From Bacilli bacterium (GTDB taxonomy: Bacteria > Bacillota_I > Bacilli_A > ML615J-28 > CAG-313), in NCBI GenBank assembly GCA_045589955.1, contig JAZNQD010000009.1:118814-182813 (forward strand): a stretch of 64,000 nt of DNA. Direction: 5' to 3'. Positions 1-64,000 of the stretch are shown here, piece after piece. A model generated the notes under the pieces. The model was not told where the DNA came from. It saw nothing but the letters and a program-made list of their open reading frames with translations, and searched no databases. Positions within the stretch are counted from its first letter, which is position 1, and each line of letters starts with the position of its first letter. The position numbers were made by a program, and so were the translations under genes.

Positions 1-425
1 TCTGAGCAAATGTGTCATTAGTACAATAAGGCATAAAGACAAAATTATCAACAACTTGCGGAGTATCATATACATTTACATTATTCCAATACTTAAAAGG
101 TACAATTTTATGTGCAATTTGGTTGTTAGTACCAGTGCTTAAATCATGGTTACCTACAAGTACATCTATAGGACAAACTTCTGTAATACGTCTAAAAAAC
201 TCTGTTACAGCCGTTAATACTTGACATGACATAACATCGCCAACAGGTCCCCATAAATCACCACCAAAAATTACTTTATCGATGTTGTGATTACGGTATA
301 ACTGAATTATTCTATCTGCGCACGAAATATGCTCTAATTCACGTACGCTAAAACCTTCTGGTGTAATGTGTGAAAAGCGATGAGTATGATGAAAATGTAT
401 ATCACTAAAAAACAAAATTCTCATT
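1..425 (-). CDS. SbcD/Mre11-like nuclease (T4 gp47-like), C-terminus beyond window start
   Basis: Minus-strand ORF starts at the ATG at 425..423 and reads MRILFFSDIHFHH...GGDLWGP...VGNHD, the calcineurin-like phosphoesterase motifs typical of SbcD. Its start overlaps the upstream SbcC stop (ATGA). It runs off the window at position 1. Confidence 0.8.
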
Positions 426-2283
426 GTTCAAATATCTCCGTTTTGCCCATTATTTTCTTACATATTATTTTATTTGGAATATTTTCACTTACCATCGAGT
501 TATTAGTAATCCAAAATGTACTTTCTACCTCATCACTCTTATCTTCAATTATTTCAATTAATTGTTGACAACCAAGTGGATCTAATTGAGTTTCTATTTC
601 ATCTAACCATAACAAATTAAAGCTAACTTGAGAAGTAGACTTAATTAAATCGTATAACGCTAATTGAATTGCCAAATTAAGGCGCTTTTTTTCACCACCG
701 GATAAGCTAGAAATATTTTTCTGAATACCACCACTGTTAATCAAAATATCAATCGCAGCGCCGTTTACACGCAATGTAACATCAGTATTCTTAAAGAAGC
801 GAGCAATGTATTTTTGCATACAAGAATTTAAGTACTCAACATCTTTATTTAACAAGTATGGACGTAATTCACCTTTACCACCAAGTAATTTATAAAAGTA
901 ATCAGATAATGACCGCTTCTTTTCTAAACTTTCAATAGTAACAGTTAAATTTTTAATATTAAGTGATAATTCTTGAGTTTTATTAGTATGCTCTTGAATT
1001 GTTTGTGATAACTTTTCCAACTCTTTATTATGATTATCACGTGTAGCCATTAATTTAATATTGTCTTGTGTATAACGATTAATGGTTATTCCTATTTGGT
1101 CTATCTTTTGGTTAATCGTTCTTTCTTTATCATATGCTTCTTTTTTAACCTTATCGAGACCATTTAATTCGGTACTAACCTTTGACCATTCTTGACGTTT
1201 GTTATTTATTTTTTGCTCAGTCTCAGTAATGGCTTTATTAATCTCTATTATCTGAGCTTCATATTTTTGTTTATCAGCAGTTTTTTGAGAAATGGTTTTT
1301 TCATCTCTTTCTAAAAGTCTACCACAAGTAGGACATCTATCTTCCTTGAACCACTTATCAATTATCTGAATTTCACGCTCGATATCACGTTTTTTATATT
1401 CCGAATCTCTATTAGTATTTTTTAAACTGTTAGCCTCTGTCATAATATCTTCTAATTTTTTATTTAATTCAGAAGTATCAGGGAACGTTTGATTCGCAAC
1501 AGCATTCTTTTCGAGTAATAATTGATCTTTTTCAGTTTCTAACTTTTTAATTTCACTCTGATTCATTGCAATTTGATTTTCAATGCTTTGTAAATTAAAA
1601 GTATTTTGTAAGTTAGCTAATTCGGCTTGAGTCTTATTTAACAATTGAAGGTGTGTATTTAAAGATCCTTCTAAACTACTAGCATTTAATTTAGCATCTT
1701 GAATTTCTTTATTATATTCTTTTATATCTTTATTTGCTTCGTCGCGTACCTTATCCCAAACAGAATAATCACGAATACTTTCAAGAGCTTGAATACGTTG
1801 TTGTGGAGATAATTCAGAAAAAGCAGATTTCATATCACTTGTCATCATAATGGTACTATGTAACAAATCAAATGGAATTTTAATTAATTGATTGATACGT
1901 TGTTGAGTATCTGCTATTTTATGACAAGACAAATCTTGGTTTGCAATCTCTAAAAATAAAGAGTTTCCAAGTTCGCTGTCTTTTCTGGTACGCATGATTT
2001 TGATTTCGCCTTGATTTGAATCAATATAAACTGTAACACGACAATCTTTACCAGTTTTAATATTAACCACTTCATCAGCAAGCACTTCATTTGTTAAAGC
2101 GCTACCGGTTAAACACCAATACAAAGCTGAAATCAAAGAAGATTTACCGCATCCGTTTTTAGAAGCAGGTTCGTCCATATTAATACCTTCAATACTAAAA
2201 AGCCCCGGTTTTATATCCAGGGTTATTTTAGTTTGAATACTTCTAAAGTTTTCTATTTCTAATCTTTTAACTGTAAATTGCAT
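421..2283 (-). CDS. SbcC/Rad50-like ATPase (T4 gp46-like)
   Basis: 620 aa. N-terminal Walker A (KNGCGKSS), long coiled-coil middle, CPTCGR zinc-hook-like motif, C-terminal ABC signature LSGGEKKR and Walker B LLWLDEIE. Gene order gp46 then gp47 matches T4. Confidence 0.85.
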   Translation of the reverse strand: MQFTVKRLEIENFRSIQTKITLDIKPGLFSIEGINMDEPASKNGCGKSSLISALYWCLTGSALTNEVLADEVVNIKTGKDCRVTVYIDSNQGEIKIMRTRKDSELGNSLFLEIANQDLSCHKIADTQQRINQLIKIPFDLLHSTIMMTSDMKSAFSELSPQQRIQALESIRDYSVWDKVRDEANKDIKEYNKEIQDAKLNASSLEGSLNTHLQLLNKTQAELANLQNTFNLQSIENQIAMNQSEIKKLETEKDQLLLEKNAVANQTFPDTSELNKKLEDIMTEANSLKNTNRDSEYKKRDIEREIQIIDKWFKEDRCPTCGRLLERDEKTISQKTADKQKYEAQIIEINKAITETEQKINNKRQEWSKVSTELNGLDKVKKEAYDKERTINQKIDQIGITINRYTQDNIKLMATRDNHNKELEKLSQTIQEHTNKTQELSLNIKNLTVTIESLEKKRSLSDYFYKLLGGKGELRPYLLNKDVEYLNSCMQKYIARFFKNTDVTLRVNGAAIDILINSGGIQKNISSLSGGEKKRLNLAIQLALYDLIKSTSQVSFNLLWLDEIETQLDPLGCQQLIEIIEDKSDEVESTFWITNNSMVSENIPNKIICKKIMGKTEIFEQ

Positions 2284-2343
2284 ATCAATACTCTATCTAA
2301 AATAACAATGTATTAAATAGAAGTATAATATGCAAGTTTTCTA

Positions 2344-2562
2344 CTAAAGATTATTTTCCGTTTTTTCAACTTCTACACGGTCTGGTAATTCTTCAACTTT
2401 TTCATCTACCATAATTTCAGCTCCGGCAAATAAAGTTCTGAATACATAATCACGCTCTAAACAACCGCGTATAATATTAAGAAGAGTAGTTTTACCGGCA
2501 CCTGCTGCTCCAGACACAGTAATTTTTAATTTACGATTTTTTAATTCTTCTGTATTTTCCAT
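2344..2562 (-). CDS. small P-loop protein (72 aa)
   Basis: GAAGAGKTT Walker A. SD TAGGAGA precedes the ATG. Too short for a complete kinase or ATPase. Confidence 0.4.
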   Translation of the reverse strand: MENTEELKNRKLKITVSGAAGAGKTTLLNIIRGCLERDYVFRTLFAGAEIMVDEKVEELPDRVEVEKTENNL

Positions 2563-2571
2563 AGTAATCTC

Positions 2572-3135
2572 CTAAAGTTCGCCTTTATCAACTAAATCAT
2601 ATAATTCATAGGCATTATCAACCAATTTATCAAATGTTAATGGTCTTTTAGCCGGATTTTCCTTGAATCGTCTATATTCTTCTATACAATCTAATTCAAT
2701 AGCTGTCATAAACATAGAATTAAACAATTCCATATTACGCAAAGCTTCTTTTTCAGTATCAAACACTACCCACATTTCAGTTTTATTTTTAAATTTATTT
2801 CTGGTGTGTTCAGCGTCTACTGTTGCAATATTCCAACCATATTGAGTCTTTAATTCTTTTGTAACTTCATCGACAGACATACCGGCAAAATTTTTCTTTT
2901 TCCAATTAACTCGTATCTTACATATACCATTTGGCTTACGTAAAACATCACGATCTTTATTAATCAAAGGCAAAACATTATTATAGTAATGCGTATCACC
3001 GAGTAATGTGGATTTTGTATCGACCTTAAATTTAGTTTTTTTAATAGTTTCTCTTAATTTATCAACTCTTGCTACTAATTTTTTATTTTTATCCGTGAAA
3101 GGTAGTGAAGATAATACAATGTGCATAAAATTCAT
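2572..3135 (-). CDS. hypothetical protein
   Basis: 187 aa ORF with SD AAGGAAG upstream. No motif recognised. Confidence 0.45.
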   Translation of the reverse strand: MNFMHIVLSSLPFTDKNKKLVARVDKLRETIKKTKFKVDTKSTLLGDTHYYNNVLPLINKDRDVLRKPNGICKIRVNWKKKNFAGMSVDEVTKELKTQYGWNIATVDAEHTRNKFKNKTEMWVVFDTEKEALRNMELFNSMFMTAIELDCIEEYRRFKENPAKRPLTFDKLVDNAYELYDLVDKGEL

Positions 3136-3156
3136 TGAAAGCTTCCTTATACAATG

Positions 3157-4059
3157 TTATTTATATTGTGTAAGCAAATCCCTATAACCACTACAAGACG
3201 GACCATCATAATCCAAATTTAAAAAGTAATTTGCCATACACTTTAATTTAGAAGTGCAGTTTCTACAAATTTTATCTCGCTTTTTTTCCATTTCTATAAA
3301 ATAGTTATTAATTTCGTCCAAATTATCCATCTCACGCAAAGAAAAATTATTATTTTCAAAGGTTTGTACTGCGAATTTATCATTTGGAGTCATATACAAC
3401 GTTTTAACATTATAATTATCTATATTTAAAATACCTTCTAATTGTAATTTATTTTGAAAAGCAAACTTCATTTTATGAGATAATCTTAAAAACGTTCGTA
3501 CAACTTCTTCGTATTCATCATAGCCCTTAAATTTATACCTAGTATGAATTGTTTGATGAAAAGGTACAATTTCCCAAGATTTTATTTTTAGGATATTTAA
3601 TTGCTCAATAATAGCACTCTGGTCAGTTTTACAAGATATATCTAAAGATTTTACATTTATTATTTTACCCGTATCAACAGCAGCTTTAATATTTGAAAAA
3701 ACTTGTTGTTTAAATGGACTATAATCATTAAAGTTGTATTTAACATTAATAATATCACAGTTATTGATTATGCCCTTTTTAAAATTAATAAAATTAGTTT
3801 CAACAATAATTTTTTTGCAATGTATCTTTAAAATATTATAAAGCATCTCAAAATATAAATCTGAAAGTAAAGCTATTTCACCACCAGATACTTTAATTTG
3901 AGCAATATCATATTTTCGACTGATACTTGATAAACTTTCATCTAACCAAGATAAACTCATTGTATTTTGGTTTTGTTTTTCGTGACTATATAAACAAAAA
4001 CCGCAATTTTGATTACAACGATAAAGAGGAATAAGATTTACTCTAATTTGAGGTTTCAT
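3157..4059 (-). CDS. radical SAM protein with SPASM-like C-terminal Cys cluster; paralog of 23573..24481
   Basis: CNQNCGFC (CxxxCxxC) near the N-terminus, SGGEIALL glycine motif. C-terminus CRNCTSKLKC...CSGYRDLL aligns with ...CHACKYYNKC...CSGLYNLL of the 23573 ORF. Track start at 4065 is TTG; ATG at 4059 has SD GGAGA. Confidence 0.7.
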   Translation of the reverse strand: MKPQIRVNLIPLYRCNQNCGFCLYSHEKQNQNTMSLSWLDESLSSISRKYDIAQIKVSGGEIALLSDLYFEMLYNILKIHCKKIIVETNFINFKKGIINNCDIINVKYNFNDYSPFKQQVFSNIKAAVDTGKIINVKSLDISCKTDQSAIIEQLNILKIKSWEIVPFHQTIHTRYKFKGYDEYEEVVRTFLRLSHKMKFAFQNKLQLEGILNIDNYNVKTLYMTPNDKFAVQTFENNNFSLREMDNLDEINNYFIEMEKKRDKICRNCTSKLKCMANYFLNLDYDGPSCSGYRDLLTQYK

Positions 4060-4061
4060 AT

Positions 4062-4634
4062 TCAATCTCCAAAAATCATAGTTAATTTTTTAGCCAAGTT
4101 ATCTGCTGCTTTATACGCTTTTTCGCCGAACTCTTTAGTTTTTATAATAAACAATCTAGCTTGCGGATCAGACTTATCCAAATTGATTTCATACCATATA
4201 TTCTTATCTAAGAAACGACCTAATTTCTCTACATAAGATATATTTTCAACAATGAATGATACCCACAATTCTTCTTTGCCATGTCCGCAACAACTTCCTT
4301 TTGTTGTAATCCCTGGAATTAAATTTAAACTTTTTACCAAAGAGACTACTTCCGAATCTAATTCAGTAATAGGATAGTCTATATATACATCTATACCACT
4401 AAACAAATCTACATACATAGCGGTATTAAGCATATCTATACTAGTAAGCTCTTTAACGATATGTTCTGGATTAGCTTCAACGCTATACCGAGGATTACCA
4501 TCTTCTATGAAGAATAAAGTATTATCGAAACTAATCAAGCCTTGTTTTTTAGTAGATATTATTTGACCAGCCGCAAAAACTTCACCTGTTTCACGCCAAC
4601 TTAGCTTTATCCAATCACCTTCACTATAAATCAT
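4062..4634 (-). CDS. hypothetical protein
   Basis: ORF inside the radical-SAM operon. Track start at 4664 is TTG; the first ATG (MIYSEGDW) is at 4634. Confidence 0.4.
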   Translation of the reverse strand: MIYSEGDWIKLSWRETGEVFAAGQIISTKKQGLISFDNTLFFIEDGNPRYSVEANPEHIVKELTSIDMLNTAMYVDLFSGIDVYIDYPITELDSEVVSLVKSLNLIPGITTKGSCCGHGKEELWVSFIVENISYVEKLGRFLDKNIWYEINLDKSDPQARLFIIKTKEFGEKAYKAADNLAKKLTMIFGD

Positions 4635-6237
4635 TACGTACCACCCATTTACTATTAAATACAACTCTATCCATATGTGGAGTACGTTTTAAAAAGGCTA
4701 TTGCTTGTTCTGGTGTTTCTATAATCGGCTCATTCTTACCATTAAATGATGTATTAATTAAGCAAGGAATACCAGTCGCTCTATAAAACGCCATTAAAAG
4801 TGAATATAATTCTGGATTTTGCTCTTTTTCTAAACACTGTGGTCTTGTAGTCATATCGATATGACAAACTGCACTTATTTTGCGTTGCCATTCTGGTCTA
4901 ATCTTTAAAGTACGTAGCATAAATTCTGTTAAATCTTTAGATGGTGTATCAAAAACCATATCAAATAATTCAGCCGGTACAATAGGAGCTAAAGGTCTCC
5001 AGTTTTCACGATGCTTAACATAATTGTTGATTACATACAAAGCATCTCTATCCGCCGGATTTGCTAAAATAGAACGATGACCTAAAGCACGCGGACCGAT
5101 TTCGGAACCACCTTGAAACCAACCAACTACCTTACTATTACGCAATGCTAATACCAATTCGTTTTCATCATAAGCATCTGGACTTTTTTCACAAGCTGCC
5201 AAAATTTCTTCATCAGAATACGTTTGACCGACATAAGAATTTTTTAAACGTACATTGTTAATTTTATCGCCATATTTTAAAGCAGCCGAAAAAGCGTGTC
5301 CCGCTGCAACCCCGGCATCATGTGGAGCAGGTCCAGCAAATACATTTTTAAATAATCCAGATTCTACTACTAGATTATTACCTATACAGTTTTGAATACA
5401 ACCACCTGATAAAATTAAATTTTCTTCATTAGTTAATTCTTTGGCATATTTAACTACTTCCATAAATATTTCATTATAGTTTTCTTGAATAGTAGCTGCC
5501 ATATCAATATAATATAAAATATTACATTCATCTGCTGTTCTGAGAGTATATGGATAAAAATTACGTTTTAAATAATATTGCATGTTTAAAGAAGCATCTT
5601 CATTAACAATATTCGTAAAATTAGCTATTATTTCACCATTTTCCCAACGTAAAACTCTAACAGGTGTAGGTCTACCATATGAAGATAAACCCATAAATTT
5701 ACCTTCACTAAATTCACCCAAATCCGCCATTGCAACTGAAGCACTATAATACATTTTACCAAGAGACACACCCTCTGTGTATTTCTTAAGTATTTTTATC
5801 TCATTGTCTTTACAATGTGCAATAGTAATACCATCTTTACCGTCACCGTTACCATCAACAATTACCGCAACAGCACTATCAAAACCACTTTGAAAAAACG
5901 AATCACAAACATGTCCCATGTGATGATCGTAATAATAAAATTCTGGAATTTTTTTACAATTAGGGTCAATTATATCTACCACTCGTTTCGCAAACCAATC
6001 ACGTACTCTTGCTTCATGTGGTATAGCAATTACATCGATATCATCTAACGTTAAATTATTGTCTTTTAAGATTTTTTGTACAGCTAATCGTGGAAATTGT
6101 TCACCAACAGAATGCTTTAATCTATTTAAACGCTCTTCTTCTAAATTAGCGATTAATTCCCCGTCTATTACTAGTGCTGCCGAAGCATCATGATTTTGTG
6201 GACAATCAAGACTACCGCTTATTCCTAATATTTTCAT
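4624..6237 (-). CDS. carbamoyltransferase (NodU/CmcH/TobZ family)
   Basis: N-terminus ILGISGSLDCPQNHDASAALVIDGEL...EERLNRLKH matches the NodU/CmcH N-terminal Kae1-like signature (LGIS..HDsAAAL..dG...EER..R.KH). C-terminal ENWRPLAPIV and SFNGKNEPII match the CmcH C-domain. ATG at 6237 has SD AAGGGGG; the track start at 6255 is TTG. Confidence 0.7.
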   Translation of the reverse strand: MKILGISGSLDCPQNHDASAALVIDGELIANLEEERLNRLKHSVGEQFPRLAVQKILKDNNLTLDDIDVIAIPHEARVRDWFAKRVVDIIDPNCKKIPEFYYYDHHMGHVCDSFFQSGFDSAVAVIVDGNGDGKDGITIAHCKDNEIKILKKYTEGVSLGKMYYSASVAMADLGEFSEGKFMGLSSYGRPTPVRVLRWENGEIIANFTNIVNEDASLNMQYYLKRNFYPYTLRTADECNILYYIDMAATIQENYNEIFMEVVKYAKELTNEENLILSGGCIQNCIGNNLVVESGLFKNVFAGPAPHDAGVAAGHAFSAALKYGDKINNVRLKNSYVGQTYSDEEILAACEKSPDAYDENELVLALRNSKVVGWFQGGSEIGPRALGHRSILANPADRDALYVINNYVKHRENWRPLAPIVPAELFDMVFDTPSKDLTEFMLRTLKIRPEWQRKISAVCHIDMTTRPQCLEKEQNPELYSLLMAFYRATGIPCLINTSFNGKNEPIIETPEQAIAFLKRTPHMDRVVFNSKWVVRNDL

Positions 6238-6259
6238 AATACCCCCTTTAAACAATCTT

Positions 6260-7219
6260 TTAAATATACATTTCTTGAATCATTTTTTTATCACACAACA
6301 TACACGCAGGTGAATCTGAATACGATGCATATATATCATTATGTCCGCATGGTAAATCTGTAAAAGGCTCATCTTCTTCAGACTCATGTAAGGTTTCTTT
6401 ATTACGTATAAATTTACGATTTCTTTTTGTTTCTAAATTATAATTTTTACGTACTTCTTCTGCTCGTAAATCTGTACTAATTAGCTTTTCGTATTCACCT
6501 ATACCTTCTTGCTCATAAAATTTTCTTAAAAACTTCAAAAACAATTTACGACTAGGGAAGAATGGTCCAAGCACTTTATTTATTTCAGCATTTTCTAAAT
6601 GTTGTAATCCTGTCGGTTTAACCGGATTTTTCAAAAAAATCGTTGTATGATATTTTTCTCTGAAATCTTTAAATTTGAGTTTACCATCTAAGTATTCATT
6701 TATATAAGCTTCAGTTAAAATACTAGTGGTATTAATACTAACTTCAGGATATTCAGCATGTAATTTAGCTAAATGATATTCCCAAGTTTCAAACATTTTC
6801 TCAGTGTGAAATCTTCCAAAAGTATCGTATGAAGTCAAAACCCAAACATTGGCTTTATCATCTATTCTATCTAAAGTTTCATATAAATGTTTTTGATCTC
6901 CGATTAATAAAGAAGCATTTAACCATATTTTCTTTATATATTTTTTATTAAGCATATCATTTGATACATCAATCATTTCCATGAATTTATTGTAAACAGC
7001 TTCTGTATTTAATTGTCCTTGAAAGAAGTCTCCTCCAATAAAACCTAAAACTTCATGCTCATCTGGTTTAAATTCTCTTATTTCATCAATGGCTGTTTGT
7101 AAAGATTGTAATTTTAACTTTTCAGCTGTATGTAAATTATCATTGCCCAATGTACAAAAAGTACACTTACAATTACATTCTCTCCACAATTCATATTGTA
7201 ACTGTTTACTCATTGGCAT
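6260..7219 (-). CDS. radical SAM protein, family 1 (ELW..CNxKCxFC type)
   Basis: ELWRECNCKCTFC (CxxxCxxC), FIGGDFFQGQLNTEAV glycine motif, C-terminal CGH...C..CD cluster. Paralog of the 10759, 7760 and 13542 ORFs. Confidence 0.75.
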   Translation of the reverse strand: MPMSKQLQYELWRECNCKCTFCTLGNDNLHTAEKLKLQSLQTAIDEIREFKPDEHEVLGFIGGDFFQGQLNTEAVYNKFMEMIDVSNDMLNKKYIKKIWLNASLLIGDQKHLYETLDRIDDKANVWVLTSYDTFGRFHTEKMFETWEYHLAKLHAEYPEVSINTTSILTEAYINEYLDGKLKFKDFREKYHTTIFLKNPVKPTGLQHLENAEINKVLGPFFPSRKLFLKFLRKFYEQEGIGEYEKLISTDLRAEEVRKNYNLETKRNRKFIRNKETLHESEEDEPFTDLPCGHNDIYASYSDSPACMLCDKKMIQEMYI

Positions 7220-7763
7220 CTTCTTTCAATTTAATATTTATAAAATTACCTTTTTCAAAATCTTCCGTGTACATAATGCTATCAATAGTATTTGGAACCT
7301 TTTCTTTTACAACTACGCCTAAATAATCATAAACCGTTGTACTAGCTTCTTCACGCTCAGCATTTACTACCTCTAAATAACCATTCGCATTACATTCTAA
7401 GAAAATTTCAGCAAGCTTTGTATCTTTTTTAATAATTAATTCCGACGCAGTTAAATTCTGAATAAACAAACAAATTGTATCACCATCATAACAGCATCCA
7501 CCTTTAATTATATACTTTGTAGGAATAGCCACATCTTCCTCGGTATCAGATTCACCAAAAGAAACGGCTTGTCCATATTTACCTAAATACAATTCATTTT
7601 CAATATCTAAGCGCATTTTAGTATCAAAGTAAACACCTTCTCTTGCGTTTAAATGGATATCTTGTTTGGCATATAATTGTTTTCTGCTAGAATCTTCGTC
7701 TAAGCATTCATTAGATAAATATACTAAGTCTGAATCACCAAATCTAAACATCTGATCTATCAT
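7206..7763 (-). CDS. hypothetical protein
   Basis: 185 aa. ATGA overlap with the upstream gene. No motif recognised. Confidence 0.45.
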   Translation of the reverse strand: MIDQMFRFGDSDLVYLSNECLDEDSSRKQLYAKQDIHLNAREGVYFDTKMRLDIENELYLGKYGQAVSFGESDTEEDVAIPTKYIIKGGCCYDGDTICLFIQNLTASELIIKKDTKLAEIFLECNANGYLEVVNAEREEASTTVYDYLGVVVKEKVPNTIDSIMYTEDFEKGNFINIKLKEDANE

Positions 7764-8686
7764 AAATAAGCATCCCTATCTAAATTATTTAAATCACATA
7801 ATACACACTTATCGCTGTCAGCATAGCATTTATATAAGATACTGTGTCCGCATTTTTCATTTATTACTTCTTTACCGTCAGATAATACCGGTTGAGCTGT
7901 TAAATCTGCAGTGTCTCTATCTTGTAAACCAGTATATTTAAACGTACAAGAATTTTTAGTAGATTGTAAAAAGTTATAATAGACTTCACTACAATTTGTT
8001 CTTAAATACTTCATAAATTCCAAAAAATCTACACGTTTGAAATTAAAATCTGTCAATTTAAAGCCTGTTTTTATGGGATGCGGATACAAAAATGTTAAAA
8101 TATTACCAGGGATAAATTCTTTCGTAAACTGATTTACTTCAAATTTACCTTCTTTCCAAGCATCGATTAAATATTGAGTAAGAATCATTTGAACGCCTAC
8201 TCTGTAATTATATCTTTTATGGAAATCATTAATATTATTTAAACACAATAACCTAGATTCCTCATCTTTAAAGCGATATTTTAAATCATACGAAAAGTTA
8301 ATATCTACCTTATCAATACCAACTGCATCCACAATCCTATCAACAACTCTATATAAAAACGTTGGATCATACAAACCATTGGTAACAGTTGAGTACTTAC
8401 AATATGGATTTGGGGAAACTTTTAATACTTTTTCAATAATGATATCAATTAACTCAATAAAAGAATCTTGTAATTTTTTATCAGTAATATAATAAAGCTC
8501 ACCACCAAGTAAAGATATACCGTTCGAGAATTTATCTTTAAAATCAATGTAGTTAATATTTTCTTTTATTTTATCTAATAGTACAAACTGTTTCTTTTTT
8601 GAATACGGAATTCTATCTGCACGTAAACAAAACTTACAGGCATTACAACAATTAGACCACACTGAATATTGTATCATATTAGACAT
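7760..8686 (-). CDS. radical SAM protein, family 1
   Basis: SVWSNCCNACKFC, LLGGELYY, C-terminal CGHSILYKCYADSDKCVLCD. SD GAGAG upstream. Confidence 0.75.
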   Translation of the reverse strand: MSNMIQYSVWSNCCNACKFCLRADRIPYSKKKQFVLLDKIKENINYIDFKDKFSNGISLLGGELYYITDKKLQDSFIELIDIIIEKVLKVSPNPYCKYSTVTNGLYDPTFLYRVVDRIVDAVGIDKVDINFSYDLKYRFKDEESRLLCLNNINDFHKRYNYRVGVQMILTQYLIDAWKEGKFEVNQFTKEFIPGNILTFLYPHPIKTGFKLTDFNFKRVDFLEFMKYLRTNCSEVYYNFLQSTKNSCTFKYTGLQDRDTADLTAQPVLSDGKEVINEKCGHSILYKCYADSDKCVLCDLNNLDRDAYL

Positions 8687-8688
8687 TA

Positions 8689-9711
8689 TTATTCTCTCAT
8701 TCTGTTTATAGCCAAATTCTTATTTATAATTTTTAACAATAGTTTTAAACCTTCTAAAGCCTTTTCTTTTGGGTGTCTAACAAATTCTTGATAACGAATA
8801 CGAATAAAGCCCATATAATTATCATGTTCACTCACACGAATTTTGTAACTATCAAGTTTGTCCCATTCGGCTTGTGTATATTTCATACCTTTAGTTTCAA
8901 TAGAAAAAATGTGGTCAACCGTTTGTGAATATAATCTAAACACTGAAGTATCTGCCACCAATTTACTGAAATACTGTATCATTATATTTTTAAATAGACT
9001 CATCTTATAACGATTTTGTAAAATGATATCCAAACGTCTAAGATATTCTTTGGCCCAATTATACGCTTTAATACCATAACCGTCTTCTTTAGTTATCATC
9101 ATTCCCATATCGTATTCAGGTACTAAAGAATGGGCAGTATATAAAACATAATCGTAAATTGAATAATCACGAGGTAACAAAAACATACCATGTACGTCGT
9201 CAATCATTATTTTGAAATTTACATTGTGTTCTTCTAATTCTTTTTTTAACTCAACATAAAAGTTTTGAGGTGTTATTTCACCAGTAGATAGCTGTGTACC
9301 AATAATATATACAAATACTTTTTTATAACCTTTTGTTTTTTGTACGATTTCTTTTGTCTTATATGAACGAATATCCTGTTCTGATTGTACAAATAACACA
9401 TTCTTACAATTTTCTAAGCATTTACGTACTGAACCATGCTCATATTGAGTAGAAATCACTAAGGTATCATCATCAACTTCTCTTTCAAATACTTGTTCGA
9501 TTAATGCGGTTCCACTATCATCAAATACCAAGTTTCTATCATGTATAGATACATTAGCAAATGGCATTCTGTTAAAATATTCTTGACACAAAGCCAAATA
9601 TTGCTCATCAGAAACAATTTCTGGTTCACCAGTTCTGCCTATACCTAGAAGTTCATTTTCTTCTTCACTAAACGGTTGAAAATCCAAATACCATTTAATC
9701 AATTCATCCAT
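8689..9711 (-). CDS. PLP-fold (class V aminotransferase / cysteine desulfurase-like) paralog A
   Basis: Motif string IIGTQLSTGEITP ... IMIDDVHGMF ... DYVLYTAHS resembles the fold-type-I pattern h..ETGhi.P ... hDavQs.G ... D.hs.SgHK (recalled from memory). The Schiff-base Lys position reads S. Track start is GTG at 9720; ATG at 9711 has SD GAAGGTG. Confidence 0.35.
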   Translation of the reverse strand: MDELIKWYLDFQPFSEEENELLGIGRTGEPEIVSDEQYLALCQEYFNRMPFANVSIHDRNLVFDDSGTALIEQVFEREVDDDTLVISTQYEHGSVRKCLENCKNVLFVQSEQDIRSYKTKEIVQKTKGYKKVFVYIIGTQLSTGEITPQNFYVELKKELEEHNVNFKIMIDDVHGMFLLPRDYSIYDYVLYTAHSLVPEYDMGMMITKEDGYGIKAYNWAKEYLRRLDIILQNRYKMSLFKNIMIQYFSKLVADTSVFRLYSQTVDHIFSIETKGMKYTQAEWDKLDSYKIRVSEHDNYMGFIRIRYQEFVRHPKEKALEGLKLLLKIINKNLAINRMRE

Positions 9712-9712
9712 A

Positions 9713-10759
9713 TCAGTCACCTTCTACAACTTGTTGTATAAAATCATCAGTTAAACTACTAGTCAAAGCTTTATCGATAATTTTTAAGCACTTAGGCAAC
9801 AAAGAATCATTATTTATAAACCAATGACTACGTAAAGAAATAAAACCTTCCCCATCAGTATCTGTTGTAATCAATAAATTTATTTTATTACACAATGCAA
9901 CACTATTTTCAGAAATATTAAACTCTTTTAAACGTAAATAAAATATATAAGGTGCAACTAATTCTCGTGATATTTTATCTAAGTTTTTTATATATTTACT
10001 GTAATATTGAATGCACAATGCTCTAAACAAATTAAATTTATTTGCACGTGATATCACAATTTCTAACCGTTTTAAATACAATTCACCCCAATTATAAGCG
10101 TTTATCCCTAGAAATTGTTGCTTACTAATTAGAATTCCCATATCAAAACCCATACAAACAGCATGAGCAGTACCTATTACGTAATCAAATAAAGTATAAT
10201 CACGTGGAATTAAAAACATACCTTGTACATCATCAAGTATTAGAATATGTTGTACATCATTTTTAATAAAAAGATTTTTCAACTCTACAAAAAACTCTTG
10301 AGGTGTTATTTCACCGGTAGCATTTTGAGTCCCAATTATATAAACAAATACTTTTTTATATTGTTTAATGCTCTGCTGTATTTTATGAAAATTAAATGCT
10401 CGAATATCATTGTATTGATTTATTTCCAAAACATTTTTATACTCATTTATAATATTTTTAACACTTGGATGTTCAGCATTGCTAGTAATAATTAAAGTAT
10501 CTTCATCGACATATTTTGCAAATAATTTCTTTATAAACGTAGTAGCAGATACCTCGAAAGTCAAAAAACTATTATTGATCGTACAATTTGAAGCAAGCAT
10601 CTTGTCAAAAAATCTCATAGATACACTTTTAAAAGCTTCGGTATTAAATTTTGGCTCGATATAACTTTTTTCAGACAAGTCATGTGATAAATTTGTCTTA
10701 ACGATTTCTTTATCAACATCACTTAAAGGTAAATATGTATTCCACCAGTTTAAAAGCAT
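9713..10759 (-). CDS. PLP-fold-like paralog B
   Basis: Paralog of 8689..9711 (IIGTQNATGEITP ... ILDDVQGMF ... DYVIGTAHA). Track start at 10762 is TTG; ATG at 10759 overlaps the upstream stop (TGATG). Confidence 0.35.
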   Translation of the reverse strand: MLLNWWNTYLPLSDVDKEIVKTNLSHDLSEKSYIEPKFNTEAFKSVSMRFFDKMLASNCTINNSFLTFEVSATTFIKKLFAKYVDEDTLIITSNAEHPSVKNIINEYKNVLEINQYNDIRAFNFHKIQQSIKQYKKVFVYIIGTQNATGEITPQEFFVELKNLFIKNDVQHILILDDVQGMFLIPRDYTLFDYVIGTAHAVCMGFDMGILISKQQFLGINAYNWGELYLKRLEIVISRANKFNLFRALCIQYYSKYIKNLDKISRELVAPYIFYLRLKEFNISENSVALCNKINLLITTDTDGEGFISLRSHWFINNDSLLPKCLKIIDKALTSSLTDDFIQQVVEGD

Positions 10760-11706
10760 CAAATCTCTAAGTCCCGTATCATTTGTTTATCGCATATCGC
10801 ACATTTATTACTATCAATATATGCACTATAAACAGATAAATGCCCACAATCCATGATATAATCTATTCTCGGATTATATGTTTCTGTACCATTTTCTTTA
10901 TTTCTATTTACTACTGCATCATGTTCTTCATACTCACAAATTAATGTATCTGCACGATATTGAATATTGAACAATTTGTCATAAAAAGCTAAACCTTCTT
11001 CTCGCTTTACTTTCTTTAAAAAACGTAAGAAGGCATCACGTTTCGGAAAAAAGTTACCGAGTACTTGATTTGTATGCTCTTTTGAAATATACATACCTTC
11101 TGGACCAGCACACAATTTAACAAACATCGAAGTATTATATGTTGACATTAAATTTTTAAATGAAAATTCATCTGCCAGATATTTGTCTATTAAATCGCCG
11201 GTTATAATTGTAGTTGTATTAAACTTTATTTTGGGATAGAGTTTTCCTATATTCAACATATGATATGACCAATTATCTTCCATTTTTTTAGTATGAAAGC
11301 GTCCCATTGTATCATATGAGGTTAATAACCAAAAATTATCCTGATAATCTTTGAAAATATCTAAAGTGGTATATAAATCAGTTTGTTCGCCTATTGTAAG
11401 TGTTGCATATAGCCAAGTTGTTTTTATGTAACCAGCTTTCATCAAATCGGCGGTCGTTTGCATTAATTCAAAAAATTTATTCTTTACAGCCTCTGTATTT
11501 AACTGTCCTTGAAAAAATTCACCGCCAATAAAAGCAATAGTATCATACTCCTTATAAATATCTAAATTTTTTATTGTAGATAAGGCTTTTTCTAAATTAT
11601 ACAGCTTTGTTTCTTCCGAAGTAAATCTATTTGTATTACCTAAGTAACAAAAAGTACATTTAGAGTTACATTCTTTCCATAATTCAAATTGTAATTGCTT
11701 TCCCAT
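10759..11706 (-). CDS. radical SAM protein, family 1
   Basis: ELWKECNSKCTFC, FIGGEFFQGQLNTEAV, C-terminal DCGHLSVYSAYIDSNKCAICD. Confidence 0.75.
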   Translation of the reverse strand: MGKQLQFELWKECNSKCTFCYLGNTNRFTSEETKLYNLEKALSTIKNLDIYKEYDTIAFIGGEFFQGQLNTEAVKNKFFELMQTTADLMKAGYIKTTWLYATLTIGEQTDLYTTLDIFKDYQDNFWLLTSYDTMGRFHTKKMEDNWSYHMLNIGKLYPKIKFNTTTIITGDLIDKYLADEFSFKNLMSTYNTSMFVKLCAGPEGMYISKEHTNQVLGNFFPKRDAFLRFLKKVKREEGLAFYDKLFNIQYRADTLICEYEEHDAVVNRNKENGTETYNPRIDYIMDCGHLSVYSAYIDSNKCAICDKQMIRDLEI

Positions 11707-11708
11707 AT

Positions 11709-12626
11709 TTAATTTCCATATAATTTAAAAAACATTTGTGCAACATCATACATCTTGTTATTAGAATCTATGAAGCCTATATCATATTTTTTAGTTTTAT
11801 CACTTAATTCACATCTACCGTCGCCGCTTCGTCTATCTTCTGCTACTCTAACTTTACCATTTTCTATAAAAAACAATGTGTTAGACCTCAATTCCATAGA
11901 CAAAAAAGAATCTCTATTAATCAAATCTTTATGAATAGCTTTCTTTAAAAATTTCAAAAAAGTTTCTTTTTTAGGAAAAAACCCCGGCAAATCCTTTTCA
12001 CAAGCATATTTATCTACATAATATAAGCCAGAAGAAGGCTCTATGTAATCAACTGAAGTATTAAACACTTCTTTAAAGGCTTTTAAATCAAATTCATCAT
12101 TTAATACAGCATTTAAAAACCATTCTGTTAAAATAATTTCAGTATGAAGACGTAACTCTGGATAGTTATCTTTTAAAAATAACATATTACGCTTCCACAA
12201 TTCTTTATGTTCTTGAGTTTTAAATCTATACTTGACATCAAAAGAGGTACATAATACAATTTTATCTAATAATTGTATTTTACGTAAATAATCCAAAAAT
12301 GGTATTAAATCAATATTAATATCGTAGATTAATGCCGCGGTTATGTATATCTTTGAAAAATTAAGTTTAGATACATCATAAAATAAATTATAAAAAACAG
12401 GCTTTATAAGTGGATCTAATTCGCCATTGAAAAATTCACCACCAATAAAGCCTATCTCATCGTGTTTTATGATTTGTAACTCTTTTAATTTAGCCGTAAT
12501 AAACTGTAAAGATTGTAACTTATCAATTTTAGGTTGACCTTTATTACAACAAAATTTACAACCTATCTTACAATCTTTCCATAATTCAAATTGAACAAAT
12601 GTATTTTCATTTTTAAAATTAGTCAT
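11709..12626 (-). CDS. radical SAM protein, family 1b (no C-terminal Cys cluster)
   Basis: ELWKDCKIGCKFC, FIGGEFFNGEL. The C-terminus lacks the CGH..C..CD motif. Close paralog of 12619..13542. The printed sequence differs from the track by 1 nt near the start. Confidence 0.7.
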   Translation of the reverse strand: MTNFKNENTFVQFELWKDCKIGCKFCCNKGQPKIDKLQSLQFITAKLKELQIIKHDEIGFIGGEFFNGELDPLIKPVFYNLFYDVSKLNFSKIYITAALIYDINIDLIPFLDYLRKIQLLDKIVLCTSFDVKYRFKTQEHKELWKRNMLFLKDNYPELRLHTEIILTEWFLNAVLNDEFDLKAFKEVFNTSVDYIEPSSGLYYVDKYACEKDLPGFFPKKETFLKFLKKAIHKDLINRDSFLSMELRSNTLFFIENGKVRVAEDRRSGDGRCELSDKTKKYDIGFIDSNNKMYDVAQMFFKLYGN

Positions 12627-13542
12627 TTACAAGCTTACACAATTCAGTTGCTATATCTTCCATAGAATCTTCGGAATCAATAAAACCTAATTCATATTTT
12701 TTAGATGTATCCCTACATTTTACTCTAAAACCTGGTTCACGTCTATCTTCATAACAAACGAAATCCCCACAATCTAAGTGATATATTCTACTTGCTCTGA
12801 TTTGATACGAAATTAAGCAGCTTAAGTCTATTTCTTTGTTTTTTAAACCAGCTTTCTTTAAAAATTCAATAAAACTTTTCTTTCTTGGAAAAAATCCAGG
12901 ACAAGCTTTTTCACAGTCCGCTTTTGTATTATAGTACATACCAGAAGAAGGTTCGATATAATCTACACGTGTTCTATATTTTTCACAAAACTCTTTAATA
13001 CTAAACGTATCATTTAATACTGCATCAATAAAATGTTGCGTCATAATAGTTTCAACATGTGTCTTTAAATCAGGATAATCTTTTAATAAAGCAAGCATAT
13101 TACTTTCCCATAACTCTTGCTTACCAGGTATATTAAAACGATATTTTAAATCATAAGAAGTACACAATAAAACCTTATCCATTATATTAATTTTACGCAA
13201 ATAATCTAAAAATGGCAATAAATACGGTTTCATATCATAAATTAAAGATGTAGCAACATAAATTTTATTAAAATGCATTCCTGCTAATTTATCTATTAAC
13301 TTATAAAATAATGCTCTAACTTCTTCATTTTCGATTTGATTATCAAATATTTCTCCACCGATAATACCTACTTCTTCATAATCAAATACTTCTGGATCAT
13401 CTAATTTATTTAACGTAAACTCTAATGCCCATTTTTTATCAACGGACATTTGACAACGCTCTGAACAAAATTTACAGCCATTTCTACAATCTTGCCATAG
13501 CTGATATTGAATAAACTTATTAGGTGCAATATATCTTTCCAT
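12619..13542 (-). CDS. radical SAM protein, family 1b
   Basis: QLWQDCRNGCKFC, IIGGEIFDNQ, YIEPSSGMYY region shared with the 11709 ORF. TAATG start/stop overlap. Confidence 0.7.
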   Translation of the reverse strand: MERYIAPNKFIQYQLWQDCRNGCKFCSERCQMSVDKKWALEFTLNKLDDPEVFDYEEVGIIGGEIFDNQIENEEVRALFYKLIDKLAGMHFNKIYVATSLIYDMKPYLLPFLDYLRKINIMDKVLLCTSYDLKYRFNIPGKQELWESNMLALLKDYPDLKTHVETIMTQHFIDAVLNDTFSIKEFCEKYRTRVDYIEPSSGMYYNTKADCEKACPGFFPRKKSFIEFLKKAGLKNKEIDLSCLISYQIRASRIYHLDCGDFVCYEDRREPGFRVKCRDTSKKYELGFIDSEDSMEDIATELCKLVND

Positions 13543-14408
13543 TACGCATACTCACTAAATACATCTAATAAATCACAACAGAAGCAGGTATTTTTTTCTG
13601 AATATCTTTTAAAGTTAACAGAATGCCCACAATCAGACATTGCGCAACTACAAAACTGAAATTCGTTATCTTTATACATATAAAGCCATTTTTCTTGTGT
13701 TATGGTCATGTTTGGCACATATTTAGCTAGATAGCCAGGTAAATCTAAATCTACGCGTTTAAGGGCTTTAAAAATGGCATTACGAGGAGCAGTTAATTCA
13801 GAATCTAAAACTATATAAGGTATTAAATTAATCCAACATTTATATTCAGCTGTAAATTCACTTAATTTAAAATTGCCATCTAAAATTTCTTGACAAACCT
13901 TTTTTGTAAGAATTGTATTTGTAACTATATTACATTTAGGATATACTCGATTAATCCATTTTAAATTAGATAGCATCAATTGTCTATCATCTTCAGTTCT
14001 GAATCTTCCTTCTAAATCATATGATGTAGTAAATTTAAGTCTATCAAATAAATTACATTTGGATATCATATTAAGCATGGAATTTAAACCGGTTAAATCT
14101 TTATAGATTAAGTTAGTATTTATATATAACAAATCTATAATACCAACTTCCATCAATCCAACGATTTGATTAAAAAATTCTTCTAAAGCATTGAAATCAC
14201 TAGGTTTATCAAATATCTCACCACCACAAATGAGTATATGACTACCTTTTATGAATTTATCACTATCTATAAATGATAAAACTTCATTTAAAATAAATTT
14301 TCTTTTTTCTTGATTGTATAAACGGGGTTTTTCGCGTTGGAAACAAAACTTACAATTATTATTACAGTTATCCCAAACGAGAAATTCATAAATCTTTTTA
14401 TATTTCAC
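13542..14408 (-). CDS. radical SAM protein, family 1
   Basis: LVWDNCNNNCKFC, ICGGEIFDKP, C-terminal CAMSDCGHSVNF...CFCCD. Start is GTG at 14408, preceded by GGGGGG. Confidence 0.7.
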   Translation of the reverse strand: MKYKKIYEFLVWDNCNNNCKFCFQREKPRLYNQEKRKFILNEVLSFIDSDKFIKGSHILICGGEIFDKPSDFNALEEFFNQIVGLMEVGIIDLLYINTNLIYKDLTGLNSMLNMISKCNLFDRLKFTTSYDLEGRFRTEDDRQLMLSNLKWINRVYPKCNIVTNTILTKKVCQEILDGNFKLSEFTAEYKCWINLIPYIVLDSELTAPRNAIFKALKRVDLDLPGYLAKYVPNMTITQEKWLYMYKDNEFQFCSCAMSDCGHSVNFKRYSEKNTCFCCDLLDVFSEYA

Positions 14409-14428
14409 ATTCCCCCCTTATTTTTATT

Positions 14429-15001
14429 TTAATCCGCGGATAATGTAACCGAATATCTACAAGGTTGAATTCTAAACGTATGTTTTATTACATTCATCAA
14501 ACTATTTATAATATCATTTACATCTTGAGCAGTATCTAAACGAAAATATAAATCTATATCGGCATCTAATATCTTAATAGAAGGATAAGTTGTATTGCCA
14601 GTGTAATAAACTAAATATTTATTAGTGTTAAATTGACTAACTGTAAAACAGAATTTGGTACTACAAAAAGAAACCATGTCGTTTATAAAATTAATAAATT
14701 CGCGTGGTGGAATATTCGTATTTAGTTTTGTATCCACTTTTATCGTTTTTAAGAAATTAGTCATATCAGTATCAATAGTGGCACCGGTAACTTTAGCAAT
14801 AGATTTTGTAATAGTGTGTGTACAATATCCGTTTACACCAGCTTTTTTACCGTTATTAGAAATAATCACTTTATTACTATATCCAGATTTAAATTCTGCT
14901 GGTAAAGAATTATATTTATTATCTACGTTTTGACAATTGGTTTTAGCGTAGTTTTTTACCAGATTAACTATTGTATTGTATGTAATATTTCCTATTGGCA
15001 T
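14429..15001 (-). CDS. family-B paralog (untailed) of the Ser-tailed proteins
   Basis: Starts MPIGNITYNTIVNLVKNYAKTNCQNVD...LPAEFKSGYS; paralogous to the 16988 ORF and to the N-terminal cores of the 15002 and 17529 ORFs. Its ATG directly abuts the stop of 15002..15691 (TAAATG). Confidence 0.6.
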   Translation of the reverse strand: MPIGNITYNTIVNLVKNYAKTNCQNVDNKYNSLPAEFKSGYSNKVIISNNGKKAGVNGYCTHTITKSIAKVTGATIDTDMTNFLKTIKVDTKLNTNIPPREFINFINDMVSFCSTKFCFTVSQFNTNKYLVYYTGNTTYPSIKILDADIDLYFRLDTAQDVNDIINSLMNVIKHTFRIQPCRYSVTLSAD

Positions 15002-15691
15002 TTAAATATCCATATAAGCAATAAATGTAGATGAACTAGAAGAACAGCTTGAGCTTGATGAAGATGAAGATGAGGAACTAGAAGAACTCGAACTTGAACT
15101 AGAATAAGTTAAAAGAGTATTTGCATAGTGAATGTTCGATGTGTTGTTAACAGCGGCAAGTAACTCATTTACACTAGTTTGTATTTCTGTTGCACTAAAA
15201 TCTATATCATCATGACGTAAAGACACTGTTGAAAAATTACTAGCGTCATCATCGTAAAAGATAAATGTTCCTGCCCCAAAACTATTTGTAACAGCAATCA
15301 ACTTAACAGCCAAAAAAGATGCAAAGTTATTATAAAAATTCATAATACCTTTGAAAGACACAATTTCAGTCGGTTTAGTTGCAATTCCACGTAATTTCAA
15401 AAAGGAATTAAGTTGATTTTTTACAGTAGATGTAGAAACAACTTGCAACTTTGGATCATTAACTTGAGAATGTTGAATTAATGTCTTGGTTGTACGGGTA
15501 AAGTTACTATTTCTACCACCTATGACAAAAGCCACGGCCGTTGTTTTATTATTCCAACTATATCCGTGTTGTAATTGTTTTGGTACATCACTTCTAAACT
15601 TATCAATATTACAGCATTTACTCAAAATATATGATTGAGCACTATCTAATAAATCTTGATAAGTAATTGTATTATTGCTCTTTATCGCCAT
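15002..15691 (-). CDS. family-A protein with C-terminal poly-Ser/Cys tail (putative modification substrate)
   Basis: 229 aa ending ...[37 protein letters not shown] GAGGG upstream. N-terminal core shares the ITY...C.N.D...GYS pattern with the family. Confidence 0.7.
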   Translation of the reverse strand: [229 protein letters not shown]

Positions 15692-16400
15692 TAAAAAGTC
15701 CCTCTAAAAAGCCATCTAATAAAGTTACAGAGACAATACTCTTGCTTTGTAAAGCAATGATACATTCAATAGCATTATCTAAGTAAACACATTCTTCTGT
15801 AGAAAACTTTTCGGATACAGAAAAAATACCAGAAAGAGTTAACAAATCAGTTGACATGAAAATTGTACGATAAATCTTAGGTAATGGAATATGCGTATCT
15901 AACGGTGTATAAGTTGTTTTATTATAAGATTTAAACAACGAAATGAAATAAATACTTAACTGACGAATAAATTTGTTTAAACTAGATTGTAATTCAAGTT
16001 TTAAATCTAACAAATCTTCAATAGATGATACATAAATATTTTCATCATCAAAAAAGTCATCTTCTAAAGTATTATACAATTTAATCAAGTTAATAATATT
16101 CAAAATCATCAATGGATCACACAAATCTTCACGATTCATTGACATTTCGAAAATTCTAACCAAAGTTTCAAGTTCAACACCTTTAAGGAATAATTTAACA
16201 TTATTTCTTGCAAGTTCCGTTAACTCTGTTTCTAAACAATAAAGCTTTTCTAAAAATGGTATAATATCCATAACTTCAACGTATTTATCTACTCTAATTT
16301 CAATAAATTCATTTTCAGCAAAAGAAATTCCTTTAGTTCCTTCAACTAAAGTTTTAATATCATCACGAATTGCTTCATAGTTACGTAAATTTTCAGTCAT
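15672..16400 (-). CDS. hypothetical protein
   Basis: 242 aa. Strong SD AAGGAG. Confidence 0.5.
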   Translation of the reverse strand: MTENLRNYEAIRDDIKTLVEGTKGISFAENEFIEIRVDKYVEVMDIIPFLEKLYCLETELTELARNNVKLFLKGVELETLVRIFEMSMNREDLCDPLMILNIINLIKLYNTLEDDFFDDENIYVSSIEDLLDLKLELQSSLNKFIRQLSIYFISLFKSYNKTTYTPLDTHIPLPKIYRTIFMSTDLLTLSGIFSVSEKFSTEECVYLDNAIECIIALQSKSIVSVTLLDGFLEGLFNGDKEQ

Positions 16401-16447
16401 AAAAGCTCCTTTTTATAAATATCTAATGCTTATGTATTTAGAACTAA

Positions 16448-16975
16448 TTAAGCCTTAGGAAAACCAGCCAAGTATTCATCATAAATTTCTGAAATATCAA
16501 ACTTATTATCAGATACCGTCAATCTAGTGTTTATAAAATCATAATGGTAAATATATACAGAATCACGATATTTTAAAGCAGATTTTGCATCGTCTTTCCA
16601 CTTTTTAACAGAAGAATTATACCAAGATATCATAGTATAAATATTATCATAACCATATTTATTACTAAATTTTAATAAAGCATCTTCAATATAATTTTCA
16701 GCTTGTATAATAAAGTTATGATATACGATTTCTTTATCTAGCTTATTTTGTTGAGCTTCTATTTCATTAATAACTGAGTTTTTTAATACAATTTTACCTT
16801 TAAATTCAACAAAATCTTCATTAGTAGCGTATATATCTTTACCGTACCATTCTAAATTATCTTTATCTGCAACGTATTTTTCTGCTAATTTTAAAGAAGG
16901 TACCCACTGAATATTTCCAGTCGAATCAATAATATAAAATTTGTCAGCGTTTTTATAATCCCCAAGAATAGACAT
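16448..16975 (-). CDS. hypothetical protein
   Basis: 175 aa. SD AAAGGAG. Confidence 0.5.
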   Translation of the reverse strand: MSILGDYKNADKFYIIDSTGNIQWVPSLKLAEKYVADKDNLEWYGKDIYATNEDFVEFKGKIVLKNSVINEIEAQQNKLDKEIVYHNFIIQAENYIEDALLKFSNKYGYDNIYTMISWYNSSVKKWKDDAKSALKYRDSVYIYHYDFINTRLTVSDNKFDISEIYDEYLAGFPKA

Positions 16976-16987
16976 ATTTTCTCCTTT

Positions 16988-17527
16988 TTATGCCAATGTT
17001 ACGCTATATGTACAAACATACGGTCTAATATTTTGTCTTACCACACTTGTTATAAAATTAATTAAAGTTGTAATATCTGCATCATCAATAAGTCGATAAG
17101 TGGTAGTCGTAGTAATATTCTTTAGTGATGAATAAGTAGTATTTCCTGTTAGATATACCATGTAATTTGTAGTTGAATATTGACTAGCTGCTACTCCAAT
17201 TTTAGTACTACAGAATGAAATGATATCCTCAACGAAATTTAAAAATTCGTTTGCTACAATATTAGTATTTAGTTTATCATTTACCTTTATTGTCGTTAAA
17301 AAATTCGTCATATCTGTAGCAACTGTTGTACTAGCTACTTGAGATACGCCTTTTGAAATTGTAACTGTAGACTTAGCGTTTGTAGTGATTGTTGTTACTA
17401 CACTATATCCTGTTTTAAAACAAGCCGGTAAGTTAGCAATGGTTGTATCAAAATTCATACAATTTGCCAAGATCCAACTTTTAACGTGCTCAACTACAGT
17501 ATTATAAGTTATTGCACTAAGAGCCAT
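16988..17527 (-). CDS. family-B paralog (untailed)
   Basis: Starts MALSAITYNTVVEHVKSWILANCMNFD...LPACFKTGYS; paralog of 14429..15001. Follows the 17529 ORF with a one-base gap. Confidence 0.6.
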   Translation of the reverse strand: MALSAITYNTVVEHVKSWILANCMNFDTTIANLPACFKTGYSVVTTITTNAKSTVTISKGVSQVASTTVATDMTNFLTTIKVNDKLNTNIVANEFLNFVEDIISFCSTKIGVAASQYSTTNYMVYLTGNTTYSSLKNITTTTTYRLIDDADITTLINFITSVVRQNIRPYVCTYSVTLA

Positions 17528-17528
17528 T

Positions 17529-18209
17529 TTAGATATCCATATAAGCTATAAACGTAGAAGAACTAGAAGAACAACTTGAACTACTCGAGCTTGATGAAGA
17601 CGAAGAGCTAGAAGAAGAGCAACTTGAACTATAAGATAGCATTACGTTTACTAAGCGATGTTGAATTGGTTTATTGATACAGTTTAACAAATCAGTAAAT
17701 GATACCTTTATTTGATCAGCCGTAAAGTTTGCATCTGCTGGAGTTAAATTACTTAAAGTTGGAAAATTAGTTGCTTCACTATTATAGAAAACGTATTTAT
17801 TATTTGAATAAGCACTTGTTAAAAAAACTACTTTGGTTGCAATAAATGCCGAAACAACATTACAAAAAATCATTAAATTTTTAAATGAAATCAATTCGCC
17901 AGTATTATCTGCAATTCCATTTGAAGTAAGAAAAGAATTAAATTGAGAATTAACTGTAGAAGATGGTACTGCTTTTAAAATTGTATCGTTTACCGTAGCA
18001 GTAGCTGTTAATGTAAATGTACCTGTTGTACTATTACCCGTTACATATGATACTTCCTTACTAGCCACTTGCCAAGAACTATTATTTACAAAAGCACTAG
18101 GTAAACCAGATGGAAGTGCATCAATATTTTGACAAACCTTTTTAATCTGAGTTAATACAGCATCAACAGCGTCTTTATATTTAATCGTTTGTCCTGTTGC
18201 GAGAGACAT
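17529..18209 (-). CDS. family-A protein with C-terminal poly-Ser/Cys tail (putative modification substrate)
   Basis: 226 aa ending ...[37 protein letters not shown]. The last 14 residues are identical to those of 15002..15691. First gene of the minus-strand operon. Confidence 0.7.
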   Translation of the reverse strand: [226 protein letters not shown]

Positions 18210-18245
18210 ATTTAAAACCCTTATAATGTTTATTATTTATAATTA

Positions 18246-18268
18246 TAGAACTAGAAAGTTAAGTTCTA
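18246..18268. promoter_or_regulatory. divergent pair of AGTTCTA motifs (tagaact ... agttcta) in the 65-nt region between the two radical-SAM operons
   Basis: Inverted copies of the recurrent 7-mer, one facing each operon. Confidence 0.35.
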
Positions 18269-18274
18269 AAAACC

Positions 18275-18691
18275 ATGAATGAAAATCTAAAAAATAGAAG
18301 AAAATTAGCATATTACATAAACAAATGGGACGACATAAATCTACCATATCATGAAGATTACAAAAATATACCCGAACAAGTGATTTCTTTTTTCAAAACT
18401 GAATCTAACTTGGTATATCCGGCAAAGACAATCTTCGTAGCTATAATTTATGCTAAATGCTTGGAACAATACTTTGATGTGCCTTTTTATGAAAGTTTAG
18501 ATGATATCGAATTGTTATTTGATGACAAATATTTTAACAAGTATACATATTCTCAATTCAAAAATGAATATGATTATATACTAAGTACTCTAACAGATAT
18601 TTTAAACTATCCGGCAGCACAAAAAACGATAGACTATTTTAAAAAAGAGTTTCTCTATGGAATTGATTATAAAACCAACCGGTCGTTGTAA
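18275..18691 (+). CDS. hypothetical protein
   Basis: 138 aa. First gene of the plus-strand operon. Overlaps the next gene by 35 nt. Confidence 0.45.
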   Translation: MNENLKNRRKLAYYINKWDDINLPYHEDYKNIPEQVISFFKTESNLVYPAKTIFVAIIYAKCLEQYFDVPFYESLDDIELLFDDKYFNKYTYSQFKNEYDYILSTLTDILNYPAAQKTIDYFKKEFLYGIDYKTNRSL

Positions 18692-19613
18692 TTTTAATTG
18701 TAAATTTTGCAGTGCGAATTTATTAGATATTAAACACAGTACAACAGTTTCTACTCAATTAAAAACTGTTTTAAATACAATAAAACCTGATAATATTATT
18801 TTTACCGGTGGAGATCCATTACTTGTAAGTCCTGACTATTATAATGAAATCTTATCGCTTGGAAACTGGAATATTGCTTTTACTACCAATTTAAAAGATT
18901 TTTATTTAAATCCCACAAAATGGATATCACTGTTTAAAAATCCGAGAGTTGGCATAGGAACCTCTTTTCAATATGGAAACAAAAGATTATGGGATAACAA
19001 CGCTCCTTATACCGAAAAACTATTTATTGATGTTATGCAAAAATTTTATAATGAAATTGGATATACTCCTCCTTTTATTTCATTAATAGATACAGATAAC
19101 GAAGATAAAGCTTTGGACCATGTATACTTAGCTAAAAAATTAAATACAAAATGTAAACTTAACGGTACATTGCCTCTTGGTAAGTCAAAATGTTTTTATC
19201 CAACTTATAAAATGATAAAAATATGGTTAGAAATCAAAGACTTAGGTTTAGAAGAATATTTAGATACACAAATACAGTTTTATGAAGGGGGTTGTAATTT
19301 CAACACAAGCCTTTATTGTGAATCTACTATTCGTACATTTTGGTTAAACGAACATGGTGAAGTACAATATGGAAATTGTGAAGATTGTTCAACACTAGGG
19401 CAACGTATTCCTTTAGATAAAATCAGACCAATACCGGTAAAAAAACAAATTGAAATAAATGATACTATAAACGATAAATGTTGTTATTGTGAATTATTTA
19501 AATTGTGTAACGCTTGTCGTTCCTTACAACGCATAAATAAACAAACCCCCGAGCACTGTGAAGAAATGCTAAAATTAAAACCAAGAATAATAGAGGCAAA
19601 ATGGAAGATATAA
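18657..19613 (+). CDS. radical SAM / SPASM-like protein, family 2
   Basis: GRCNFNCKFC, FTGGDPLL, C-terminal CCYCELFKLCNACR Cys cluster. Confidence 0.75.
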   Translation: MELIIKPTGRCNFNCKFCSANLLDIKHSTTVSTQLKTVLNTIKPDNIIFTGGDPLLVSPDYYNEILSLGNWNIAFTTNLKDFYLNPTKWISLFKNPRVGIGTSFQYGNKRLWDNNAPYTEKLFIDVMQKFYNEIGYTPPFISLIDTDNEDKALDHVYLAKKLNTKCKLNGTLPLGKSKCFYPTYKMIKIWLEIKDLGLEEYLDTQIQFYEGGCNFNTSLYCESTIRTFWLNEHGEVQYGNCEDCSTLGQRIPLDKIRPIPVKKQIEINDTINDKCCYCELFKLCNACRSLQRINKQTPEHCEEMLKLKPRIIEAKWKI

Positions 19614-20401
19614 AGACATTATATGCTATCCCACATTATAATTGTAACTTAGCATGTCCACATTGTGATTTATTTAAAAAACAAACAAATTATGATGAAG
19701 AGCATTTTATGTATTCATTAAATAATGTAAAAGCAGAAGAAATCGTTTTGTTTGGTGGTGAACCTCTTTTATATAAAGACAAATTACTAAAAATACTACA
19801 AACAAATAAAATATCATCTATTTCAACAAATCTATTAAACATTGATTTAGATATCTTAAATAATCTAAAAAAATATAATATACACATAGCTACATCATGG
19901 AATAATATACGATTAAATAAACAACAATATATAACATGGATAAATAATATACATAAAATAAATATATATAATATTGACTGTATTGTACTTATAACTCTGA
20001 CGGATGATCTGATACACAATACTGAGAAACTGACTGATACGCTGACTGATTTAGATAAAACAAGAATAAGAGGTGTATTATTTGAACAACTATTGGATTA
20101 TTCTAAAGACCAAAGTTTTTATGAAAAAGTAGACACGTTCCTATGTAAGATATCCGAAAATTGGCAATATTCGTTCAAAAACTTAATTATTGACAAATTA
20201 AATACTTGGAATTGTGATTGTAAAAAAACATATACTCTCGAACCAACCGGAATAATCCGTAAAGGTTGTCCACAATATATTCAACCACAAATAGTCAATG
20301 AATGCTTATCATGTTCTTTAGCAAATATATGTAAACCTTGTCCGTTACAAAAGCACTGTTCTTTTCCTAAAAAATTATACGTGATGTTTAAAAATGCTTA
20401 A
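19601..20401 (+). CDS. radical SAM / SPASM-like protein, family 2
   Basis: HYNCNLACPHC, FGGEPLL, C-terminal CLSCSLANICKPCPLQKHC. Confidence 0.7.
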   Translation: MEDIKTLYAIPHYNCNLACPHCDLFKKQTNYDEEHFMYSLNNVKAEEIVLFGGEPLLYKDKLLKILQTNKISSISTNLLNIDLDILNNLKKYNIHIATSWNNIRLNKQQYITWINNIHKINIYNIDCIVLITLTDDLIHNTEKLTDTLTDLDKTRIRGVLFEQLLDYSKDQSFYEKVDTFLCKISENWQYSFKNLIIDKLNTWNCDCKKTYTLEPTGIIRKGCPQYIQPQIVNECLSCSLANICKPCPLQKHCSFPKKLYVMFKNA

Positions 20402-21404
20402 TACTAAATATGCTTTAGATATTGTACTTTTTTCTGACTGTAACTTAAATTGTTTACATTGCTTTCAAACACACATAAAAAATGATATAGATAAACAATA
20501 CTTAAATGACTTGCCACAAATTATACATAAACATTTATTAGAAAAGCTTAAAGCAAATCCTAATATAAATGAAATAACTTTATCATTACGTGGCGGTGAA
20601 ATTTTTCAAGATAGATTTTCCGAAGACCAATTAGAACAATACCTTAATGTCTTTAAATTCGTCATACATAATTCACACGAATATTACCCTCATATAAAAT
20701 TTAATTTACATTGTATGTCAAATGGAATTTTTACAAAAACGAATCGTATCATAGATTTTTTAAAACATAACAATATTTCAATATCTTTATCTTATGACGG
20801 TTACGGTAGATTTAATACAAATACACTTTCTAAATTCAAAGAAAATTGTTTGGAACTAAAATCATTTATTAAAGACATTAGTATAACCTTAACCAAGCCT
20901 TCTGTTGAACAATACCTTTCCTCTGATGAATTACTTTTCTTCACTAATCATAATCTATTACTGGACTTTAACTATTACATTCCAACAAAAAATATCGATG
21001 ACTTAATAATATCAGATGAAGTATTATACGCCTTTTACAATTACTTATTAGAAAAGCATATATTTAATTGCAAATATTTAATCGATTTATTTGAAAGTCT
21101 TCTTACAAATAAAAAAATATATCCTTCTTGTAATTGTCAAAATACCGAAGTTTTAGTTAATGGAAAATATTATACAAACTGTACACTTAATAGTTCTTTA
21201 TCAAATATACAAATAAAAAACAAAGCTTTAAACAAAAGACAATGCTTATTTTGTGAAAATTATAATAATTGTTATGGTTATTGTTGGTTATCTATTCTTC
21301 ATGATAAATATATAATTTCAGAATGTCCACACAAAAAACTATTAATACAGATTAAAACGAACCCAATTTATATCAATAATTACTTAAAATGGAAAACACA
21401 ATGA
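20394..21404 (+). CDS. radical SAM / SPASM-like protein, family 2a
   Basis: SDCNLNCLHC, RGGEIFQD, C-terminal RQCLFCENYNNCYGYCWLSIL. Confidence 0.75.
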   Translation: MLNTKYALDIVLFSDCNLNCLHCFQTHIKNDIDKQYLNDLPQIIHKHLLEKLKANPNINEITLSLRGGEIFQDRFSEDQLEQYLNVFKFVIHNSHEYYPHIKFNLHCMSNGIFTKTNRIIDFLKHNNISISLSYDGYGRFNTNTLSKFKENCLELKSFIKDISITLTKPSVEQYLSSDELLFFTNHNLLLDFNYYIPTKNIDDLIISDEVLYAFYNYLLEKHIFNCKYLIDLFESLLTNKKIYPSCNCQNTEVLVNGKYYTNCTLNSSLSNIQIKNKALNKRQCLFCENYNNCYGYCWLSILHDKYIISECPHKKLLIQIKTNPIYINNYLKWKTQ

Positions 21405-22507
21405 CTTTCTCAATTATTCCATTCTATACTCAACCTAAATCATATGAAATAGCTTGTATGTTATTTGAAAGCTGTAATCTTCGTTGTAAATTTTGCTTTG
21501 AACCACATACCAATAATAAAATTGATACAGCATATATCGAAAGTATTCCAGATTTATTATTACCAGAATTCGAAAAGGTATATCAAAAAGATCCTACTAT
21601 TGAACAAATATATCTTATGTTATGGGGAGGAGAAGTTTTCTATGATAGTTTATCCGATGAAGTATTTCAAACATATTATCGGTTTGTAGATAAGTTAACT
21701 GCATTGTTTAATGAACATTTTCCTAAAGTCAAAATACTATTTTCTTGGTTATCAAATGGTGTATTTACAAAAAGAGAACGCGTTGAAAAGATAGTAAGAT
21801 ATTCAAAAGGTATAATAAATTTCAGTTATGATCCAGTAAATCGATTCTCATCACCAAAACAATTACAGATTATGTTAGAAACGGCTATTTATTTTAAAAA
21901 AATTGGATTAGGCGATAAAATTTCAATTACTTTAACAAAAGATTCTATACACGGTTTTATAACTAACAAATCACATTTAATATTCTTTAATAGTTTAGGA
22001 TATAACATAGATGTTAATTACTATATAGCCAATCCAAACTGGAAAGAATTATTACCAACAGATAATGAAATATTTACATTTATTAAATGGGCTTTAGATA
22101 ACCGTTTATTTAATATGAAAATCTTACAAAAACTCTTACTTCCATATCTAAATCAACCGGTCTCACATTATTGTGATTGTAAATATTGTTCACAGCTAAC
22201 CTATGGTGAATGGAGTGTAGATTGTGCAAAATGTAGCTCTGTATTACCAGCAAAAGATTTTTATGGTGAAGCAACTGAAATTATAAATGAAGAAAATACA
22301 AATGATATAAAAGCAACATTAGGTATACGAAAAAGAAAATGCTTATTGTGTAAATATTATAATTCTTGTCAAATGCCTTGTTGGATTTCAATTTTATTTA
22401 AAGGTTTTGAACCCACAGAGTGTTTTTATAAACAAGCTTTTGAATATATCGAACAGCATCCTACTTTTGTAAAAGAGTTTGAAAGGTGGTTGAAAAACAA
22501 TGATTAA
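21389..22507 (+). CDS. radical SAM / SPASM-like protein, family 2a
   Basis: ESCNLRCKFC, WGGEVFYD, RKCLLCKYYNSCQMPCWISIL. An alternative ATG at 21401 gives an ATGA overlap with the upstream stop. Confidence 0.75.
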   Translation: MENTMTFSIIPFYTQPKSYEIACMLFESCNLRCKFCFEPHTNNKIDTAYIESIPDLLLPEFEKVYQKDPTIEQIYLMLWGGEVFYDSLSDEVFQTYYRFVDKLTALFNEHFPKVKILFSWLSNGVFTKRERVEKIVRYSKGIINFSYDPVNRFSSPKQLQIMLETAIYFKKIGLGDKISITLTKDSIHGFITNKSHLIFFNSLGYNIDVNYYIANPNWKELLPTDNEIFTFIKWALDNRLFNMKILQKLLLPYLNQPVSHYCDCKYCSQLTYGEWSVDCAKCSSVLPAKDFYGEATEIINEENTNDIKATLGIRKRKCLLCKYYNSCQMPCWISILFKGFEPTECFYKQAFEYIEQHPTFVKEFERWLKNND

Positions 22508-23585
22508 TATTCCTTCAGAAAATAGATTTGGTTTTGATTGCTTACTTTTCGAGGCTTGTAATTTAAATTGTACGTTTTGTTTAGAAGCACATAATAATAC
22601 TAAAATTGATTATAATTGGATTCAGTCTATTCCTTTACGTCTAGTAGAAAGATTTAAAAAAGAATATGTAAAATTTCCAAATACTAAATTGATTACTATT
22701 AGATTATGGGGTGGAGAACTGTTTTATGATGCTTTACCAGATTCAATATTCCAAGTATATACAGATTTAGTACAATCTTTTATTACTGAATTTGGAATAG
22801 CCTTTCCTGATATTACACTTTCATTTGCTTGGGTATCAAACGGGGTATTCACAAAAACAGAGCGCTTAATTAAATTATTAAAAAACACAAATAGTCTGTT
22901 AAATATTAGTTACGACCCGGTTGGCAGATATAAGACTAAAAAACAAGAAGAATTAATGTTAGCTAATTGTAAATTATTTACGGACTTAAATCTCTTAGAT
23001 GAAATTTCAATAACTTTAACCAAACCTAATATTCAAGCTTATATTACTAATAAATCTAGATTATTTGATCTTAATTTTGTAAAAAAGATAGATATTAATT
23101 ACTATATACCAAATCCACTTTGGAAAGAATTATTACCAAATGATGAAGATTTGTTTATGTTTTTTAAATGGTGTGCCGATAATAGATTTTTTACAATTTT
23201 AGATTTTAAACGAGTTTTAGATACTTTAACTAAACCAAATGAAAAAGTAGAATTAGTATGTAATTGTCATAAACATCTATCTGCTTGTAAAGACTGTATT
23301 ACCTATAATTGTGTTACAAGCTCTTCTATTTTACCACAAAACCTATTTTATGATAAATATACAAATGAAATAAACGAAGATAATGTTAGTGATATAAAAC
23401 GTAAATTAAGTTTGCATAAAAGAGGTTGTTTATTCTGTGAATATGCTAACATTTGTCCTAAAATCTGTTGGACTTCAATTTTATTTAAAGAATATATAGC
23501 AACAGAATGCCCAATGCAACGTTTATATAAATATCTACAAGACAATAAACAAATATTAGAGGATTATAAAAAATGGAGTTATTAA
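22500..23585 (+). CDS. radical SAM / SPASM-like protein, family 2a
   Basis: EACNLNCTFC, WGGELFYD, RGCLFCEYANICPKICWTSIL. SD AAGGTGG. Confidence 0.75.
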   Translation: MINIPSENRFGFDCLLFEACNLNCTFCLEAHNNTKIDYNWIQSIPLRLVERFKKEYVKFPNTKLITIRLWGGELFYDALPDSIFQVYTDLVQSFITEFGIAFPDITLSFAWVSNGVFTKTERLIKLLKNTNSLLNISYDPVGRYKTKKQEELMLANCKLFTDLNLLDEISITLTKPNIQAYITNKSRLFDLNFVKKIDINYYIPNPLWKELLPNDEDLFMFFKWCADNRFFTILDFKRVLDTLTKPNEKVELVCNCHKHLSACKDCITYNCVTSSSILPQNLFYDKYTNEINEDNVSDIKRKLSLHKRGCLFCEYANICPKICWTSILFKEYIATECPMQRLYKYLQDNKQILEDYKKWSY

Positions 23586-24481
23586 ACGGTTTATCTATAA
23601 TGCCCTCTTTATATTGTAACTATAACTGTGAGTATTGCTATTTAGGGGATTTAAGAAAAAACAAAACTCTTTTAGATTTAGATATACTCGCTAATCGTTT
23701 AAATGAAATAACACAAAACTATACAATTCAACATACAACTTTATATGGTGGTGAAATATCTCTATTACCACAAACATACTTAAATGATTTATTGCAACTT
23801 GTAAAAGATTATAATCCAGCGTTTGTAACAAATTTATCCCAAGAATGGTTTTTAAATTACTGCTTAATAAACAATGTTAAACTTAGTATATCGTTAAATG
23901 AAGAAAGAACCAATTACAATAAAACGTTGCAGATTCTTAAGACGTTAAAAGGTATTAAATCAATTTGTTTATCTGTTGTTGTTTTACCTAGTTTACTAAA
24001 GAAAGATTCTTTTGAAATTCTAGATTTTTTTGAAGATTTAGGGTTTGATGTTATTTTTATTCAATATCACCCTTCTATTCATTCTAAAGTCGTTTATAAT
24101 ATCACAACAAAAGATTACAGTGATTTTTTATTACGTATCCTAAAAGCTAAATACGAACGCGACTACAAATTCAAAATACAAAATGAGATTGTGCTTAGAG
24201 ATACAACATACCGAGCAACGGCTGACAGTTTTATGTTTATTAATCAAAATGGTAATTTCAGTTCAATTAAATATAACGAGAAAGAAGAAGAATATTTCGT
24301 AGAATTTAATACTTTACAAGAATGGAAAGACTTTTGTAAGCAAGAACAAAAACTATATTATACAAAGTGTCATGCTTGTAAATATTATAATAAATGTAAA
24401 GCTGAACATTTAGTCAATCTAGAAAAAGATAATTGTTCAGGTCTATATAATTTATTAGAAGAATATTCACAAATTGGATAA
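23573..24481 (+). CDS. radical SAM / SPASM-like protein (paralog of 3157..4059)
   Basis: LYCNYNCEYC, YGGEISLL, C-terminal CHACKYYNKC...CSGLYNLL. SD AGAGGA. Confidence 0.75.
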   Translation: MELLNGLSIMPSLYCNYNCEYCYLGDLRKNKTLLDLDILANRLNEITQNYTIQHTTLYGGEISLLPQTYLNDLLQLVKDYNPAFVTNLSQEWFLNYCLINNVKLSISLNEERTNYNKTLQILKTLKGIKSICLSVVVLPSLLKKDSFEILDFFEDLGFDVIFIQYHPSIHSKVVYNITTKDYSDFLLRILKAKYERDYKFKIQNEIVLRDTTYRATADSFMFINQNGNFSSIKYNEKEEEYFVEFNTLQEWKDFCKQEQKLYYTKCHACKYYNKCKAEHLVNLEKDNCSGLYNLLEEYSQIG

Positions 24482-24487
24482 CAAGAG

Positions 24488-25168
24488 ATGACTGTAACAA
24501 CTGGACAACTTATCGTAAAAACTAGTCGTGATTCATTAGTCGGTGCAATAAATGACTTTAACGATAGAGTGACAAATGCAATTTATAATCAAGTTGCATA
24601 CAATTCTTCAACGTATCCTTATTTTTCTGGATCGGTGACTTATGGTACAACAGGTGCATCATCAGTAGAAGCATTTGTAAATCCTATTGCTATTCCATCT
24701 GGTCAACTCGCTGCTGTTGATACACGTCCTACATGGTCAATCGGTGATACTATAATTACTGCCTCTACACTTTGGAATAATATGTTATCTATTACTAAAA
24801 CTCTCATAAAAATAAGAGGTTTTACTGCAAATTGGTATCATAGAACAGATAGTACAGATAATTTAAAGCAAACAATAAATAGTGTTGGATTTTTTAATTT
24901 AAGTTGGCCAGCAGTGCCCACAGGTACATTAACTGCAGCTACAGCAACATCAAATTGGACCAGAACAGGAACCTTAAATCCTACACTTTCTCCTGCAACA
25001 CAAATTACATCGGGTGCAACAGCTACAGCCGCTACAATGAATAATACTATTCAAAATTGTTATAATGCTTGGAAAACAAATTGCCTTGACAGTAGAGTAG
25101 TATATAATTTTTATACTTGTCATCAAAATTGTCATAGTAGTTGTCATAGTAGTAGAGGACGTAGATAA
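24488..25168 (+). CDS. family-A-like protein with Cys/His/Ser-rich C-terminal tail (putative substrate)
   Basis: Starts MTVTTGQLIVKT...; family A of 17529 starts MSLATGQTIKYK... The body is T/S/A/N-rich. It ends ...NCYNAWKTNCLDSRVVYNFYTCHQNCHSSCHSSRGRR. Confidence 0.55.
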   Translation: MTVTTGQLIVKTSRDSLVGAINDFNDRVTNAIYNQVAYNSSTYPYFSGSVTYGTTGASSVEAFVNPIAIPSGQLAAVDTRPTWSIGDTIITASTLWNNMLSITKTLIKIRGFTANWYHRTDSTDNLKQTINSVGFFNLSWPAVPTGTLTAATATSNWTRTGTLNPTLSPATQITSGATATAATMNNTIQNCYNAWKTNCLDSRVVYNFYTCHQNCHSSCHSSRGRR

Positions 25169-25882
25169 ATGATATATACTGGTCTACCTTATGATATGGA
25201 TATACTTGGTAATATTGACAATGAAGGTGCGGTTGTTGATATGTCAAACTTAAATTACCCTGGTATACAAAAAGAAGATAATGTTAGAGTAAGTTATATT
25301 TATTTAAGAAATACTGCTTTTAATAATGTTACTTTGGATTTTAATCAAACCTCTTATGAATTTAAACGAGATTTCCTTTTATTTTATATAAATGGTGATA
25401 TATTTTATGAAATCGAATCCTGTACAAACACTTGGATTAAGATACTCGGTTTATATAATCAACAAGATTTTCCAATTGATACGATTTTTACACAAGATGA
25501 ATTATGTCAATTTATAAAAGAGAATTTAACTGAGATCATAAAATTAAATAACATCATAGCATCTTTACCTGTATATTTATTTTTACGTTTAAATATTGAA
25601 GATCCTGAAAATTTTAATTTTAATGATATAGAAACAGATGATACTACAACCTGTAACGATAATATCATTTTTATCATTAAAAACCAATTTTTTAATTTTT
25701 TATATGAAGCTTTAAATGCAGATACACCAAGGATATATTCAAAATTATTCACTGAAACGAATAATCTTTTATTTGAAACAATAATGCAATATACACCTTT
25801 CGGTATTTTATTATATGGAATGAATCAACCAGATTGGTCTAAGTTTGTAGATGGATTAGAAACTATTTGTAAGGATATCTAA
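25169..25882 (+). CDS. hypothetical protein
   Basis: 237 aa. ATG immediately follows the upstream stop. Confidence 0.45.
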   Translation: MIYTGLPYDMDILGNIDNEGAVVDMSNLNYPGIQKEDNVRVSYIYLRNTAFNNVTLDFNQTSYEFKRDFLLFYINGDIFYEIESCTNTWIKILGLYNQQDFPIDTIFTQDELCQFIKENLTEIIKLNNIIASLPVYLFLRLNIEDPENFNFNDIETDDTTTCNDNIIFIIKNQFFNFLYEALNADTPRIYSKLFTETNNLLFETIMQYTPFGILLYGMNQPDWSKFVDGLETICKDI

Positions 25883-25884
25883 AT

Positions 25885-26889
25885 ATGCTTAAACAAATAA
25901 AACCTTTATCAATAGAAACAGTATTACAAGATCCATTATATAAATTTGATTATAGTGCAGATTACACAGAAGAAATTTCTATAGATATACCTAATGTTGA
26001 AACATATACAACACCAAATCAATATTTGCGTTATTTAGTAAATAAATTAAGTACTAATATTTCAGAGTATAAATTAAAATACAATAAAATTAATATCGCT
26101 CATAACAATTTAGATGCTTTTTGTACAAAGTCTAAATATATAACCGTAACATTATTAAAGAGTGATTTAACTACCTTTTCAAACCTTATTCTTACAGATT
26201 CAGAGGATTTGGAATACTTATTACAGCATCAATTACAAGAAATATATTATTTTGGAAATACTGATACTTTAGTTTTACCAACTTGTATCCATGAATATCT
26301 ACAAAACAATTCTTATTTAAAATGTAGTATTTTGGCTTATGATTTACACTTAAGTACAAATAAACTACTCAAAACATATAGTGTTCCTTTTGATATTCCA
26401 ACTTTAAAATTTTCCTGTTTATCAAATACTGCATATTATCCTACATTTAAAGAAAAACATTATTTAGAAATACCTACTCCTAAAGAAATTGATTATATAG
26501 ATTGTTATGCATTATATACCAATTTACCAAAAGAATTATATACTAATATAATCTTTGAAAATAAAACTTTACATTACAATATCACTAATAAACAATTTTA
26601 TGGTGCAGAAGGAATAAATGAAACTAATTTAGCTTTATGCTGTAAACATTTATCTGAAAATCCATTAGATAGAGTTATTGTATTACGTTTAACAAAAGAT
26701 GGTCATTTTATACCTCTTTGGAGTACTAAACAATTATTAGCTTCTTTATATATTGGATATCCTGAAATACCTGTATGTATATTAAGTGAACAATATCATT
26801 TACCTACTTCTTTTATTTCTAAGAAAAATGATATTGACATAGAAAAAACAAAAGATTTCTTAAAACCTTACTTTATGTTACATGACTAA
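25885..26889 (+). CDS. hypothetical protein
   Basis: 334 aa. SD AAGGATA. Confidence 0.45.
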   Translation: MLKQIKPLSIETVLQDPLYKFDYSADYTEEISIDIPNVETYTTPNQYLRYLVNKLSTNISEYKLKYNKINIAHNNLDAFCTKSKYITVTLLKSDLTTFSNLILTDSEDLEYLLQHQLQEIYYFGNTDTLVLPTCIHEYLQNNSYLKCSILAYDLHLSTNKLLKTYSVPFDIPTLKFSCLSNTAYYPTFKEKHYLEIPTPKEIDYIDCYALYTNLPKELYTNIIFENKTLHYNITNKQFYGAEGINETNLALCCKHLSENPLDRVIVLRLTKDGHFIPLWSTKQLLASLYIGYPEIPVCILSEQYHLPTSFISKKNDIDIEKTKDFLKPYFMLHD

Positions 26890-27862
26890 AAAAGTAATTT
26901 ATATAAAACTGACAAATGCTTGTAATTTAAAATGTAAACATTGCTATAATGAGATTATGCAAAATCATAATTTTATGTCAGATAATGTTTTAAATCAAAC
27001 AATACAATATATAAAGACTTTTAAAAACACTGAAATAGATTTACATATACATGGTGGAGAACCTCTTTTATTTGATCTTGATAAAATTGAATATCTTATT
27101 TCTGAATTAAAAGATTATACCTTTAAATGGACAGTTACTACTAATCTAATATATGAAATAACAGATAAGCATTTAAATATTTTTAAGAAGATGCTTCCTT
27201 ATGATAATAATCCTTTAATATTAACTTCTTGGGATTATAAAATTCGTTTTAAAGATAATCAACAATCTTTATGGGAAAATAATGTAAGATATCTAATTGA
27301 AAAAGGTATACAAGTACAACCAATTGTATGTTTAACAAATCTTCTTATAGAAAATTTAAAACCAGAAGATATATTTTTGTATTTTAAAAGATTTAATATT
27401 AAACGTTTTAATTTTGAAAGAATAACTAATACTGGAAATGCTTTAGTAAATAATCTTAGACCTACAAATGAAAATTTACAGAATTGGTTATTAGATGCTT
27501 ATAAAATATATGAAAAACGAAAAGATATTGAAATTCCTTTATTTACAGGTTTAGAGTATTCTTTAAAAGGTATTTTTTTAGGTTGTAGAAATAGACAATG
27601 TACTAATAATGTTATAACGATAAATCCAAATGGTACTATAGCTAGTTGTCCTAATACTGCTGATTATACTTTTAATGATATTTTTACTAATAATCTTCAA
27701 ATATCAAAAAAGGACTATATTACAAATAAAGAAAATTCAAAAGATTTAAGATGTTTAATTTGTGAATTTTATAAATATTGTAATGGAGATTGTTTTCAAT
27801 TAGAATTTGATGATACTAATTGTCCTGGATTAAAAAAACTTTATAAGTACCTTTTAAAATAA
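26882..27862 (+). CDS. radical SAM / SPASM-like protein, family 2
   Basis: NACNLKCKHC, HGGEPLLFD, C-terminal LRCLICEFYKYCNGDCFQLEF. Confidence 0.75.
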   Translation: MTKKVIYIKLTNACNLKCKHCYNEIMQNHNFMSDNVLNQTIQYIKTFKNTEIDLHIHGGEPLLFDLDKIEYLISELKDYTFKWTVTTNLIYEITDKHLNIFKKMLPYDNNPLILTSWDYKIRFKDNQQSLWENNVRYLIEKGIQVQPIVCLTNLLIENLKPEDIFLYFKRFNIKRFNFERITNTGNALVNNLRPTNENLQNWLLDAYKIYEKRKDIEIPLFTGLEYSLKGIFLGCRNRQCTNNVITINPNGTIASCPNTADYTFNDIFTNNLQISKKDYITNKENSKDLRCLICEFYKYCNGDCFQLEFDDTNCPGLKKLYKYLLK

Positions 27863-28135
27863 ATTTTTTTCTTTCTAAATCAATACTTTAATATAACAAT
27901 TGGAAATTTAATTTTTTATTTTTCATTTGTAATTCATTTCTATTATATATATTATATAAACAAATTAGGTTTTAGTAGGGTTTTATTAGGATCTCGTTTA
28001 TTTTTTATTGTCTAAATGACATATCGTCCAAATGACGTCTTAGATTCAGATAAATAATTGTTTACTTTATATCCATATTGATTGTTCCATAATTTTTAGT
28101 TTTACGTTTTAATAAAATATATATATTATTCATAT

Positions 28136-28465
28136 ATGCACACACGTACACATGACGCGAGGAACCAGGAAATGTTGTTAAAAGTAGAAAAAGCTAAAAG
28201 TAAATATAGTTTAGGTGAAGTTTATCGTCTCATTGCTGGTAACTATTATTTGGAAATAGGTGGTAAAAGTAACTTAGTTGGATTATATACTGTTTTTACA
28301 AATTTTATGAATGGTAATTTAAAAAACACAAATCCTTTATTTAAGTTAAGTTTTAATGATAATTTCTTTTATATAAAATATACACCATCTAATAAGTTTT
28401 TAGGTATTAAGCGCGAAGAAGTCGAAAATTTATATAAACTCATTCAAGCTGAAATTTGTAAGTAA
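28136..28465 (+). CDS. hypothetical protein
   Basis: 109 aa. An alternative ATG at about 28173 (MLLKVEK) has AGGAACCAGGA upstream. Confidence 0.4.
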   Translation: MHTRTHDARNQEMLLKVEKAKSKYSLGEVYRLIAGNYYLEIGGKSNLVGLYTVFTNFMNGNLKNTNPLFKLSFNDNFFYIKYTPSNKFLGIKREEVENLYKLIQAEICK

Positions 28466-28470
28466 AAAGA

Positions 28471-28500
28471 AAGGGCTAACAAAAATTAGCCCTTTTTATA
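28471..28500. terminator. bidirectional rho-independent terminator
   Basis: Stem AAGGGCTAA / TTAGCCCTT with a 6-nt loop, followed by TTTTATA. Lies between convergent genes. Confidence 0.6.
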
Positions 28501-28516
28501 ATATTTATCTTTTTGT

Positions 28517-30976
28517 TTAGATATCAATTTCATCTAAAGTTTTAGTTTCAATTTCACCAGTTTCTATATTTTGTACTTTTATTTTAATATCACTGTCATC
28601 TTGTTCATTAACTAAGATATCAACAATTTTATAATCAGGTAAATCTACAGCCGGCATTTCGACGTTATCTTCCTCTGGACTATAATCTCCACCCATATCA
28701 CCTATGTTAATATCTCCAAAAGAAGCCGCTGGACTATCGATATTAGGTTCAGCAGCTAAATCTATATCAGGTCCATCATTCGTTGTTTCTGGAGCTTCTG
28801 GTGAGGCATCTGGAGTAGTTTCTGGTTGTGCTGATGCTTGATTATTTAAATTTGTTGCAAAATCTTCTGGTTTATCATCTTCTGTTAAAGTGATATCCTT
28901 TGAATCATTATCTAATATTTTAGAAAATTCATCTTTGAAGCAAGCTTCTGTCTTTACTTTTAATACCGGAAGAACAGCACCTACACCATCACTTAAATTT
29001 AATTCAGCATTTTTAATTGCTTCCATTGTTTTATCGATTAAAGCATTAAATTCTTTTGGACTAAGTGTGTTTTTATATCCCATTAATTCTTCAACAACTT
29101 GTGTATCTGTTGCAAAGTCATTTTCTAGCATATCATCAAAGTGTTTGATAATAGCATCTAAATCTGTTAAATTTTTATTAGTTTCTATTTCAGATTTAGC
29201 AGCATTTAAAGGCTCTAACCACGATGGATTTTTAATAGTAGAATATTTATTATTTCTAAACCATTGGTCATAAGCTTTATATTGTGCTTCATTATGATCT
29301 GAGCGTTTAGCGTAGTCAGCAGCAGTACGTTCAGGAAAATTTGGGTCCTGTTTAAATTTTTTACTTAAAACATCTTCATCTGGATTAATATCTAACCCGT
29401 GTGTAGGATTGACTACTTTTGTAACGTAATCGTGGAATTCTTTTTTATTTAAAGCTTTACCTGTTTTAGGGTCAAGATATTTTTTAAATAATTTCATCCA
29501 ACTATCATGTACAGCATTAATCATCATTTCTCTGTTAAATGCTGCTTTAGCTAATTCTTCATGTTCAGCTGCTTTTGGATCTAATTGTAATCCATATTTA
29601 CCGTTTTTATCTTTAGTGCTTAACCATTTTAAATATTCTTTAGCCATATCTAAAGGTTTTGCATACGAAACATTTTCAAAGGGTGTACCAGGATAACCGC
29701 GAACTTCTTTTATGTCTTGTTCTTCGGTTAAACTTTCTTCTTTTTTATCGCCTGTATATTGAACAGCTGCTCCTAAACCAGCAGTAGTTACTCCACCAAA
29801 ACATTCATTCATATTATCTAATTGAATAGGTTTTAATGGAGCTTCTGTATCGTGAATAGCATAAATAGCATCTAATATATTCATTGCTTCATCACGAGAC
29901 ATAAATGTTGCAGCTTGAGAAATATTATTAGTTAAAAGATTACCTTCTTCCCATTCTGAATTTAGATATAGGTTTTCATCTTTATTGGCATCTTCATAGC
30001 TCAAATACCAATTTACGCTATCAGCAAACGGAAAGTCTCTAATTATTTCTTCATCTGGATCTTTTTTGTTTGGATTCATAAATTGTGTAGCGTATTTATA
30101 AGCATCTCTACCCATTTTACCAGGTTTTTTAGTATTTTGCATTTTAGCGTTATACAAATCTTCTTGAGTAAATGGTCTAGTGTCTCCGATTTTATCTCCA
30201 GCAGAAGTAGTTTTTGTATTTAAAATTTTATACCAAGGACTAGAAGGTTTGATGTTTAATCCTAAATTACGACGATTTGTAGGTATTTCTTCATCATCTT
30301 CTTCTGTTAAGTCAGCACTTTCAGCTTTACCCCACATTACTTCTTGTAATTGAGATACTAAATTACCTAAAAGTTCTTTAGCTTTTAACTCATCTATTTC
30401 TTCGTGTTCAAATGAGTTATATATTTCGTGAGCTTTTTTAAATAACCAACTACCAGAACCAACGTTTGAAATAATGAATTGAAATTGTTGCCATGGATGT
30501 ACATCAGATGTATATTCGGTACCTTCATGTAATTTAATGTTTTTTGGTAAAGGTAGATTATTTGATTTTAACCAGGCGTGTAATTCAGCAACAGAATCGA
30601 ATATTTTAACCTTACCATCCATAGATAAACATAATTTTGCATTTTGTTTAAATATTCTGGCGTTTTTATTTTTTAAGATTGCTGTGTTACCTTCTTCGTT
30701 GATTTTCCAATTACCAGCATCTTCGTCAGTATTTAATTTTTTAATTTGATTTAAAATAGATTGTAATTCATCAGATACTTCTAAAGACTGTGTAATTTTA
30801 TCTATTGCTTGTTTAGTTAAAGCATCTTTATCTACGTTTTGAGGATTTGTATCTTCATCATCAAACATATTAAGATCTGGTTTATTTGGATTAAAAGCAT
30901 CTTGTTTTTTAGCAATAGATAAGTATTTTTCTTCTGCTTCTAACAAGGCTTTAGCAAGTCTAGATTTGTTTGTCAT
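28517..30976 (-). CDS. large hypothetical protein (819 aa), acidic C-terminus
   Basis: Long uninterrupted ORF, translationally coupled (TAATG) to the 30976 gene. No motif recognised. Confidence 0.55.
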   Translation of the reverse strand: MTNKSRLAKALLEAEEKYLSIAKKQDAFNPNKPDLNMFDDEDTNPQNVDKDALTKQAIDKITQSLEVSDELQSILNQIKKLNTDEDAGNWKINEEGNTAILKNKNARIFKQNAKLCLSMDGKVKIFDSVAELHAWLKSNNLPLPKNIKLHEGTEYTSDVHPWQQFQFIISNVGSGSWLFKKAHEIYNSFEHEEIDELKAKELLGNLVSQLQEVMWGKAESADLTEEDDEEIPTNRRNLGLNIKPSSPWYKILNTKTTSAGDKIGDTRPFTQEDLYNAKMQNTKKPGKMGRDAYKYATQFMNPNKKDPDEEIIRDFPFADSVNWYLSYEDANKDENLYLNSEWEEGNLLTNNISQAATFMSRDEAMNILDAIYAIHDTEAPLKPIQLDNMNECFGGVTTAGLGAAVQYTGDKKEESLTEEQDIKEVRGYPGTPFENVSYAKPLDMAKEYLKWLSTKDKNGKYGLQLDPKAAEHEELAKAAFNREMMINAVHDSWMKLFKKYLDPKTGKALNKKEFHDYVTKVVNPTHGLDINPDEDVLSKKFKQDPNFPERTAADYAKRSDHNEAQYKAYDQWFRNNKYSTIKNPSWLEPLNAAKSEIETNKNLTDLDAIIKHFDDMLENDFATDTQVVEELMGYKNTLSPKEFNALIDKTMEAIKNAELNLSDGVGAVLPVLKVKTEACFKDEFSKILDNDSKDITLTEDDKPEDFATNLNNQASAQPETTPDASPEAPETTNDGPDIDLAAEPNIDSPAASFGDINIGDMGGDYSPEEDNVEMPAVDLPDYKIVDILVNEQDDSDIKIKVQNIETGEIETKTLDEIDI

Positions 30977-31518
30977 TACAATATACTCTTATTATAATTA
31001 GTTTTAACTCTATTTAAATATTCTGAGAAAGATTCATTTACATTGGCTTTGAGATAATCATAATTCTTTTTCTTTGAATTTTTCCATTTTTGTAACCAAT
31101 CTTCTTCGCATAATGTAGATTCTGCTGCAACTTCAGAAGCAAATCTATCTTCTCTTTCTAAATATTTAGCATACATAAATACATCATTCATAGGAATACG
31201 AATCTTACCTTTTTTAGATGTATTAAATACTAAATCATCTTCTCTGTTTGCAAATTCTAATATTTTTGCGAAATCATCATTATCGATATAAGACCTAGCT
31301 AAAGTTGCTACAGCATTTGTTGTATCGCTAGGGTCGGTAATTAAACTGTCAATGTAATCACTAGTTGCCGTATCAAAAATGTATTGTTTATTTCCATTTT
31401 TCATTGGGCGAACTTGAATGGCTTCATTTGAGTTAGTAGTAATATCCATTCTTTGAGGATCTAACAAATCACCTTGTGAATGAATATCTTCTTTGATATC
31501 ATTTAAATTTTGATCCAT
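30976..31518 (-). CDS. hypothetical protein
   Basis: 180 aa. SD AAAGG. Confidence 0.5.
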   Translation of the reverse strand: MDQNLNDIKEDIHSQGDLLDPQRMDITTNSNEAIQVRPMKNGNKQYIFDTATSDYIDSLITDPSDTTNAVATLARSYIDNDDFAKILEFANREDDLVFNTSKKGKIRIPMNDVFMYAKYLEREDRFASEVAAESTLCEEDWLQKWKNSKKKNYDYLKANVNESFSEYLNRVKTNYNKSIL

Positions 31519-31554
31519 TGGTATACCTTTTTATGTTTTTTTTTAATGCTTGTT

Positions 31555-31563
31555 TATTAGAAC
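31555..31563 (-). promoter_or_regulatory. variant copy of the AGTTCTA motif (minus-strand GTTCTAATA), about 40 nt upstream of 31518
   Basis: Plus-strand tattagaac. GTTCTAATA matches the downstream portion of the 41814 copy (aaGTTCTAATA). Confidence 0.25.
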
Positions 31564-31660
31564 ATTTTTATAATGAATTGGAAATATTTATAAAAATTGC
31601 CATAAGTACCTGGTGTTCAAATAAATAACTTAAGTATTTTAAGCGAAAAAAGGAGTAAAA

Positions 31661-32362
31661 ATGTCTTGGAACGGTAATAACGAATCGCTTACTTTTCAAT
31701 CTTATAAAAATTATATGTATGGTGATAAAGTATTTATATTAGATGAGATAACTTCAGATAATTGTGCGTATTTAATTGGTGATTTAACTCAATATGTTTT
31801 AAGTGAAGCAAATATGGGCAAAAAGCTAATGTTTGTTATAAATAGTCCAGGTGGTGATGTTAGTGTAATGATTACCATATTGGGTTTAATGAATATGGCA
31901 CGTTTAAATAATATTCAAATTTATACTTTTGTTTTAGGTTCAGCTGGTAGTGCCGCTTCTGTATTAGCCGCTAACGGTGACCAACGTATGATAAATCGTT
32001 TATCTAAGCATTTTATTCATTTTGGTTGTATTTGGGACGTTACTACTAAGCATAGTGAAATTGAAAAAGCTTACGTTCAGAACAAAGAATATGCGGAAAA
32101 TATGACAAAATTATATTTAGATGCGTGTAAAGGTAAATTAAAATTAGAAAAATTATTAGAAATTCAAGCAGACGAACGAGGATATTTAAACGCTGAACAA
32201 TGCTTAAAGTACGGTTTATGCGATTTAATTATAGAAGATGATTTAGATACAAAACTTAAAAAAGAAGAAGAATTTGCTGAATTTGAAGATACTTTTGACG
32301 ATTGGTTAAAAGCTAAGAATAAAAAATCATCTAAAAAACCCGCAAGAAAAACAGGTAAATAA
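31661..32362 (+). CDS. ClpP-family serine protease (possible prohead protease)
   Basis: INSPGGDV, GSAASVLAANGD (catalytic Ser context), IHFG His, YGLCDLII. These align with ClpP INSPGG / GqAASmG / IHQP / YGLVDsIL. Lys-rich C-terminal tail. SD AAAGGAG. Confidence 0.75.
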   Translation: MSWNGNNESLTFQSYKNYMYGDKVFILDEITSDNCAYLIGDLTQYVLSEANMGKKLMFVINSPGGDVSVMITILGLMNMARLNNIQIYTFVLGSAGSAASVLAANGDQRMINRLSKHFIHFGCIWDVTTKHSEIEKAYVQNKEYAENMTKLYLDACKGKLKLEKLLEIQADERGYLNAEQCLKYGLCDLIIEDDLDTKLKKEEEFAEFEDTFDDWLKAKNKKSSKKPARKTGK

Positions 32363-32364
32363 AT

Positions 32365-33861
32365 ATGGATAAGCAAGCGATTTTACAATATTATAATGAT
32401 TTATGTACATCTATTGGGCATAAATTATCAAGAGCTGAATATAGAGAAGTTAAGCCGATATATACTTCTTCTTTGATTGAAAAGTTATGGGGTAATTGGA
32501 CTAATTTTGTTAATAGTGCTATTGTAGATGTAATTGTTACACGTAAAGATGTTCGGCGTGTTATTTCAGCTAAGAAAGATAAAGTTGTAGTATCTTATGT
32601 TAACGATGGTTCGGTAGTTAATTGGGAAGTATTTGAAACTCTTGAAAATTATTGTAAAGAAAATAAAGCAGAATTGGTCCTTTTATGGGGTAAAAATATT
32701 AGACACGATGATAGATTTACCGAAGAGGCTTTTCTTAGACTACAGCCATATTTGGTAACTAAACTTACATTTGAGAAAGATCCTTATTGTATAGTACAAG
32801 ATTTTCTTATTTCACCTACACAAAAGAATCCGTTGTTGAATCTTGATAAACTGTCCACGGATATCAAAACAATAGTAGTTGGTTCAAATAAACAATACTT
32901 GAGAATTTTACCGTATAAACAATATTCGACTTATAGAGTAGCTTGTTCAACAGGTAGTATATCATCTATTGATTACAGAGAAACCGTATCTGGACAAATT
33001 GATTCAAAATATCATAAATTTGGAGCAATTTTATTAGATTGGAATGAAAAACAAGAAAGATATGTTATCCGTAATCTTATTTATAAAAACGGTTGTATTT
33101 GTGATTTAAATAAAAAATATACGACAGATAAGGTAACTAAAATTGATACTTTACCTGCAATGGTTTTAGGCGATTTGCATTTACCAGATGAAGATACAGA
33201 TGCTTTGAGTGATACTATTAAATTTATTAACAAGTATAAACCAAAAGAAGTTATGTTACACGATTTAGCTTCTTGGAATAGCATCTCACATCATTGTTTT
33301 AATCATTATTTATCAAAAGTTATGAATGATACACCGGAAACATCAGATTTACAAACAGAAATAGATGCTGTTGTAGAGCGTTTAACTAAATTTATCAAAG
33401 CTTGTCCTGATAGTAAGTTTAAAGTAGTTAATTCAAATCATGACGCATTTATCGAAAAGTGGTTAGAAGCTGGTGAATTTGTAAAAGATAAACAAAACGC
33501 TGTTCTTGGTGCTAAGTTATTTATAGAATATGCACAAGGACGTAGTATTTTTGACATGTTTTTACCTAAAAATTGCGTAGCTTTAGCAAAAAATACTAGT
33601 TTTGAAGTAAATGGCTTTGAATTAAGTGAACATGGTGACGCTGGTATATCTGGTTTTAGAGGAAATGTTAATTCCTTTAATAAAACTTTTGAGAATTGTA
33701 TTTGTGGTCATACCCATAGTCCAGAAATCTTTGAAAAAACCGTTTATGTCGGAACCTTATCTAAATTAAAATTGAATTATAATCAAAAAGGTATGACAAA
33801 ATGGGTCCATTGTAATGCAATAATACAAGAAAATGGAAGTTTTCAATTAATTTTTGTGTAA
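32365..33861 (+). CDS. protein with C-terminal calcineurin-like metallophosphoesterase motifs
   Basis: Ordered GDLH ... NHD ... GHTH motifs (VLGDLHLPDEDTD, SNHDAF, CGHTHSP). Confidence 0.45.
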   Translation: MDKQAILQYYNDLCTSIGHKLSRAEYREVKPIYTSSLIEKLWGNWTNFVNSAIVDVIVTRKDVRRVISAKKDKVVVSYVNDGSVVNWEVFETLENYCKENKAELVLLWGKNIRHDDRFTEEAFLRLQPYLVTKLTFEKDPYCIVQDFLISPTQKNPLLNLDKLSTDIKTIVVGSNKQYLRILPYKQYSTYRVACSTGSISSIDYRETVSGQIDSKYHKFGAILLDWNEKQERYVIRNLIYKNGCICDLNKKYTTDKVTKIDTLPAMVLGDLHLPDEDTDALSDTIKFINKYKPKEVMLHDLASWNSISHHCFNHYLSKVMNDTPETSDLQTEIDAVVERLTKFIKACPDSKFKVVNSNHDAFIEKWLEAGEFVKDKQNAVLGAKLFIEYAQGRSIFDMFLPKNCVALAKNTSFEVNGFELSEHGDAGISGFRGNVNSFNKTFENCICGHTHSPEIFEKTVYVGTLSKLKLNYNQKGMTKWVHCNAIIQENGSFQLIFV

Positions 33862-33902
33862 GGTTTAGTATTCTATTATATACGTTTAAAAAGGAGTATA
33901 CT

Positions 33903-34100
33903 ATGGCTGAAAATACTGTCAAAAAACAGACAAAAAAGAAAAAAGTAGTTAAAAAAAGCGAAAATGTTAATAAAAAGCTGAAAAAAGAAGAGATTGAAGA
34001 AGAATTTGGTAAATCAACTGTTAAATGGGAACCGGTTTCAAATTTAGATAAGAAAAAAGGCAATTTCTTTTCTAACGCATTAAAATTTTTAGGTTTTTAA
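33903..34100 (+). CDS. small Lys-rich protein (65 aa)
   Basis: Strong SD AAAGGAG. Composition KKKKVVKK, suggesting nucleic-acid binding. Confidence 0.45.
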   Translation: MAENTVKKQTKKKKVVKKSENVNKKLKKEEIEEEFGKSTVKWEPVSNLDKKKGNFFSNALKFLGF

Positions 34101-34113
34101 AAAGGAGAGAACT

Positions 34114-34329
34114 ATGCAACTGTTTGTTGGAAAGCATTGTATTCCGTGTAAAAATTTAAAAGCACGCTTACAAGAAGAAAACATTGTAGTTGAGCAAATA
34201 ATAGCTGAAGAAAATCAAGAATTGGCAAAAAAGTTTAATGTTAAAGTTTTGCCTACCTTGGTTTTAGATGATGGATCACTGGTTAAAGGCGGTGATGAAA
34301 TTTATGAATGTCTGAAAGGGAGTTTATAA
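34114..34329 (+). CDS. glutaredoxin/NrdH-like redoxin
   Basis: 71 aa with a CIPC (CxxC) active site near the N-terminus and a VLPTLVLDDG...GGDEI pattern typical of small glutaredoxins. SD AAAGGAG. Confidence 0.6.
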   Translation: MQLFVGKHCIPCKNLKARLQEENIVVEQIIAEENQELAKKFNVKVLPTLVLDDGSLVKGGDEIYECLKGSL

Positions 34330-34652
34330 TGTCAGATAAGAAAATTTATATAGCTTTGGGACCAAATGTTTTTGTGAAAGAAGCTGAAAAAGAAGTTAAA
34401 AAGGGCGATTGGATTATTCCTGATTCCTTAGATGTGGATTTTACTTTTGGCGAAGTAATTTCTTGTAGTGAAGGTTATTTTGAAAAAGGTAGCTTTATTC
34501 CAGCAAATGTACGTATTGGTGATAAGGTTGCATTTCCTAAAGTATCCGGTACAAAAGTTACATTTAATGGTCAAAAATTAATTCGTGTTTATATGGCAGA
34601 TATTGTCGCTAAAGAAGTATCTGGTGAAATCTTAGAAGATGAAAAGGAATAA
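34329..34652 (+). CDS. groES: co-chaperonin GroES (Cpn10)
   Basis: About 107 aa immediately upstream of GroEL. IALGPNVFVKEAEKE...GDKVAF...G..V pattern. ATG at 34329 has SD AAAGGGAG (the track ORF starts 21 nt earlier). Confidence 0.65.
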   Translation: MSDKKIYIALGPNVFVKEAEKEVKKGDWIIPDSLDVDFTFGEVISCSEGYFEKGSFIPANVRIGDKVAFPKVSGTKVTFNGQKLIRVYMADIVAKEVSGEILEDEKE

Positions 34653-34655
34653 TAC

Positions 34656-36302
34656 ATGAGTACATCTGCTTATTTTAATAAAGAAACAGAAAAGTATTTG
34701 GTTGATGGTCTAAATTTAGTAGCAAATGCTGTTAAGTCAACCTTAGGTCCAGCTGGTAATACTGTAGTTATTCAACGTGAAGATAAAACCCCATTAATTA
34801 CTAAAGATGGTGTTTCTGTTGCTAAAGAAGTTAAACCGAAAGATGAAAAAGTTAAATTAGGTGCAGACTTAGCGATTTCTTTGGCTCAAAAACAAATGAA
34901 TAACTGTGGTGATGGTACTACAACTGCAACTGTTTTAGGTCAAGCTATTGTAAACAGTGGCGTACGTTTGATTGAATTGAGTGAAAACAAAGTAAATCGC
35001 ACTTCTTTACGTAAAGGTATTGAAAAAGCTAAAGATTATGTAATTGGGCAATTAAATACTTTGGGTAGAGAAATTAAAACTGATGAAGAATTAGTTAATA
35101 TTGCAACAGTTTCTGCAAACGGTGATGAAAAATTAGGTAAAATTGTAGCCGAAGCTTATAGAAAAGTTGGAAAAGCTGGTGTAGTATTAGTCGAAGAAAC
35201 TAAAGACAGAGAAATTAGACTTGATTTTAAAGAAGGTATGACCTTAAATAAAGGTTGGACTTCACAATTTTTTGTAAATAATCATGAAGAACAAGTTGCT
35301 GAATATGATAATCCTAGAATCGTATTGTGTAATTCTAAGATTTCTAACTTGAATTCATTGATTGACGTTATTCAAGAGCCTGTTTCTAAAGGAAATCCTG
35401 TTGTTGTAATTGCAGAATCTTTTGATACAAGCGTTACTCAAGGTTTGGCTATGAATATTATTCGTTCTGGTGGTCAAATTAAAGTTGCTTGTGTTGAGGC
35501 TCCTGGATATGGGGATCGTCGTTTGGATATCTTGCGTGATTTAGGAATTTATGTTGGCGCAGATGTTGGTGATGATCCTATGGGTATCAAATTTGAATCT
35601 ATGTCTACTGCTTCATTTGGTACTTGTGAAAAAATCATCATTAAAAAAGATGAGACTATTATTCGCGGTGGTAAAGGCGATCAAACTAAAATCAATGCTA
35701 GAGTGGAAGCCATTGAAGGTTTGATTAATAATCTTAAAGAGAATGATAGTTATGAGCGTGAACAACTTGGTAAACGTTTAGCTTCTCTCACGACTGGCGT
35801 TGCTGTAATTCAAGTTGGTGGTTCTTCAGAAGAAGAAATTAAAGAATTGCGTGATAGATTAGATGATGCGCAATGGGCAGTTAAAGCAGCATTAGAAGAA
35901 GGTTATTTACCTGGTGCTGGTAATACATTGCTTCATTTATCAGAAAAAGTAGTAGACAACGTTGAAACAACTGACGTTGATGAGGCTTTGGGTGTAAATA
36001 TCTTTGCAAATGCTTTAAAAGCACCGTTTAAAACAATACTTGAGAATGCTGGTGTTAATGTAAACGGTATAATGAAGGTTGTTCTTGAAAAAGGCGATTA
36101 TAATATTGGTTATAACGCAAAAACTTTACGGGTTGTTAATTTACTAGAAAATGGTATTATCGATCCTGTTAAAGTGGTTAAAGGAACGGTTTATGCCGCT
36201 TCTTCTATTGCATCTGTAGTACTCACATCTAGCGTGATGATTTGTACAGATCCGGTTGAAAATAAAGGTTTATCCTTGAATATGATGCCGGGTATGATGT
36301 AA
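34656..36302 (+). CDS. groEL: chaperonin GroEL (Cpn60)
   Basis: GPAGNTVVI, ITKDGVSVAKEV, GDGTTTATVL, C-terminal Met-rich MMPGMM. Confidence 0.9.
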   Translation: MSTSAYFNKETEKYLVDGLNLVANAVKSTLGPAGNTVVIQREDKTPLITKDGVSVAKEVKPKDEKVKLGADLAISLAQKQMNNCGDGTTTATVLGQAIVNSGVRLIELSENKVNRTSLRKGIEKAKDYVIGQLNTLGREIKTDEELVNIATVSANGDEKLGKIVAEAYRKVGKAGVVLVEETKDREIRLDFKEGMTLNKGWTSQFFVNNHEEQVAEYDNPRIVLCNSKISNLNSLIDVIQEPVSKGNPVVVIAESFDTSVTQGLAMNIIRSGGQIKVACVEAPGYGDRRLDILRDLGIYVGADVGDDPMGIKFESMSTASFGTCEKIIIKKDETIIRGGKGDQTKINARVEAIEGLINNLKENDSYEREQLGKRLASLTTGVAVIQVGGSSEEEIKELRDRLDDAQWAVKAALEEGYLPGAGNTLLHLSEKVVDNVETTDVDEALGVNIFANALKAPFKTILENAGVNVNGIMKVVLEKGDYNIGYNAKTLRVVNLLENGIIDPVKVVKGTVYAASSIASVVLTSSVMICTDPVENKGLSLNMMPGMM

Positions 36303-36330
36303 TTTAATTTTTTGCTTTCTTCTAAATAAT

Positions 36331-36362
36331 GGGGGAATACTTTTATAGTATTCCCTTTTATA
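36331..36362 (+). terminator. rho-independent terminator after groEL
   Basis: Stem GGGAATAC / GTATTCCC with loop TTTTATA, followed by a T-run. Confidence 0.6.
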
Positions 36363-36395
36363 AATTGTTTTCTTGAATTCGGTATATGTATTTTA

Positions 36396-36402
36396 AGTTC
36401 TA
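36396..36402 (+). promoter_or_regulatory. AGTTCTA motif upstream of 36433
   Basis: Recurrent 7-mer, about 35 nt upstream of the start. Confidence 0.3.
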
Positions 36403-36432
36403 AGATATATTAGGTTTAAAAGATTGAAGAAC

Positions 36433-37563
36433 ATGGCAAAAAAACAAACTACTTCACGCTTAAAAGAAACAGATTTTTCTCAATATAACTTACGTGATGC
36501 ATATATTACGGAGCAGGCTGATTATATCGCAGCTATTCGTGATGAAGCGCTGTTTAGTAATTGGGGTATAAAAGTTTTAATAAAAATTCCTGTAGATAAT
36601 TTTGGGGATTTAGATGAAAATAATGTAGATGAATATAGCAATTTTGTAGATACAGAATGGCTTGATACTACTGAAACTGTTATACCTAAATTTACTGAAT
36701 ATCGTCAAAATATATCTGAAGAAGGTATGTCTGCAGACGGTACAGATGGTTTGTATCCATTAGAAGTATTGATACCAACTAAATTACATCTTCCTAGAAA
36801 CTCACGTATTATTTTTAGTGAGTATAATTCAAGAGAAGAACAGATTGCTAGAGAATGGGTAGTTTTAGGTACAATTCAAAAACAATTAAGTGGAAGTAAA
36901 ACATATACACGTATTGCTAATTGTGTACCTGCTCGTCAAACAATATTCAATTCATCAAATCCGAGTATTGGTACTATTTGGTTTGATAGTAAAGTAGATC
37001 ACTATTCTAACTATAACAACATTAGAGCACAAGGTATAATTTGGTTTTTACGTTCTGGTGTTTGTATGGATAAGATTTCTAAAGCTTATAAGGATTCTAT
37101 TCAAGAGCAAGTTCCAGACTTCCCAGTGTTTGATGAACAATTATTTGTTTTGTTATATTATGATGATAGAGCAAAGCACATTATTAATGCTGGTTCAGGT
37201 TTTAAAGTAGGTTCTGAGATTCCGTTGATAGATAATGACGGTAATCCTATTATGATTTTAACCGATTTTGAACAAGATATTGAAATTCCACTTACAATTA
37301 AGATAACTAAAGTCAATGCGGAAGGTGGAATAGTTGAATATAAGTTTAATACAAATAAGGGTTATACAGAATTAGGTCCAGTTGATGGAATGGTAGTTAA
37401 TGTTAATGATGCTGTTATTGAATTGGCATATACTACTTGGGATGAGAATTTATATCAAGAAACAATTGATACCGCAGTTATTGAGAATCCAAAATATATT
37501 ACTCCATATCGTATGGATGCAGTATTTAAAGCAAAGAAGATTGCCGTATCGGTTCTAAATTAA
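36433..37563 (+). CDS. hypothetical (possibly structural) protein
   Basis: Track start at 36424 is TTG; the first ATG is at 36433. 376 aa. Confidence 0.5.
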   Translation: MAKKQTTSRLKETDFSQYNLRDAYITEQADYIAAIRDEALFSNWGIKVLIKIPVDNFGDLDENNVDEYSNFVDTEWLDTTETVIPKFTEYRQNISEEGMSADGTDGLYPLEVLIPTKLHLPRNSRIIFSEYNSREEQIAREWVVLGTIQKQLSGSKTYTRIANCVPARQTIFNSSNPSIGTIWFDSKVDHYSNYNNIRAQGIIWFLRSGVCMDKISKAYKDSIQEQVPDFPVFDEQLFVLLYYDDRAKHIINAGSGFKVGSEIPLIDNDGNPIMILTDFEQDIEIPLTIKITKVNAEGGIVEYKFNTNKGYTELGPVDGMVVNVNDAVIELAYTTWDENLYQETIDTAVIENPKYITPYRMDAVFKAKKIAVSVLN

Positions 37564-37596
37564 TAAGAGAATTAAATAATTTAAAAGGTATTTGTA

Positions 37597-38052
37597 ATGG
37601 CTATTTATGGTTTGCAAACAGATTTTATGAATCAATTATTACGAGCATATTTTGGTTTTGAAGTACCAGATGGCGTACAACGTGAAATTTATGTTGGTTT
37701 AGGTTTAACACAACAAGGCGCTGCTATCAATACTGAAAATTTTGATGAAGTATTTGCTGGTAGACCTTTGGGTAATTATAAAAGAGCACGTGCTGTATTT
37801 AATCGTGCTATTAATAACGTAATTGTTAATGAAAATGAAATTGTATTTAATACAGCCGAAGAAGATTGGACAGATCAAAATCATAAAATAGAAATGCTTG
37901 GTTTATTCGATACTTTAGATTATGAAAACGAATTACATGAGTTAGTAAAGCCTTTAGTTGTATTACGCTTACCTAGATATGAAACTGTATTAAAAGGTGA
38001 AACTCTTCTTTTGTCGCCAGGTGCTATTGAATTGAGTTTAACTGATTTATAG
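37597..38052 (+). CDS. hypothetical protein (paralog of 38063..38563)
   Basis: FGFEVPDGVQREIYVGLGL; the 38063 ORF has FGIPSRNFQSTEIYVGLGI. Confidence 0.5.
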   Translation: MAIYGLQTDFMNQLLRAYFGFEVPDGVQREIYVGLGLTQQGAAINTENFDEVFAGRPLGNYKRARAVFNRAINNVIVNENEIVFNTAEEDWTDQNHKIEMLGLFDTLDYENELHELVKPLVVLRLPRYETVLKGETLLLSPGAIELSLTDL

Positions 38053-38062
38053 GAATAAAAGA

Positions 38063-38563
38063 ATGACACGTTTTATGTTATCACCTACTTTTATTGATAC
38101 CATTTTAGATAATAGCTTTGGTATACCTAGTAGAAATTTTCAATCTACTGAAATTTATGTTGGTTTAGGTATTGAATTCGATGAAGAAAAGTTTGAATTC
38201 ACTAAAGAGCCTGTAAGTAAAGGTTATACGATAGTTTCGAATCCAGTTACATTTAATGAGCCAGTCAACGGGATTTTGAGAAACGCTGAAGCTATTGAGT
38301 GGGATAAAGCTACTCAAGATTGGACAACTGGTGATGAAAAAATAAAATATATTGGTTTATACTATCGTTTATATAATGAGAATTCGAGTGGAGCAAGTGG
38401 AAGTTATACTGAAACTGAAGAAACTTCTTTGGATGATACCGCTCCAGAATATAATTATGAATTACTCGCTGTTTTACCATTAGTTCCAAGTGAAACAGTA
38501 TTAATGAATGAAAAAATGGTTTTGAATGCAAATGCTATTCAAATTCGTTTAGCTAATAGATAG
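38063..38563 (+). CDS. hypothetical protein (paralog of 37597..38052)
   Basis: Shared N-terminal motif and a shared C-terminal pattern (...LLLSPGAIELSLTDL / ...VLNANAIQIRLANR). Confidence 0.5.
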   Translation: MTRFMLSPTFIDTILDNSFGIPSRNFQSTEIYVGLGIEFDEEKFEFTKEPVSKGYTIVSNPVTFNEPVNGILRNAEAIEWDKATQDWTTGDEKIKYIGLYYRLYNENSSGASGSYTETEETSLDDTAPEYNYELLAVLPLVPSETVLMNEKMVLNANAIQIRLANR

Positions 38564-38574
38564 GAGTTAATTTA

Positions 38575-38760
38575 ATGACTGAAAAGACTAGATTAATCAT
38601 CGCTGAATCTACTAAAGATTTTGTAGAAAAAGAATTGGATGAAAATTTAGAAGAATTAAGCGAAGAAGAAATTATCAGTAGATTAAAACAATCTAAATTT
38701 GTTACAACAAAAGTTGAATCAACTGGTGAAATTAAAATTCGTCGTGTATTGAATGGATAA
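38575..38760 (+). CDS. small acidic protein (61 aa)
   Basis: SD AGGAG. Confidence 0.4.
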   Translation: MTEKTRLIIAESTKDFVEKELDENLEELSEEEIISRLKQSKFVTTKVESTGEIKIRRVLNG

Positions 38761-38766
38761 CGCATA

Positions 38767-39237
38767 ATGTCTACTAATCTTGAACCTTTAGAAAATATAA
38801 TTGGTACGCGTTGTATTTCATATTATGCTAGCGACAAGTCTGCTTTAGATGGTAAGCATAGTTATGAATTTTGGACACGCAGTAAATTAACTCGTATCGT
38901 ATGTAATAAACCTTTTGGACGCGGTGATACACTTCAAATTGATGATGTAAAAGAAACCTCCAGTGGTATATTGATTGAAACCACTTTAATTAATGAATGG
39001 GAGCAAGGCTATCCTGTATTAAATTTTATTAGTGGTCGTCTTATTTATAATAAATGGGCAGATTTTGAGTGTACACCGACAGAAGGCATCCAAATTGTTA
39101 AGCAGATTGAACAAATTTTAGCAGATAATTATTCTATAGGCTTTGTTATATTAGCGTATAAATCTGGTAAAATCTCTTGTGTCGATAAAGTTACAAATAA
39201 TAAATTCGATATACATATTCGTTTAGATTGGGAATAA
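38767..39237 (+). CDS. hypothetical protein
   Basis: 156 aa. Confidence 0.45.
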   Translation: MSTNLEPLENIIGTRCISYYASDKSALDGKHSYEFWTRSKLTRIVCNKPFGRGDTLQIDDVKETSSGILIETTLINEWEQGYPVLNFISGRLIYNKWADFECTPTEGIQIVKQIEQILADNYSIGFVILAYKSGKISCVDKVTNNKFDIHIRLDWE

Positions 39238-39250
39238 ATAGGGAAATATC

Positions 39251-41047
39251 ATGGATAGAGAAACACGTTTATTTAAGAGTTTGGCAAAACGTATTGTTGA
39301 AAATTCTTATCATGACAGAGAAAATAATACTTTGTTTGTTACTAACCCAGGTATTTCATTCGACGTATTAAAAGGTTTAGCCAAAAAGCATAATTTTACA
39401 GTAGGTCAAACAAATACTGGAGAATATGTCAGTATTCCATTGGCATATAAACACAGTGCATTAGATGGTGATGACTTTAGTATTTATGATGATTTCATGA
39501 GTACGTATACCTACTATAATAAAAATTATAATACATTATTATCTGCTTATCAAACGTTTGATTTAATGCAAGAAAATTTATCTGAAGTTGATTTAATTTT
39601 AGATACATATGTAGGTGAAGTTTTGAGTCAAGGTTTTATTGAAAATCCACTCGAAATAAAAATATCAAACACTAAAGCTCAAAGCTTAATTGAAAAAGTA
39701 TTTTATAAGAATAAAATTTATCAGAAATTACCGAATATTACCAAATCTATTGCTAAATATGGTAATTTTGGTATGACTTTATCTTATCCATATTTAGAGA
39801 GTTGGATGACAGAAGATGGTGAAGTCGATTTATCACAAATCGATATCTTAGAAGATTTAGTAATCAATTTTATTAATCCTAAGAATTTTGAAATTAATTG
39901 TGATGAATATATGAATCCTATTAATTATAAAACTACTACACCGAATGTATATGTAAATCAAACGGCACAATCTAGAGAAATTTATAAGTTATGGCAACCA
40001 TGGCAATTTGTACATTTCTTGATTCCAGATGAAATTACTGAACCATATGGTAAATCTATGCTTTGGTCAATGCGTTCTGCTTTTGATCAGTTGACTACTT
40101 TAGAAGCATTATTAGGTATTTCACGTGCTTCTAAGATTCAAAGATTAGTCTTTTATGTACCAATGCCAAACGGAATAAATTTGGTAGATTCTTACGGTTA
40201 TTTACAAGAATTCCGTGCACAATACTTAAACTCTGTATTTACCGACCAAGGTAGTGCAAAAGCTGGACGTAAGATGCCGGGTGCTATGTCAATTTTAACT
40301 TTACCTATGTCACATGATGGTAAAAAAGTTGAAGTAGACCATATCGAATCTAATATTGATTTAAGTTCGGTTGAAGACGTAGAATATTTCTTAGATAAAA
40401 TTTTAAGAAATTCTAGTTTGCCAAAAGGTTATTTAGTAGGTGAAGATGTTATTACAACTGCTCAAACCTTAGAGGCACAAGACCTTAAATTACGTCGTAC
40501 ATTAATTCCATTAAAACGTGCTTTGTTAACAGGTATTATGAATCTTGTTGAAAATGTATTGACACATGCTGGTTTTGATGTATCTAAATTAGAAGTTGAA
40601 GTTAATTTAAACGAACCTATTCAAATTCCGGCTGATGTGATTAGTAAGTATAATGACATTGGAGAATTACTTGGTGCGTTTTCTCAAATTAATCCAAATA
40701 TGCCGGATATAAACAAGTTCCAATTTTTAGTAAAGATGGGTATGCCTGTTGATATAGCATCTTTGGTAATTTCTAAGGTAAGTATCAACGCAATGGATAC
40801 AACTGATGATTTGGCTAAGTTTTTATTGGGACAAAAATTGAAAAATGGTAACACTCAAATTGAAAACCCAGAATTAGAAGAAACTGTAAAATATTCATTA
40901 AATTCAAAACAGTTTTTAAAAGAACATTATAACTTGAGTACAAATCTAAAGAATTTCCATGATACAATGCGCACTAGTTTAGATAGGTCTTTGAAAGAAA
41001 GCTTGTTAAAGAGTGAACGTAAAGTTTTAACTGAAGATGCAGAATAA
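39251..41047 (+). CDS. portal protein (T4 gp20-like)
   Basis: 598 aa. The segment SILTLPMSHDGKKVEVDHIESNIDLSSVEDVEYFLDKILRNSSLPKGYL resembles the T4 gp20 region ...[38 protein letters not shown] (from memory). Confidence 0.5.
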   Translation: MDRETRLFKSLAKRIVENSYHDRENNTLFVTNPGISFDVLKGLAKKHNFTVGQTNTGEYVSIPLAYKHSALDGDDFSIYDDFMSTYTYYNKNYNTLLSAYQTFDLMQENLSEVDLILDTYVGEVLSQGFIENPLEIKISNTKAQSLIEKVFYKNKIYQKLPNITKSIAKYGNFGMTLSYPYLESWMTEDGEVDLSQIDILEDLVINFINPKNFEINCDEYMNPINYKTTTPNVYVNQTAQSREIYKLWQPWQFVHFLIPDEITEPYGKSMLWSMRSAFDQLTTLEALLGISRASKIQRLVFYVPMPNGINLVDSYGYLQEFRAQYLNSVFTDQGSAKAGRKMPGAMSILTLPMSHDGKKVEVDHIESNIDLSSVEDVEYFLDKILRNSSLPKGYLVGEDVITTAQTLEAQDLKLRRTLIPLKRALLTGIMNLVENVLTHAGFDVSKLEVEVNLNEPIQIPADVISKYNDIGELLGAFSQINPNMPDINKFQFLVKMGMPVDIASLVISKVSINAMDTTDDLAKFLLGQKLKNGNTQIENPELEETVKYSLNSKQFLKEHYNLSTNLKNFHDTMRTSLDRSLKESLLKSERKVLTEDAE

Positions 41048-41378
41048 AGTATTAATATCAGGAATATTTGTTGTTGAAAAGAAATGGGGCCTTGTTTGGT
41101 TAAATAATAAGGTTGAGAATAAAAGTGAGAATTTAAACTATTTTAAATTTGAAACTCTTCTCCATCAAAGCTTCGATGAATCTACTATAAAGAAAATATT
41201 AGAAGCGATTAATTGTGAAAAGAAATTATTAATTGATTTTGATAATTCGTTTGTAAAAGTAATTAAAGAACCAGAAGTTAAATTTGAAGATTGTTTTTCT
41301 AAATATTTTAATACGCAATATGTGGAAGAATGGTTAGAAAACGGTGAGCATATTGAATCTGATTTATACAATTTATAA
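41037..41378 (+). CDS. hypothetical protein
   Basis: 113 aa, out of frame but overlapping the portal stop. Confidence 0.3.
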   Translation: MQNKVLISGIFVVEKKWGLVWLNNKVENKSENLNYFKFETLLHQSFDESTIKKILEAINCEKKLLIDFDNSFVKVIKEPEVKFEDCFSKYFNTQYVEEWLENGEHIESDLYNL

Positions 41379-41397
41379 TAATGGAGTCTAATTTATA

Positions 41398-41757
41398 ATG
41401 AAGCATCTAAATATATTTGGTGATGATAGAAAAATACCCAAGTTATCAATAAATGTACGAATTAAAGTAAAAACGAATACTGCCGAAGAGAATAAAGCTT
41501 GGAATACTGTATTTGGGTATATTATGAAAAAACCTCGTACTAAATTAGAGTTTTTAACAGTAAGTACGATAAGAAGTTTAACCTTAGATAAAATTACACT
41601 AGAAGCGATTAAAAAGAATATATCAGAAGAAGATTATATCCAGTTACAGAAAGTAGAAAATGTATTTAATAATAACCTAACAGATGATATAAAAGCCTTC
41701 ATTTTGGCAATTCTAAAGATACCAGTTAATGTATTAGAAAACATATGTAAAGCTTAG
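41398..41757 (+). CDS. hypothetical protein
   Basis: 119 aa. SD GGAG. Confidence 0.45.
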   Translation: MKHLNIFGDDRKIPKLSINVRIKVKTNTAEENKAWNTVFGYIMKKPRTKLEFLTVSTIRSLTLDKITLEAIKKNISEEDYIQLQKVENVFNNNLTDDIKAFILAILKIPVNVLENICKA

Positions 41758-41766
41758 TTTTAAGAG

Positions 41767-41802
41767 TCTCCTTTTGAATCATTACAAAAGGAGATTTCTC
41801 AT
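41767..41802 (+). terminator. rho-independent terminator
   Basis: Perfect 10-bp stem TCTCCTTTTG / CAAAAGGAGA with an 8-nt loop, followed by TTTCTCATTT. Confidence 0.6.
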
Positions 41803-41813
41803 TTATAGATTAA

Positions 41814-41820
41814 AGTTCTA
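41814..41820 (+). promoter_or_regulatory. AGTTCTA motif upstream of 41851, with TATAAT 13 nt downstream
   Basis: aaagttctaataataaaagtatataattgg. Confidence 0.3.
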
Positions 41821-41850
41821 ATAATAAAAGTATATAATTGGAAGATAAAT

Positions 41851-44334
41851 ATGTCAATCAAAGATTTGCTGTTTGAATACTCTGGTGATTCAGATTTTGA
41901 GTCATATACTGGTATTGTTTTAGATAAAGAAAATAACGCTTTTAAAGTAATTAAAGGCATGTTTCGTGATAAAAAAGATTTTTACGAAAAAATGCATAAG
42001 CAAGGTTATATTTTAAGAAAATGCTTTGAGACAGATATCTTTGAATGGATTGAAAGAAATGCTGAAGATGATTTAACTACATATTTGATGTTCAGTACAG
42101 CATTTTCTAAATGGAGAGGTAATAACGTGTTATCTGATTATTATGTAAAGCTTTTGAATGATATTCCTCATCTTAACCGTGAAACTCAAAAAGGTAATCC
42201 TAAAAGTAAAGGCAAAGAGAAAGGTGGTTGGAATGAATCTGTTTTAGAAGATGGTCCAATCAAAGAAGCTTTTGATACAGAAGCCTTAGCTAATAGAGCA
42301 GCAGTATATAGAAGTTTACCTAATGTGGATAAACATACTATTAGTATTTATCCTGTAGGATATAGTGGTGAAATTATTAAGTCTGCTAAAGCTAAACCTA
42401 TTGTTTTGGATGCTTGGTATCCTTTTGATGCTGAAGGTAAAGATAAATTTAAAGATCCGTTGTTTTTACGTCAATTATATGTACAATTAAATCAACCAAA
42501 CTATGCTTCTCAAAAATTTCCGTCTTTTGCATTTATTGTAGATGGTAATTACTCAGATCCTACTTATATGACATATCGTGATATTTCCAGTGCATATAAT
42601 ACTATTACAAAAAATCCAAATTGGAAGCTGGCTGATAAAAACACTGCTATTAATCAATTAAATAAAAAAATAAAAGATATTAATACAAAGTTAAATCCAG
42701 ACTCAAAAGAATACAATGCTTTATCACAAGATGAAAAAGATCAATTATTCTTTGATAGAGATACTTTAAAACAACAGAGAGCTAGTGTTGGAAGAGATGC
42801 TGTAGATAATACAAAATACACTAAGCAAGAAATAGAAACTTTGAAAGATTTGCGTGACAATTTACGTAGATATCAGTCAAATCCAGGTGATGAAGATTTA
42901 GCAAAATTTATTCAAGACGAAATTGATAATATTAAAGACACTGCTCGTAAGCGTACTGCTATTATGAGTCCAGCTAAAACAACTAAACGTCAAGCTTTGG
43001 ATAGATATGATGATTTAACACACGGTTTAGCTGTTAATGCAAATCCAGTTCCTTCTAATCCTATACACGGCGGTGATTCGGAAGGTACGTTTTTAAAGCG
43101 TTTCGATAAAAAAAGATCAGATGCTGAAAAATTAAAGTTGTTGCGCCAAAAATTTGATTTAAATGAACCAGTAAAAATTAAACGTACTGATAATTTTGTT
43201 TTACCAAAAGACATGGCAACTAAAGCAGACGAATTATCTAAACAAAATACAAAAGATTTCTTCAAGGGTATTCAACCACTTAAAAACCAAGAACCTGCTG
43301 CATATGATGTTGTTAATACTTTGACTAAAACAAAACAATATACACATGGCAATATTAGCGATAAAGATATGGATTCTTTGGTTTTGGATATCTTTAAAAC
43401 ATATACTAAGGACCAAAATACCGATGCTCAAACTGTACGTAAGTATTTTATTGAAAATCCAAAAGTATATATGAAAGAATTAGATAAGCGTTTGGCAAGA
43501 TTTGATAAAGGTGAGAGATTTGGTAAAGAAGCTCCACAAGAAGAATCTGCTCCGGTAAACGCTGGTGTTAATGTTTTATATGCTGACGAAATTGCACAAG
43601 GTAAAACTCCTTTTAGAGGAGCATTGCCTTTGGGTGGTACAATTACAGAAGATTATACTCATTCTGAATTAAATACTAACTTGTTTGATGGTGATAAACT
43701 CAAACCGGAAGTACGTGCGGCTTTGCTAGAAATTGCTAATAAGTTTGAAGAGTCTTTAGAATTACCAATAAAACCGGTTGATATATACTTTACTGGAAGT
43801 TGTGCAAATTATAATTACAATGATAAAAGTGATATTGATTTACATTTAGTATATGATTTTGAAAAAGTAGGCTTACATGCTGAAATTGTTGCTAATTATA
43901 TGAAAGCTTCTAAAAAAATATTTAATAAAAACTATGATATTACAATAAAAGGAATTCCGGTTGAAGTTGGTTGTGAAAATACTGCTGAGCCTGTTGTTGC
44001 TACCGCTGTATATTCAATTTTAAATAATAAATGGATAAAAAAACCAGAAGATGCTAATAAAGAATATCCTGGCGTAGATTTACCGATATATAATGAATTA
44101 ACTTTACAAATAGAAGATGCGATTGAAAGTCAAGATTCTTCAGTTATTGGTAATTTGTGGAAAATGCTTGGTAAGTTACGTAAAGATAGTTTAGCACAAG
44201 AAGGTGAATTTGGTGTAGGTAATGCTATTTTCAAAAAGTTACGTAACATGGAATATTTAAATCGTTTAAAAGATGCTTATTATGCTTCAGCTAGTAAGGA
44301 ATTATCGCTAGAAGCTTTGGAGGATATTATATAA
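41851..44334 (+). CDS. large hypothetical protein with Pol-beta-type nucleotidyltransferase motif
   Basis: 827 aa. Near 43790..43850 it reads YFTGSCANYNYNDKSDIDLHLV, which fits the minimal nucleotidyltransferase pattern GS-x(9-13)-Dh[DE]. Confidence 0.5.
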   Translation: MSIKDLLFEYSGDSDFESYTGIVLDKENNAFKVIKGMFRDKKDFYEKMHKQGYILRKCFETDIFEWIERNAEDDLTTYLMFSTAFSKWRGNNVLSDYYVKLLNDIPHLNRETQKGNPKSKGKEKGGWNESVLEDGPIKEAFDTEALANRAAVYRSLPNVDKHTISIYPVGYSGEIIKSAKAKPIVLDAWYPFDAEGKDKFKDPLFLRQLYVQLNQPNYASQKFPSFAFIVDGNYSDPTYMTYRDISSAYNTITKNPNWKLADKNTAINQLNKKIKDINTKLNPDSKEYNALSQDEKDQLFFDRDTLKQQRASVGRDAVDNTKYTKQEIETLKDLRDNLRRYQSNPGDEDLAKFIQDEIDNIKDTARKRTAIMSPAKTTKRQALDRYDDLTHGLAVNANPVPSNPIHGGDSEGTFLKRFDKKRSDAEKLKLLRQKFDLNEPVKIKRTDNFVLPKDMATKADELSKQNTKDFFKGIQPLKNQEPAAYDVVNTLTKTKQYTHGNISDKDMDSLVLDIFKTYTKDQNTDAQTVRKYFIENPKVYMKELDKRLARFDKGERFGKEAPQEESAPVNAGVNVLYADEIAQGKTPFRGALPLGGTITEDYTHSELNTNLFDGDKLKPEVRAALLEIANKFEESLELPIKPVDIYFTGSCANYNYNDKSDIDLHLVYDFEKVGLHAEIVANYMKASKKIFNKNYDITIKGIPVEVGCENTAEPVVATAVYSILNNKWIKKPEDANKEYPGVDLPIYNELTLQIEDAIESQDSSVIGNLWKMLGKLRKDSLAQEGEFGVGNAIFKKLRNMEYLNRLKDAYYASASKELSLEALEDII

Positions 44335-45923
44335 TGGTTAATGCTAAAGAAGCTGATTTAAATTCTAAGATAAGTGTAGTGGCAAATATTCCTTCTAATC
44401 TATTTAATTTGTCTCAAGATGAATTTGTAGATGGGTTGATTAAGCATTGTAATAATAGTGAAGATACCGCATTAAAAACTATAAAAGATTGTTTAGCATC
44501 TATTAAAGATGGTTATAATGATAAAGCTAAATATTTAAGTGACGCAAAGAATAAGTTAGAAAAAATGATTGAGGCAAAAAATATGACATTTCGTGACAAG
44601 TGTGCTAAATTGATTAAAGAGTATAAACTTGAAGAGCGTGAATTACCTAGAGCTAAATCATTAACTGCCCCTGGTGAATATTTTCCAGATAAAAATAGTG
44701 CCGTAGATGAAGAGATATATCAATTAATAACTAATAATATTCACCCTAATGTATTATATTCAAGACGTTATTGGCGCTATGAAGATAAAAATGGCAATCG
44801 TTATGTTTTCCAATTACAAGGCATAGATAAAAAAGAATTAAATAAAGATGGAAAAGCCAATGTAAAGGTCGTAACAAAAGAAGTTGGCGAAACAGAGAAT
44901 GGTAGACAATTTATTACTGATGGTCAAGTATTTAATATGCCAGCTTCTCGTTTTGTTGAAATAATTAAGTCACCTATAAATAAAGATATATATTCACATG
45001 TTATGAAAGGTGAATCTGAAGATAATTCTGATTGGATGATTGATTATACTGCTGCCAAAACAAATATGAAAAACGATTTTAATAACTGGTATGATGCAAA
45101 TAAAGAAGCATATGATTTAGACACATATAATCGTTTTGACGTTATGAAAGTTTACCAATTAACGAGAAAAGGTTTTACTATTCCACAAGCTTTTCGTAGA
45201 ACAACTGTAAGAGCAAACGAGTCTGTATTAGATGAAGCAGAAAAATTACCAATGAATAAAGATGCTAAAACTGTACAAGAGGTTTTAAGTAATTTTGGTA
45301 TTGATGATAGATTTATGACTATGCCTTTTACTGTTAAAGATACTACAAATATGCGTGATGAAGATAAAGAACCTGACAGACATTTTGTTATTGTTGGTAC
45401 GCAAGAAGATTTGAGTAAACCTGTTGAATCTATGTTTATAAAAGATTACGATAAGGGCGGTCGTGCTATTGAAATATCTATGAATGAATTATTAGAAATT
45501 TTAGATAGACCAGAAAACACTAATCCTAAAATTAATTTGTGGGACCGTGCTTCTACTATTCGTAAACAAAATATGCCATTAAGTGTAGGTAAAGACGGTA
45601 AATTTCACGAATTAACTAAAGATGAAATATTAGCTGCTTTAGAATTAGTACAAAATGATGAACGTTTTAAAGATATCGATTTAAAAGCTGCATATTTAGA
45701 GCCTCAAAGCTATGAGCGTAGAAATGCAATCGTTGGAATGGCATTAAAAGCGGTTGATCCAGATTATTTGGTCAAAGCTATCAGAACAACAAATGGATTT
45801 AATGGAATTTCATATCAAATCTTTATACCTAATTGGGATAATCCTAAGACTAAACCTTCTACATCTGGGTATAAATTTATGAATCCATATCAACAAATTA
45901 AAAAAGATTGGTTTAATGCATAA
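44334..45923 (+). CDS. hypothetical protein
   Basis: 529 aa. SD GGAGG, TAATG coupling. Confidence 0.5.
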   Translation: MVNAKEADLNSKISVVANIPSNLFNLSQDEFVDGLIKHCNNSEDTALKTIKDCLASIKDGYNDKAKYLSDAKNKLEKMIEAKNMTFRDKCAKLIKEYKLEERELPRAKSLTAPGEYFPDKNSAVDEEIYQLITNNIHPNVLYSRRYWRYEDKNGNRYVFQLQGIDKKELNKDGKANVKVVTKEVGETENGRQFITDGQVFNMPASRFVEIIKSPINKDIYSHVMKGESEDNSDWMIDYTAAKTNMKNDFNNWYDANKEAYDLDTYNRFDVMKVYQLTRKGFTIPQAFRRTTVRANESVLDEAEKLPMNKDAKTVQEVLSNFGIDDRFMTMPFTVKDTTNMRDEDKEPDRHFVIVGTQEDLSKPVESMFIKDYDKGGRAIEISMNELLEILDRPENTNPKINLWDRASTIRKQNMPLSVGKDGKFHELTKDEILAALELVQNDERFKDIDLKAAYLEPQSYERRNAIVGMALKAVDPDYLVKAIRTTNGFNGISYQIFIPNWDNPKTKPSTSGYKFMNPYQQIKKDWFNA

Positions 45924-45935
45924 GGATATATTATA

Positions 45936-46385
45936 ATGAGTAAATTTAGAGATTTGGTTGAAGCTAAGTTAAAAGAGTTCGGTTTACCAAGTAGTTATGA
46001 CTATTGGCGTACAACTGATCCTGCATACGAAAGACAAGGTCAATATGAAGACTGGTTAGAAAATCAAGATGTAGCTACTAAATACGCTGTTTATGTTCGT
46101 AATGAAGACCGTTATGGCAAAATGTTCGCTTGCTTAGATTTAAGTATACCTGAAGAACAAAACGATTGGGATGTTGTAAACGAATTGAATTCTGAATATA
46201 ACGATGAATTAAAATGTTTATGGAATACCGAACAAGAAGCAGCTGTTGCAGCCCAAGAATATAAAAAATATCACCCAGAATCTGAACCAAAAGTAGTAAC
46301 AGTTTGGTCTAAAGATGAAGACGGTATTTATTACGATGATCTTGAAGATGTATATACTTATGAAGATTGGGAAAACGATAGATAA
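45936..46385 (+). CDS. acidic hypothetical protein
   Basis: 149 aa, D/E/W/Y-rich. Confidence 0.45.
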   Translation: MSKFRDLVEAKLKEFGLPSSYDYWRTTDPAYERQGQYEDWLENQDVATKYAVYVRNEDRYGKMFACLDLSIPEEQNDWDVVNELNSEYNDELKCLWNTEQEAAVAAQEYKKYHPESEPKVVTVWSKDEDGIYYDDLEDVYTYEDWENDR

Positions 46386-46396
46386 GCGAGGAATAA

Positions 46397-47203
46397 ATGG
46401 CAAGTTTTAGTCCAATTAGAGATATAATAGATAAAGCGATTAACTTAGATTTGGCTAATCCTAATCTTGCTATATCTACAAAAGAGGCTTTATTAAAAGA
46501 AGATGCTATTACATTAGGAACTTTAGACTATTATCGTTCGTTTCCTTTACGCGTTGTTTATTGTACTACTTATAATTCAAGTGGCGGTGGTAAGACTAGC
46601 TTTGATTGGGCAGGTTTAGATACACCTATGCTTGATAATGGAGCCATGTATATTCCTTTTGAAAAATTTTTCACAGGTGGTACTCCTAAAGTTCCTCAAT
46701 CTCAAATTAAAAACGCGTATTTTCTTGGTGTTATTCGCATTGAGCGTCCTTATTGGTCAAATTACTCGAATCCCTCTATGTGGGAAAAACAGATGTTCGG
46801 ATTCCAAGTTAGTGGTTCTAATAGTTATAGTAACTATAACATTATGGATACTATTTTGAGCAATACTTTAGATGATTTATCTACTGGTCAACCTAGATGT
46901 TGGATTAACCGTATGGAAAATCGTGTTGAAGTACAAGCTCCTTGGGGTTTCGGTCAAATGGCACTAGATGCAGCTATTGGTTTTAATAGTCCAGAATATG
47001 TAGAAATGTCTAAGGTTGATTGGTTATGTAAATTTATTTCGAAACGTTTTATTGAAGCTATTATTCAAGCACGTGACGGAGTAAGTTTTGATGCAGATTT
47101 CAATATTTCAACAGAGCATTTACAAAAGCGTCTTGAAAAACTGACAGAACAAGTTGAAAGCATACAAAATCATAGTGTATTGCATCAAGCACAGTGGTCA
47201 TAA
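46397..47203 (+). CDS. hypothetical protein
   Basis: 268 aa. SD GAGGAA. Confidence 0.5.
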   Translation: MASFSPIRDIIDKAINLDLANPNLAISTKEALLKEDAITLGTLDYYRSFPLRVVYCTTYNSSGGGKTSFDWAGLDTPMLDNGAMYIPFEKFFTGGTPKVPQSQIKNAYFLGVIRIERPYWSNYSNPSMWEKQMFGFQVSGSNSYSNYNIMDTILSNTLDDLSTGQPRCWINRMENRVEVQAPWGFGQMALDAAIGFNSPEYVEMSKVDWLCKFISKRFIEAIIQARDGVSFDADFNISTEHLQKRLEKLTEQVESIQNHSVLHQAQWS

Positions 47204-47226
47204 AATTAGCTTTACTTTTAAAACAG

Positions 47227-47260
47227 AACCTCATATATGTATAATATGAGGTTTTTTATT
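47227..47260 (+). terminator. rho-independent terminator
   Basis: Stem AACCTCATAT / ATATGAGGTT with loop ATGTATA, followed by TTTTTTATTT. Confidence 0.6.
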
Positions 47261-47279
47261 TATGGTATAAGAAGGTCGA

Positions 47280-47654
47280 ATGGTATCTAGTGGTGTTTTA
47301 TTTAAAGAGAAAAATCGTTATTGGTTAAGTATTAATTTAGATAATACTCCAGTGGGTATATGTGCATTAGAGCGTGTTTATGATGTCTCTAAAGAATACG
47401 GTTTACCAAAAGGAAGTGTACTTGATAGCAGTGACGATATATGGGAAGTATTGGTAACGAGTAAGTCTTTTAAAGATTTACGTAAAGTAGATGAAGGATA
47501 TAAATTGGCTAGAGTTCAAGGTCAATATATTTATGTAAAACCAAAGGAAATGCAAAATAAAGTTATAGTTGATTTTGCAAAGTGTCATTCTTATAAACAA
47601 ATAGTCAAATTTTATTTAAAATGGAAGTGGTACCTATCTTATAATACAGATTAA
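47280..47654 (+). CDS. hypothetical protein
   Basis: 124 aa. SD GAAGG. Confidence 0.45.
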   Translation: MVSSGVLFKEKNRYWLSINLDNTPVGICALERVYDVSKEYGLPKGSVLDSSDDIWEVLVTSKSFKDLRKVDEGYKLARVQGQYIYVKPKEMQNKVIVDFAKCHSYKQIVKFYLKWKWYLSYNTD

Positions 47655-47664
47655 AAGTGATAGT

Positions 47665-47693
47665 TTGTTGATATTTATAAAGTTCTATACAAT
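47665..47693 (+). promoter_or_regulatory. candidate sigma-70-type promoter plus AGTTCTA motif
   Basis: TTGTTG - 17 nt - TACAAT. The AGTTCTA motif (47681..47687) lies in the spacer. Confidence 0.3.
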
Positions 47694-47729
47694 AATTGAG
47701 TACTCTTCAGAAAATATAGGATTTTATAA

Positions 47730-50519
47730 ATGACAAATATCAATAAAAAAGATACACGTAAGTTATTGATTGAATCTGCAGAATTCGTTTCAAAAATAGA
47801 ATTATCAAATGAATTAAAAGAAGCTGTTAAGTTAGCTAACAGTAAATCAGGTACATTAATTGTAAAGAATATTCCTTGTACAATTTTAAACCGTGTAAAT
47901 CAAAATGGACGCATTTATTCAACTGATGTAGTTAATAGTGCATTAATTGAGGCTAAAAACGCTTTTGCTGCTAAACAATTATTGAGTCAAGCTGATGAAC
48001 ACCCAGAAGGTTCTTTTGTTGCACCTTCTCATGCGTCTCACGTTGTAATCAATTCATATATTAAAAAGAATGTAAACATTGTTGTTGAAGGTAATGAAGA
48101 ACAACATGACGTATTATTTATGGATTGGGAAATTTTAAATACTCAAGAAGGTAAAAATTTAAGAGCATTATTTGAAGCTGAGTGCTCAATAGGTACTTCT
48201 ATTCGTGGTGTAGGTGATATGAATGGTAAATATGTAGAAAATTATGAATTGTTAGGTTGTGACTGTGTTGGTAATCCATCTTCTTCTACATTTACTCGTA
48301 TGCCAGTATCTGAATCTGTACAACTAGAAGTTTTAGATCCACGTGATTTGAAAGAAACCTTTACAATTACAACTTCATCTACAAATGTTGTTAAAGATTT
48401 AGATTCTGCTTCTACATTACAAGCTCAATTAGATAACATTGGTTATGGTACTGTTACTAAAACTTCTACCAAAGTGGATGAAGAAACTGATCCTAAAACT
48501 GGTGCAATGACATCTATTACTACATTAGAGGCTGAAACTTCAGATGATGTTGCTGATTTAGATCAAGCTTTGACTATGGCACGTAACGCAATGTTAAATG
48601 GTGTAGTTAACGTAGATAGTATTACTATTGAAAACATTAAAGAAGAACAACCAGAAGAAGCTACAGAAAATGAAGAAGCTCCTCTTACTGAAGATGCTTT
48701 ACGTGTAGCTTTAGATTATAAACCTACAGCTTATGGTTATGAAGTGGCTTTAAAAGGATCTGCTGAAAATTTACGTTATATTAAAAAGAATTTGCCTCAA
48801 CCAATATCTGGAGCATATACAACATTTGGTCCATATAACACTGAAGACCATGATGTTAAAGTTTTGGAATTTGCTTATCCTTTTGCTGAAAATGAATTAA
48901 ATAACTTATTAAAAACTCTTCAAAATGGTATGCATGTACGTATTGCTGAATCTTTAATGACTGAAGCAAAAGAAGACGAAGATCCAAAAGCTGGTAAAAA
49001 GTTTGTATTAAAATGTCCGGCCGGTTTTGTTGCTATGGACGGTAATGCATTAGTATTCAAAGACGATCCAAAAGAAGCATTACATTTTATAGTTGGTAAA
49101 GAAGAATCTGGTTTAGTACATTTATCTGGCGTTGAAAAGATTCTTGATACAATGGGTGTATATGATGTTGAAAAGTATTATCGTAAAGATATAACTGATA
49201 TAAGTGCTTCCGAAACGCCTATTGAACAACCGGCTGAAAAAGAATCCGTTCCAGTTGCTGAAGATAATGGCAGTGCTACTCGTTTTGTTGCTCAATTGAC
49301 TATTGGTAATGAATCTGGTATGCCTGAAACTTCTACTATTCCTGTTTCTGGTGTTGAGTTAGATGCTGTAGTAAACGAAGTAAGTAATCTGTGGAAACAA
49401 AAAGCAGAAAATGAAAAAGGTCAAGTATCAATAACTGTTACTGATACAAGTACAAATGAACAATATGCTTATAATCCAGGTAATAATAGTTTAGATCCTA
49501 TGAATAACTTACCACAACAAGAAGCTACTGGTGATATTGAACAAAAAGATGAAACATTGTCTTTGGAATTTGATAATGGCGTAGAAGTCGAAAAGCAATT
49601 TGATAATGAAGCTCAAGCAACTGTAGCAAAAGCTGGCTTAGAACAAGGTAAATTGCCAGGTGATTTGATGTTATCTGAAGAAGATAAACCTGAAGACTTA
49701 ACAACTTGTGAATGGTGTGGTAAAAAAGTACCTACAAATCAAATCCGTAATGAAAAAGAGTTAGGTAAAATTTGTTTTGCTTGCCGTCAATCATTAAATC
49801 AACGTGGTCATAAATTAGCCTATAATGAAGCTAATCCAGAATACGAAGATATTCAACCGGGTTGGTATGCAGCTGCTCAAGGAATTGGTGTTACTGGTCC
49901 GTTTGCAAGTGAACAAGAAGCTTGGCATGGTTTAGAAGATGTTAAGGACTTTGTAAGTGTTGAATATATAAGTCCTGAAATGTTAGCTGCTGAATCTGCA
50001 GATATGAATGAAGTTTTGTATACTAGAGCTACTGATGCTTCTGATCCAGAGGTTGAACAGCCTTTAAAAGATGCTTCTGAAGATGATGAATTTGAAAGAA
50101 CAGACGTTTGTGCTTGGTGTGGCGAAGAATTTCCATTGTCTGATTTAAGAACAGAAAAAGATTTGGGTAAAATTTGCCATCATTGTGCACACGGTTTAGA
50201 ATCACGTGAAGGTCCATTAGAATATACAGATACAATCTATGAGGCAGATGAAGACGTAAATGTAGTCTTGTCTAATATTGATTGGGATGTTGATTCTATT
50301 TCAAATTCATTCATGGCAAATTCTCAACCAGATGATGTAGCAACTATTGGTGATTTAGAATCATTAATTCGTGATTTACCTGATACATTAAATGTTAAAT
50401 TAACCGCCAAAGATTTAGAAAGTGATGATATTGAAGCTGTTAAACAATTAATATTTGATAAAGCGGGCGAACAATCTGGTTTAGTTATTAAAAACGCTGT
50501 AATTTCTAGTGTAGAATAA
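47730..50519 (+). CDS. large acidic protein with duplicated CxxC...CxxC zinc-ribbon-like motif
   Basis: 929 aa. Two repeats: CEWCGKKVPTNQIRNEKELGKICFACRQ (about 49700) and CAWCGEEFPLSDLRTEKDLGKICHHCAHG (about 50110). Confidence 0.55.
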   Translation: MTNINKKDTRKLLIESAEFVSKIELSNELKEAVKLANSKSGTLIVKNIPCTILNRVNQNGRIYSTDVVNSALIEAKNAFAAKQLLSQADEHPEGSFVAPSHASHVVINSYIKKNVNIVVEGNEEQHDVLFMDWEILNTQEGKNLRALFEAECSIGTSIRGVGDMNGKYVENYELLGCDCVGNPSSSTFTRMPVSESVQLEVLDPRDLKETFTITTSSTNVVKDLDSASTLQAQLDNIGYGTVTKTSTKVDEETDPKTGAMTSITTLEAETSDDVADLDQALTMARNAMLNGVVNVDSITIENIKEEQPEEATENEEAPLTEDALRVALDYKPTAYGYEVALKGSAENLRYIKKNLPQPISGAYTTFGPYNTEDHDVKVLEFAYPFAENELNNLLKTLQNGMHVRIAESLMTEAKEDEDPKAGKKFVLKCPAGFVAMDGNALVFKDDPKEALHFIVGKEESGLVHLSGVEKILDTMGVYDVEKYYRKDITDISASETPIEQPAEKESVPVAEDNGSATRFVAQLTIGNESGMPETSTIPVSGVELDAVVNEVSNLWKQKAENEKGQVSITVTDTSTNEQYAYNPGNNSLDPMNNLPQQEATGDIEQKDETLSLEFDNGVEVEKQFDNEAQATVAKAGLEQGKLPGDLMLSEEDKPEDLTTCEWCGKKVPTNQIRNEKELGKICFACRQSLNQRGHKLAYNEANPEYEDIQPGWYAAAQGIGVTGPFASEQEAWHGLEDVKDFVSVEYISPEMLAAESADMNEVLYTRATDASDPEVEQPLKDASEDDEFERTDVCAWCGEEFPLSDLRTEKDLGKICHHCAHGLESREGPLEYTDTIYEADEDVNVVLSNIDWDVDSISNSFMANSQPDDVATIGDLESLIRDLPDTLNVKLTAKDLESDDIEAVKQLIFDKAGEQSGLVIKNAVISSVE

Positions 50520-50545
50520 GTAAGTCTTATAATTCAAGATTTTAT

Positions 50546-50552
50546 AGTTCTA
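50546..50552 (+). promoter_or_regulatory. AGTTCTA motif upstream of 50620
   Basis: attttatagttctatatatag. Confidence 0.3.
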
Positions 50553-50619
50553 TATATAGAAAATAGTTTATAAACTAATTTTTACATTTTTCTAGATTAT
50601 ATAACGAGGAATTAAACAC

Positions 50620-51339
50620 ATGACTAAAGAAGAAATGTTGAAAGCATTAAAAGAAAGCAATGCTTTGAATGTTAAAAAAGCAGAGGATACTTTGCAAAAC
50701 ATTGAAACCAAAGAAGTAAAAGAAGCTCCTAAGGCTGAAGGTATTACTGGTTTAGATTCAGAATTGCCTACACAAAAAGAAATTGAAAAAGAAGTTGCTA
50801 AAGATGAAGGTCCAATGATCCCTGTTGATAAAGATGGTGTATCTAAAGACGGTGGTGAAGATGACCGCATGCAAGCTGATAAAGTTGAAGCTGAACGTAA
50901 AAGAGAAGATAACGGCATGAAAGATGTTATCAACGTTTCTAGTCGTAAGGTTGAAGAAACAGCTGAAGTTAACAACGAATTGTTAGATCAGTTGAAAGAA
51001 GCTGCTGACCGTGAAGAAAACTATAAAGAAAAAATTAAAGAAATTACAGCTTTGTGTGAAAAAGCTCTTGTTTCTCAACAAGAATCTTTGACAAAAGAAC
51101 ATGCAGCTGAAATGAATAAAGTTTTCGAAGCTGTTATTGCTGAAGGTGAAAAAATGGAAAAAGAATTAACTGAAGCTGCAGCAAGAAATGAAAAAATGTA
51201 TAAAACAGCTCAAAAATTGTATGAAAATTCAACAAAATTAAACAAGATTTTGATTGAAGCTGTTAAGAAAGCTCAACCTGAGAAACAAATGACTCGTTAT
51301 ATGACACCTGCTCGCCGTGCAGTTGAATCATTGCGCTAA
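50620..51339 (+). CDS. K/E-rich coiled-coil protein (scaffold-like)
   Basis: 239 aa, highly charged and Ala/Glu/Lys-rich. SD GAGGAA. Confidence 0.45.
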   Translation: MTKEEMLKALKESNALNVKKAEDTLQNIETKEVKEAPKAEGITGLDSELPTQKEIEKEVAKDEGPMIPVDKDGVSKDGGEDDRMQADKVEAERKREDNGMKDVINVSSRKVEETAEVNNELLDQLKEAADREENYKEKIKEITALCEKALVSQQESLTKEHAAEMNKVFEAVIAEGEKMEKELTEAAARNEKMYKTAQKLYENSTKLNKILIEAVKKAQPEKQMTRYMTPARRAVESLR

Positions 51340-51364
51340 TATTTAGTTTTTTAACGAGAGCGTA

Positions 51365-51396
51365 GGGGATTAGATTATGTCTAGTCCCCTTTTTAT
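51365..51396 (+). terminator. rho-independent terminator
   Basis: Stem GGGGATTAG / CTAGTCCCC (one G-U pair), followed by TTTTTAT. Confidence 0.55.
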
Positions 51397-51425
51397 ATAA
51401 GTTCTGATAAATAGGAGGGGAATTG

Positions 51426-52112
51426 ATGTGTAAATTAATAAAAATGTTATTACGACTATTTTTTGGTAAAACAGAAGAAGTTGAGGTTAAACAAATGTTG
51501 TCTTTAGAGCAATTATATAAAATAAATGGTAATTTAAATAAAAAAGAATGTGAATATTATTTAGAAAGTTTAAATGTTGTTTTACCAAATAAAGAGATTA
51601 ATACTTCTTTGAGATTATGCCATTTTTTAGCACAAATTATTCATGAGAGTGGACATTTTAAATATAAATCTGAAAATTTAAATTATTCTGCTAATGCATT
51701 AAAGAGTGTTTTCTGTAAATATTTTAAAACTGATGCCATTGCCAATGAATACGCCAGAAAACCGGAGAAGATTGCTAATAGAGTATATGCAAATCGTATG
51801 GGTAATGGTGACGAAGCAAGTGGTGATGGATGGAAATATAGAGGTAGAGGTTTAATTCAATTAACAGGTAAATGTAATTATGACGCTTGTGGAAAAGCAA
51901 TTGGATTAGGTTTAATAAATAATCCAGATTTATTGACTGAATCGGCTGAGGCTAGTGTTTTGGCAGCTTGTTGGTTTTGGAATAAAAATAATTTAAATCA
52001 ATTTGCAGATAAAGATGATATTGTAACTATTACTAAACGCATTAATGGTGGTACTAACGGTTTAGAAGATAGAAAGAGTAATCTGGCTAAGGCTAAGTGC
52101 GAATTGCTATAA
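51426..52112 (+). CDS. endolysin, glycoside hydrolase family 19 (chitinase-like lysozyme)
   Basis: HFLAQIIHESGHF and GRGLIQLTGKCNY...AACWFWNKNN match the GH19 signatures. ATG at 51426 has SD AGGAGGGG (the track start at 51423 is TTG). Confidence 0.7.
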   Translation: MCKLIKMLLRLFFGKTEEVEVKQMLSLEQLYKINGNLNKKECEYYLESLNVVLPNKEINTSLRLCHFLAQIIHESGHFKYKSENLNYSANALKSVFCKYFKTDAIANEYARKPEKIANRVYANRMGNGDEASGDGWKYRGRGLIQLTGKCNYDACGKAIGLGLINNPDLLTESAEASVLAACWFWNKNNLNQFADKDDIVTITKRINGGTNGLEDRKSNLAKAKCELL

Positions 52113-52188
52113 TTAGAAATATTTATTCTAATTTTCGTATATATCGATATTCTATATAGTAGTTAAATAAATACCTCGGGATATATAA

Positions 52189-52653
52189 ATGGCAAGAGGA
52201 AACAATCAGAATAATATATTAGATGAAATCTTCACAGATGAATGGTATGCTGATGTAATAAATGCTACTAATTTTGCTATGGAATATCAAAGTAAATTGG
52301 GTATAGATGAAATTACGCTTGCTCATCAAATAATTGATTATAATATAAATAAGCGTTTAGAAGAAAAGTTAGTAAATAATTTAGTTAAGTTATTGCCAAA
52401 AAATTTAAATTGGGAGCATTCAGATATTTTACGTGCTTTCGATGAATTTAAAAGTATTATCGATAGCTGTAATGCATGTCCAAAATTTAAAACGTATACC
52501 GTTAAGATAAATGTTGGTAAATCGGCTTTACTTTTAAAAGAATTTATATTGTGGAAAGATTTGGTTAGTTTAGATTATCCCGCTTTACACATCGAAGCGA
52601 TTCCAATGAAGACAAAAAATCATTATAAACTAGAAATTAAACGGATAGACTAA
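52189..52653 (+). CDS. hypothetical protein
   Basis: 154 aa. Confidence 0.4.
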   Translation: MARGNNQNNILDEIFTDEWYADVINATNFAMEYQSKLGIDEITLAHQIIDYNINKRLEEKLVNNLVKLLPKNLNWEHSDILRAFDEFKSIIDSCNACPKFKTYTVKINVGKSALLLKEFILWKDLVSLDYPALHIEAIPMKTKNHYKLEIKRID

Positions 52654-52873
52654 AATAAGCATTGGGCATGGGAATAAATAGCTGATCTAATGCTTCAGTA
52701 TTGACAATAGTGCGTAATAAACCACCTGGAATTCGTGTATAAACAATATGATAGCCTAAATCGTTAAAATTGCCATCAACTGACTCAAACATTCCAAGGC
52801 TTTTTAATTTATTTTCATCTATTTCTAAATATTTCTTACTTTTTTTAGCCATTTTAATAAATTTTATTTTCAA
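52637..52873 (-). CDS. small hypothetical protein
   Basis: 78 aa, convergent with the 52189 ORF. Confidence 0.3.
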   Translation of the reverse strand: MKIKFIKMAKKSKKYLEIDENKLKSLGMFESVDGNFNDLGYHIVYTRIPGGLLRTIVNTEALDQLFIPMPNAYFSLSV

Positions 52874-53144
52874 AATTGCTTTTTATGTAATCAACAATAT
52901 TAGGAAATTCTAGTATATCTTTTTCAGATAATGTTAACTTCTTTTGATCCAGGGTTAAAACATTGTCGATTAAGGTATATTTTTTTGCAATGAATTCTTT
53001 TATTTCATCTAGAGATAAATACATCTGTTTTTTAGTTGATGTTATTAATTTTATTCCTGTTTCATCTAAATTTATAATGCGCATATGTACCTCTCTTTTT
53101 AATACAAAACATGCTATTATTATAGAATACAAAAGTAAAATCAT
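52854..53144 (-). CDS. small hypothetical protein
   Basis: 96 aa. Confidence 0.3.
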   Translation of the reverse strand: MILLLYSIIIACFVLKREVHMRIINLDETGIKLITSTKKQMYLSLDEIKEFIAKKYTLIDNVLTLDQKKLTLSEKDILEFPNIVDYIKSNFENKIY

Positions 53145-53227
53145 AATTTTCCAATATATTTAAATTTTTTAGTAGAAAACTTCCAAAGTTAAATTCCATT
53201 AAACATAATGCATGATGGAGATTTAAT

Positions 53228-55618
53228 ATGGGTTTAAGACCAATCAGAAAAAAATTAAGTCATAAAGGAAAACAGAAAAAAACAGGAGTAATTTTTGGTA
53301 TGTTTAATGCTCAACCGGTAGTGGAAAAAGATACAAAAAGCACAGAGCACCACAATAAATCGTTTGAATTTAGCTTTTGTATGGTAACTAATTTACTCGA
53401 AACAAAAGATGACGAATTTGAGAGTGAACAAGGATACAGCGATAGAGCTATGGCTGTTCCTGTCTATCAAAATCTATGTTTATACGAAAAATACTTATTA
53501 ATAAGATATAGTCAAAACTATCATCGTAAAAAAATCAACAGTTTCAAAAAAGATAAAGCTGAAATGTTGATTAAATATATTGATTATATATATTTTATGG
53601 CTAGTTGTGATATTTTTCCATTACAAAGACGTTTATCACCTTACAGAACAGAAAAATTAGAGAAAGTAATTGATAAATTGAGTATTGTACGAGAAATGCT
53701 CAAACAATATGACGGCGGCGTAGATTATCCTATGCTAGAAATCCGTATTTTAGCTAAACATTCGGAATTTGTAGCTGTATTAGAAGAGGCTGTTTCAAAA
53801 GGTATGCGTATAATAGATGATTGGTTAGAAATGTGTGCTAAAAGTGATTTAAAAAAGAGCTTTTATATGGAGAATTTACACACATATCTTCAGTTGATTG
53901 GCGCTACTTCTAAAACTGTAAAAGCTGCCGCCGAATATGCTTGCTTATGTAAAAATAAAAGAGCTTATCATAGGATATGTGGCGACGAAAGAATTAGTTC
54001 GATGGTAGATGCACTTGGTTTAAAATCATTTAACATTCAAACTCTAAAAAAATATAATACTATTTTGTTTAATTTTATGAGTGATAGATCAACAAACGAT
54101 AAAACGACGATAGAGTTAGATAATTGGGTAATAGAAGGTTGCTTTACTAAACACAATTCAAAAGAAGATTTACTCAATTACTATATGCCAAGATTAAAAC
54201 AAAGTGATTTAACCAAAACTGATTTTTTACACGTTACTCAATATGACTATCTTAAGAGCATTTTAAGCAATGCGTTGGCTAAACATAGTAAAGGTATTAA
54301 CATTTTAATATATGGCAAGCCAGGAGGCGGAAAAACAGCCTTATCTCGCGTGTTGATTGATGATGTAAAAGCAGAAGGATATGAAGTTTATTCTGCCGGA
54401 AAAAATAACAAAGATGTAGTGTTATTTAAAGGTGATAGTTTAAAAAATGACTTACGTATTAATAGTTTTGTTACAATGCGTACAATGTTAAAGAATAATA
54501 AAAATTGTGTAATACTATATGACGAAGCAGAAGACTTTTTTAGAAAATCAGATGCAGCAAGCCAAGCTAAAGCAACTGTAAATGATTTTTTAGAAGACAA
54601 TGAAAATCCTACTATTTGGACTACTAATTCTTTAACATGTATGGAACGATCTTTTTTACGTAGATTTACATATGTTTTAAAGTTAGATGATTTACCAACA
54701 AACGTATATTTAGACATTGTAAATAAATTGTGCATAAAACATAACGTATCTCTAAATGATGAAGTATATGGATTAATAAAAGCCTATAAACCTAATTTTG
54801 GTATTGTAGAAAAGGTACTAAAAAATTATGTGCTTTCTGGGTCATCCGATTTCAATAATATTAAACAAGATATCTTAGATTCTCTTAAAGGCATTAATTA
54901 CGGTGAATCTATTGAAAAGTTGGCAATAAATAAATTTAAATTTAATCCTGAGTTATTAAATACTTCGGTTGATTTAAATGACCTTACAGCACGTTTAAAG
55001 CAAAATGGTAGGTTAGACTTCAGTTTATTGCTATATGGTGTCCCAGGGAGCTCTAAAACAAGTTTTGGACGCTATTTAGCAGAAGAATTGGGATTAAGTG
55101 TAATAAATAAGAATTATGCGGACCTTTCTAGTATGTGGGTTGGTGAAACAGAAAAAAATATTCGAAACCTATTTGAACAAGCCGAAGCAGAAAAAGCCTT
55201 AATTATTCTCGATGAGTGTGATGTTCTTTTACGAGATAGAGGTAAAGCTATGCGCTCATGGGAAATTTCACAAACCGAAGCTTTATTAACATGTATGGAA
55301 TTTCACCCGTATCCATTTATAATGACTACTAATTTATATGACGATTTAGATCCAGCTGTAATGCGTAGAATATTATATAAGGTAAAACATGATTATTTAA
55401 CAGATGATCAAGTTAAGTTAGCTTTTAAATACTTCTTTGATATCGAAATTACAGAACGTTTGAATTTATCTAGGTTAACAAGTGGTGATTTCGCGGTAGT
55501 TAAAAAACAAGCTGAATTTTCTGGATATTTAAATGATAAAGATTTGCTTATTAAAAAACTTACTGAGGAAATGAATCAGAAGAAGATGTTAGAGCATGTA
55601 CCAGAAATAACGATGTAA
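53228..55618 (+). CDS. tandem AAA+ ATPase (CbxX/SpoVK-like)
   Basis: Two Walker A motifs (ILIYGKPGGGKTA; LLLYGVPGSSKTS), each followed by a Walker B (ILYDEAED; IILDECDVLL). Confidence 0.7.
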   Translation: MGLRPIRKKLSHKGKQKKTGVIFGMFNAQPVVEKDTKSTEHHNKSFEFSFCMVTNLLETKDDEFESEQGYSDRAMAVPVYQNLCLYEKYLLIRYSQNYHRKKINSFKKDKAEMLIKYIDYIYFMASCDIFPLQRRLSPYRTEKLEKVIDKLSIVREMLKQYDGGVDYPMLEIRILAKHSEFVAVLEEAVSKGMRIIDDWLEMCAKSDLKKSFYMENLHTYLQLIGATSKTVKAAAEYACLCKNKRAYHRICGDERISSMVDALGLKSFNIQTLKKYNTILFNFMSDRSTNDKTTIELDNWVIEGCFTKHNSKEDLLNYYMPRLKQSDLTKTDFLHVTQYDYLKSILSNALAKHSKGINILIYGKPGGGKTALSRVLIDDVKAEGYEVYSAGKNNKDVVLFKGDSLKNDLRINSFVTMRTMLKNNKNCVILYDEAEDFFRKSDAASQAKATVNDFLEDNENPTIWTTNSLTCMERSFLRRFTYVLKLDDLPTNVYLDIVNKLCIKHNVSLNDEVYGLIKAYKPNFGIVEKVLKNYVLSGSSDFNNIKQDILDSLKGINYGESIEKLAINKFKFNPELLNTSVDLNDLTARLKQNGRLDFSLLLYGVPGSSKTSFGRYLAEELGLSVINKNYADLSSMWVGETEKNIRNLFEQAEAEKALIILDECDVLLRDRGKAMRSWEISQTEALLTCMEFHPYPFIMTTNLYDDLDPAVMRRILYKVKHDYLTDDQVKLAFKYFFDIEITERLNLSRLTSGDFAVVKKQAEFSGYLNDKDLLIKKLTEEMNQKKMLEHVPEITM

Positions 55619-55622
55619 AATA

Positions 55623-55652
55623 AAAGCTCCTTTTTATGGGAGCTTTTTTATA
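55623..55652. terminator. bidirectional rho-independent terminator
   Basis: Stem AAAAGCTCC / GGAGCTTTT, with T-runs on both sides. Confidence 0.6.
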
Positions 55653-55655
55653 AGT

Positions 55656-57215
55656 TTAATTTACACCTTTGAATGGAATATAATACGTTTCTTGAGAACC
55701 CGCTACAACATTTGGTGTGTATGTATCATCTTTATCTAGATTAAAACTAAAATGTGTCTGTCCGTTTGTCATTGGTGCTGTTGCACCTGCAGGAATACTT
55801 CCGTTTATATATCCATAAATCGCGGATGAACCACTACCATAACATCTGCCCATTACACAACATTTACAAGGTGCTGTCCACGTCTGATTTACCGTAAATG
55901 TAATTGCAACTTTCGCATTATAATCTGGCATACCTAAGCCAACAATATACTCATTGCTTAACTCTGCCATTCTTGTTAAAACACCGCTTGCGTTTATAAT
56001 ATTGGCATCTTGGATTGTTTCACCAACATAAAAGTAAAGATATAGATCATTGTTAGCTAATACTAATCCTGATTTTTCCAGGTCTGTGGTTAAACCGATG
56101 ATTTTATCATTACCCCAACGAGAATAAGAATCCTTACTAGCACTTGAACCTACATCTGCGCCAAAAGAGTTATTTGCTGGCTTTAATGCGTTACCGCCTG
56201 CATCACTACCATTCCAATCTACTGAAGAGGTTATATTACAATCACTTGAACCATCTGTTATTCCAATACCTATACCATTACCGATAACAGCATTGCTACT
56301 CGCAAGTTTTACTTTAGTGGGTAATCTGAAAGTTATATCTGTTGTGTTGATAATAAAATCTGTATCAGTATATTCTTCTGTGCTTAACTTAACAGACACA
56401 CCTTCTTTTGTTTCTGTTCCATTATAAATTCTTAATAACAATTCATAAACGGCGAGATATGTAGTACCATTATAGAATGTACCATTACTTAACAACCAAG
56501 AAGCATTACTCAATTCGTATTCGGACCATTTATAGTCTAACAATGAGAATGGATTATTAAGCTCAATTTCTCTTGTTACATCAACTGTTTCTTCAACGCC
56601 GGTTGCTACTTGAATAAAGTACGGGTATTGGATAGCCTCTTGTTGAACTGGAGCATTGTCTTGATATGCTGATGAACTACGAGAAGCATCGAAGGACCAA
56701 TCTCTCATTCTATTTACTGAGGTAGCTCCCTGCCACATAGCGCCATTATAAGCAGAGTCATTTACAATAGCACCACTTGCAGAACTTTGTGAGATATCTC
56801 CGGTGACGGTAGCGGTAATATTTGGTAAACTCTCGGCCTTAATGCTTCCTATTAGAGATAAATCTTGTAAACCATTAATGTTTACTACTTTAGGAAGTCT
56901 GATGGTGCCTAATTCATCATCAATAACAAACTTACCACACTGACCTAGTTTAGAGTTAGTAACTTCCGCTTGCCAGTTTTCCTCAGAAGTAACTAAACTT
57001 GGATATAAAGCTGATCTTTCTTTTACCCAAGATGTAAAGCTTTCAAATTGAGATTGGCTAATTACTTGACCATTTAAGTAACGTCTTTTATTCTGAGTCT
57101 CATCAATACCCAATGGAGCGAAACCTATATCGCCTACTTCAAGACCACCACCGCTACCACTATCGGTATTTTTATTAACAGTGGCTATAATTGTATTACC
57201 TACTCTAATAGTCAT
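55656..57215 (-). CDS. tail fibre / receptor-binding protein, paralog 1
   Basis: Shares about 330 aa of core with the 57595 ORF (GDIGFAPLGIDETQNKRRYLNGQVISQSQF...ENWQAEVTNS.LGQCGKFVIDDE.GTIRLPKV...). Divergent C-terminus ending PFKGVN. Confidence 0.65.
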   Translation of the reverse strand: MTIRVGNTIIATVNKNTDSGSGGGLEVGDIGFAPLGIDETQNKRRYLNGQVISQSQFESFTSWVKERSALYPSLVTSEENWQAEVTNSKLGQCGKFVIDDELGTIRLPKVVNINGLQDLSLIGSIKAESLPNITATVTGDISQSSASGAIVNDSAYNGAMWQGATSVNRMRDWSFDASRSSSAYQDNAPVQQEAIQYPYFIQVATGVEETVDVTREIELNNPFSLLDYKWSEYELSNASWLLSNGTFYNGTTYLAVYELLLRIYNGTETKEGVSVKLSTEEYTDTDFIINTTDITFRLPTKVKLASSNAVIGNGIGIGITDGSSDCNITSSVDWNGSDAGGNALKPANNSFGADVGSSASKDSYSRWGNDKIIGLTTDLEKSGLVLANNDLYLYFYVGETIQDANIINASGVLTRMAELSNEYIVGLGMPDYNAKVAITFTVNQTWTAPCKCCVMGRCYGSGSSAIYGYINGSIPAGATAPMTNGQTHFSFNLDKDDTYTPNVVAGSQETYYIPFKGVN

Positions 57216-57229
57216 TTTATTTTATCTCT

Positions 57230-57592
57230 TTATAAACTTTCTTCTTCTGGATATGGATAATTTTCTTCGATATAAGCCGTAACTTCAGCATCAAGGGCCA
57301 AATAAGCTTGTTCATCTTCTTCAGTCCAAGTATTATTAGCTTGTTTACGCATACGAGCAATAGTCTTATTATCAATATTTGCTTGACGATAAGCTACACG
57401 TAAAGCCTCTATTTCTTCATATGTTAATTCTGGCTTTATTGGTGCAAATCCTTCTAAATACCAAGAACCATTGTAAGCTTGTTCTACATCCATTTCAGTC
57501 ATACCAATAGACTGATAAAATTTTGAGTTAGTACCTAAACCAACTTCACAAGCCTTTGTTTCTTCATTTACGATTTTTGCATATTTTTTCAT
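57230..57592 (-). CDS. small protein between tail-fibre genes (possible fibre chaperone)
   Basis: 120 aa. SD AAAGGAG, which is encoded inside the C-terminal KGVN codons of the upstream fibre gene. Confidence 0.4.
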   Translation of the reverse strand: MKKYAKIVNEETKACEVGLGTNSKFYQSIGMTEMDVEQAYNGSWYLEGFAPIKPELTYEEIEALRVAYRQANIDNKTIARMRKQANNTWTEEDEQAYLALDAEVTAYIEENYPYPEEESL

Positions 57593-57594
57593 TT

Positions 57595-59613
57595 TTAATT
57601 AACTCCTTTTAATGGGGCATAATAGCAATAGTTAATTGTACCTACACCTTGAATGTTAATTACTCTACCTTTATCAATAATAGCAGTTGCAGAACAAATT
57701 TTAGATTGTGTATTTGTATTATCATTTCGGCTAATCCAATCACCAGATTTTTTATCAATAATACTAGCTACACAATTTCCTGTAGATTGAGCTGAGATAT
57801 GTACAAAGCAATCATAAGGGGCTGTCCAATCTAACGCAGTTCCAGAAGTAATATTAATGCTCACCTTGGAATCATAGTCTGGTATGCCCCAACCGACAAC
57901 CGTTTCTCTGTCAGCAGAACTATTCTTCATAATTGCGTTGGTAAGCACATTACTAGCAGCGATAACATTTGCATCTTGAATAGTTTCACCAACGTAGAAG
58001 TAGAGTGAACCATTACCCTTACAAACTGTATAACTTATGTAGGTGTATGAATTACCTCCTTCACTGTGAACCAATGTTCCTTTTGGCAATACTGGAGATG
58101 TGTACACATTATACCCGGTATCATGTTGCCATAAAGTAAAAGTTTTTCCATCTGGTCTTGTCACAAGAACTTTAGCGTCATCAGACCCACTTTCGCTGTA
58201 ACCAGTGCACCACACAATAGCATTACAAGGTAACGTAAAGTCAGTACCCCAAGTTTTTCCTATATCTGTATTTGATATTTTATCTTCACTACCATTTAAT
58301 AACGGCAATCTGAACGTTGTATCTGCTGTATTGATAACATAATCATAGTCATCATAGGTATCTGTACTGACTTTAACAGAAACACCCTTGACAATTTCAG
58401 TTCCATTGTAAATCTTTAACAACCATTCATAAAAGCTTACATAAATTGCTCCGCTATGAAAAGAGCCATTAGAGATCAACCAAGAAGCGTTGTTAGGCTC
58501 GCTTTCAAAGTATTGCGACATACCTAAAAAGAATGGATTATTAAGCTCAATCTCGCGAGTTATATCAACACTGTCTTCTGAACCCTTGGCCACTTGGATA
58601 AAGTATGGGTATTGGATAGCTTCTTGTTGAACAGGAGCATTGTCTTGGTAGGTTGATGAACTGCGGGAAGCGTCAAACTTCATTTTATAACCAGAACCGC
58701 TTGCTCCACTAACATAATTTGACACAAACTGTTCATCTATATAAAAAGCACCTGTCCTTTCACCCCCAGAGGCATAGCCCGCTGTTTCTCTTGGGGTAAA
58801 ACTACCAGTAATATTCGGTAAACTCTCAGTCTTAGTACTTCCCATCAAAGCTAAATCTTGTAAACCATTAATATTTATAACTTTAGGCAAACGGATAGTA
58901 CCGGCTTCATCATCAATCACAAATTTACCGCATTGTCCTAAGACTGAATTTGTTACTTCAGCTTGCCAATTTTCTTCTGTTGCTGCAAGGTTAGGGTTTA
59001 ATTGAATAACAGCTTTAATTCTATCTGTGAAAGATACGAATTGTGATTGACTAATGACTTGACCGTTTAAATAGCGTCTTTTATTTTGTGTTTCATCGAT
59101 TCCAAAAGGCGCAATACCAATATCACCAATTTCTAAACCACCAGAACTTTCACCTGAAATATCAATTACACCGTCTTTAGTAAAATAAACTGTATTTTCA
59201 TCTTTTGTTTCAACAGCTTCATAATCTTCTTCTGAACCTAACCATAATTTAATATTAGCGTTCGGATCATTTTGGTTTATGAGTGAAATAGCTTGTAGTG
59301 TATTTTCTGCAGTTTTTATAATTGTTTGATCGTCTGGAGTACCTGCTTTTGCTAATTCTTGTTGTAAATCGGTTTGTTCTGCGATATTACCTGTAATTTT
59401 ACCCCATTCTGGTTTTGTTTGAGTATTACTGATTACGCCGTCTACAATTTCTATACCTGTACCAGCACTTAACTTAGATTGTACATTTAAATCGTCAAGA
59501 GTTATTTCTCCTGATAATTCAATACCATCAATTTTAGGCTTATTTTCTAGTAAATCATAATTGCGTGTACCTTGCGTATTGGCTATGATTTGTTTACCTT
59601 GTCTAATGGTCAT
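57595..59613 (-). CDS. tail fibre / receptor-binding protein, paralog 2
   Basis: 672 aa. Extra ~155 aa N-terminal region, shared core, divergent C-terminus ending PLKGVN. Confidence 0.65.
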   Translation of the reverse strand: MTIRQGKQIIANTQGTRNYDLLENKPKIDGIELSGEITLDDLNVQSKLSAGTGIEIVDGVISNTQTKPEWGKITGNIAEQTDLQQELAKAGTPDDQTIIKTAENTLQAISLINQNDPNANIKLWLGSEEDYEAVETKDENTVYFTKDGVIDISGESSGGLEIGDIGIAPFGIDETQNKRRYLNGQVISQSQFVSFTDRIKAVIQLNPNLAATEENWQAEVTNSVLGQCGKFVIDDEAGTIRLPKVININGLQDLALMGSTKTESLPNITGSFTPRETAGYASGGERTGAFYIDEQFVSNYVSGASGSGYKMKFDASRSSSTYQDNAPVQQEAIQYPYFIQVAKGSEDSVDITREIELNNPFFLGMSQYFESEPNNASWLISNGSFHSGAIYVSFYEWLLKIYNGTEIVKGVSVKVSTDTYDDYDYVINTADTTFRLPLLNGSEDKISNTDIGKTWGTDFTLPCNAIVWCTGYSESGSDDAKVLVTRPDGKTFTLWQHDTGYNVYTSPVLPKGTLVHSEGGNSYTYISYTVCKGNGSLYFYVGETIQDANVIAASNVLTNAIMKNSSADRETVVGWGIPDYDSKVSINITSGTALDWTAPYDCFVHISAQSTGNCVASIIDKKSGDWISRNDNTNTQSKICSATAIIDKGRVINIQGVGTINYCYYAPLKGVN

Positions 59614-59650
59614 TTGTTAATATTCCTTACCTAATATATAAACTAATTTA

Positions 59651-59657
59651 TAGAACT
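59651..59657 (-). promoter_or_regulatory. AGTTCTA motif (minus orientation) about 45 nt upstream of the 59613 start
   Basis: Plus-strand tttatagaactttt is the reverse complement of aaaagttctataaa. Confidence 0.3.
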
Positions 59658-59716
59658 TTTAAGAATGTGATTAAAGCTATGATTTAGTGATTATCTAACA
59701 CTATTGATAAATACAT

Positions 59717-60592
59717 TTACTTAAATTGATATAATGTAGATGATCCATTGCATATCGTCGGTATAGCGATAAGTGTATTTGTTGTTTGAGCGACTTGTGG
59801 GGTTAATTTAGTTATATTTCCAGATGCGGTTGTAAATTCAGCTATTTTAGTATAAGGCCAATATTCTGAATTTTCAAAATTAAAGTTTGTAGCTCTATCA
59901 TAAGAATATACGCGTATACCAGATGTTTTTGTACCATCGAATCCTAAAATATAATTGTTGTTACCATATGAGCTTAAATCACGAATTACAATATCATTAG
60001 CTGTCCAATTAATGTTTTTATAAATCGTTCCATCATAACCGTTTGGTATTAAGCCTTTAGTACCAGATATTAAGAAAACTGCACCACCGAGATACCCACA
60101 CCAATCAAATACTTGTTTTACTTTACTAAATTTTTCTTCTGAATTACCTTCTACAATACCGAGTGGAAAGCTGTATTGTCTTGTCCATGTTGTGCCACTG
60201 GCTGGTGAGTACATTATTTTATTTTCAGTCAAATTAAAATGTACTTGACTTTCGCCTTTAATACCTGCAATACTGCCAGTTGATGATGATGTTTCTGCTA
60301 TTAATATTGTTGAAATACGGTCTTCTTCTGGGTGATAAAATACAAAATAATCACCAGCAGCATCGTTAGTCGCCGCTCTAGTACAATCTACAGTATTTTG
60401 ATGCTTTTCAAATGTATTTGCTCCGTTTGGTCTATAAAAAACACTATTTGCGTGTAAAGTTAATACACCCTCTGCATTTACACTTAAATTTATTGTTTTT
60501 GGTGTATAGGTAAAGCAATTCGTTCTTCCAGGACAGAAAAACACACTATATTCACTATCTTTTATTTTGTTTTGACCTATATAGAGAGGCAT
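59717..60592 (-). CDS. receptor-binding-protein-like body domain (homologous to the C-terminal part of 61152..62456)
   Basis: Shares the GTKGLIPNGYDG / PGIKGLIPNG motif with the 61152 ORF. SD AAGGAA. Confidence 0.5.
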   Translation of the reverse strand: MPLYIGQNKIKDSEYSVFFCPGRTNCFTYTPKTINLSVNAEGVLTLHANSVFYRPNGANTFEKHQNTVDCTRAATNDAAGDYFVFYHPEEDRISTILIAETSSSTGSIAGIKGESQVHFNLTENKIMYSPASGTTWTRQYSFPLGIVEGNSEEKFSKVKQVFDWCGYLGGAVFLISGTKGLIPNGYDGTIYKNINWTANDIVIRDLSSYGNNNYILGFDGTKTSGIRVYSYDRATNFNFENSEYWPYTKIAEFTTASGNITKLTPQVAQTTNTLIAIPTICNGSSTLYQFK

Positions 60593-60594
60593 TA

Positions 60595-60783
60595 TTATTC
60601 CTTCACAAAATAAAATATGCCTTCAACAGGATTTTCTGGCAAAGCCTCTACGATTTGAAATCTTGCATTTATGATTTCATTAATAGAAGTATCTATATTG
60701 GTTAAATCTGATCGGGCTAATGTATCTACGAAAGATAAACTCTCTCCATCAGAATTTATTTTTAACGATTTGATTTCAGTCAT
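60595..60783 (-). CDS. stand-alone N-terminal anchor-like module (homologous to the N-terminus of 61152..62456)
   Basis: MTEIKSLKINSDGESLSFVDTLARSDL; the 61152 ORF starts MAGIKSLKIGNTGEPLEFIDQVSRTQI. Separated from the 59717 ORF by TAATAATG. Confidence 0.45.
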   Translation of the reverse strand: MTEIKSLKINSDGESLSFVDTLARSDLTNIDTSINEIINARFQIVEALPENPVEGIFYFVKE

Positions 60784-60791
60784 GGCAGTAT

Positions 60792-61142
60792 TTATTCTTT
60801 ATACGGAAATCTCTCTTTTATCTCGGCCACTTTATTTTGAATGGCTTTTATAAGTTCTTCTTCTTCACCCTCTTCAAACAAGTTAAAAGTCTTTTTACGG
60901 TTATATTCTGACATAAGAGGGTCAACTTCACGAGCATAAACAATGGCACGAGATTGTTTTATTTCTTCTATTTGTTGTTCGTAAGGTACCTCACAAACAT
61001 ATTCTCCATTGTGTAAGAAATATGTCTTATCGGTTTCTTCTATTCTATCTAAATGAAGACCTATTACTCTTGTTAATTTTGATAATTGTTCTCTATTGTC
61101 AGCTACTAAAGCTATTTTATCGTTTTGATAACCTAAAAGCAT
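60792..61142 (-). CDS. hypothetical protein
   Basis: 116 aa. SD AGGAAA. Confidence 0.45.
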   Translation of the reverse strand: MLLGYQNDKIALVADNREQLSKLTRVIGLHLDRIEETDKTYFLHNGEYVCEVPYEQQIEEIKQSRAIVYAREVDPLMSEYNRKKTFNLFEEGEEEELIKAIQNKVAEIKERFPYKE

Positions 61143-61151
61143 TTTCGTTTC

Positions 61152-62456
61152 CTATGAGCTAAACTCTATTTTTGTGGCGTATATAATATGACAACCATAT
61201 ACATCTGATGAATCAAGATTATGATTAAATGTAAATTTTGTTCCTCTTTTTATTGGTAAAAATATACTTTGTCTATATTCCCCTTTTTTTTCGGAAGATA
61301 TAACAGTATCATAATGATTAGTAGCACCTGATAATTCATTACCTATAGTTTGTAATTGAATATATTTGTTTTCTGAACCATTTACAGATACATAAATCCA
61401 ACAATCTTCATTTGCAGTATATATAGTTCCTGATGAACCTATACTAAAATAGTTAAAATATTCTGAAGGCATAGATAAACCATTTACATTGTTTTGTTCT
61501 AATGCCGTGAATGGGTATTTAATGTACAAATAATCTAAATTATATTGGTCATCATATTTTTCATAAACAGCATCTCCGATATAAACACCTTGATATGTTC
61601 TATTTGTAAAAAGGGTGTTCATGTTTAAATTATGTGAAACATTATAAAGATGGTTAGTGGCACCTGCTAAAATTATATCATCATTTGATAAGAATATTTT
61701 TACTTTTGTATAACCTGATGGTGATGATTTAACTAATACTTTTTCAATATTTAATATGTCATTTTTTAATGTACCATCTTCGTTTCTACCATTAGGTATT
61801 AATCCTTTTATACCTGGTGTTACAAAAATTGTATTTCCAAAATGACATACTCCCCTATCAAATAAATCATTTCTTGATGGTATTTGTGAAAATTTATTGC
61901 TTGCGTTACCGATGCAAATTGCTAATGGTAACGAATATGTTCCGATGGATGATTCACTGTTTTCTTTACGAATAATATTAAGAGATTCGTTATAATATAA
62001 CATATTAGTATGTATTTCCGTATCCGAACCACTCAAACAATTAAAAAAAAGAGTACTCTTTATTGACCATTCGTTGTTTTCATTATATAAATACAAAACA
62101 TAATAATCATTATTTCCAATGGAACTAATTGATAAATCGTTTTCCGTGACAATCACATCGAACTTTGGAGTTGTACCATCTTCTTCAAATCCATTGGGAA
62201 CATAAACTTTACTACCCGCTTTCAAAGTTAAAGTACCATTGCTGAGCTCAAATTTAATATCACGTGGAATTTCTGTTATGCAGTTAGTAATATTGGTGTA
62301 ATTAACAGCTGTTGCAATGTCCTGTTTGATATCTAATGAGGTATCAATGCTTTCGACTTGCTCACGTGTTTCTTCAATTTGTGTACGTGATACTTGGTCT
62401 ATAAATTCTAATGGTTCGCCTGTATTACCTATTTTTAATGATTTTATACCAGCCAT
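61152..62456 (-). CDS. receptor-binding / tail-spike-like protein
   Basis: 434 aa. N-terminal IKSLKI module fused to a body homologous to 59717..60592. SD AAGGAA, encoded in the last codons of the upstream gene. Confidence 0.55.
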   Translation of the reverse strand: MAGIKSLKIGNTGEPLEFIDQVSRTQIEETREQVESIDTSLDIKQDIATAVNYTNITNCITEIPRDIKFELSNGTLTLKAGSKVYVPNGFEEDGTTPKFDVIVTENDLSISSIGNNDYYVLYLYNENNEWSIKSTLFFNCLSGSDTEIHTNMLYYNESLNIIRKENSESSIGTYSLPLAICIGNASNKFSQIPSRNDLFDRGVCHFGNTIFVTPGIKGLIPNGRNEDGTLKNDILNIEKVLVKSSPSGYTKVKIFLSNDDIILAGATNHLYNVSHNLNMNTLFTNRTYQGVYIGDAVYEKYDDQYNLDYLYIKYPFTALEQNNVNGLSMPSEYFNYFSIGSSGTIYTANEDCWIYVSVNGSENKYIQLQTIGNELSGATNHYDTVISSEKKGEYRQSIFLPIKRGTKFTFNHNLDSSDVYGCHIIYATKIEFSS

Positions 62457-62460
62457 TTAT

Positions 62461-64000
62461 TTATTCCTTGATGAGCTCTACAGTTAAATTACCTTCTGCA
62501 TCAACGCTCGTAGTTAAATGCATATTATTTATAATATCTTGCAAATCTGCTATTTGATTAGTAAGAGAAGCGATCATATTATTAACTTCGTCTTTAGTAT
62601 ACAAACCTAATTCAGATGGTGTTTTGTTTCCAACTAATTCAACGCCGGCAACAGATGGTTTATTTTTTAATTGATTATAATCGTCAGTAAAGACGCCATC
62701 TGACGCATCATCGTCCGTAACAAAATATGTAATTGAGTCATTGTATTCACCTAACGCTTCGTATTCTGCGAGTGTGCCTTTCCATAAAGAAGCGTTGATA
62801 TAGTTACTAGAAGTTACTACATTATCTGGAGTATCTACTATTTTGGCATCTACTTCTTCTTTAGTATAAATTGTATCTTTTAAGTATTGTACGTTAGGGA
62901 TACTTTTATTTGTTGTTACCTGTAAATGTTCTGGTCCGATTAATTCAGCGTTAACAGAAGCAATATCAAATTTAAGAGTAGTTTTTGTATTTGTAACTTC
63001 AGCCGAAATTGCAGCTTCTGCTAACTCTGTTTGTGGATTTATGAATGAAAGTGTACCAATGTTAGCATATTGTTCAGTGTCACCGGATTCACCAGATTCA
63101 TTGATGTCAGCTATATTTAATTTAATATTAACAGCATCACTTATTGTTTGTGGTACTATAAATTCATTGTCTTTATTTGTTTTAGCAAACACTGAGGTAT
63201 CTGTATCGTTTAAGAATAATTCGTTTGCTTCATCTTTAGTATATACGTCTGATTTATTAGCTTTTGTATTAAGTAAAATGTTTACTTCTTGCTTATCGGC
63301 TTTAGTATTAAGTGAAGTATCGATTTCTTCTTTTGTATATGTGTTTGCAATGCCAGTTTCTAAAGCGTTTAATTTATCTGCGGTGATAGTAGAATTAACG
63401 GCTTCTAATTGTTCAGCAGTTAACTTGTCTTGTTTAGTGTTTAAAGCATTATCAATTTCAACTGTATTGTAAGCGTCAGTAATGCCATAACCTGCTAAAG
63501 TATCGGCTTGAGTAGCTTTAGTTGCAATTTCTGTATTTAATTCTTCTAAGTTTGTATTTACAGATGCTAACAGATTATCTACTTCATCTTTAGTGTATGC
63601 GTTTTCAATACCATAACCTAAAAGAGTAGTAGCATTATCAGCTTTTGTTAATTTTAAAGTTTCTATTTCTTGGTTAGTGGTATTGAGATTTGTTTGAAGA
63701 GTGTCAATATTAGTATTTGTATTTGCTAATTGCTTTACTACAACTACACTAGTTTCAGATGTACCTTCTGTTATTTCTTCGTCTGTTGCTAATTTTGTTA
63801 AACCCAAAACGCTTGTGGTTGCTGCTGGTATTTCTTTCCAATTTGCTACTGTGCCATCTGTAGTTAAGAATTTGCCTTCATTTCCTGGTTGAAGTGGTAA
63901 AGAATCTTTTTCTGCAATTTTTACATCAACTTCGCTCTTAGTATAGGCATCAGTAATATTATAACCAGCGAGTGTTGTTGCTTTATCTGCTTTTTCATCG
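62461..64000 (-). CDS. fibrous tail protein with ~35-aa tandem repeats, N-terminus beyond window end
   Basis: Open frame continues upstream of the track's TTG start at 63807 to the window edge. Three or more repeats TL[AL]GYGI.[DN]AY[TN]K.EVD, plus repeated TK[AQ][DN]K motifs. Confidence 0.6.
   Translation of the reverse strand, partial: DEKADKATTLAGYNITDAYTKSEVDVKIAEKDSLPLQPGNEGKFLTTDGTVANWKEIPAATTSVLGLTKLATDEEITEGTSETSVVVVKQLANTNTNIDTLQTNLNTTNQEIETLKLTKADNATTLLGYGIENAYTKDEVDNLLASVNTNLEELNTEIATKATQADTLAGYGITDAYNTVEIDNALNTKQDKLTAEQLEAVNSTITADKLNALETGIANTYTKEEIDTSLNTKADKQEVNILLNTKANKSDVYTKDEANELFLNDTDTSVFAKTNKDNEFIVPQTISDAVNIKLNIADINESGESGDTEQYANIGTLSFINPQTELAEAAISAEVTNTKTTLKFDIASVNAELIGPEHLQVTTNKSIPNVQYLKDTIYTKEEVDAKIVDTPDNVVTSSNYINASLWKGTLAEYEALGEYNDSITYFVTDDDASDGVFTDDYNQLKNKPSVAGVELVGNKTPSELGLYTKDEVNNMIASLTNQIADLQDIINNMHLTTSVDAEGNLTVELIKE

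Follow-up and report, generated by a model that had tools for sequence, protein, structure and literature searches.

ORF A and ORF B lie next to each other in a 64,000-nucleotide stretch of DNA (the window) and belong to an uncultivated giant phage. As supported by a predicted structure, their products are fold-type-I PLP-fold proteins with cysteine desulfurases as their closest relatives. We consider both to be most likely, at a confidence somewhat better than even, subunits that bind a B6-type ligand independently of a lysine and belong to a phage module for radical-SAM protein maturation. This proposal is based on the observed fold, the absence of the lysine and the cysteine, the conservation of the pocket, the confinement to phages, and the linkage of the genes.

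ORF B comprises 348 aa from the probable ATG at 10759 (349 aa from the TTG at 10762 in the ORF list), and ORF A comprises 340 aa from the probable ATG at 9711 (343 aa from the GTG at 9720 in the ORF list); the former length of ORF A equals that of family member P0049 (340 aa). Residue numbers follow the 349-aa version of ORF B and the 343-aa version of ORF A. The stops and starts of both genes overlap with the adjoining genes, and the two proteins share 35% identity over 340 residues (E 2e-72). Their main features are as follows.

9713..10759, minus strand: ORF B, lysine-less NifS/SufS-like fold-type-I protein
8689..9711, minus strand: ORF A, paralog of ORF B
TGEITP: ORF B residues 149-154 and ORF A residues 146-151
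10214..10234, minus strand: DDVQGMF, ORF B residues 177-183
9181..9201, minus strand: DDVHGMF, ORF A residues 174-180 (D174, H177; His replaces the Gln of ORF B)
10160..10171, minus strand: TAHA in DYV..TAHA, ORF B T198-A199-H200-A201, equivalent to IscS S203-G204-H205-K206
10160..10162, minus strand: Ala201 codon of ORF B, Schiff-base lysine position
9127..9138, minus strand: TAHS in DYV..TAHS, ORF A T195-A196-H197-S198
9127..9129, minus strand: Ser198 codon of ORF A, Schiff-base lysine position
10469..10474, minus strand: E97-H98 of ORF B, equivalent to IscS E103-H104, with the His stacking on the cofactor ring
9436..9441, minus strand: ORF A counterpart of E97-H98
10196..10207, minus strand: P186-R187-D188-Y189 of ORF B, family-specific PRDY motif in the loop following the Asp strand
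9163..9174, minus strand: ORF A counterpart of the PRDY motif

Fold and closest relatives

The AF2 model of ORF B had a pLDDT of 95.4 and a pTM of 0.92. Its comparison with the PDB by Foldseek resulted in 1,198 matches at E<=1e-3, of which all top ones were fold-type-I enzymes with a TM of ~0.6. The best matches were NifS/IscS proteins (4ixo, E 2.4e-14; 5wt2, TM 0.62), and NifS-like proteins were also the top matches in BFVD. On this basis ORF B can be assigned to fold type I, whose hallmarks are a seven-stranded sheet within a large alpha/beta domain, a small C-terminal domain, and likeness to solved members. The strand order of the model agrees with the canonical topology, strand 171-177 ending in Asp and strand 194-198 ending in Thr. 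At the sequence level, ORF B matched the SufS model TIGR01979 (E 5e-6) and TIGR01977 (E 3.5e-5) weakly, and its TIGR01979 score of 25.6 bits, as compared to a cutoff of 475, is below the desulfurase family threshold. The PLP-fold-like character that a first-pass annotation had assigned to both proteins was thus borne out by the confidence of the model, the NifS/IscS matches, and the SufS match.

Other sequence searches returned little. Aminotran_5 (PF00266) was weakly matched by 3 of 48 family members, and there was no Pfam match for ORF A or ORF B at E<=1. Searches of PDB sequences with single sequences and profiles gave no match; for family member P0098, the result was limited to an acetylornithine aminotransferase, matched marginally at D-x-V-Q. 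For residue equivalences we rely on a profile-profile alignment (hhalign) of the family with 18 IscS-like sequences from viral contigs, the reference IscS sequence being identical to PDB 1p3w. This alignment spans 145 columns and pairs T74 with T76, E97-H98 with E103-H104, D177 with D180, Q180 with Q183, T198 with S203, H200 with H205, and A201 with K206 of IscS. None of 120 column-shuffled controls equaled its score or length; its E value was 0.058, and the sequence statistics are weak when taken alone. An alignment to a two-sequence IscS/NFS1 profile covered 40 columns and was discarded as spurious in favor of the 18-sequence profile, and a PDB search for more diverse desulfurase sequences provided variants of one single protein. 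The global mode of hhalign gave no usable alignment between the family and the IscS profile, hmmalign and hmmsearch recovered the E-H motif alone, and the C-terminal domain by itself, including the Cys-loop region, did not align with IscS in sequence.

Taken together, the family represents a deeply diverged, phage-restricted clade of class-V NifS/IscS/SufS-like proteins. It has in common with NifS/IscS/SufS the fold, the GxT phosphate loop (T74), the E-H ring-stacking motif, the D-x-x-Q motif, and the S/T-x-H part of S-x-H-K. In contrast, it has Ala, Ser or Val for the Schiff-base lysine and no persulfide cysteine, is ~55 residues shorter than IscS, has a C-terminal domain that cannot be aligned by sequence, carries its own PRDY motif, and is found in phages only.

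Pocket residues and family distribution

The first-pass annotation had noted TGEITP, DDV[HQ]GMF, and DYV..TAH[SA] strings in both ORFs. All of them are present and conserved among 271 homologs, and given this conservation they are not due to chance. Its reading of Ser or Ala at the position of the PLP lysine also holds, with Ala201 in ORF B and Ser198 in ORF A. Among the 271 family sequences, this position is occupied by Ala (160), Ser (80), Val (23), Asn (3), Cys (2), Thr (2) and Gly (1), and never by Lys. Nor does a Lys align elsewhere, since no column contains it in more than 79% of the sequences. Cysteine reached at most 44% in any column, this maximum being unrelated to the persulfide loop, and the C-terminal domain of the family contains no conserved Cys that would correspond to the persulfide residue C328 of IscS.

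The residues predicted to contact the cofactor, by equivalence with IscS, are His98 (ring stacking), Asp177 (pyridine N1), Gln/His180 (O3'), and Thr198 and His200 (phosphate). These are the most conserved positions of the family (98-100%), with D177 and H200 present in 270, T198 and Q/H180 in 268, and H98 in 267 of the 271 sequences; G209 was found in 271 and R311 in 259. The PRDY motif is also well conserved (R187, 256/271; Y189, 264/271). R311 may be the counterpart of the carboxylate-binding Arg, an equivalence suggested by topology and not backed by a sequence alignment. The near invariance of the contact residues argues against a decayed pocket, and suggests that a site for the ring and phosphate of pyridoxal or pyridoxamine phosphate is kept under strong selection. 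It is this conservation alone that argues for PLP/PMP binding.

The family corresponds to about 241 representative clusters at 50% identity among 1.84 billion proteins, and was found only on large phage contigs. There was no match in 50,697 GenBank phage records, and the 185,579 species genomes yielded just 2 matches, each located on a MAG contig that also has the phage module. Pfam, PHROG and NCBIfam contain no model for the family, and a search for domain fusions among its members found none. A single copy is the rule in related phages, although some carry two and one carries three. Both ORFs are real and paralogous, as noted in the first-pass annotation, and their tandem arrangement is not general but specific to this lineage. 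We thus rejected the idea that ORF A and ORF B form a general, obligatory heterodimer.

Gene neighborhood and the phage module

In agreement with the number given in the first-pass annotation, 14 ORFs in the window matched an HMM of the radical-SAM paralog family. The genes around ORF A and ORF B are listed here from the operon head to its end, followed by the divergent operon.

17529..18209 and 15002..15691, minus strand: poly-Ser/Cys-tailed proteins at the operon head, candidate substrates
16988..17527 and 14429..15001, minus strand: tail-less paralogs of the tailed proteins, also among the candidate substrates and partners
15672..16400, minus strand: conserved 242-aa protein at the operon head, likewise a candidate substrate or partner
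13542..14408, 12619..13542, 11709..12626, and 10759..11706, minus strand: four radical-SAM paralogs directly upstream, same operon
7760..8686 and 6260..7219, minus strand: two radical-SAM paralogs downstream
7206..7763, minus strand: 185-aa ORF between the two downstream radical-SAM paralogs
4624..6255, minus strand: NodU/CmcH-type carbamoyltransferase at the operon end
4062..4664, minus strand: 200-aa protein at the operon end, conserved in 8 loci
3157..4065, minus strand: SPASM-like radical-SAM gene at the operon end
18657..27862, plus strand: divergent operon of radical-SAM paralogs with SPASM/twitch-like C termini

The upstream radical-SAM paralogs (10759..14408) have an N-terminal CxxxCxxC and a GGE motif, and some have a C-terminal 'CGH...C..C'. 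Those of the divergent operon start at 18657, 19601, 20394, 21389, 22500, and 23573, and the last gene (26882..27862, plus strand) encodes a protein that passes the SPASM domain cutoff and matches the DynA/PapB/anSME models. The three genes at the operon end are accessory ones. By eye, the ORF at 7206..7763 resembled a dUTPase, an impression that was dropped as it had no Pfam or PHROG support. No member of the IscU, NifU, SufE, SufU or TusA Pfam families was detected among the ORFs from 421 to 26889.

The arrangement is conserved. In 17 of 19 related loci, the family gene is embedded in an array of these radical-SAM paralogs and adjoins poly-Ser/Cys-tailed proteins; the family of tailed proteins is present in 17 of 20 loci, and four module families co-occur in 17-20 of 20. 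The array consists of about 5-14 small enzymes, some of the SPASM peptide-maturase type, and its paralogs are short (~300 aa) with no recognizable leader-binding domain. The tails are Ser/Cys C termini of 20-40 residues that end in [FY]I[AVG]YM[DKEI][IL]. A homolog search with the poly-Ser-tailed protein retrieved only 6 sequences, and its AF2 model (pLDDT 75, tail disordered) had no significant structural match. The family gene belongs to the core of a conserved module of jumbo phages, together with the tailed proteins, their tail-less paralogs, a 242-aa protein, and the radical-SAM array. This module appears to be previously undescribed; a literature search for a description of it found nothing relevant. 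In one related phage (L001), the same module also contains a canonical lysine-containing PLP enzyme of Cys/Met metabolism (12624..13670).

The tailed proteins are plausible substrates of the module. As in radical-SAM/SPASM RiPP clusters (PapB, DynA, anSME, or HxsB/C with His-Xaa-Ser repeats as substrates), a repeat-like C-terminal region follows a carrier domain, and precursor-type genes head an operon of radical-SAM maturases. A precedent is the HXS system, in which a repeat effector is matured by radical-SAM enzymes (PMC13128918). The co-location of the family gene with the array (17 of 19 loci) and the presence of the tailed proteins (17 of 20), together with a SPASM domain above the cutoff, are those of a RiPP-like maturation module. 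Unlike RiPP clusters, this one is phage encoded, and we know of no described RiPP class with poly-Ser/Cys cores, a ~190-aa folded leader that also occurs as a tail-less paralog, a set of 5-14 paralogous maturases, or an accessory protein of the lysine-less NifS-like type.

Possible functions of the lysine-less proteins

The clade has lost both desulfuration residues, the Schiff-base lysine and the persulfide cysteine, and in the reading that we favor it would still bind a B6-type cofactor or a similar ligand non-covalently, possibly PMP or a preformed cofactor-substrate imine. The small Ala, Ser or Val side chain at position 201 would leave room at C4'. ORF A and ORF B would act with the radical-SAM enzymes in the maturation of the Ser/Cys tails, and the gene duplication in the window lineage may have given rise to an A/B heterodimer or to one paralog per tailed precursor. 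To our knowledge, a PLP aldimine with an internal, peptide-bound Ser or Cys is impossible, and the link of ORF A and ORF B to the tails is therefore a purely genomic one.

One possible chemistry, suggested by the PMP enzymes ColD/E1, which likewise lack the lysine, would be the handling of a carbonyl or amine intermediate. ColD, E1 and SpnQ are PMP-dependent sugar 3-dehydratases of fold type I, true enzymes without a catalytic lysine, in which PMP is bound non-covalently and condenses with the substrate carbonyl; E1 and SpnQ employ Fe-S/one-electron chemistry (PMC8987622). They have a catalytic His in place of the lysine, belong to the sugar-aminotransferase (DegT/DnrJ/EryC1) family, and use nucleotide-sugar substrates (PMC8987622), whereas the phage family is of a different subfamily and has Ala, Ser or Val at this position with no obvious substitute base, which counts against a ColD/E1-like use. 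Neither a sequence or HMM relation to ColD/E1/SpnQ nor a DegT-type Pfam match was found for the ORFs and the family members.

A different role, possible but rather unlikely in our view, is that of a non-catalytic pseudo-enzyme or scaffold, namely, a NifS-like dimer without B6 cofactor that brings in or stabilizes the small radical-SAM enzymes, or else displays to them the ~190-aa domain found in the tailed proteins, in an RRE- or chaperone-like manner. The family-wide loss of both lysine and catalytic cysteine, the lack of a recognizable leader-binding domain in the ~300-aa radical-SAM paralogs, and the inability of PLP chemistry to act on internal peptide residues are in line with such a role. 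It also has a precedent in the IscS of Archaeoglobus fulgidus, which is naturally lysine-less (Lys to Asp), has no desulfurase activity, and works as a structural partner protein, its loop cysteine ligating the [2Fe-2S] cluster of the adjacent IscU (PMC7585200). This protein (PDB 4eb5/4hvk; D199K variant 4r5f) is among the Foldseek matches of ORF B, and shares with the phage family the desulfurase fold and the lack of the lysine. However, it is a close homolog of Escherichia coli IscS (E 1e-103), whereas the phage family forms a separate deep clade with Ala or Ser instead of Asp, and has neither a conserved Cys nor an IscU neighbor. Furthermore, the polar contact residues Asp177, His98, Thr198, His200, and Gln/His180 are each at least 98% conserved in a family that diverges down to ~25% identity, which would be unexpected for a pocket without ligand.

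It is less probable still that the proteins are lysine-independent B6 enzymes that act not on the tails but on a free small molecule, such as an amino acid or a SAM/methionine-derived compound. An external aldimine would be held in place for hydrogen-atom abstraction by a radical-SAM partner, resembling the radical-PLP chemistry of lysine 2,3-aminomutase split over two polypeptides. The conserved pocket, the topological match of R311 (259/271) with the Arg that binds the alpha-carboxylate, and the tight coupling to radical-SAM genes are compatible with this idea, and the lysine-containing enzyme of L001 hints at free amino-acid chemistry. Yet the known radical-PLP enzymes keep the cofactor-anchoring lysine, and the R311 equivalence is topological.

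We reject a role as cysteine desulfurases or as donors of Fe-S sulfur for the 14 radical-SAM enzymes, which was proposed in the first-pass annotation and to which we give next to no credence: although the closest relatives by structure and by HMM are NifS/IscS/SufS and 14 such enzymes imply a high demand for Fe-S clusters, it fails because the Schiff-base/general-base lysine is replaced in 271 of 271 sequences and no persulfide Cys is conserved, and the shortened protein with its unalignable Cys-loop region, the SufS score far below the cutoff, and the lack of detectable IscU/NifU/SufE/SufU genes nearby also speak against it.

A bolder version of the ligand-binding proposal, which we put forward only tentatively and hold to be doubtful, is that these phage-specific, lysine-free B6-fold proteins are enzymes that serve as cofactor-bearing partners of the radical-SAM proteins and help to convert the poly-Ser/Cys tails into a heavily modified product. 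Examples would be the capture by PMP of formylglycine-type carbonyls generated by radical-SAM enzymes, or radical chemistry on a cofactor-bound amine. If true, this would represent a hitherto unknown enzyme logic within an unknown jumbo-phage pathway, and a new kind of protein/RiPP maturation.

Textbooks treat the Schiff-base lysine as the hallmark of PLP enzymes, and the few natural lysine-less exceptions known to us are the PMP-dependent ColD/E1/SpnQ along with the IscS of A. fulgidus, which is inactive. About 240 clusters now join them as a whole family, which has no desulfurase cysteine either. That the contact residues are the most conserved ones suggests that the pocket is still in use, though in a non-canonical way. 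The family thus poses an enzymological puzzle and at the same time offers a convenient genomic marker for the poly-Ser/Cys-tail/radical-SAM module.

Fold and nearest relatives of ORFs A and B

ORFs A and B are neighbouring paralogs in the AT-rich window (GC ~28-30%) and share 35% identity across 340 residues (E 2e-72). Residue numbers follow the longest readings.

8689..9720, minus strand: ORF A, longest reading, 343 aa
8689..9711, minus strand: ORF A from the likelier ATG start at 9711, 340 aa
9713..10762, minus strand: ORF B, longest reading, 349 aa
9713..10759, minus strand: ORF B from the likelier ATG start at 10759, 348 aa

Inspection of the DNA revealed that the two ATG starts create stop/start overlaps with the flanking genes, which indicates a tightly packed operon. 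The motif strings that the first-pass annotation had quoted for A and B were all found in place, and the observation is real.

Taken singly, neither protein matched Pfam, PHROGs or PDB sequences, and none of the 122 homologs of B retrieved from a collection of 5.8 billion proteins is named (one carries a precomputed Aminotran_5 match). The AlphaFold2 model of B, based on a 48-sequence alignment, was very confident (pLDDT 95.4, pTM 0.92), and more than 1,100 fold-type-I PLP enzymes in the PDB matched it at E<=1e-3 in Foldseek. NifS/IscS cysteine desulfurases ranked first (4ixo, E 2.4e-14; H. pylori NifS 5wt2, TM 0.62), and C-S lyases and PhnW came next; the best viral structures in BFVD were also 'NifS-like', with TM ~0.6 and none of them close. 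In HMM searches, B matched the SufS model TIGR01979 (E 5e-6) and the cysteine-desulfurase family model TIGR01977 (E 3.5e-5), both far under cutoff, A matched TIGR01977 at E 0.03, and Pfam Aminotran_5 was matched by 3 of the 48 family members (best E 8.3e-6). Taken together, these structural and HMM matches bear out the PLP-type fold proposed initially and identify A and B as divergent members of the fold-type-I superfamily, with the class-V desulfurase group as nearest relative.

The lysine position and the conserved pocket

To locate the Schiff-base lysine, which A and B had been suspected to lack, the family profile was aligned locally (hhalign) to an IscS-like profile of 18 sequences; the E. 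coli IscS reference is identical to PDB 1p3w. The alignment covers 145 columns (B 62-214 vs IscS 64-219). Taken at face value its significance is low (E 0.058), but all 120 column-shuffled controls scored lower (maximum 21.0, against 21.3) and gave far shorter alignments (at most 76 columns). It is consistent with the topology of the B model, in which Asp closes strand 171-177 and Thr closes strand 194-198, with 'H-A' directly after the latter, and it agrees with the SufS HMM match (region 83-218 of B).

Table. ORF B positions, IscS counterparts (hhalign) with their established roles in IscS, and conservation among 271 family sequences
T74; IscS T76, phosphate binding; T/S in 260/271
E97-H98; IscS E103-H104, H104 stacking on the cofactor ring; H98 in 267/271
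D177; IscS D180, N1 binding; 270/271
Q180; IscS Q183, O3' binding; Q/H in 268/271
T198; IscS S203, phosphate binding; 268/271
H200; IscS H205, phosphate binding; 270/271
A201; IscS K206, Schiff-base lysine; K in 0/271
G209; 271/271
R311; 259/271

The lysine is indeed missing, since IscS K206 aligns to Ala201 of B, and the corresponding residue of A is Ser198. Across the family this slot holds Ala (160), Ser (80), Val (23), Asn (3), Cys (2), Thr (2) or Gly (1). A lysine relocated elsewhere is unlikely, because no other Lys column exceeds 79% in the 271-sequence alignment (the best are K162, K137 and K214, the last of which aligns to IscS R219 on a strand leading away from the site). No Cys column exceeds 44%, so the family also lacks the persulfide cysteine that desulfurases use. 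The most conserved positions of the protein are those of cofactor contact, and a family-specific P-R-D-Y motif (R187, Y189) comes after the Asp strand. R311 may be the counterpart of the carboxylate-binding Arg, an equivalence drawn from topology only because the C-terminal domain is shorter than that of IscS and sequence alignment between the two is not possible.

A phage-specific family and its gene module

The window carries phage hallmarks, which include an SbcC-like nuclease and the following genes.

34656..36302, plus strand: GroEL-like chaperonin (PHROG 5725, E 2e-127), adjoining structural genes
39251..41047: portal
47730..50519: head-maturation protease

This family is peculiar to uncultivated jumbo phages. 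When 1.84 billion representative proteins were searched with its profile, 241 clusters matched at E<=1e-3 (213 of them at E<=1e-10); contigs with a member reach 230-313 kb. No PHROG, Pfam or NCBIfam model exists for it, and it was absent from 50,697 GenBank phage records (blastn and tblastn). Among 185,579 species genomes (one per species) it occurred in only two, each time on a MAG contig with the complete phage module; both are probably mis-binned phage. Loci L038 (CALAFU010000278.1, in a 'Candidatus Melainabacteria' MAG) and L039 (CALBJM010000174.1, in an 'Erysipelotrichaceae' MAG) hold a poly-Ser protein, four radical-SAM paralogs and two NifS-like genes, and are almost identical to the IMG/VR locus L036. 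Most phages have one NifS-like copy, the window and L036 two and L020 three, so the tandem pair is a lineage-specific duplication and no defining feature of the module. Key residues are the same in every copy; the paralog types are H180/Y197/S201 (A-type) and Q180/G197/A201 (B-type).

Clustering of all ORFs from 20 loci, the window included, gave four core families, namely, the NifS-like protein (20/20 loci), radical-SAM paralogs (19/20), a 242-aa protein (17/20) and proteins of 180-280 aa (17/20). By an HMM of the window's own paralogs, the window has 14 radical-SAM genes; of the 19 related loci, 17 have the NifS-like gene lodged within an array of these paralogs.

3157..14408 (minus strand) and 18657..27862 (plus strand): 14 small paralogous radical-SAM genes in two divergent operons
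4062..4664, minus strand: 200-aa protein adjoining the carbamoyltransferase, recurring in 8 loci
4624..6255, minus strand: NodU/CmcH-type carbamoyltransferase (Carbam_trans_N/C, E 1e-56), operon end
7206..7763, minus strand: 185-aa ORF between two radical-SAM genes
14429..15001 and 16988..17527, minus strand: tail-less paralogs, one after each tailed gene
15002..15691 and 17529..18209, minus strand: poly-Ser-tailed proteins
15672..16400, minus strand: 242-aa acidic protein, the fourth core component, no family match

Several radical-SAM paralogs, forming one subgroup, bear SPASM/twitch-like Cys motifs at their C-termini; 26882..27862 exceeds the SPASM domain cutoff and matches DynA/PapB/anSME peptide-maturase models. 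A second subgroup ends in a 'CGH...Y..Y.DS..C..CD' motif and a third is without C-terminal Cys. One member of each 180-280-aa pair ends in a Ser tail of 20-40 residues, broken by 1-5 Cys and closing with [FY]I[AVG]YM[DKEI][IL], and its neighbouring paralog has no tail. In the window, both tails contain 1-2 Cys, and their C-terminal sequence is the same (...CSSSSSTFIAYMDI). Tails are kept in 16 or more related phage loci, and their mixed Ser codons argue for selection at the protein level rather than a microsatellite. The N-domain model of the tailed protein (AF2 pLDDT 75) had no structural match in the PDB. The tailed proteins are putative substrates for this radical-SAM array. Gene order resembles that of RiPP clusters: precursor-like genes come first and the maturases follow, interspersed with the NifS-like gene.

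The carbamoyltransferase is an occasional accessory (window and L020) that could O-carbamoylate hydroxyls such as those of Ser. The ORF at 7206..7763 matched no family, and none of the 19 related loci contains a homolog; its by-eye likeness to a dUTPase-like beta-barrel motif was supported by no tool. Locus L001, from a related phage, encodes inside the same module a PLP enzyme of canonical type (Cys/Met-metabolism family, PF01053; 12624..13670, plus strand), which keeps its lysine (SLAKYVSGH), with an S-AdoMet lyase nearby (19421..20140, minus strand); the PF01053 enzyme was found only in L001 and L034.

Possible function of the lysine-less proteins

The pocket residues are the best conserved in a family that has diverged to ~25% identity, and the pocket thus most likely still holds a B6-type cofactor or similar ligand, bound non-covalently. 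B6 enzymes already known to lack the lysine (ColD, E1 and SpnQ) work with PMP: it attacks the carbonyl of the substrate directly, a reaction that E1 and SpnQ couple to Fe-S chemistry (PMC8987622). By analogy, a role of this kind would be the most attractive mechanism for A and B, which may handle a carbonyl or amine intermediate made by the radical-SAM enzymes during tail maturation; its difficulty is that Ala/Ser leaves the site without a substitute base. The chief alternative is that A and B might be non-catalytic scaffolds, for which the lysine-less IscS of A. fulgidus offers a precedent; unlike the phage family, which has neither a conserved Cys nor a nearby IscU, that protein retains its cysteine and IscU partner (PMC7585200). 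The suggestion of the first-pass annotation that A and B act as Fe-S donors found no support: from the family-wide loss of the Schiff-base lysine and persulfide cysteine it follows that they are not cysteine desulfurases and cannot supply sulfur for Fe-S clusters, and no IscU, NifU or SufE partner was detected among the neighbouring ORFs (421 to 26889).

That A and B assist the radical-SAM enzymes as lysine-independent B6 partners, in a protein-maturation pathway that would be new, is a tentative proposal, and a somewhat doubtful one. The finding itself is a genuine, non-trivial feature: the family marks a gene module of which literature searches found no description, and A and B represent a version of the NifS-like B6 fold that is new, lacks the lysine and occurs only in phages.

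Follow-up and report, generated by a model that had tools for sequence, protein, structure and literature searches.

Two copies of a gene pair, A and B, were found in the 64,000-nucleotide stretch of DNA that was analysed (the window). The A proteins end in a run of serine and cysteine residues, and genes for radical-SAM enzymes (R) lie around both pairs. The favoured reading, given a somewhat better than even chance, is that A and B make up a phage protein, probably virion-associated, and that the Ser/Cys tail is the substrate of the radical-SAM set encoded with it. The module, in which a gene U is followed by A, B, and the R genes, is common, strongly conserved, and entirely unannotated.

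Tailed gene pairs in the window

The A1 gene (17529..18209, minus strand) encodes a tailed protein of 226 aa. Its body covers residues 1-193, the Ser/Cys run residues 194-218, and the end motif TFIAYMDI residues 219-226. The run is encoded by 25 codons (17556..17630, minus strand) and reads SSS-C-S15-C-SSSSS. The terminal motif (17532..17555, minus strand) follows the family-wide consensus [FY]-I-[AGV]-Y-[MF]-x-x. B1 (16988..17527, minus strand), an untailed protein of 179 aa, starts 1 nt after the A1 stop codon. The second tailed protein, A2 (15002..15691, minus strand), has 229 aa, with its Ser/Cys run at 15029..15103 and its end motif at 15005..15028. This run also has 25 residues; it opens with S19 and contains one Cys only. 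B2 (14429..15001, minus strand), an untailed paralog of 190 aa with 45% identity to B1, follows A2 with a gap of 0 nt.

These four minus-strand ORFs had been listed in a first-pass annotation of the sequence, and the ORF calls and translations contain all of them. The untailed paralog 0-1 nt after each tailed gene and the identical 14-aa C-terminus of A1 and A2 were likewise found as described. The tail strings given there had the Ser-rich run and the fixed end right, with one surplus Ser in each string. Two embedded Cys had been reported for both tails; A1 has two and A2 a single one. A and B had also been treated as two separate families. Instead, one profile fits both, and A1 and B1 share 27% identity across the whole body (E = 8e-10), as remote paralogs do.

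Duplication and selection

The duplication of the gene pair is supported. The protein bodies have diverged, as was first noticed, with 44% identity between A1 and A2 and nearly the same value for the B proteins. The second A-B copy is as divergent as orthologs from other phages, and with a body dS of 1.3 the duplication is old. The last 15 codons of A1 and A2 are identical at 40 of 45 nt, with synonymous changes at the other 5. The near-identity reported for the junction DNA holds for these codons and stops there, as the DNA at the start of B is not conserved between the two loci. In the same 15 codons dN is 0 and dS is 0.94, against dN 0.69 and dS 1.31 in the body. Strong purifying selection on the shared end, rather than recent homogenisation, is indicated; both had been offered as explanations.

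An alternative source of the common tail and junction would be gene conversion in the recent past, or an artefact of assembly or of microsatellite sequence. A direct repeat of 77 nt (15001-15077 / 17528-17604), 79% identical overall, is in keeping with such an origin. However, the synonymous divergence of the tail end matches that of the body. At conserved residues, the codons of the tail end are identical in 64% of cases versus 46-54%, a difference that is not significant (Fisher p = 0.41); for the Ser run the figure falls to 22%. The Ser runs of A1 and A2 mix TCN and AGY codons, TRF detected weak short repeats only (scores 30-39), and the architecture is seen in 177 distinct proteins from independent assemblies, so the tail is not an artefact. 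Conversion or artefact is therefore extremely improbable, and is effectively refuted by the synonymous-site analysis and the family-wide conservation. The local duplication had been singled out as the notable event; A-B is instead the conserved unit of a widespread module.

Composition of the tail across the family

At 50% identity, 458 representatives of the A/B body were counted. The A homologs form 62 database clusters, every one of which is tailed. A search for further Ser-tailed proteins with such an end had been proposed, and 177 distinct tailed members were found. Their Ser/Cys runs (3220 tail residues) consist of 88.2% Ser, 11.5% Cys, and 0.3% other residues. The [FY]-I-[AGV]-Y-[MF]-x-x motif invariably follows the run and is the best-conserved part of A. 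Run length ranges from 9 to 32 residues across the family and shifts by whole units among close relatives, for example 215 versus 206 aa inside one 90% cluster. At least two Cys were counted in 78 of 85 tails, and one or none in the other 7. The usual count is 2-4 per tail, and neither the number nor the spacing of Cys is conserved. Apart from C26, no Cys cluster is conserved in the A body.

A scan of prokaryotic genomes (596 Gb) found the pattern SSSSx[FY]I[AVG]YM just 19 times, which argues that the tail is not due to chance. The matches in this genome collection come solely from metagenome bins that hold phage-like contigs. Cys is one of about six single-nucleotide neighbours of the TCY and AGY Ser codons. 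Yet the other residues are so rare in the run that only Ser and Cys can be tolerated, and these two appear interchangeable. Conversion of both residues into a single product would lead to such a rule, and so would a chemical need for both; it is not expected of an ordinary linker. The tails, each a pure Ser/Cys run with [FY]I[AGV]Y[MF] after it, do not contain the sulfatase recognition motif C/S-x-P/A-x-R.

An AlphaFold2 model of A1 has a mean pLDDT of 81.5 for the body and a pLDDT below 50 for the tail. The body is a confidently predicted fold without a known match, and no structural relative was found that places A in the virion.

Gene order and partner genes

All 25 loci that were fetched through A and are long enough to show gene order have U-A-B followed by 3-7 R genes. 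In each of the three loci fetched independently, through R-I homologs, U, B, and a tailed A were all present within 8 kb. These 28 informative loci, in which the order U, A, B, and then 3-7 radical-SAM genes is constant, all lie on phage-like contigs of 100-313 kb. U (15672..16400, minus strand), upstream of A, encodes an acidic protein of 242 aa (pI 4.4) and overlaps the start of A2 by 20 nt. Its family was found in 24 of 26 sources and has no homolog in Pfam, PqqD-like families included, or in the PDB. The stop and start codons of U, A, and B overlap or abut, which suggests co-translation of stoichiometric partners. Between the two pairs lies a gene for an accessory protein of 175 aa (f24; 16448..16975, minus strand). 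It is limited to the window and the loci L007 and L017, and has no Pfam or PHROG match.

For A, B, U, and f24, nothing over noise was obtained in Pfam, PHROGs, or NCBIfam. A weak match of A1 to PHROG 232, 'baseplate wedge' (E = 0.007), was not reproduced in 22 family members and was rejected. GenBank phages gave no match in megablast and tblastn searches with the region, A1, U, R-I, and R-III; the tblastn set comprised 50,697 GenBank phage records. A scan for promoters and terminators found no more of them than expected from shuffled sequence. The literature and database annotations that were searched contained no account of this system.

Two SufS-like paralogs (9713..10762 and 8689..9720, minus strand) have class-V aminotransferase-like motifs, EH, DDVQG, and T-A-H-A or T-A-H-S, with the PLP lysine replaced. 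The family is present in 18 loci, and the lysine is absent in 17 of 17 members. The NCBIfam SufS model (TIGR01979) matches at E = 5e-6, with 25.6 bits against a cut-off of 475, and the family profile has no match among PDB sequences. As the lysine is missing and no PDB match was obtained, a role of the pair as active desulfurases was rejected as unproven.

The gene directly upstream of U encodes a tail-fibre C-terminal domain in 14 loci (PHROG 19602 / 6427). The window has no adjacent tail-fibre-like gene, and the tail-fibre-like gene f5 is absent from it. In some superfamily members, a Gly-rich ALK/LTK-type domain (PF12810, E = 9.5e-11) replaces the tail and ends in a similar G-Y-V-x-I strand. 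The combination expected of a gp38-type tail-fibre tip adhesin, a Gly-rich GRM or ALK_LTK_GRD-like part with a gp38-like attachment domain, was not found.

A divergently transcribed module (18275..27862, plus strand) holds seven more radical-SAM genes, one of which matches a SPASM model, and C15 (24488..25168, plus strand). C15 encodes 226 aa and ends in YTCHQNCHSSCHSSRGRR. The arrangement is repeated in L007, L014, and L017. This module is probably a second substrate/enzyme set, and any link to A/B is hypothetical. The only gene of the region with relatives in cultured jumbo phages (~30% identity) is the SPASM-type one of this module (26882..27862). C15 was also considered as a third A/B paralog and was rejected, as hhalign aligned 10 residues only, with a probability of 0.3%.

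Radical-SAM enzymes

The R-I gene (13542..14408, minus strand; 288 aa) has a GTG start, and in other phages it always lies directly after B. Two R-IV paralogs (12619..13542 and 11709..12626, minus strand) have the CxxxCxxC motif and lack a C-terminal CGH...CxxC; this subfamily occurs in 16 loci. R-III is present as copy a (10759..11706, minus strand; 315 aa), which has a Pfam match, and copy b (6260..7219, minus strand; 319 aa). R-II (7760..8686, minus strand) encodes 308 aa, and both R-II and R-III occur in 20 loci. The R genes thus fall into four orthologous subfamilies, each in 16-20 loci. CxxxCxxC is found near the N-terminus of all seven minus-strand R-type ORFs. Six of the seven match Pfam Radical_SAM, all under the gathering score. 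Altogether, 14 radical-SAM genes surround the pairs, which is the main context absent from the first-pass annotation.

The R genes constitute a new radical-SAM family. R-I alone has 399 sequence clusters, and at 56-73% identity it is much better conserved than the A body at 30-45%; the end of the A tail is nearly invariant. A CGH...Y...C..C motif (3 Cys + His) is common to R-I, R-II, and R-III, and R-IV is without it. The R proteins have no SPASM match in Pfam or NCBIfam, no recognisable RiPP recognition element, and no N-terminal extension. The model of R-I is a radical-SAM barrel. Its closest structure is anSME, to which 246 residues align, and other structural neighbours include SkfB, CteB, and SuiB. 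The closest enzyme by sequence is YydG, a remote match (profile against the PDB YydG sequence, E = 5e-8, R residues 4-176). R-I is therefore nearest to enzymes that modify proteins or peptides, by structure through anSME and by sequence through YydG. The anSME family models do not include these proteins, as R-I scored 16.7 bits with PRK13745 (cut-off 484) and TIGR03942 listed no R protein. TIGR04078 (cut-off 300 bits) matched no member of the R family, and R8-type proteins reached just 23-28 bits.

Proposed mechanism and alternatives

The family is large and unannotated and always lies beside four or more radical-SAM enzymes in giant gut-type phages, so an undescribed pathway of protein modification most likely acts on the tail. 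The idea that it is a modification target rather than a fold, put forward at first reading, fits the predicted disorder, the strict Ser/Cys content, and the constant radical-SAM neighbours. The proposal also draws on the conserved set of R subfamilies, the selection on the tail end, the abutting U, A, and B genes, and the tail-fibre domain encoded upstream of U in 14 loci. What was observed is the anatomy, conservation, synteny, and enzyme class; that the tail is a substrate, how it is changed, and that A/B sits in the virion are proposed here from genomic association. A and B would be two subunits of one phage protein, translationally coupled and probably associated with the virion or tail fibre. 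A would have a folded alpha/beta body of ~190 aa bearing a disordered C-terminal appendage. This appendage of 9-32 residues would permit only Ser or Cys and be closed by the hydrophobic consensus end. R-I to R-IV would abstract hydrogen atoms from its Ser/Cys residues, with the conserved end, and possibly also U, as the docking element. The likeliest chemistry would be an anSME-like C-beta oxidation, in which Ser and Cys give the same formylglycine-type aldehyde. The remaining R paralogs may then add further radical steps. Next likeliest would be thioether cross-links from Cys, or C-alpha epimerisation, which alone would not explain the Ser/Cys-only rule.

Some observations argue against this proposal. 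The 7 of 85 tails with one Cys or none count against obligatory Cys-based cross-links. The substrate model is weakened by R proteins that match neither an RRE nor SPASM and whose auxiliary motif is absent in R-IV, by tails that lack the sulfatase motif, and by the number of paralogous enzymes, 4-7 for one simple repetitive substrate. The window without an adjacent tail-fibre-like gene and the A body without a virion-type relative also speak against it.

Polyserine linkers occur in some glycoside hydrolases. The tail of A could similarly be a flexible spacer that tethers a docking peptide, FIAYMDI, to a partner such as B, U, the tail fibre, or the capsid, while the radical-SAM enzymes act elsewhere. 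Its predicted disorder, its variable length with whole-unit changes, and the strong conservation of its end are compatible with a tether, and so is the Gly-rich structural domain that relatives carry at the equivalent position. However, Gly, Thr, Ala, Asn, and Pro should all be acceptable in a spacer, and so few residues other than Ser and Cys, together with so much Cys, are not expected of it. The run also differs from a polyserine interdomain linker in having only 7-12 residues beyond it. A spacer gives no reason for the constant linkage to radical-SAM genes, which was seen from both search directions, and this explanation is unlikely. It is quite improbable that the tail is a swinging arm. 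Its Cys would then bear persulfide sulfur, an Fe-S cluster, or a metal, exchanged with the radical-SAM enzymes and the SufS-like protein, and A/B would be the scaffold of a pathway, not its end product. The SufS-like gene in 18 loci, the 2-4 Cys of most tails, and the many Fe-S enzymes encoded alongside would agree with a carrier. Against it stand the PLP-binding lysine missing throughout the SufS-like family, whose profile matches no PDB cysteine desulfurase, and the variable Cys, which some tails hold once or not at all. The lack of a conserved Cys cluster in the body, C26 apart, also counts against it.

The preferred reading, a tail modified by radical-SAM enzymes, can be extended tentatively, although the extension is somewhat doubtful. 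In jumbo phages of gut-type anaerobic habitats, at least four radical-SAM enzymes, the lysine-less PLP-fold protein, and U may turn the poly-Ser/Cys tail of a tail-fibre-associated virion protein into a new polymeric modification. One possible product is a series of formylglycine-type aldehydes that undergo further cross-linking or cyclisation. The modified tail could serve as a covalent adhesive or a protease-proof structural element where the virion contacts its host.

Comparison with known systems

To our knowledge, radical-SAM maturation of ribosomal products concerns small bacterial peptides and a few enzymes, and none is known for phage proteins. If the extended reading is true, A would be the first case of a viral structural protein matured by radical-SAM enzymes, and its modification would be of a new type. 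The Ser-or-Cys-only rule of a substrate-like element points to a specific chemistry, and study of the module could bring to light new reactions of radical-SAM enzymes with protein-bound Ser. It could account for the dozen radical-SAM genes in some giant phages. It could also provide a genetically encodable tag and the enzyme set to equip proteins with reactive groups.

The Campylobacter phages CP220 and CPt10 have 11-12 clustered radical-SAM genes of unknown function (PMC2853527). Since A, U, R-I, and R-III have no tblastn match in the GenBank phage records, the present module is of a different family.

Sactipeptides, ranthipeptides/SCIFF, and the CXXX-repeat and Cys-every-fifth systems likewise have a radical-SAM gene adjoining a product with a Cys-containing low-complexity C-terminal region. 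Their repeat units are gained and lost, as here, and SkfB, CteB, and SuiB are shared as structural neighbours of R-I. However, their substrates are peptides of 40-60 aa, whereas A is a folded protein of ~200 aa (200-300 aa in the family). They use one enzyme, compared with 4-7 paralogs here without detected SPASM or RRE. Their core is Cys-rich; the A tail is almost pure Ser, and Cys is dispensable in some members. The A/B module also has no protease or exporter, and it is found in lytic-type jumbo phages, often by tail-fibre genes. The radical-SAM core with CxxxCxxC is that of RiPP-type systems, and the short leader-core precursor with an RRE is not found.

The anSMEs (AtsB / anSMEcpe) have a complete SPASM domain, which carries two auxiliary clusters, and recognise C/S-x-P/A-x-R, whereas the R proteins have at most 3 Cys + His. 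YydG/EpeE, which acts with YydF, is the best sequence relative with a solved structure; like R, it has ~320 aa and its cluster motif near the N-terminus. Its substrate is a peptide of 49 aa, in which Val and Ile are epimerised, and its resemblance to R is remote and under the family cut-off. QhpD/QhpC, in which a radical-SAM enzyme cross-links a protein subunit, and the proteusins with large NHLP leaders have no sequence relationship to the module, use other residue chemistry, and are bacterial, not viral. They are nevertheless a precedent for radical-SAM action at many positions of a sizeable protein, or of a long leader with a C-terminal core.

Tailed A proteins and their untailed partners

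A first-pass annotation had claimed four minus-strand ORFs as a duplicated gene pair, and all four are present in the window. A1 (17529..18209, 226 aa) and A2 (15002..15691, 229 aa) encode proteins ending in a run of Ser and Cys and a hydrophobic end motif. Their untailed partners, B1 (16988..17527, 179 aa) and B2 (14429..15001, 190 aa), follow after 1 nt and 0 nt, respectively, in agreement with the claimed spacing of 0-1 nt. The tails are real; however, the strings first reported for them contained one Ser too many each, and A2 has a single Cys. The sequence near the end of A1 reads Y-SSS-C-S15 and onward, and that of A2 Y-S19 and onward; each run has 25 residues. A1 and A2 share 44% identity and B1 and B2 45%. 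A and B are remote paralogs across the whole body, the protein without its tail (27% identity, E = 8e-10). The A body has few charged residues and much Asn, Ser, and Thr. A and B share a C-x-N-[IV]-D motif that follows the first helix.

The Ser runs mix TCN and AGY codons, and TRF found only weak repeats of 6-12 nt in them (scores 30-39). These results rule out a microsatellite or the assembly artefact that the first-pass annotation had considered. The runs are coding sequence, and what shaped them acted on the protein.

A database search with A1, as the annotation had proposed for proteins with such ends, gave 62 clusters, all metagenomic and some on contigs of 160-290 kb. All 62 have the Ser/Cys run, and the terminal residues after it fit [TMVFWYI][FY]I[AGV]YM[DEK][IL]. 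A superfamily profile built from A and B bodies, tails removed, was searched against 1.84 billion proteins and found 458 representatives (E <= 0.001). These are of three kinds: tailed, untailed B-type, and a few with a Gly-rich domain replacing the tail. In P0342, P0339, P0263, P0325, and P0332, this C-terminal domain (ALK_LTK_GRD or Gly_rich_2) is 200-250 aa long; P0342 matches PF12810 ALK_LTK_GRD (E = 9.5e-11) and also PF21722. It ends G-Y-[VI]-x-I, which is similar to the tail end motif [FY]-I-x-Y-M.

Tails were delimited without presupposing their composition in 177 distinct tailed proteins. The 3220 run residues were Ser (88.2%), Cys (11.5%), or anything else (0.3%; 7 Thr, 2 Asn, and 1 Pro). 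Cys is one of about six amino acids that are one substitution from the TCY and AGY codons of Ser. Although it is only about a sixth of these neighbors, it far exceeds all other residues combined (11.5% against 0.3%), which means that the run accepts no residues but Ser and Cys. Run length was 9-32 residues (median 21) in 85 proteins selected more strictly by regex. Most tails had 2-4 Cys, and seven of the 85 had one or none. Close relatives may have or lack entire units such as CSSSSSSSS, as in one 90% cluster with proteins of 215 and 206 aa.

Age of the duplication

Nei-Gojobori estimates for A1 and A2 were dN 0.69 and dS 1.31 in the body, and dN 0 and dS 0.94 in the last 15 codons; for B1 and B2 they were dN 0.46 and dS 1.45. 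Where both proteins have the same residue, the codon also agreed at 46% of positions in the A body and at 54% of those in B. The figure was 22% within the Ser run and 64% across the final 15 codons of A (Fisher p = 0.41 vs the bodies). The dN/dS check suggested by the annotation thus shows a fixed peptide end, but its dS and the codon identities speak against the proposed recent homogenization. The reported near-identity of the junction DNA holds for 40 of 45 nt at the end of A, where all five differences are synonymous, but it stops before B. This similarity arises from the identical peptide and AT-biased codon usage, not from recent homogenization. The duplication is roughly the same age as the divergence among phages with the module.

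Phage setting and gene neighborhood

The window is phage-like; it is about 28% GC and resembles known phages only remotely. It encodes a GroEL-type chaperonin (34656..36302, plus strand; PHROG 5725, E = 2e-127) upstream of both the portal gene (39251..41047) and a prohead protease-like gene (47730..50519). The window has 14 ORFs that carry a CxxxCxxC motif at the N-terminus, and the A-B pairs are central among them; 13 of the 14 match Pfam Radical_SAM at E <= 0.005, mostly below the gathering score.

In total, 33 related loci were fetched; ORF clustering covered the first 25 (L001-L025) and the initial 32 kb of the window. The conserved order is U, A, B, and then 3-7 genes of the radical-SAM family R. 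U, the family of the acidic protein encoded at 15672..16400 in the window, was found in 24 clustered sources; its gene overlaps the A start. A SufS-like gene was present in 18. The usual pair is A-B; A-A pairs, both tailed, occur in L006, L020, and L024, and B-A in L021 and L022. Starting from three R-I homologs picked without reference to A, U with a tailed A and B was found within 8 kb in all three loci reached.

In 14 loci, the protein encoded immediately upstream of U has a C-terminal domain of tail-fibre type (PHROG 19602 or 6427), and some loci have further tail genes nearby (Phage_tail_C, Gp10_C). Such a tail-fibre-type gene was looked for in the window and is absent. In L004 (Logan SRR5371429 contig, 39.5 kb), the module genes are fragmented under code 11 and the translation of the look-up gene differs from the query; a stop codon is probably recoded in this phage. 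In L031, an IS605 OrfB/TnpB (Cas12f-like) gene (10650..11825) is inserted between the radical-SAM genes of the module.

Enzymes of the cluster

The 100 distinct R proteins form four orthologous subfamilies, each in 16-20 loci. In most loci, R-I (13542..14408, 288 aa) is the gene that immediately follows B. R-II (7760..8686) has about 309 aa, R-III, with two window copies (10759..11706 and 6260..7219), about 319 aa, and R-IV (12619..13542 and 11709..12626) about 306 aa. A C-terminal motif, CGHS..Y..Y.DSD.C..CD, is common to R-I, R-II, and R-III and missing from R-IV. R proteins reached no curated NCBIfam or SPASM model, and the homologs of R-I (399 clusters, 56-73% identity) include none that is named.

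Two SufS-like tandem paralogs (8689..10762, minus strand) carry the E-H, D-D-V-Q-G, and T-x-H motifs of class-V aminotransferases. The PLP-lysine position is T-A-H-A or T-A-H-S in 17 of 17 family members, and the profile had no match among PDB sequences. These proteins may be a PLP-fold pseudoenzyme or have a novel activity conserved within the module.

A second module (18275..27862, plus strand), divergent from A1, has seven more radical-SAM genes; the block is also present in L007, L014, and L017. One of these seven (26882..27862, plus strand) matches a SPASM model and, unlike the R family, has relatives at about 30% identity among cultured jumbo phages, namely Ralstonia RSF1, Burkholderia FLC6/FLC8, Agrobacterium Atu_ph07, and a Pseudomonas phage. 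The module also encodes C15 (24488..25168, 226 aa), which has the C-terminal end YTCHQNCHSSCHSSRGRR, and its relatives share Y-T-C-H-x-N-C-H-x-x-C-[HY]-x-x-R-[GS]-R-R. It looks like a separate candidate substrate with its own tail; homology to A was ruled out by hhalign. Two more conserved genes of unknown function are at 25169..25882 and 25885..26889.

Inside the radical-SAM cluster is a NodU/CmcH-type carbamoyltransferase (4624..6255, minus strand; Carbam_trans_C, E = 1e-56). It belongs to no conserved family of the related loci and may be a lineage-specific addition. Two further radical-SAM paralogs, of family R8 (3157..4065, minus, and 23573..24481, plus), lie one at each end of the 25-kb cluster. 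None of their best NCBIfam matches comes near the cut-off; among these matches are MoaA (E = 2e-7), AmcB (E = 5e-7), and YydG (E = 4e-5 and 2e-6).

Possible role of the tail

The tail is most likely the substrate of the R enzymes, because of its strict Ser/Cys rule, invariant end motif, disorder, and unbroken linkage to a set of enzymes that is dedicated and highly conserved. The end motif, perhaps also U, would be the docking element, and B would be a partner subunit without a tail. Less well supported than this substrate role is a plain linker with an anchor peptide, followed in likelihood by an arm carrying sulfur or metal. Gene conversion or artefact comes last, with both the synonymous divergence of the tail end and the mixed codons of the run counting against it.

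For a substrate tail, several reactions can be considered. The interchangeability of Ser and Cys would be best explained by a reaction that erases their difference. The enzyme anSME oxidizes either Ser or Cys to formylglycine, and it was the top structural neighbor. In most tails, Cys could plausibly form thioethers, but this does not fit those with one Cys or none. Epimerization would fit the YydG similarity but leaves the composition rule unexplained. The four conserved enzyme subfamilies suggest several different steps. The tail-fibre neighborhood, and the fact that some relatives have a Gly-rich domain where the tail would be, suggest that A and B may have an exposed structural role.

Comparison with known systems

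The logic of the A/B-R module is similar to that of radical-SAM/RiPP systems with Cys-rich repetitive cores and of anSME acting on a protein. However, the module has no short leader-core peptide and no recognizable RRE, Pfam and NCBIfam models detected no SPASM domain in the R family, the sulfatase motif of anSME substrates is absent, and the family HMM cut-offs of known families are not reached. Therefore, the module is not a member of any of these families. Many clustered radical-SAM genes of unknown role are present in the cultured Campylobacter phages CP220 and CPt10 (PMC2853527), in which no homolog of A, U, or R was detectable. No description of an A/B-R system was found in the literature. 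The module would be a case of a ribosomal product matured by radical-SAM enzymes in which all components are new, and there is a fair chance that its chemistry and biology are new in kind.

Follow-up and report, generated by a model that had tools for sequence, protein, structure and literature searches.

AGTTCTA, a conserved heptamer at operon starts in an uncultivated jumbo-phage clade and probable core of a phage-specific promoter class

What is the role of a short word that recurs in front of operon-initial genes on both strands of a phage genome? The first-pass annotation of the window (the whole 64,000-nt stretch analysed here) had singled out such a word, AGTTCTA, and proposed it to be the binding site of a phage transcription factor or sigma-like protein, comparable to the MotA boxes of T4 middle promoters. 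Our results establish the heptamer as a real and strongly conserved signal at the starts of the virion, lysis and radical-SAM operons of an uncultivated jumbo-phage clade. Judged from the sequence, it is most probably the core element of a phage-specific promoter class, occupying the −10 position and served by a non-housekeeping reader.

The window contains eight exact copies, and all eight lie in the 1,777 nt that are truly intergenic, with none in the ~62 kb of coding sequence (Fisher p = 1.2e-13); this 1.8 kb replaces the earlier estimate of ~3 kb of intergenic DNA. When the 7-mers of the window were ranked by intergenic enrichment, AGTTCTA came out on top, with the Shine-Dalgarno word AAAGGAG below it. 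All eight copies face the adjacent downstream gene, whose start codon lies 6–67 nt further on, and the position claimed for the motif ahead of operon-initial genes is borne out in a stronger form than originally stated. The whole-window total is not in excess (8 vs 12.2 ± 3.2 in shuffles), and the one-mismatch variants as a class show no intergenic enrichment (7 of 224 are intergenic in the window). The seven exact copies listed previously, at 18246(−), 18262(+), 36396(+), 41814(+), 47681(+), 50546(+) and 59651(−), were all recovered, and an eighth, at 16439(−), had been overlooked. Of the variants listed, TGTTCTA at 31558(−) is plausibly placed, while ATTCTA at 52155 has two mismatches and found no support; two further plausible variants, AGTTCTG at 51400(+) and GGTTCTA at 37551(+), had been missed. 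The sites and terminators of the window are the following:

16439–16445, minus strand: exact AGTTCTA, 38 nt before the ATG of gene 15672–16400, heading a long minus-strand gene run that includes radical-SAM-like genes.
18246–18252, minus strand: exact AGTTCTA, 36 nt before the ATG of gene 17529–18209.
18262–18268, plus strand: exact AGTTCTA, 6 nt before the ATG at 18275.
31558–31564, minus strand: variant TGTTCTA, a plausible weaker site 39 nt before the ATG at 31518; the genes behind it (180 and 819 aa) close at the terminator 28470–28495.
36333–36355, plus strand: terminator-like hairpin after GroEL, directly 5' of the motif at 36396; the scan called it on the minus strand, and the T-run on the plus strand comes after the hairpin.
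36396–36402, plus strand: exact AGTTCTA behind that hairpin; the 376-aa gene begins 30 nt further on, with a conserved ATG at 36433, and is followed in the same gene run by the portal gene.
37551–37557, plus strand: variant GGTTCTA, lying inside the final codons of the 376-aa gene; the ATG at 37597 follows 39 nt later.
41764–41797, plus strand: intrinsic terminator, directly 5' of the motif at 41814.
41814–41820, plus strand: exact AGTTCTA behind that terminator, 30 nt before the ATG at 41851 (827-aa product), whose operon extends to 47203.
47681–47687, plus strand: exact AGTTCTA, 42 nt before the ATG at 47730; the 929-aa product has a prohead-protease domain at its N-terminus.
50546–50552, plus strand: exact AGTTCTA, 67 nt before the ATG at 50620 (239-aa gene).
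51364–51390, plus strand: intrinsic terminator, directly 5' of the variant at 51400.
51400–51406, plus strand: variant AGTTCTG behind that terminator, 16 nt before the endolysin gene 51423–52112.
59651–59657, minus strand: exact AGTTCTA, 37 nt before the ATG at 59613; the product is a 672-aa virion/tail-type protein, and the operon ends at the terminator 55622–55647.

The copies at 18246 and 18262 form a back-to-back divergent pair, TAGAACT-N9-AGTTCTA, whose plus-strand member is predicted to launch the radical-SAM operon 18275–27862 on that strand without a leader; a copy at position 17702 of a related contig (L014) has the same geometry. Three other relatives (L001, L002 and L004) carry an exact AGTTCTA at the orthologous position of the GGTTCTA variant at 37551, and in a fourth (L237) the site at 50546 is kept and TGTTCTA occupies the position of the variant at 51400. 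The genes headed by the motif comprise the portal-containing operon, the prohead-protease fusion, tail fibres, virion proteins, the endolysin and the radical-SAM operons; the SbcCD, DHFR and HNH genes do not carry it.

Intergenic enrichment, by which the first-pass annotation had proposed to judge the motif, was found both in the window and across ~35 related contigs of up to 263 kb, whose gene maps were built with a simple ORF heuristic. Direct counting placed 41 sense copies within 100 nt upstream of gene starts vs 7 elsewhere, a strand-specific upstream enrichment of 98-fold (p = 1.9e-45, from relatives that are not statistically independent), compared with 1.3-fold for TATAAT and 1.1-fold for TTGACA as control words. 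In orthologous intergenic regions the heptamer is invariant, its flanks cannot be aligned and its position turns over; a mobile promoter cassette was rejected on the ground that the flanks are not conserved. In each of 26 distinct relatives the motif stands upstream of the 376-aa gene (36433 in the window), 25 times as the exact word and once as GGTTCTA, and in the window as in the relatives it repeatedly follows a terminator and precedes a gene. Within coding DNA the word is purged: the sense strand holds none outside gene 3' ends (16.6 ± 3.9 expected) and the antisense strand 4–5 (17.1 ± 4.0 expected), counts as low as which were reached in 0 of 200 synonymous-codon shuffles. The depletion of both coding strands points to a signal at the DNA level, and since one copy stands 22 nt before a tRNA-Glu gene, it is not a translation signal.

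No annotated relative was found from which transcription data could be borrowed. A 20 kb megablast against deposited phages gave no matches, tblastn with the portal, ATPase and A1-like protein returned only remote ones (23–32% identity), and a query with 17529–18209 found no relatives. The tail-protein query retrieved unrelated phages that share the fibre domain alone and lack the intergenic motif, and a literature search for the heptamer yielded only primers and unrelated matches. One clade fragment was binned with a Succinivibrionaceae MAG, the only hint as to the host.

The spacing between motif and gene constrains where transcription could begin. Measured directly, the closest conserved ATGs lie 6, 7 or 9 nt past a motif that itself comes straight after a terminator, and no ATG is nearer than 6 nt. 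From this we infer promoter activity with a transcription start ~7 nt past the motif, which would put the heptamer between roughly −13 and −7. In 19 of the 41 sites a T-A step occupies +13/+14, against a background of 13.6% (p = 4e-7), and the start would usually be the A after the T. For several transcripts this would mean no leader at all, or one of at most 3 nt. The 41-site profile has no information content at any position from −34 to 0, nor is any position conserved between +16 and +30; a −35 hexamer partner was not found, and the promoter would work without one. The contigs whose ends were examined for a start site proved to be assembled from DNA, and the predicted start does not coincide with the beginning of any of them.

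None of the described promoter classes that we checked matches AGTTCTA in sequence. In T4 late promoters the −10 element is TATAAATA, which gp55 recognizes together with gp33 and the gp45 clamp, and AGTTCTA resembles them in geometry: with ATGs 6–9 nt and a tRNA gene 22 nt past the motif, the motif itself would fall at −10, as in T4 late and not in T4 middle promoters. The likeness includes a single short element in the −10 position, a dispensable −35, the virion and lysis genes driven and, as predictions for AGTTCTA, a start a few nucleotides downstream and a phage-specified reader; in addition, the clade portal is distantly gp20-like and SbcC precedes SbcD in the order of T4 genes 46 and 47. 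The heptamer differs in being unrelated in sequence, in containing G and C and in lacking a TATA core, and TATAAATA itself is enriched 4.6-fold upstream of clade genes, as is typical of AT-only words.

The jumbo phages AR9 and phiKZ likewise use a short phage-specific consensus near the start: AAATATATATTAT-N6-G for AR9 early, AACA-N6-TA/G for AR9 late and TATG for phiKZ late promoters, with the early promoters of both phages starting 6 nt downstream of the consensus (PMC5312081). The geometry deduced for AGTTCTA is similar, but none of these consensus sequences matches its profile, and the portal search from the window found no AR9 or phiKZ relative. Promoters of T7-type single-subunit polymerases have a conserved block of ~20 bp from −17 to +6, which the AGTTCTA sites, with 7 invariant bases and a weak T-A step only, do not show. 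An N4-type hairpin promoter was rejected, there being no conserved hairpin at the motif sites and a mean MFE close to that of shuffles (−3.16 vs −2.91 kcal/mol). The housekeeping sigma-70/sigma-A promoter combines TTGACA, a 16–18 bp spacer and TATAAT; it does not fit, 0 of 41 sites having at least 5/6 of TTGACA at the cognate spacing. Two bases conserved in the sigma-70 −10 element, A at position 2 and T at position 6, are also missing from GTTCTA, and sigma-70-like sites show no enrichment.

Could the motif instead be the −10 element of an alternative sigma factor of the host, put to use by the phage? Group-5 sigma factors of clostridia (TcdR, BotR, TetR and UviA), often located on mobile elements, recognize a highly conserved −35 TTTACA and a −10 GTTATA (PMC4031146). 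GTTCTA agrees with the latter in 5 of 6 bases, the fourth position being an invariant C in all AGTTCTA sites, and the ~95 kb of clade sequence searched yielded no cognate factor. Against this, 0 of 41 sites have at least 5/6 of TTTACA at 16–18 bp spacing, below the control offsets, and the TcdR-type promoter was rejected. To our knowledge AGTTCTA resembles no other bacterial sigma consensus. The strong purging from coding DNA fits pervasive use by the phage and is compatible with a host factor too. Taken with these observations, a host sigma factor appears unlikely.

A MotA-type activator box near −30, recruiting the host sigma-70 holoenzyme to a downstream −10, seems highly improbable. Like the T4 middle box, AGTTCTA is short, asymmetric, phage-specific and located at operon starts, and AT-rich −10-like hexamers are readily found downstream of it. 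A MotA box, however, lies near −30 and requires a sigma-70 −10 element 12 ± 1 bp downstream; no such −10 is present at that distance, and the region from +16 to +30, where it would be expected at a fixed spacing, carries no information. The geometry is also incompatible with the spacing to the ATGs behind terminators and to the tRNA gene, because a start ~30 nt past the motif would land inside those genes. The PHROG scans of the sequence examined gave no MotA/AsiA match. The MotA analogy of the first-pass annotation is not supported.

An element acting in RNA (a 5'-UTR processing site, an RNase target or a translational operator) would suit a motif whose copies all precede start codons on the sense strand. 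It is hard to reconcile with the depletion of the antisense strand of genes (4–5 vs 17 expected), with the copy before a tRNA gene and with the lack of any associated structure or Rfam family for the motif region. Moreover, where the ATG follows at 6–9 nt, the gap behind the terminator leaves no room for a separate promoter, and we consider this reading very unlikely. The least probable reading is an operator for a repressor or regulator overlapping ordinary host-type promoters, since the inverted pairs that favour it (18246/18262 in the window and ~17690/17702 in L014) occur at loci where transcription could plausibly diverge, ~95% of the sites are lone asymmetric copies, and neither a sigma-70-type −35 nor a −10 accompanies them.

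Strand-specific intergenic enrichment, conservation, purging and the placement relative to terminators and the tRNA gene give good support to the earlier idea of a phage-specific promoter or sigma-like recognition site. The promoter class would belong to an uncultivated clade of roughly 200–260 kb jumbo phages, and by the functions of the genes that it heads it would drive virion, tail-fibre, lysis and radical-SAM operons as middle or late genes; given that the radical-SAM operons are also motif-headed, "late" may mean "middle plus late".

The reader, whose nature we deduce from the properties of the sites, would not be the housekeeping holoenzyme of the host; the most probable candidate is a phage-encoded sigma-like factor that redirects the host RNA polymerase, in the manner of T4 gp55, with a phage-encoded polymerase as the alternative. 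The search for it covered ~95 kb of clade sequence from genomes of ~200–260 kb. No sigma factor, RNA polymerase or MotA/AsiA was returned when most window ORFs and a ~30 kb flank of a 237-kb relative were scanned against PHROG and Pfam, and no homologues of gp55, gp33 or gp45 were found in the ~95 kb. PDB sequence searches with four large proteins lacking annotation and with the 376-aa family gave no matches. Scans of viral contigs with back-translated NADFDGD, the beta-prime catalytic motif, listed mostly giant eukaryotic viruses, and none of the loci fetched among the matches listed belongs to the clade. T4 has gene 55 on the far side of genes 46 and 47; the corresponding clade flank has HNH, DHFR and tail-fibre genes instead. 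It is possible, and we put it forward tentatively, that AGTTCTA specifies an undescribed phage device, a highly divergent sigma-like factor or polymerase, that recognizes a −10 without the A(−11)/T(−7) signature and produces many leaderless virion mRNAs, in a rumen/gut clade whose ~20 radical-SAM genes use the same promoter class.

For these jumbo phages, most of whose proteins lack annotation, the motif would serve as a transcription map that delimits operons and flags the middle/late gene class. By this map, the large radical-SAM gene arrays share their regulation with the virion genes. Predicted from it are leaderless late mRNAs, as well as a sigma-like factor or polymerase dedicated to this promoter, with an unusual −10 specificity that includes G/C, encoded elsewhere in the genome. 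A stringent 7-bp promoter purged from coding DNA would also provide a simple marker of the clade in metagenomes and, if its reader is identified, possibly an orthogonal promoter/reader pair.

The window holds eight exact copies of the heptamer AGTTCTA on its two strands, with no overall excess over the shuffled window (12.2 ± 3.2 copies). When intergenic and coding DNA were separated with a gene map built from ORFs, all eight fell within true intergenic DNA, which totals 1,777 nt, and the ~62 kb of coding sequence contained none (p = 1.2e-13, Fisher's exact test); AGTTCTA ranked first among the window 7-mers for intergenic enrichment, above AAAGGAG. Every copy is directed toward the adjoining downstream gene, with the start codon 6-67 nt away. 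The first-pass annotation had listed seven exact copies, all of which are present, but had overlooked one at 16439 (−). The intergenic enrichment on which its proposal depended holds in the window and again in ten clade loci, where AGTTCTA is also the top 7-mer: a strand-specific count gave 41 sense copies at most 100 nt upstream of gene starts versus 7 anywhere else (98-fold upstream enrichment, p = 1.9e-45). The observation of the motif is confirmed and strong.

The window (GC ~29%) is only part of an AT-rich, very divergent phage genome. Its proteins include a portal (distantly gp20-like), a prohead-protease fusion, GroES/GroEL, SbcC/SbcD, a T5 A1-like phosphoesterase, an endolysin and tail-fibre-type proteins, while the majority have no PHROG or Pfam family match; its genes use strong Shine-Dalgarno sequences (AAAGGAG ribosome-binding sites). 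No nucleotide-level relative was found among deposited phages. IMG/VR and metagenome contigs, the longest of them 263 kb, carry relatives at 45-98% protein identity, and we therefore place the phage in an uncultivated jumbo-phage clade. One clade fragment, the 23.5-kb contig L237 (JBJFGR010000015.1), is syntenic with window positions 47.7-55.6 kb at 52-77% protein identity and was binned into a Succinivibrionaceae MAG, which may reflect mis-binning or give a weak hint of the host. Members of the endolysin family are otherwise found widely among Gram-negative bacteria.

Next to the portal gene the heptamer is kept in the orthologous intergenic regions of seven clade loci, whereas its flanks are practically impossible to align (47-53% column identity); in two genomes it has shifted to 9 nt before the ATG, a turnover of position with retention of sequence. 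Upstream of the 376-aa gene, 25 of 26 distinct metagenomic relatives carry exact AGTTCTA and the remaining one carries GGTTCTA. The intergenic motif is missing from contigs whose sole similarity to the window is a tail-fibre domain. The 376-aa protein itself (window 36433-37563 and orthologues) is highly conserved, always behind a terminator and AGTTCTA and upstream of the portal; searches of PHROG, Pfam and PDB sequences matched nothing, even when a profile of 7 sequences was used, and it probably represents an unrecognised type of major virion protein.

Copies with one mismatch, taken together, show no intergenic enrichment (7 of 224 in the window), which indicates stringent recognition. Three of them are well placed:

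31558 (−), TGTTCTA, in a promoter-like position
51400 (+), AGTTCTG, behind a terminator and ahead of the endolysin gene; L237 has TGTTCTA there
37551 (+), GGTTCTA, in a promoter-like position; three related clade loci (L001, L002, L004) have exact AGTTCTA at the same place

Relatives back two of these, 51400 (+) and 37551 (+). Among the variants proposed earlier, the TGTTCTA at 31558 (−) is in a promoter-like position, but the one at 52155 has two mismatches and found no support.

A translation signal was ruled out by a copy 22 nt before a tRNA-Glu gene. For an RNA-level signal, purging is expected on the sense strand alone, and we compared 234 kb of clade coding sequence with 200 synonymous-codon shuffles. 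On the sense strand there were five copies, all in the final 12-67 nt of a gene with the next gene close behind, and none in the rest of the coding DNA (16.6 ± 3.9 expected); on the antisense strand there were 4-5 copies (17.1 ± 4.0 expected). None of the 200 shuffles was as low as the actual counts on either strand. Purging of both strands speaks against an RNA signal and for a promoter-type one, because spurious sense and antisense starts would both be harmful. The motif sites formed no hairpin and matched no Rfam family.

We then examined the architecture around the motif. In a profile of 38 sites, all positions from −34 to 0 relative to it were uninformative, and a TTGACA-like or TTTACA-like hexamer at 16-18 bp spacing was found at 0 of 41 sites, below the control offsets. 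Downstream, with the motif's first A numbered +1, a T-A step occupies +13/+14 in 19 of 41 sites (background 13.6%, p = 4e-7), and most of the others have it one position off. The motif-to-start-codon gap is never below 6 nt: an ATG follows 6 nt after the motif at window 18262 and at 17702 of the clade locus L014, and the 376-aa gene of a large subclade has its conserved ATG 6, 7 or 9 nt past it, directly behind a terminator hairpin. These gaps place the transcription start at about the seventh nucleotide after the motif; from this geometry we infer that AGTTCTA spans roughly −13 to −7, and several transcripts would therefore be leaderless or nearly so. ATGs exactly 6 nt after the motif and without a Shine-Dalgarno occur at window 18275, L014 17715 and the 376-aa orthologues of five relatives (L330, L334, L335, L341, L344), predicting leaderless mRNAs for operon-initial genes despite the strong AAAGGAG sites elsewhere in the genome. 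Inverted back-to-back pairs, TAGAACT-N9-AGTTCTA (window 18246-18268) and TTAGAAC-N6-GTTCTAA (L014 ~17690-17708), suggest divergent promoters with −10 elements only 6-9 bp apart, at which polymerases would probably exclude each other.

Phage T4 late promoters carry TATAAATA at −10, use gp55 and have no −35. The motif resembles them in function and geometry but is unrelated in sequence, and is not a member by consensus. The promoter idea of the first-pass annotation is supported by enrichment, conservation and purging; its MotA-box model was not borne out, the motif lying at −10 rather than −30. The TcdR-group sigma −10 GTTATA has 5 of 6 bases in common with the motif, but the defining −35 of that group, TTTACA, is absent from the motif sites (PMC4031146). 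The AR9 and phiKZ promoter consensus sequences differ from AGTTCTA (PMC5312081). In the full-text literature we did not find the heptamer described as a phage promoter.

A terminator followed by the motif and then by a gene is a recurring order.

Genes and operons preceded by the motif
376-aa gene and portal-containing operon, behind an exact copy
827-aa operon, behind an exact copy
Prohead-protease fusion, behind an exact copy
239-aa gene, behind an exact copy
Tail-type 672-aa protein, behind an exact copy
Long tail-fibre modules, behind exact copies in relatives
Endolysin, behind a one-mismatch copy

Two divergent radical-SAM-like operons begin at the pair 18246/18262. The SbcCD, DHFR, HNH and GroES/GroEL-region genes have no copy, and sigma-70-type sites are enriched nowhere. 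This pattern fits a middle or late promoter class. The motif-free operon at window 34308-36302 and 31661-33861 (a GroES/GroEL pair, a ClpP/S49-like protease, a T5 A1-like phosphoesterase or 'DNA transfer protein', and a thioredoxin-like protein) presumably represents an earlier class.

The divergent operons (window 3157-14408, −; 18657-27862, +) consist mostly of paralogous-looking genes of 300-370 aa; 7 of 10 sampled gave weak Pfam Radical_SAM matches, and a Nol-like carbamoyltransferase lies at 4624-6255. Some 20 radical-SAM-like genes are unusual in one phage; do they serve DNA or virion hypermodification, or a RiPP? A gene-free 273 nt (27863-28135) in an extremely AT-rich region (~22% GC) separates the end of a radical-SAM operon from a 109-aa ORF and has no Rfam match or exact motif, only the one-mismatch ATTTCTA and AGTTTTA. 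At 3165 and 21065 of the clade contig L006, AGTTCTA copies are followed by no convincing ORF, and one has a T-arm-like GTGATTCGAACAC; ARAGORN and Rfam gave nothing, and an AGTTCTA promoter may here drive non-coding RNAs of the phage or remnants of tRNAs.

In the best-supported reading, AGTTCTA would be a single-element promoter at the −10 position, read by a phage-specific device, more likely a phage-encoded sigma-like factor on the host core polymerase than a phage polymerase. No match to a sigma factor, RNA polymerase or MotA/AsiA family was found in the window or in ~30 kb of flanking sequence from a 237-kb relative, and the matches listed by beta-prime catalytic motif scans were dominated by unrelated viruses. 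Phage-specific promoters are a well-known kind of element, and finding such a motif is in itself no surprise; this one helps to annotate a jumbo-phage clade that is otherwise opaque, and points to a reader of unusual specificity that is yet to be discovered.

Follow-up and report, generated by a model that had tools for sequence, protein, structure and literature searches.

The enzymes described here have relatives in several known groups. The triceptide synthases (ChlB, YhhB, HaaB, HtkB and FxsB) include YhhB, HaaB and HtkB, which form cyclophanes between the C2 of His and a C-beta on Hxx motifs, and whose precursors often carry 2–3 such motifs (PMC11499958). Others are the thioether maturases (CteB/SkfB, PapB, and the SCIFF and CXXX-repeat maturases), the peptide epimerase YydG/EpeE (8ai1), and anSME (PDB 4k36/4k37), which acts on a full-size protein and not on a peptide. 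Homologous genes also occur in cultured jumbo phages, where they carry just the labels “radical SAM” or “hypothetical”; published phage papers go no further than listing them as accessory genes with no known function (PMC8066314, PMC5468394, PMC11898562).

Organisation of the operon

In the window (the whole 64,000-nucleotide stretch analysed), a plus-strand operon extends from about 18275 to about 28465 and codes for seven radical-SAM enzymes of four related types; individual genes are labelled A, B, D (three copies), F and J (Table 1; proteins are named by their first coordinate). All open reading frames listed in an earlier note on this DNA were recovered in the ORF map at the coordinates given. 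The tight packing described there also holds: neighbouring genes overlap by 35, 13, 8, 16, 8, 13 and 8 nt, meet once without a spacer as TAA-ATG, or lie 6 and 2 nt apart. The note was partly in error about the types of junction, and the operon contains no 4-nt ATGA overlap.

The divergent intergenic region is presumed to hold the promoters of both operons, a promoter scan being uninformative (98 sites against 87 expected in DNA of 27% GC). No terminator-like site was found within the plus-strand operon, and the downstream hairpin, the only such site in 17800–28600, is likely to end the transcription unit. The opposite strand carries a distinct poly-Ser/Cys-tail module, whose radical-SAM genes belong to another family (family-1).

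The accessory genes are also conserved. The 18275 protein travels with the module, with homologues in 7/8 module-bearing loci, including those of RSL2, DT01 and Phosso. Homologues of the 25169 protein are found in the metagenomic lineages L001, L002, L004, L009 and L011 (E 1e-25 to 1e-75), always within the module; the 25885 protein is matched in L001 (E 5e-89), with weak homologues in L009 and L011.

Table 1. Coordinates of features in the window
Position	Strand	Feature	Evidence or remark
3157..4065	-	F-type paralog, 302 aa from TTG start; ATG at 4059	within opposite-strand family-1 operon
18210..18274		divergent intergenic region, 65 bp, between plus-strand family-2 and minus-strand poly-Ser/family-1 operons	ORF map
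18275..18691	+	accessory protein, 138 aa, first operon gene	phrog_20737, E 3e-15
18657..19613	+	A-type radical-SAM, 318 aa, SPASM-variant C-terminus CX2CX5CX2C	PF04055 37.2 bits, cutoff 29.5
19601..20401	+	B-type radical-SAM, 266 aa, SPASM-variant C-terminus CX2CX5CX2C	PF04055 33.1 bits
20394..21404	+	D-type radical-SAM/SPASM paralog 1, 336 aa	CX2CX5CX3C at residue 284; alignment
21389..22507	+	D-type radical-SAM/SPASM paralog 2, 372 aa	AF2 pLDDT 92.1; chosen for modelling
22500..23585	+	D-type radical-SAM/SPASM paralog 3, 361 aa	CX2CX5CX3C at residue 310
23573..24481	+	F-type radical-SAM, 302 aa, degenerate SPASM domain	CX2CX5C and one distal Cys
24488..25168	+	folded protein, 226 aa, predicted disordered C-terminal tail TCHQNCHSSCHSSRGRR	tail nt 25115-25165
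25169..25882	+	conserved accessory protein, 237 aa	no Pfam or PHROG match
25885..26889	+	accessory protein, 334 aa	no significant Pfam match
26882..27862	+	J-type radical-SAM, 326 aa, canonical seven-Cys SPASM domain	TIGR04085 30.1 bits, cutoff 27
28468..28497		bidirectional intrinsic-terminator-like hairpin	12-bp stem then T-run, both strands

Radical-SAM enzymes and their C-terminal domains

The CX3CX2C radical-SAM motif is found in 18657, 19601, 20394, 21389, 22500, 23573 and 26882, as well as in the minus-strand 3157–4065 protein, and all eight have GGE/GGD motifs; PF04055 scores above threshold in 18657, 19601, 23573 and 26882. Kinship among the three D-type paralogs, as proposed in the earlier note, is far above chance, with E values of 1e-96 for 21389/22500 (43% identity), 5e-53 for 20394/22500 and 4e-51 for 20394/21389. 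They share the C-terminal pattern R.CL[FL]C.[NY][YA]N.C...CW[LIT]SIL, seen in 20394 as RQCLFCENYNNCYGYCWLSIL, in 21389 as RKCLLCKYYNSCQMPCWISIL and in 22500 as RGCLFCEYANICPKICWTSIL. A second shared motif, WGGE[VL]FYD, is present in 21389 and 22500, but was wrongly ascribed to one of the three, as 20394 reads RGGEIFQD. The relative noted in the opposite operon was also borne out: the 3157 protein, encoded within the family-1 operon, is 23% identical to 23573 over 301 aa (E 5e-12), retains its four auxiliary Cys, has a comparable ending (ICRNCTSKLKC...SCSGYRDLL, against KCHACKYYNKC...NCSGLYNLL in 23573), and more closely resembles the F-type genes found in cultured phages (E 1e-16 to 1e-20).

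Direct SPASM profiles, the test put forward in the earlier note, miss most of the genes, with PF13186 returning nothing above threshold, even for isolated C-termini, and TIGR04085 recognising the J-type protein only; 11/70 D-type family members match TIGR04085 at E<=0.01. The description of these domains as “SPASM-like” is nevertheless supported by Cys conservation among those 70 relatives, by hhalign, by alignment to anSME and by the neighbours of an AF2 model. The J-type protein serves as the anchor for the assignment: its Cys 240, 256, 291, 294, 300, 304 and 314 are invariant, it has full-length matches to the DynA, PapB and anSME models, and its profile aligns over its full length with both CteB and anSME 4k37, the latter its best PDB match (E 8e-10, residues 11–312, SPASM Cys aligned). 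The D-type family, which for 21389 comprises 138 clusters at E<1e-30, aligns to the J-type protein with 98% probability (hhalign, E 2e-13, 299 columns, all seven Cys aligned), these Cys being invariant or near-invariant in the 70 diverse members, and BLAST aligns 20394 to it over 341 aa (E 4e-5). Comparable hhalign matches to the J-type profile were obtained for the A-type (98.2%, E 3e-14, full length), B-type (99.8%, E 8e-28) and F-type (98.6%, E 1e-15) enzymes. The top full-length PDB neighbours of the 21389 model (pLDDT 92, Foldseek) are ChlB 9gmc, TigE 8vpo and SuiB 5v1q, all radical-SAM/SPASM RiPP maturases. Judged from these alignments and the predicted structure, the failures of the direct profiles reflect profile sensitivity and not an absent domain.

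The Cys ligands suggest how many auxiliary clusters each enzyme holds. The canonical CX2CX5CX3C, with C...G...C upstream and a further Cys downstream, is found in 20394, 21389, 22500 and 26882, which should each bind two. Two are also probable in 18657 (Cys 11/15/18, 166, 213, 221, 275, 278, 284, 287 and 301 invariant in 7 orthologues) and in 19601 (Cys 15/19/22, 182, 207, 223, 235, 238, 244, 247 and 253 invariant). In 23573 the only invariant Cys are 15/19/22 and 266/269/275/288 (9 orthologues), and the four auxiliary Cys of this protein and of 3157 should leave room for one cluster each in a degenerate domain.

Comparison with sactisynthases and ranthipeptide synthases, as advised in the earlier note, is reasonable, and the three-residue cyclophane synthases are no more distant. 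In addition to ChlB heading the structural neighbours of 21389, the cyclophane-forming rSAM/SPASM enzyme YhhB is the top NCBIfam match of 20394 (E 1.6e-8). The thioether maturases have in common with the module a full SPASM domain; PapB also matches the J-type protein (E 1e-14), and 21389 has its best match in the CXXX-repeat maturase TIGR04115. Among the 70 D-type family members, YhhB matches 16, FxsB 12 and PapB 35. All equivalog scores are far under cutoff (YhhB 33.9 against 445, PapB 54.6 against 340), and most of the matches cover the N-terminal radical-SAM core only. Likewise, YydG/EpeE 8ai1 is the closest solved sequence to 23573 (E 2e-5), and TIGR04078 matches 23573 and 3157, but the 8ai1 match is confined to the N-terminal half and TIGR04078 reaches 27.6 and 23.4 bits, respectively, against a cutoff of 300.

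SPASM and twitch enzymes also have small-molecule substrates, and it is conceivable, if rather unlikely, that the module makes or modifies a small molecule, cofactor or nucleotide in the manner of viperin, MoaA, BtrN or AhbD, or hypermodifies DNA, the 24488 protein being unrelated to this chemistry. The viperin model matches the N-termini of 58/70 D-type family members, more than YhhB, FxsB or PapB do, which counts against the chemistry favoured below; MoaA models match 3157 and others, and cupin and 2OG-Fe(II) oxygenase genes are present in the modules of cultured phages. However, the viperin and MoaA matches are limited to the generic radical-SAM core, whereas the full-length sequence and fold neighbours (anSME, CteB, TigE, SuiB and ChlB) are peptide or protein maturases. 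Neither Pfam nor PHROG identified nucleotide- or sugar-handling genes in the plus-strand operon, and a small-molecule role does not explain why the module is so strictly linked to a protein with only one universally conserved feature, its tail.

The Cys/His tail as candidate substrate

The 24488 protein ends in (C-H-x-S/N)x3 followed by R-G-R-R, and is the sole carrier of a CHxx/RGRR-type tail within the window. Its AF2 model has a pLDDT of 82.5, with residues 214–226 below 50; Atu_ph07 gp170 has the same fold (BFVD, E 3.8e-4), and the model has no fold match in the PDB. In 21 homologues T-C-H-x-N-C-H...R-G-R-R is conserved, and across lineages the tail takes the form (C-H-x-S/N)x2-4 or (C-H-x-x)n, then R-G-R-R/R-x-R-R. 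An equivalent tail protein directly adjoins a D- or J-type gene in 10/10 lineages examined, a linkage that persists although the protein body has diverged beyond BLAST detection. The tail is the most likely substrate of the radical-SAM module. Two observations count against this reading or its RiPP-type form: the numbers of D-type paralogs (1, 1, 1, 2, 3, 5) do not track CHxx repeat number, and the tail protein, at 180–370 aa, is unlike a leader-core peptide. Moreover, 4–8 different enzymes seem excessive for a 16-residue tail, so some may act elsewhere.

Set against known substrates, the tail resembles His-type triceptide precursors in bearing 2–4 tandem H-x-x triplets (PMC11499958), yet a conserved Cys precedes each triplet, the triplets end a folded protein rather than a short leader-core peptide, and the module is phage-encoded with 4–8 different radical-SAM genes. 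In common with the thioether systems, the tail has Cys at every fourth residue; unlike in them, His is as strongly conserved as Cys, no RRE domain or leader was identified for the module, and the acceptor Asp/Glu pattern of PapA CX3D is absent.

The neighbouring poly-Ser/Cys-tailed proteins (17529–18209 and 15002–15691) offer an alternative, if improbable, substrate for the family-2 enzymes. Their tails resemble classic radical-SAM substrates, the two operons meet at one intergenic region, the family-2 member 3157–4065 lies in the minus-strand operon, and both modules are adjacent in L001. Against this, the modules of RSL2, Atu_ph07, DT01, Phosso, L002, L009 and L011 have no poly-Ser protein nearby, tblastn found 0 poly-Ser-family homologues in 50,697 phage records, and L005 and L007 pair poly-Ser proteins with family-1 radical-SAM genes, with no family-2 genes within 10 kb.

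Many radical-SAM systems require dedicated partners, and the 24488 protein might instead be a scaffold, chaperone or electron-transfer partner whose tail binds a metal or Fe-S cluster. The C-H-x-x-C-H-x-x-C-H tail abounds in metal ligands, and C191 and C199 are also invariant in the subfamily of the window. This is nonetheless unlikely: the RSL2 and Atu_ph07 homologues lack the upstream Cys, so that no fixed four-ligand site is conserved; disorder is predicted for the tail; and radical-SAM RiPP cores typically end in repeats of a three- or four-residue motif (PMC11499958).

The kinship of the J-type enzyme with anSME would also accommodate oxidation of tail Cys or Ser to formylglycine in place of cross-linking, particularly as the last repeat is often C-H-x-S-R, whose Arg at +4 matches that of the sulfatase motif C-x-P-x-R. 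This appears very improbable, as the module has no sulfatase and no C/S-x-P-x-R motif, no sulfatase fold was found, the tail lacks Pro/Ala at +2, many homologues have Trp instead of the last Cys, and the TIGR03942 score of 51 bits falls short of the 349 cutoff.

Enzyme identity, Cys-ligand conservation, module conservation and linkage to the tail protein are directly observed, and the explanation preferred here, with a probability of about one half, is that this conserved jumbo-phage operon encodes radical-SAM/SPASM-descended enzymes that would cross-link the 24488 tail. Each enzyme binds a SAM-cleaving [4Fe-4S] cluster through CX3CX2C and carries a SPASM-derived C-terminal domain. On binding of the tail, the 5'-deoxyadenosyl radical would take a hydrogen from a tail residue, and the substrate radical could then form intramolecular cross-links, either of the triceptide type (His-to-C-beta cyclophanes on the H-x-S/N triplets) or of the sacti/ranthipeptide type (Cys thioethers). 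The remaining enzyme types may contribute additional reactions, for example epimerisation or oxidation.

The module in cultured jumbo phages

The module is found in at least six metagenomic jumbo-phage lineages and in the cultured phages RSL2 (gp066-081), Atu_ph07 (gp164-172), pPa_SNUABM_DT01 (PA10_00053-67) and Phosso (282-291), with A, D, F and J types co-occurring in all four of these and in L001, L002, L009 and L011. The cultured-phage modules share with the window these enzymes, an 18275-like protein and a CHxS-repeat/RxRR tail protein, but have a single D-type gene alongside the cupin and 2OG-Fe(II) oxygenase genes, whereas the window encodes three D-type paralogs and a B-type enzyme but lacks oxygenases. 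In these cultured phages the module is unstudied. If the cross-linking reading is true, RiPP-like maturation would be performed on a full-size phage protein.

Radical-SAM cores and C-terminal domains

All ORFs named in the earlier note were recovered by ORF mapping, and eight genes of its second radical-SAM family (A to F and J on the plus strand, Z on the minus strand) each encode CX3CX2C near the N-terminus, invariant in the alignments of each type, together with an aligned GGE/GGD motif. The core profile PF04055 (gathering threshold 29.5 bits) is exceeded by A, B, F and J (37.2, 33.1, 30.5 and 39.2 bits, respectively); C, D, E and Z score below it (17.7, 26.3, 18.6 and 23.6 bits), and are tied in by hhalign at 98% probability and by fold match. 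The AlphaFold2 (AF2) model of D (pLDDT 92.1, pTM 0.89) has alternating beta/alpha elements and matches radical-SAM structures. C, D and E are true paralogs, with the Cys-rich C-terminal string quoted for them common to all three; D and E are 43% identical (E 1e-96), and C is ~30% identical to either (E 1e-51 to 1e-53). The motif WGGE[VL]FYD, ascribed to the whole trio, is present in D and E only, with RGGEIFQD in its place in C. F and Z do have endings in common, as had been observed, with 23% identity across the whole length of the two proteins (E 5e-12).

The C-termini had been described as SPASM-like, and direct profile searches bore this out for a single gene: J alone passes TIGR04085 (30.1 bits, cutoff 27), while PF13186 (threshold 21.5 bits) is negative for all eight, J scoring 12.6 bits and the other seven giving no match, even with the last 130 residues alone. 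Taking these negative scores as proof of SPASM absence was overruled by profile-profile, conservation and fold tests, which reach deeper than a single HMM and support the SPASM-like reading. A seven-Cys SPASM signature (C-x9-15-G-x4-C, gap, CX2CX5CX3C, gap, C) is complete in C, D, E and J, with its Cys invariant or near-invariant. An exhaustive HMM search placed 138 clusters (50% identity) in the C/D/E family at E<1e-30, and in 70 diverse members the three radical-SAM Cys, GG, C279, C318, C321, C327, C331 and C345 are invariant and C264 nearly so; 11 of the 70 match TIGR04085 at E<=0.01. Compared by hhalign, this family and J align over 299 columns with the seven Cys in register (98% probability, E 2e-13). 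The profile built from seven J-type orthologues can be aligned with anSME 4k37 (E 8e-10, residues 11-312, SPASM Cys aligned), and also matches CteB, TigE and SuiB full length. The best Foldseek matches of the D model, over 370-420 aligned columns, are the radical-SAM RiPP maturases ChlB 9gmc, TigE 8vpo and SuiB 5v1q; viperin and LipA, matching in the core only, rank lower.

The remaining types (A, B and F/Z) can each be aligned with the J-type along their whole length (hhalign 98-99.8% probability). In orthologue alignments A and B each have eight conserved non-core Cys, in a CX2CX5CX2C variant with conserved upstream Cys. F and Z fall short of the seven-Cys signature, keeping CX2CX5C and one distal Cys only; these align with the same elements of the J-type, the positions that ligate Aux-II in anSME, and the upstream Aux-I Cys are absent from both. 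Classical twitch domains (BtrN, MoaA, SkfB) are truncated SPASM domains in which the Aux-I half is kept, with one auxiliary cluster. A twitch domain was considered for F and Z, as each has a single auxiliary site, but the opposite half is kept, and the retention of Aux-II-type Cys means that these are not classical twitch domains. From these alignments and the D model, all eight enzymes very probably carry SPASM-derived domains, predicted to hold auxiliary [4Fe-4S] clusters.

Positions of the genes and other features within the window
Feature	Position	Strand	Remarks
Z	3157-4065	-	radical SAM
Carbamoyltransferase, NodU/CmcH-type	4624-6255	-	PF16861 E 1e-56, PF02543 E 2e-31; inside radical-SAM operon
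Family-1 radical SAM, six paralogs	6260-7219, 7760-8686, 10759-11706, 11709-12626, 12619-13542, 13542-14408	-	W..C...C.FC at N-terminus; PHROG 1802
Paralogous pair, 343 and 349 aa	8689-9720, 9713-10762	-	35% identity, E 2e-70; among family-1 genes
Poly-Ser proteins	15002-15691, 17529-18209	-	15-19 Ser punctuated by Cys, closed by TFIAYMDI
Tail-less paralog partners	14429-15001, 16988-17527	-	one per poly-Ser protein
A	18657-19613	+	radical SAM
B	19601-20401	+	radical SAM
C	20394-21404	+	radical SAM, D-type
D	21389-22507	+	radical SAM, D-type
E	22500-23585	+	radical SAM, D-type
F	23573-24481	+	radical SAM
p24488	24488-25168	+	Cys/His-tailed protein
J	26882-27862	+	radical SAM
Terminator-like hairpin	28468-28497		bidirectional
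GroEL-like chaperonin	34656-36302	+	phrog_5725, E 2e-127
Portal-like gene	39251-41047		near chaperonin gene
929-aa protein	47730-50519		prohead-protease domain at N-terminus; near chaperonin gene

Relatives among characterised maturases

The comparison with sactisynthases and ranthipeptide synthases proposed in the earlier note holds for the Cys-rich neighbouring protein and fails on equivalog scores, as the thioether-maturase cutoffs are not reached for PapB (54.6 vs 340), StsB (12-19 vs 625) or SkfB (9.4 vs 300). In those systems a Cys-rich precursor lies beside the enzyme, and here a protein with Cys at every fourth tail position is adjacent in 10 of 10 lineages; their precursor is a short peptide, whereas the tail protein is full-size. 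PapB is matched by 35 of the 70 C/D/E-family members and the SCIFF maturase model, weakly, by four. Matches extend to CteB and the CXXX-repeat maturase. Thioether formers as relatives are consistent with the spacing of the conserved tail Cys.

Similarity also extends to the triceptide (3-CyFE) synthases. Cutoffs were again unreached for YhhB (33.9 vs 445), FxsB (18 vs 370), AmcB (29.2 vs 425) and GrrM (26.6 vs 310), the test naming XyeB as well among its subfamily cutoffs. On this side, ChlB is the top fold match of the D model, YhhB is the best HMM match of C (E 1.6e-8), and YhhB and FxsB are matched by 16 and 12 of the 70 family members, respectively. Triceptide substrates contain an aromatic-X-X motif with Trp, Phe, Tyr or His at position 1, and HaaB, YhhB and HtkB act on Hxx motifs, bonding His-C2 with the third residue's C-beta; two or three such motifs are often present in their precursors (PMC11499958). 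Such motifs occur in the phage tails, as HQN/HSS/HSS in the window and HSS/HTS/HGS in the jumbo phage RSL2; the p24488 tail is built of repeated H-x-S/N triplets, resembling the Hxx motifs of His-type triceptide precursors. Of the other enzymes, F is similar to the epimerase YydG/EpeE over its N-terminal half, and J to anSME. As all scores lie far below equivalog cutoffs, no gene is filed under any characterised family, and the family-2 genes are, judged by sequence, new subfamilies of radical-SAM/SPASM enzymes.

Phage setting and two separate modules

The window is a fragment of an uncultured jumbo phage, since it encodes phage proteins (portal, prohead protease, GroEL-like chaperonin and others) and relatives of its genes are carried on metagenomic contigs of 160-480 kb. 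Its GC content is 22-35%, and megablast of positions 15000-28000 against 50,697 phage records gave zero matches. In the plus-strand operon most neighbouring genes overlap by 8-35 nt, one pair abuts as TAA-ATG, and two pairs are separated by 2 and 6 nt; the tight packing described earlier is present, and ATGA overlaps are found nowhere in this operon. These junctions and the motif of C are the two small errors in an observation that is otherwise real. There is no terminator-like hairpin within 17800-28467, and a bidirectional one follows. A sigma-70 promoter scan was uninformative in DNA so rich in AT. Among the operon's four non-enzyme genes, named by their starts, p18275 belongs to phrog_20737, a family of unknown function, and p25169 and p25885 have no family match.

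The minus strand carries family 1, only distantly related to C, D and E (E 1e-3 to 1e-6, in the N-terminal part); the ending CGH...C..CD is found in four of its six genes (starting at 6260, 7760, 10759 and 13542) and is absent from those at 11709 and 12619. The 343/349-aa pair has no Pfam match, and homologues were found in two related loci (L001 and L005). The Ser/Cys tail of the poly-Ser proteins is kept in 62 of 62 metagenomic homologues, with Cys roughly every 7-9 residues and the ending [MTVFWY]-[FY]-I-[AGV]-Y-M-x-x. This family has no relatives in the PDB, Pfam or PHROG, and no literature on it was found; a PDB sequence search returned low-complexity noise only, and by hhalign it is unrelated to the p24488 family (probability 2%). 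The carbamoyltransferase could, conjecturally, carbamoylate hydroxyls such as those of poly-Ser side chains. In L005 and L007 poly-Ser homologues lie alongside family-1 genes with no family-2 genes nearby, and tblastn against the 50,697 phage records gave no match, including in the cultured phages with the family-2 module. This pairing with family 1 and absence from cultured family-2 phages make it unlikely that the poly-Ser proteins are family-2 substrates, and two separate modules are recognised, plus-strand family 2 and minus-strand family 1/poly-Ser. The poly-Ser/Cys tail proteins may be more unusual than the family-2 finding itself.

A Cys/His-tailed protein as candidate substrate

The p24488 protein has 226 aa and ends in TCHQNCHSSCHSSRGRR, and 21 homologues keep T-C-H-x-N-C-H...R-G-R-R, their CHxx repeats numbering two to four. 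Its AF2 body is confident (pLDDT 82.5), with residues 214-226 below 50. Foldseek found no fold match in the PDB, and a PDB sequence search with the family gave low-complexity noise only; BFVD entries match the fold, including a 296-aa protein of the cultured phage Atu_ph07. By tblastn p24488 has no match in the 50,697 phage records. In 10 of 10 lineages, the window included, a D-type or J-type gene is directly adjoined by a protein ending (C-H-x-x)n-R-x-R-R, the body of which has often diverged past BLAST detection; the window has no further tail of this kind.

C-terminal tails of counterparts of p24488
Source	Tail
L001	...TCHNNCHGSCYSNRGRR
L002/L003	...SCHLSCHSSCYCHGSRHRR
L004/L010	...YCHDSCHGSGRSRR
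L009	...TCHRNCHGNCHGSRGRR
L011	...SCHNNCHCHSNCDSRHRR
Atu_ph07 gp170	...FCHSSCHASCHNSRSRR
RSL2 gp068	...VCHSSCHTSCHGSRGRR
DT01	...ICHTSCHTSCHSARGRR
Phosso	...YCHTSCHASCHSSRSRR

By BLAST presence/absence, the A, D, F and J types travel together with p18275 in eight loci, and the module, a conserved one, is confined to phages. D-type copy number (1, 1, 1, 2, 3, 5) is independent of repeat number, and a one-to-one match of the three paralogs to three CHxx repeats was rejected because copy numbers are uncorrelated across lineages. A fixed four-Cys zinc site was likewise rejected, as the upstream Cys are not conserved in RSL2 or Atu_ph07, and CX3CH heme attachment, which would require a periplasmic maturation system, was set aside. 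In three loci (L004 1-6009, L010 1-3814, L015 1-2808) a giant tail-fibre-like/virion structural gene (Big_2, Phage_fiber_rpt) directly precedes the tail protein and D-type genes, a position hinting that the tail protein could be virion-associated.

The family-2 modules of cultured phages add cupin and 2OG-Fe(II) oxygenase genes that are absent from the window (Atu_ph07 gp172; RSL2 gp066, gp076 and gp078-080; DT01 PA10_00054, 56 and 67), which is reminiscent of the reported fusion of radical-SAM and alpha-KG hydroxylase in ChlB-type enzymes. In papers on FLC6, RP12/RP31 and S13 these genes (radical-SAM, Fe-S oxidoreductase, cupin or 2OG-oxygenase) appear only in lists of accessory genes whose function is unknown (PMC8066314, PMC5468394, PMC11898562). 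Radical SAM is unmentioned in a 2026 review of jumbo-phage biology and in a large genomic survey, and within the literature library covered, searches on radical-SAM/SPASM systems of phages and on poly-serine substrates turned up no functional study.

The operon is tightly packed, and its enzymes are strictly linked to the tail-bearing protein. A CHxS-repeat tail protein is conserved as their partner in cultured and uncultured jumbo phages; this pairing suggests phage-encoded RiPP-like maturation of a full-size protein, and is a more interesting result than the SPASM assignment. We put the odds at even or slightly better that the (C-H-x-S)n-RGRR tail of this folded phage protein would be the substrate of the radical-SAM/SPASM enzymes; that they would cross-link it, through a His cyclophane and/or thioether, is a more tentative proposal, drawn by analogy with known maturases. 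With a probability of roughly 0.4, jumbo phages of at least ten lineages (RSL2, Atu_ph07, DT01 and Phosso included) would devote four to eight radical-SAM/SPASM enzymes to a pathway that cross-links this tail post-translationally, a protein-scale RiPP system of the virus's own. Its product might then be a His-cyclophane/thioether cap that serves infection structurally or by binding metal.

Nearly all radical-SAM/SPASM maturases known so far belong to bacterial pathways for RiPPs and cofactors. Here several divergent SPASM enzymes are tied to a single folded protein, and the one feature that this protein keeps universally is a short tail of Cys/His repeats. With RSL2, Atu_ph07, DT01 and Phosso in culture, the hypothesis is directly testable. 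If the tail is the substrate, RiPP-type radical chemistry would reach full-size viral proteins, the "radical SAM / hypothetical" gene block of several cultured jumbo phages would gain a function, and new enzymes would become available for cyclophane or thioether installation.
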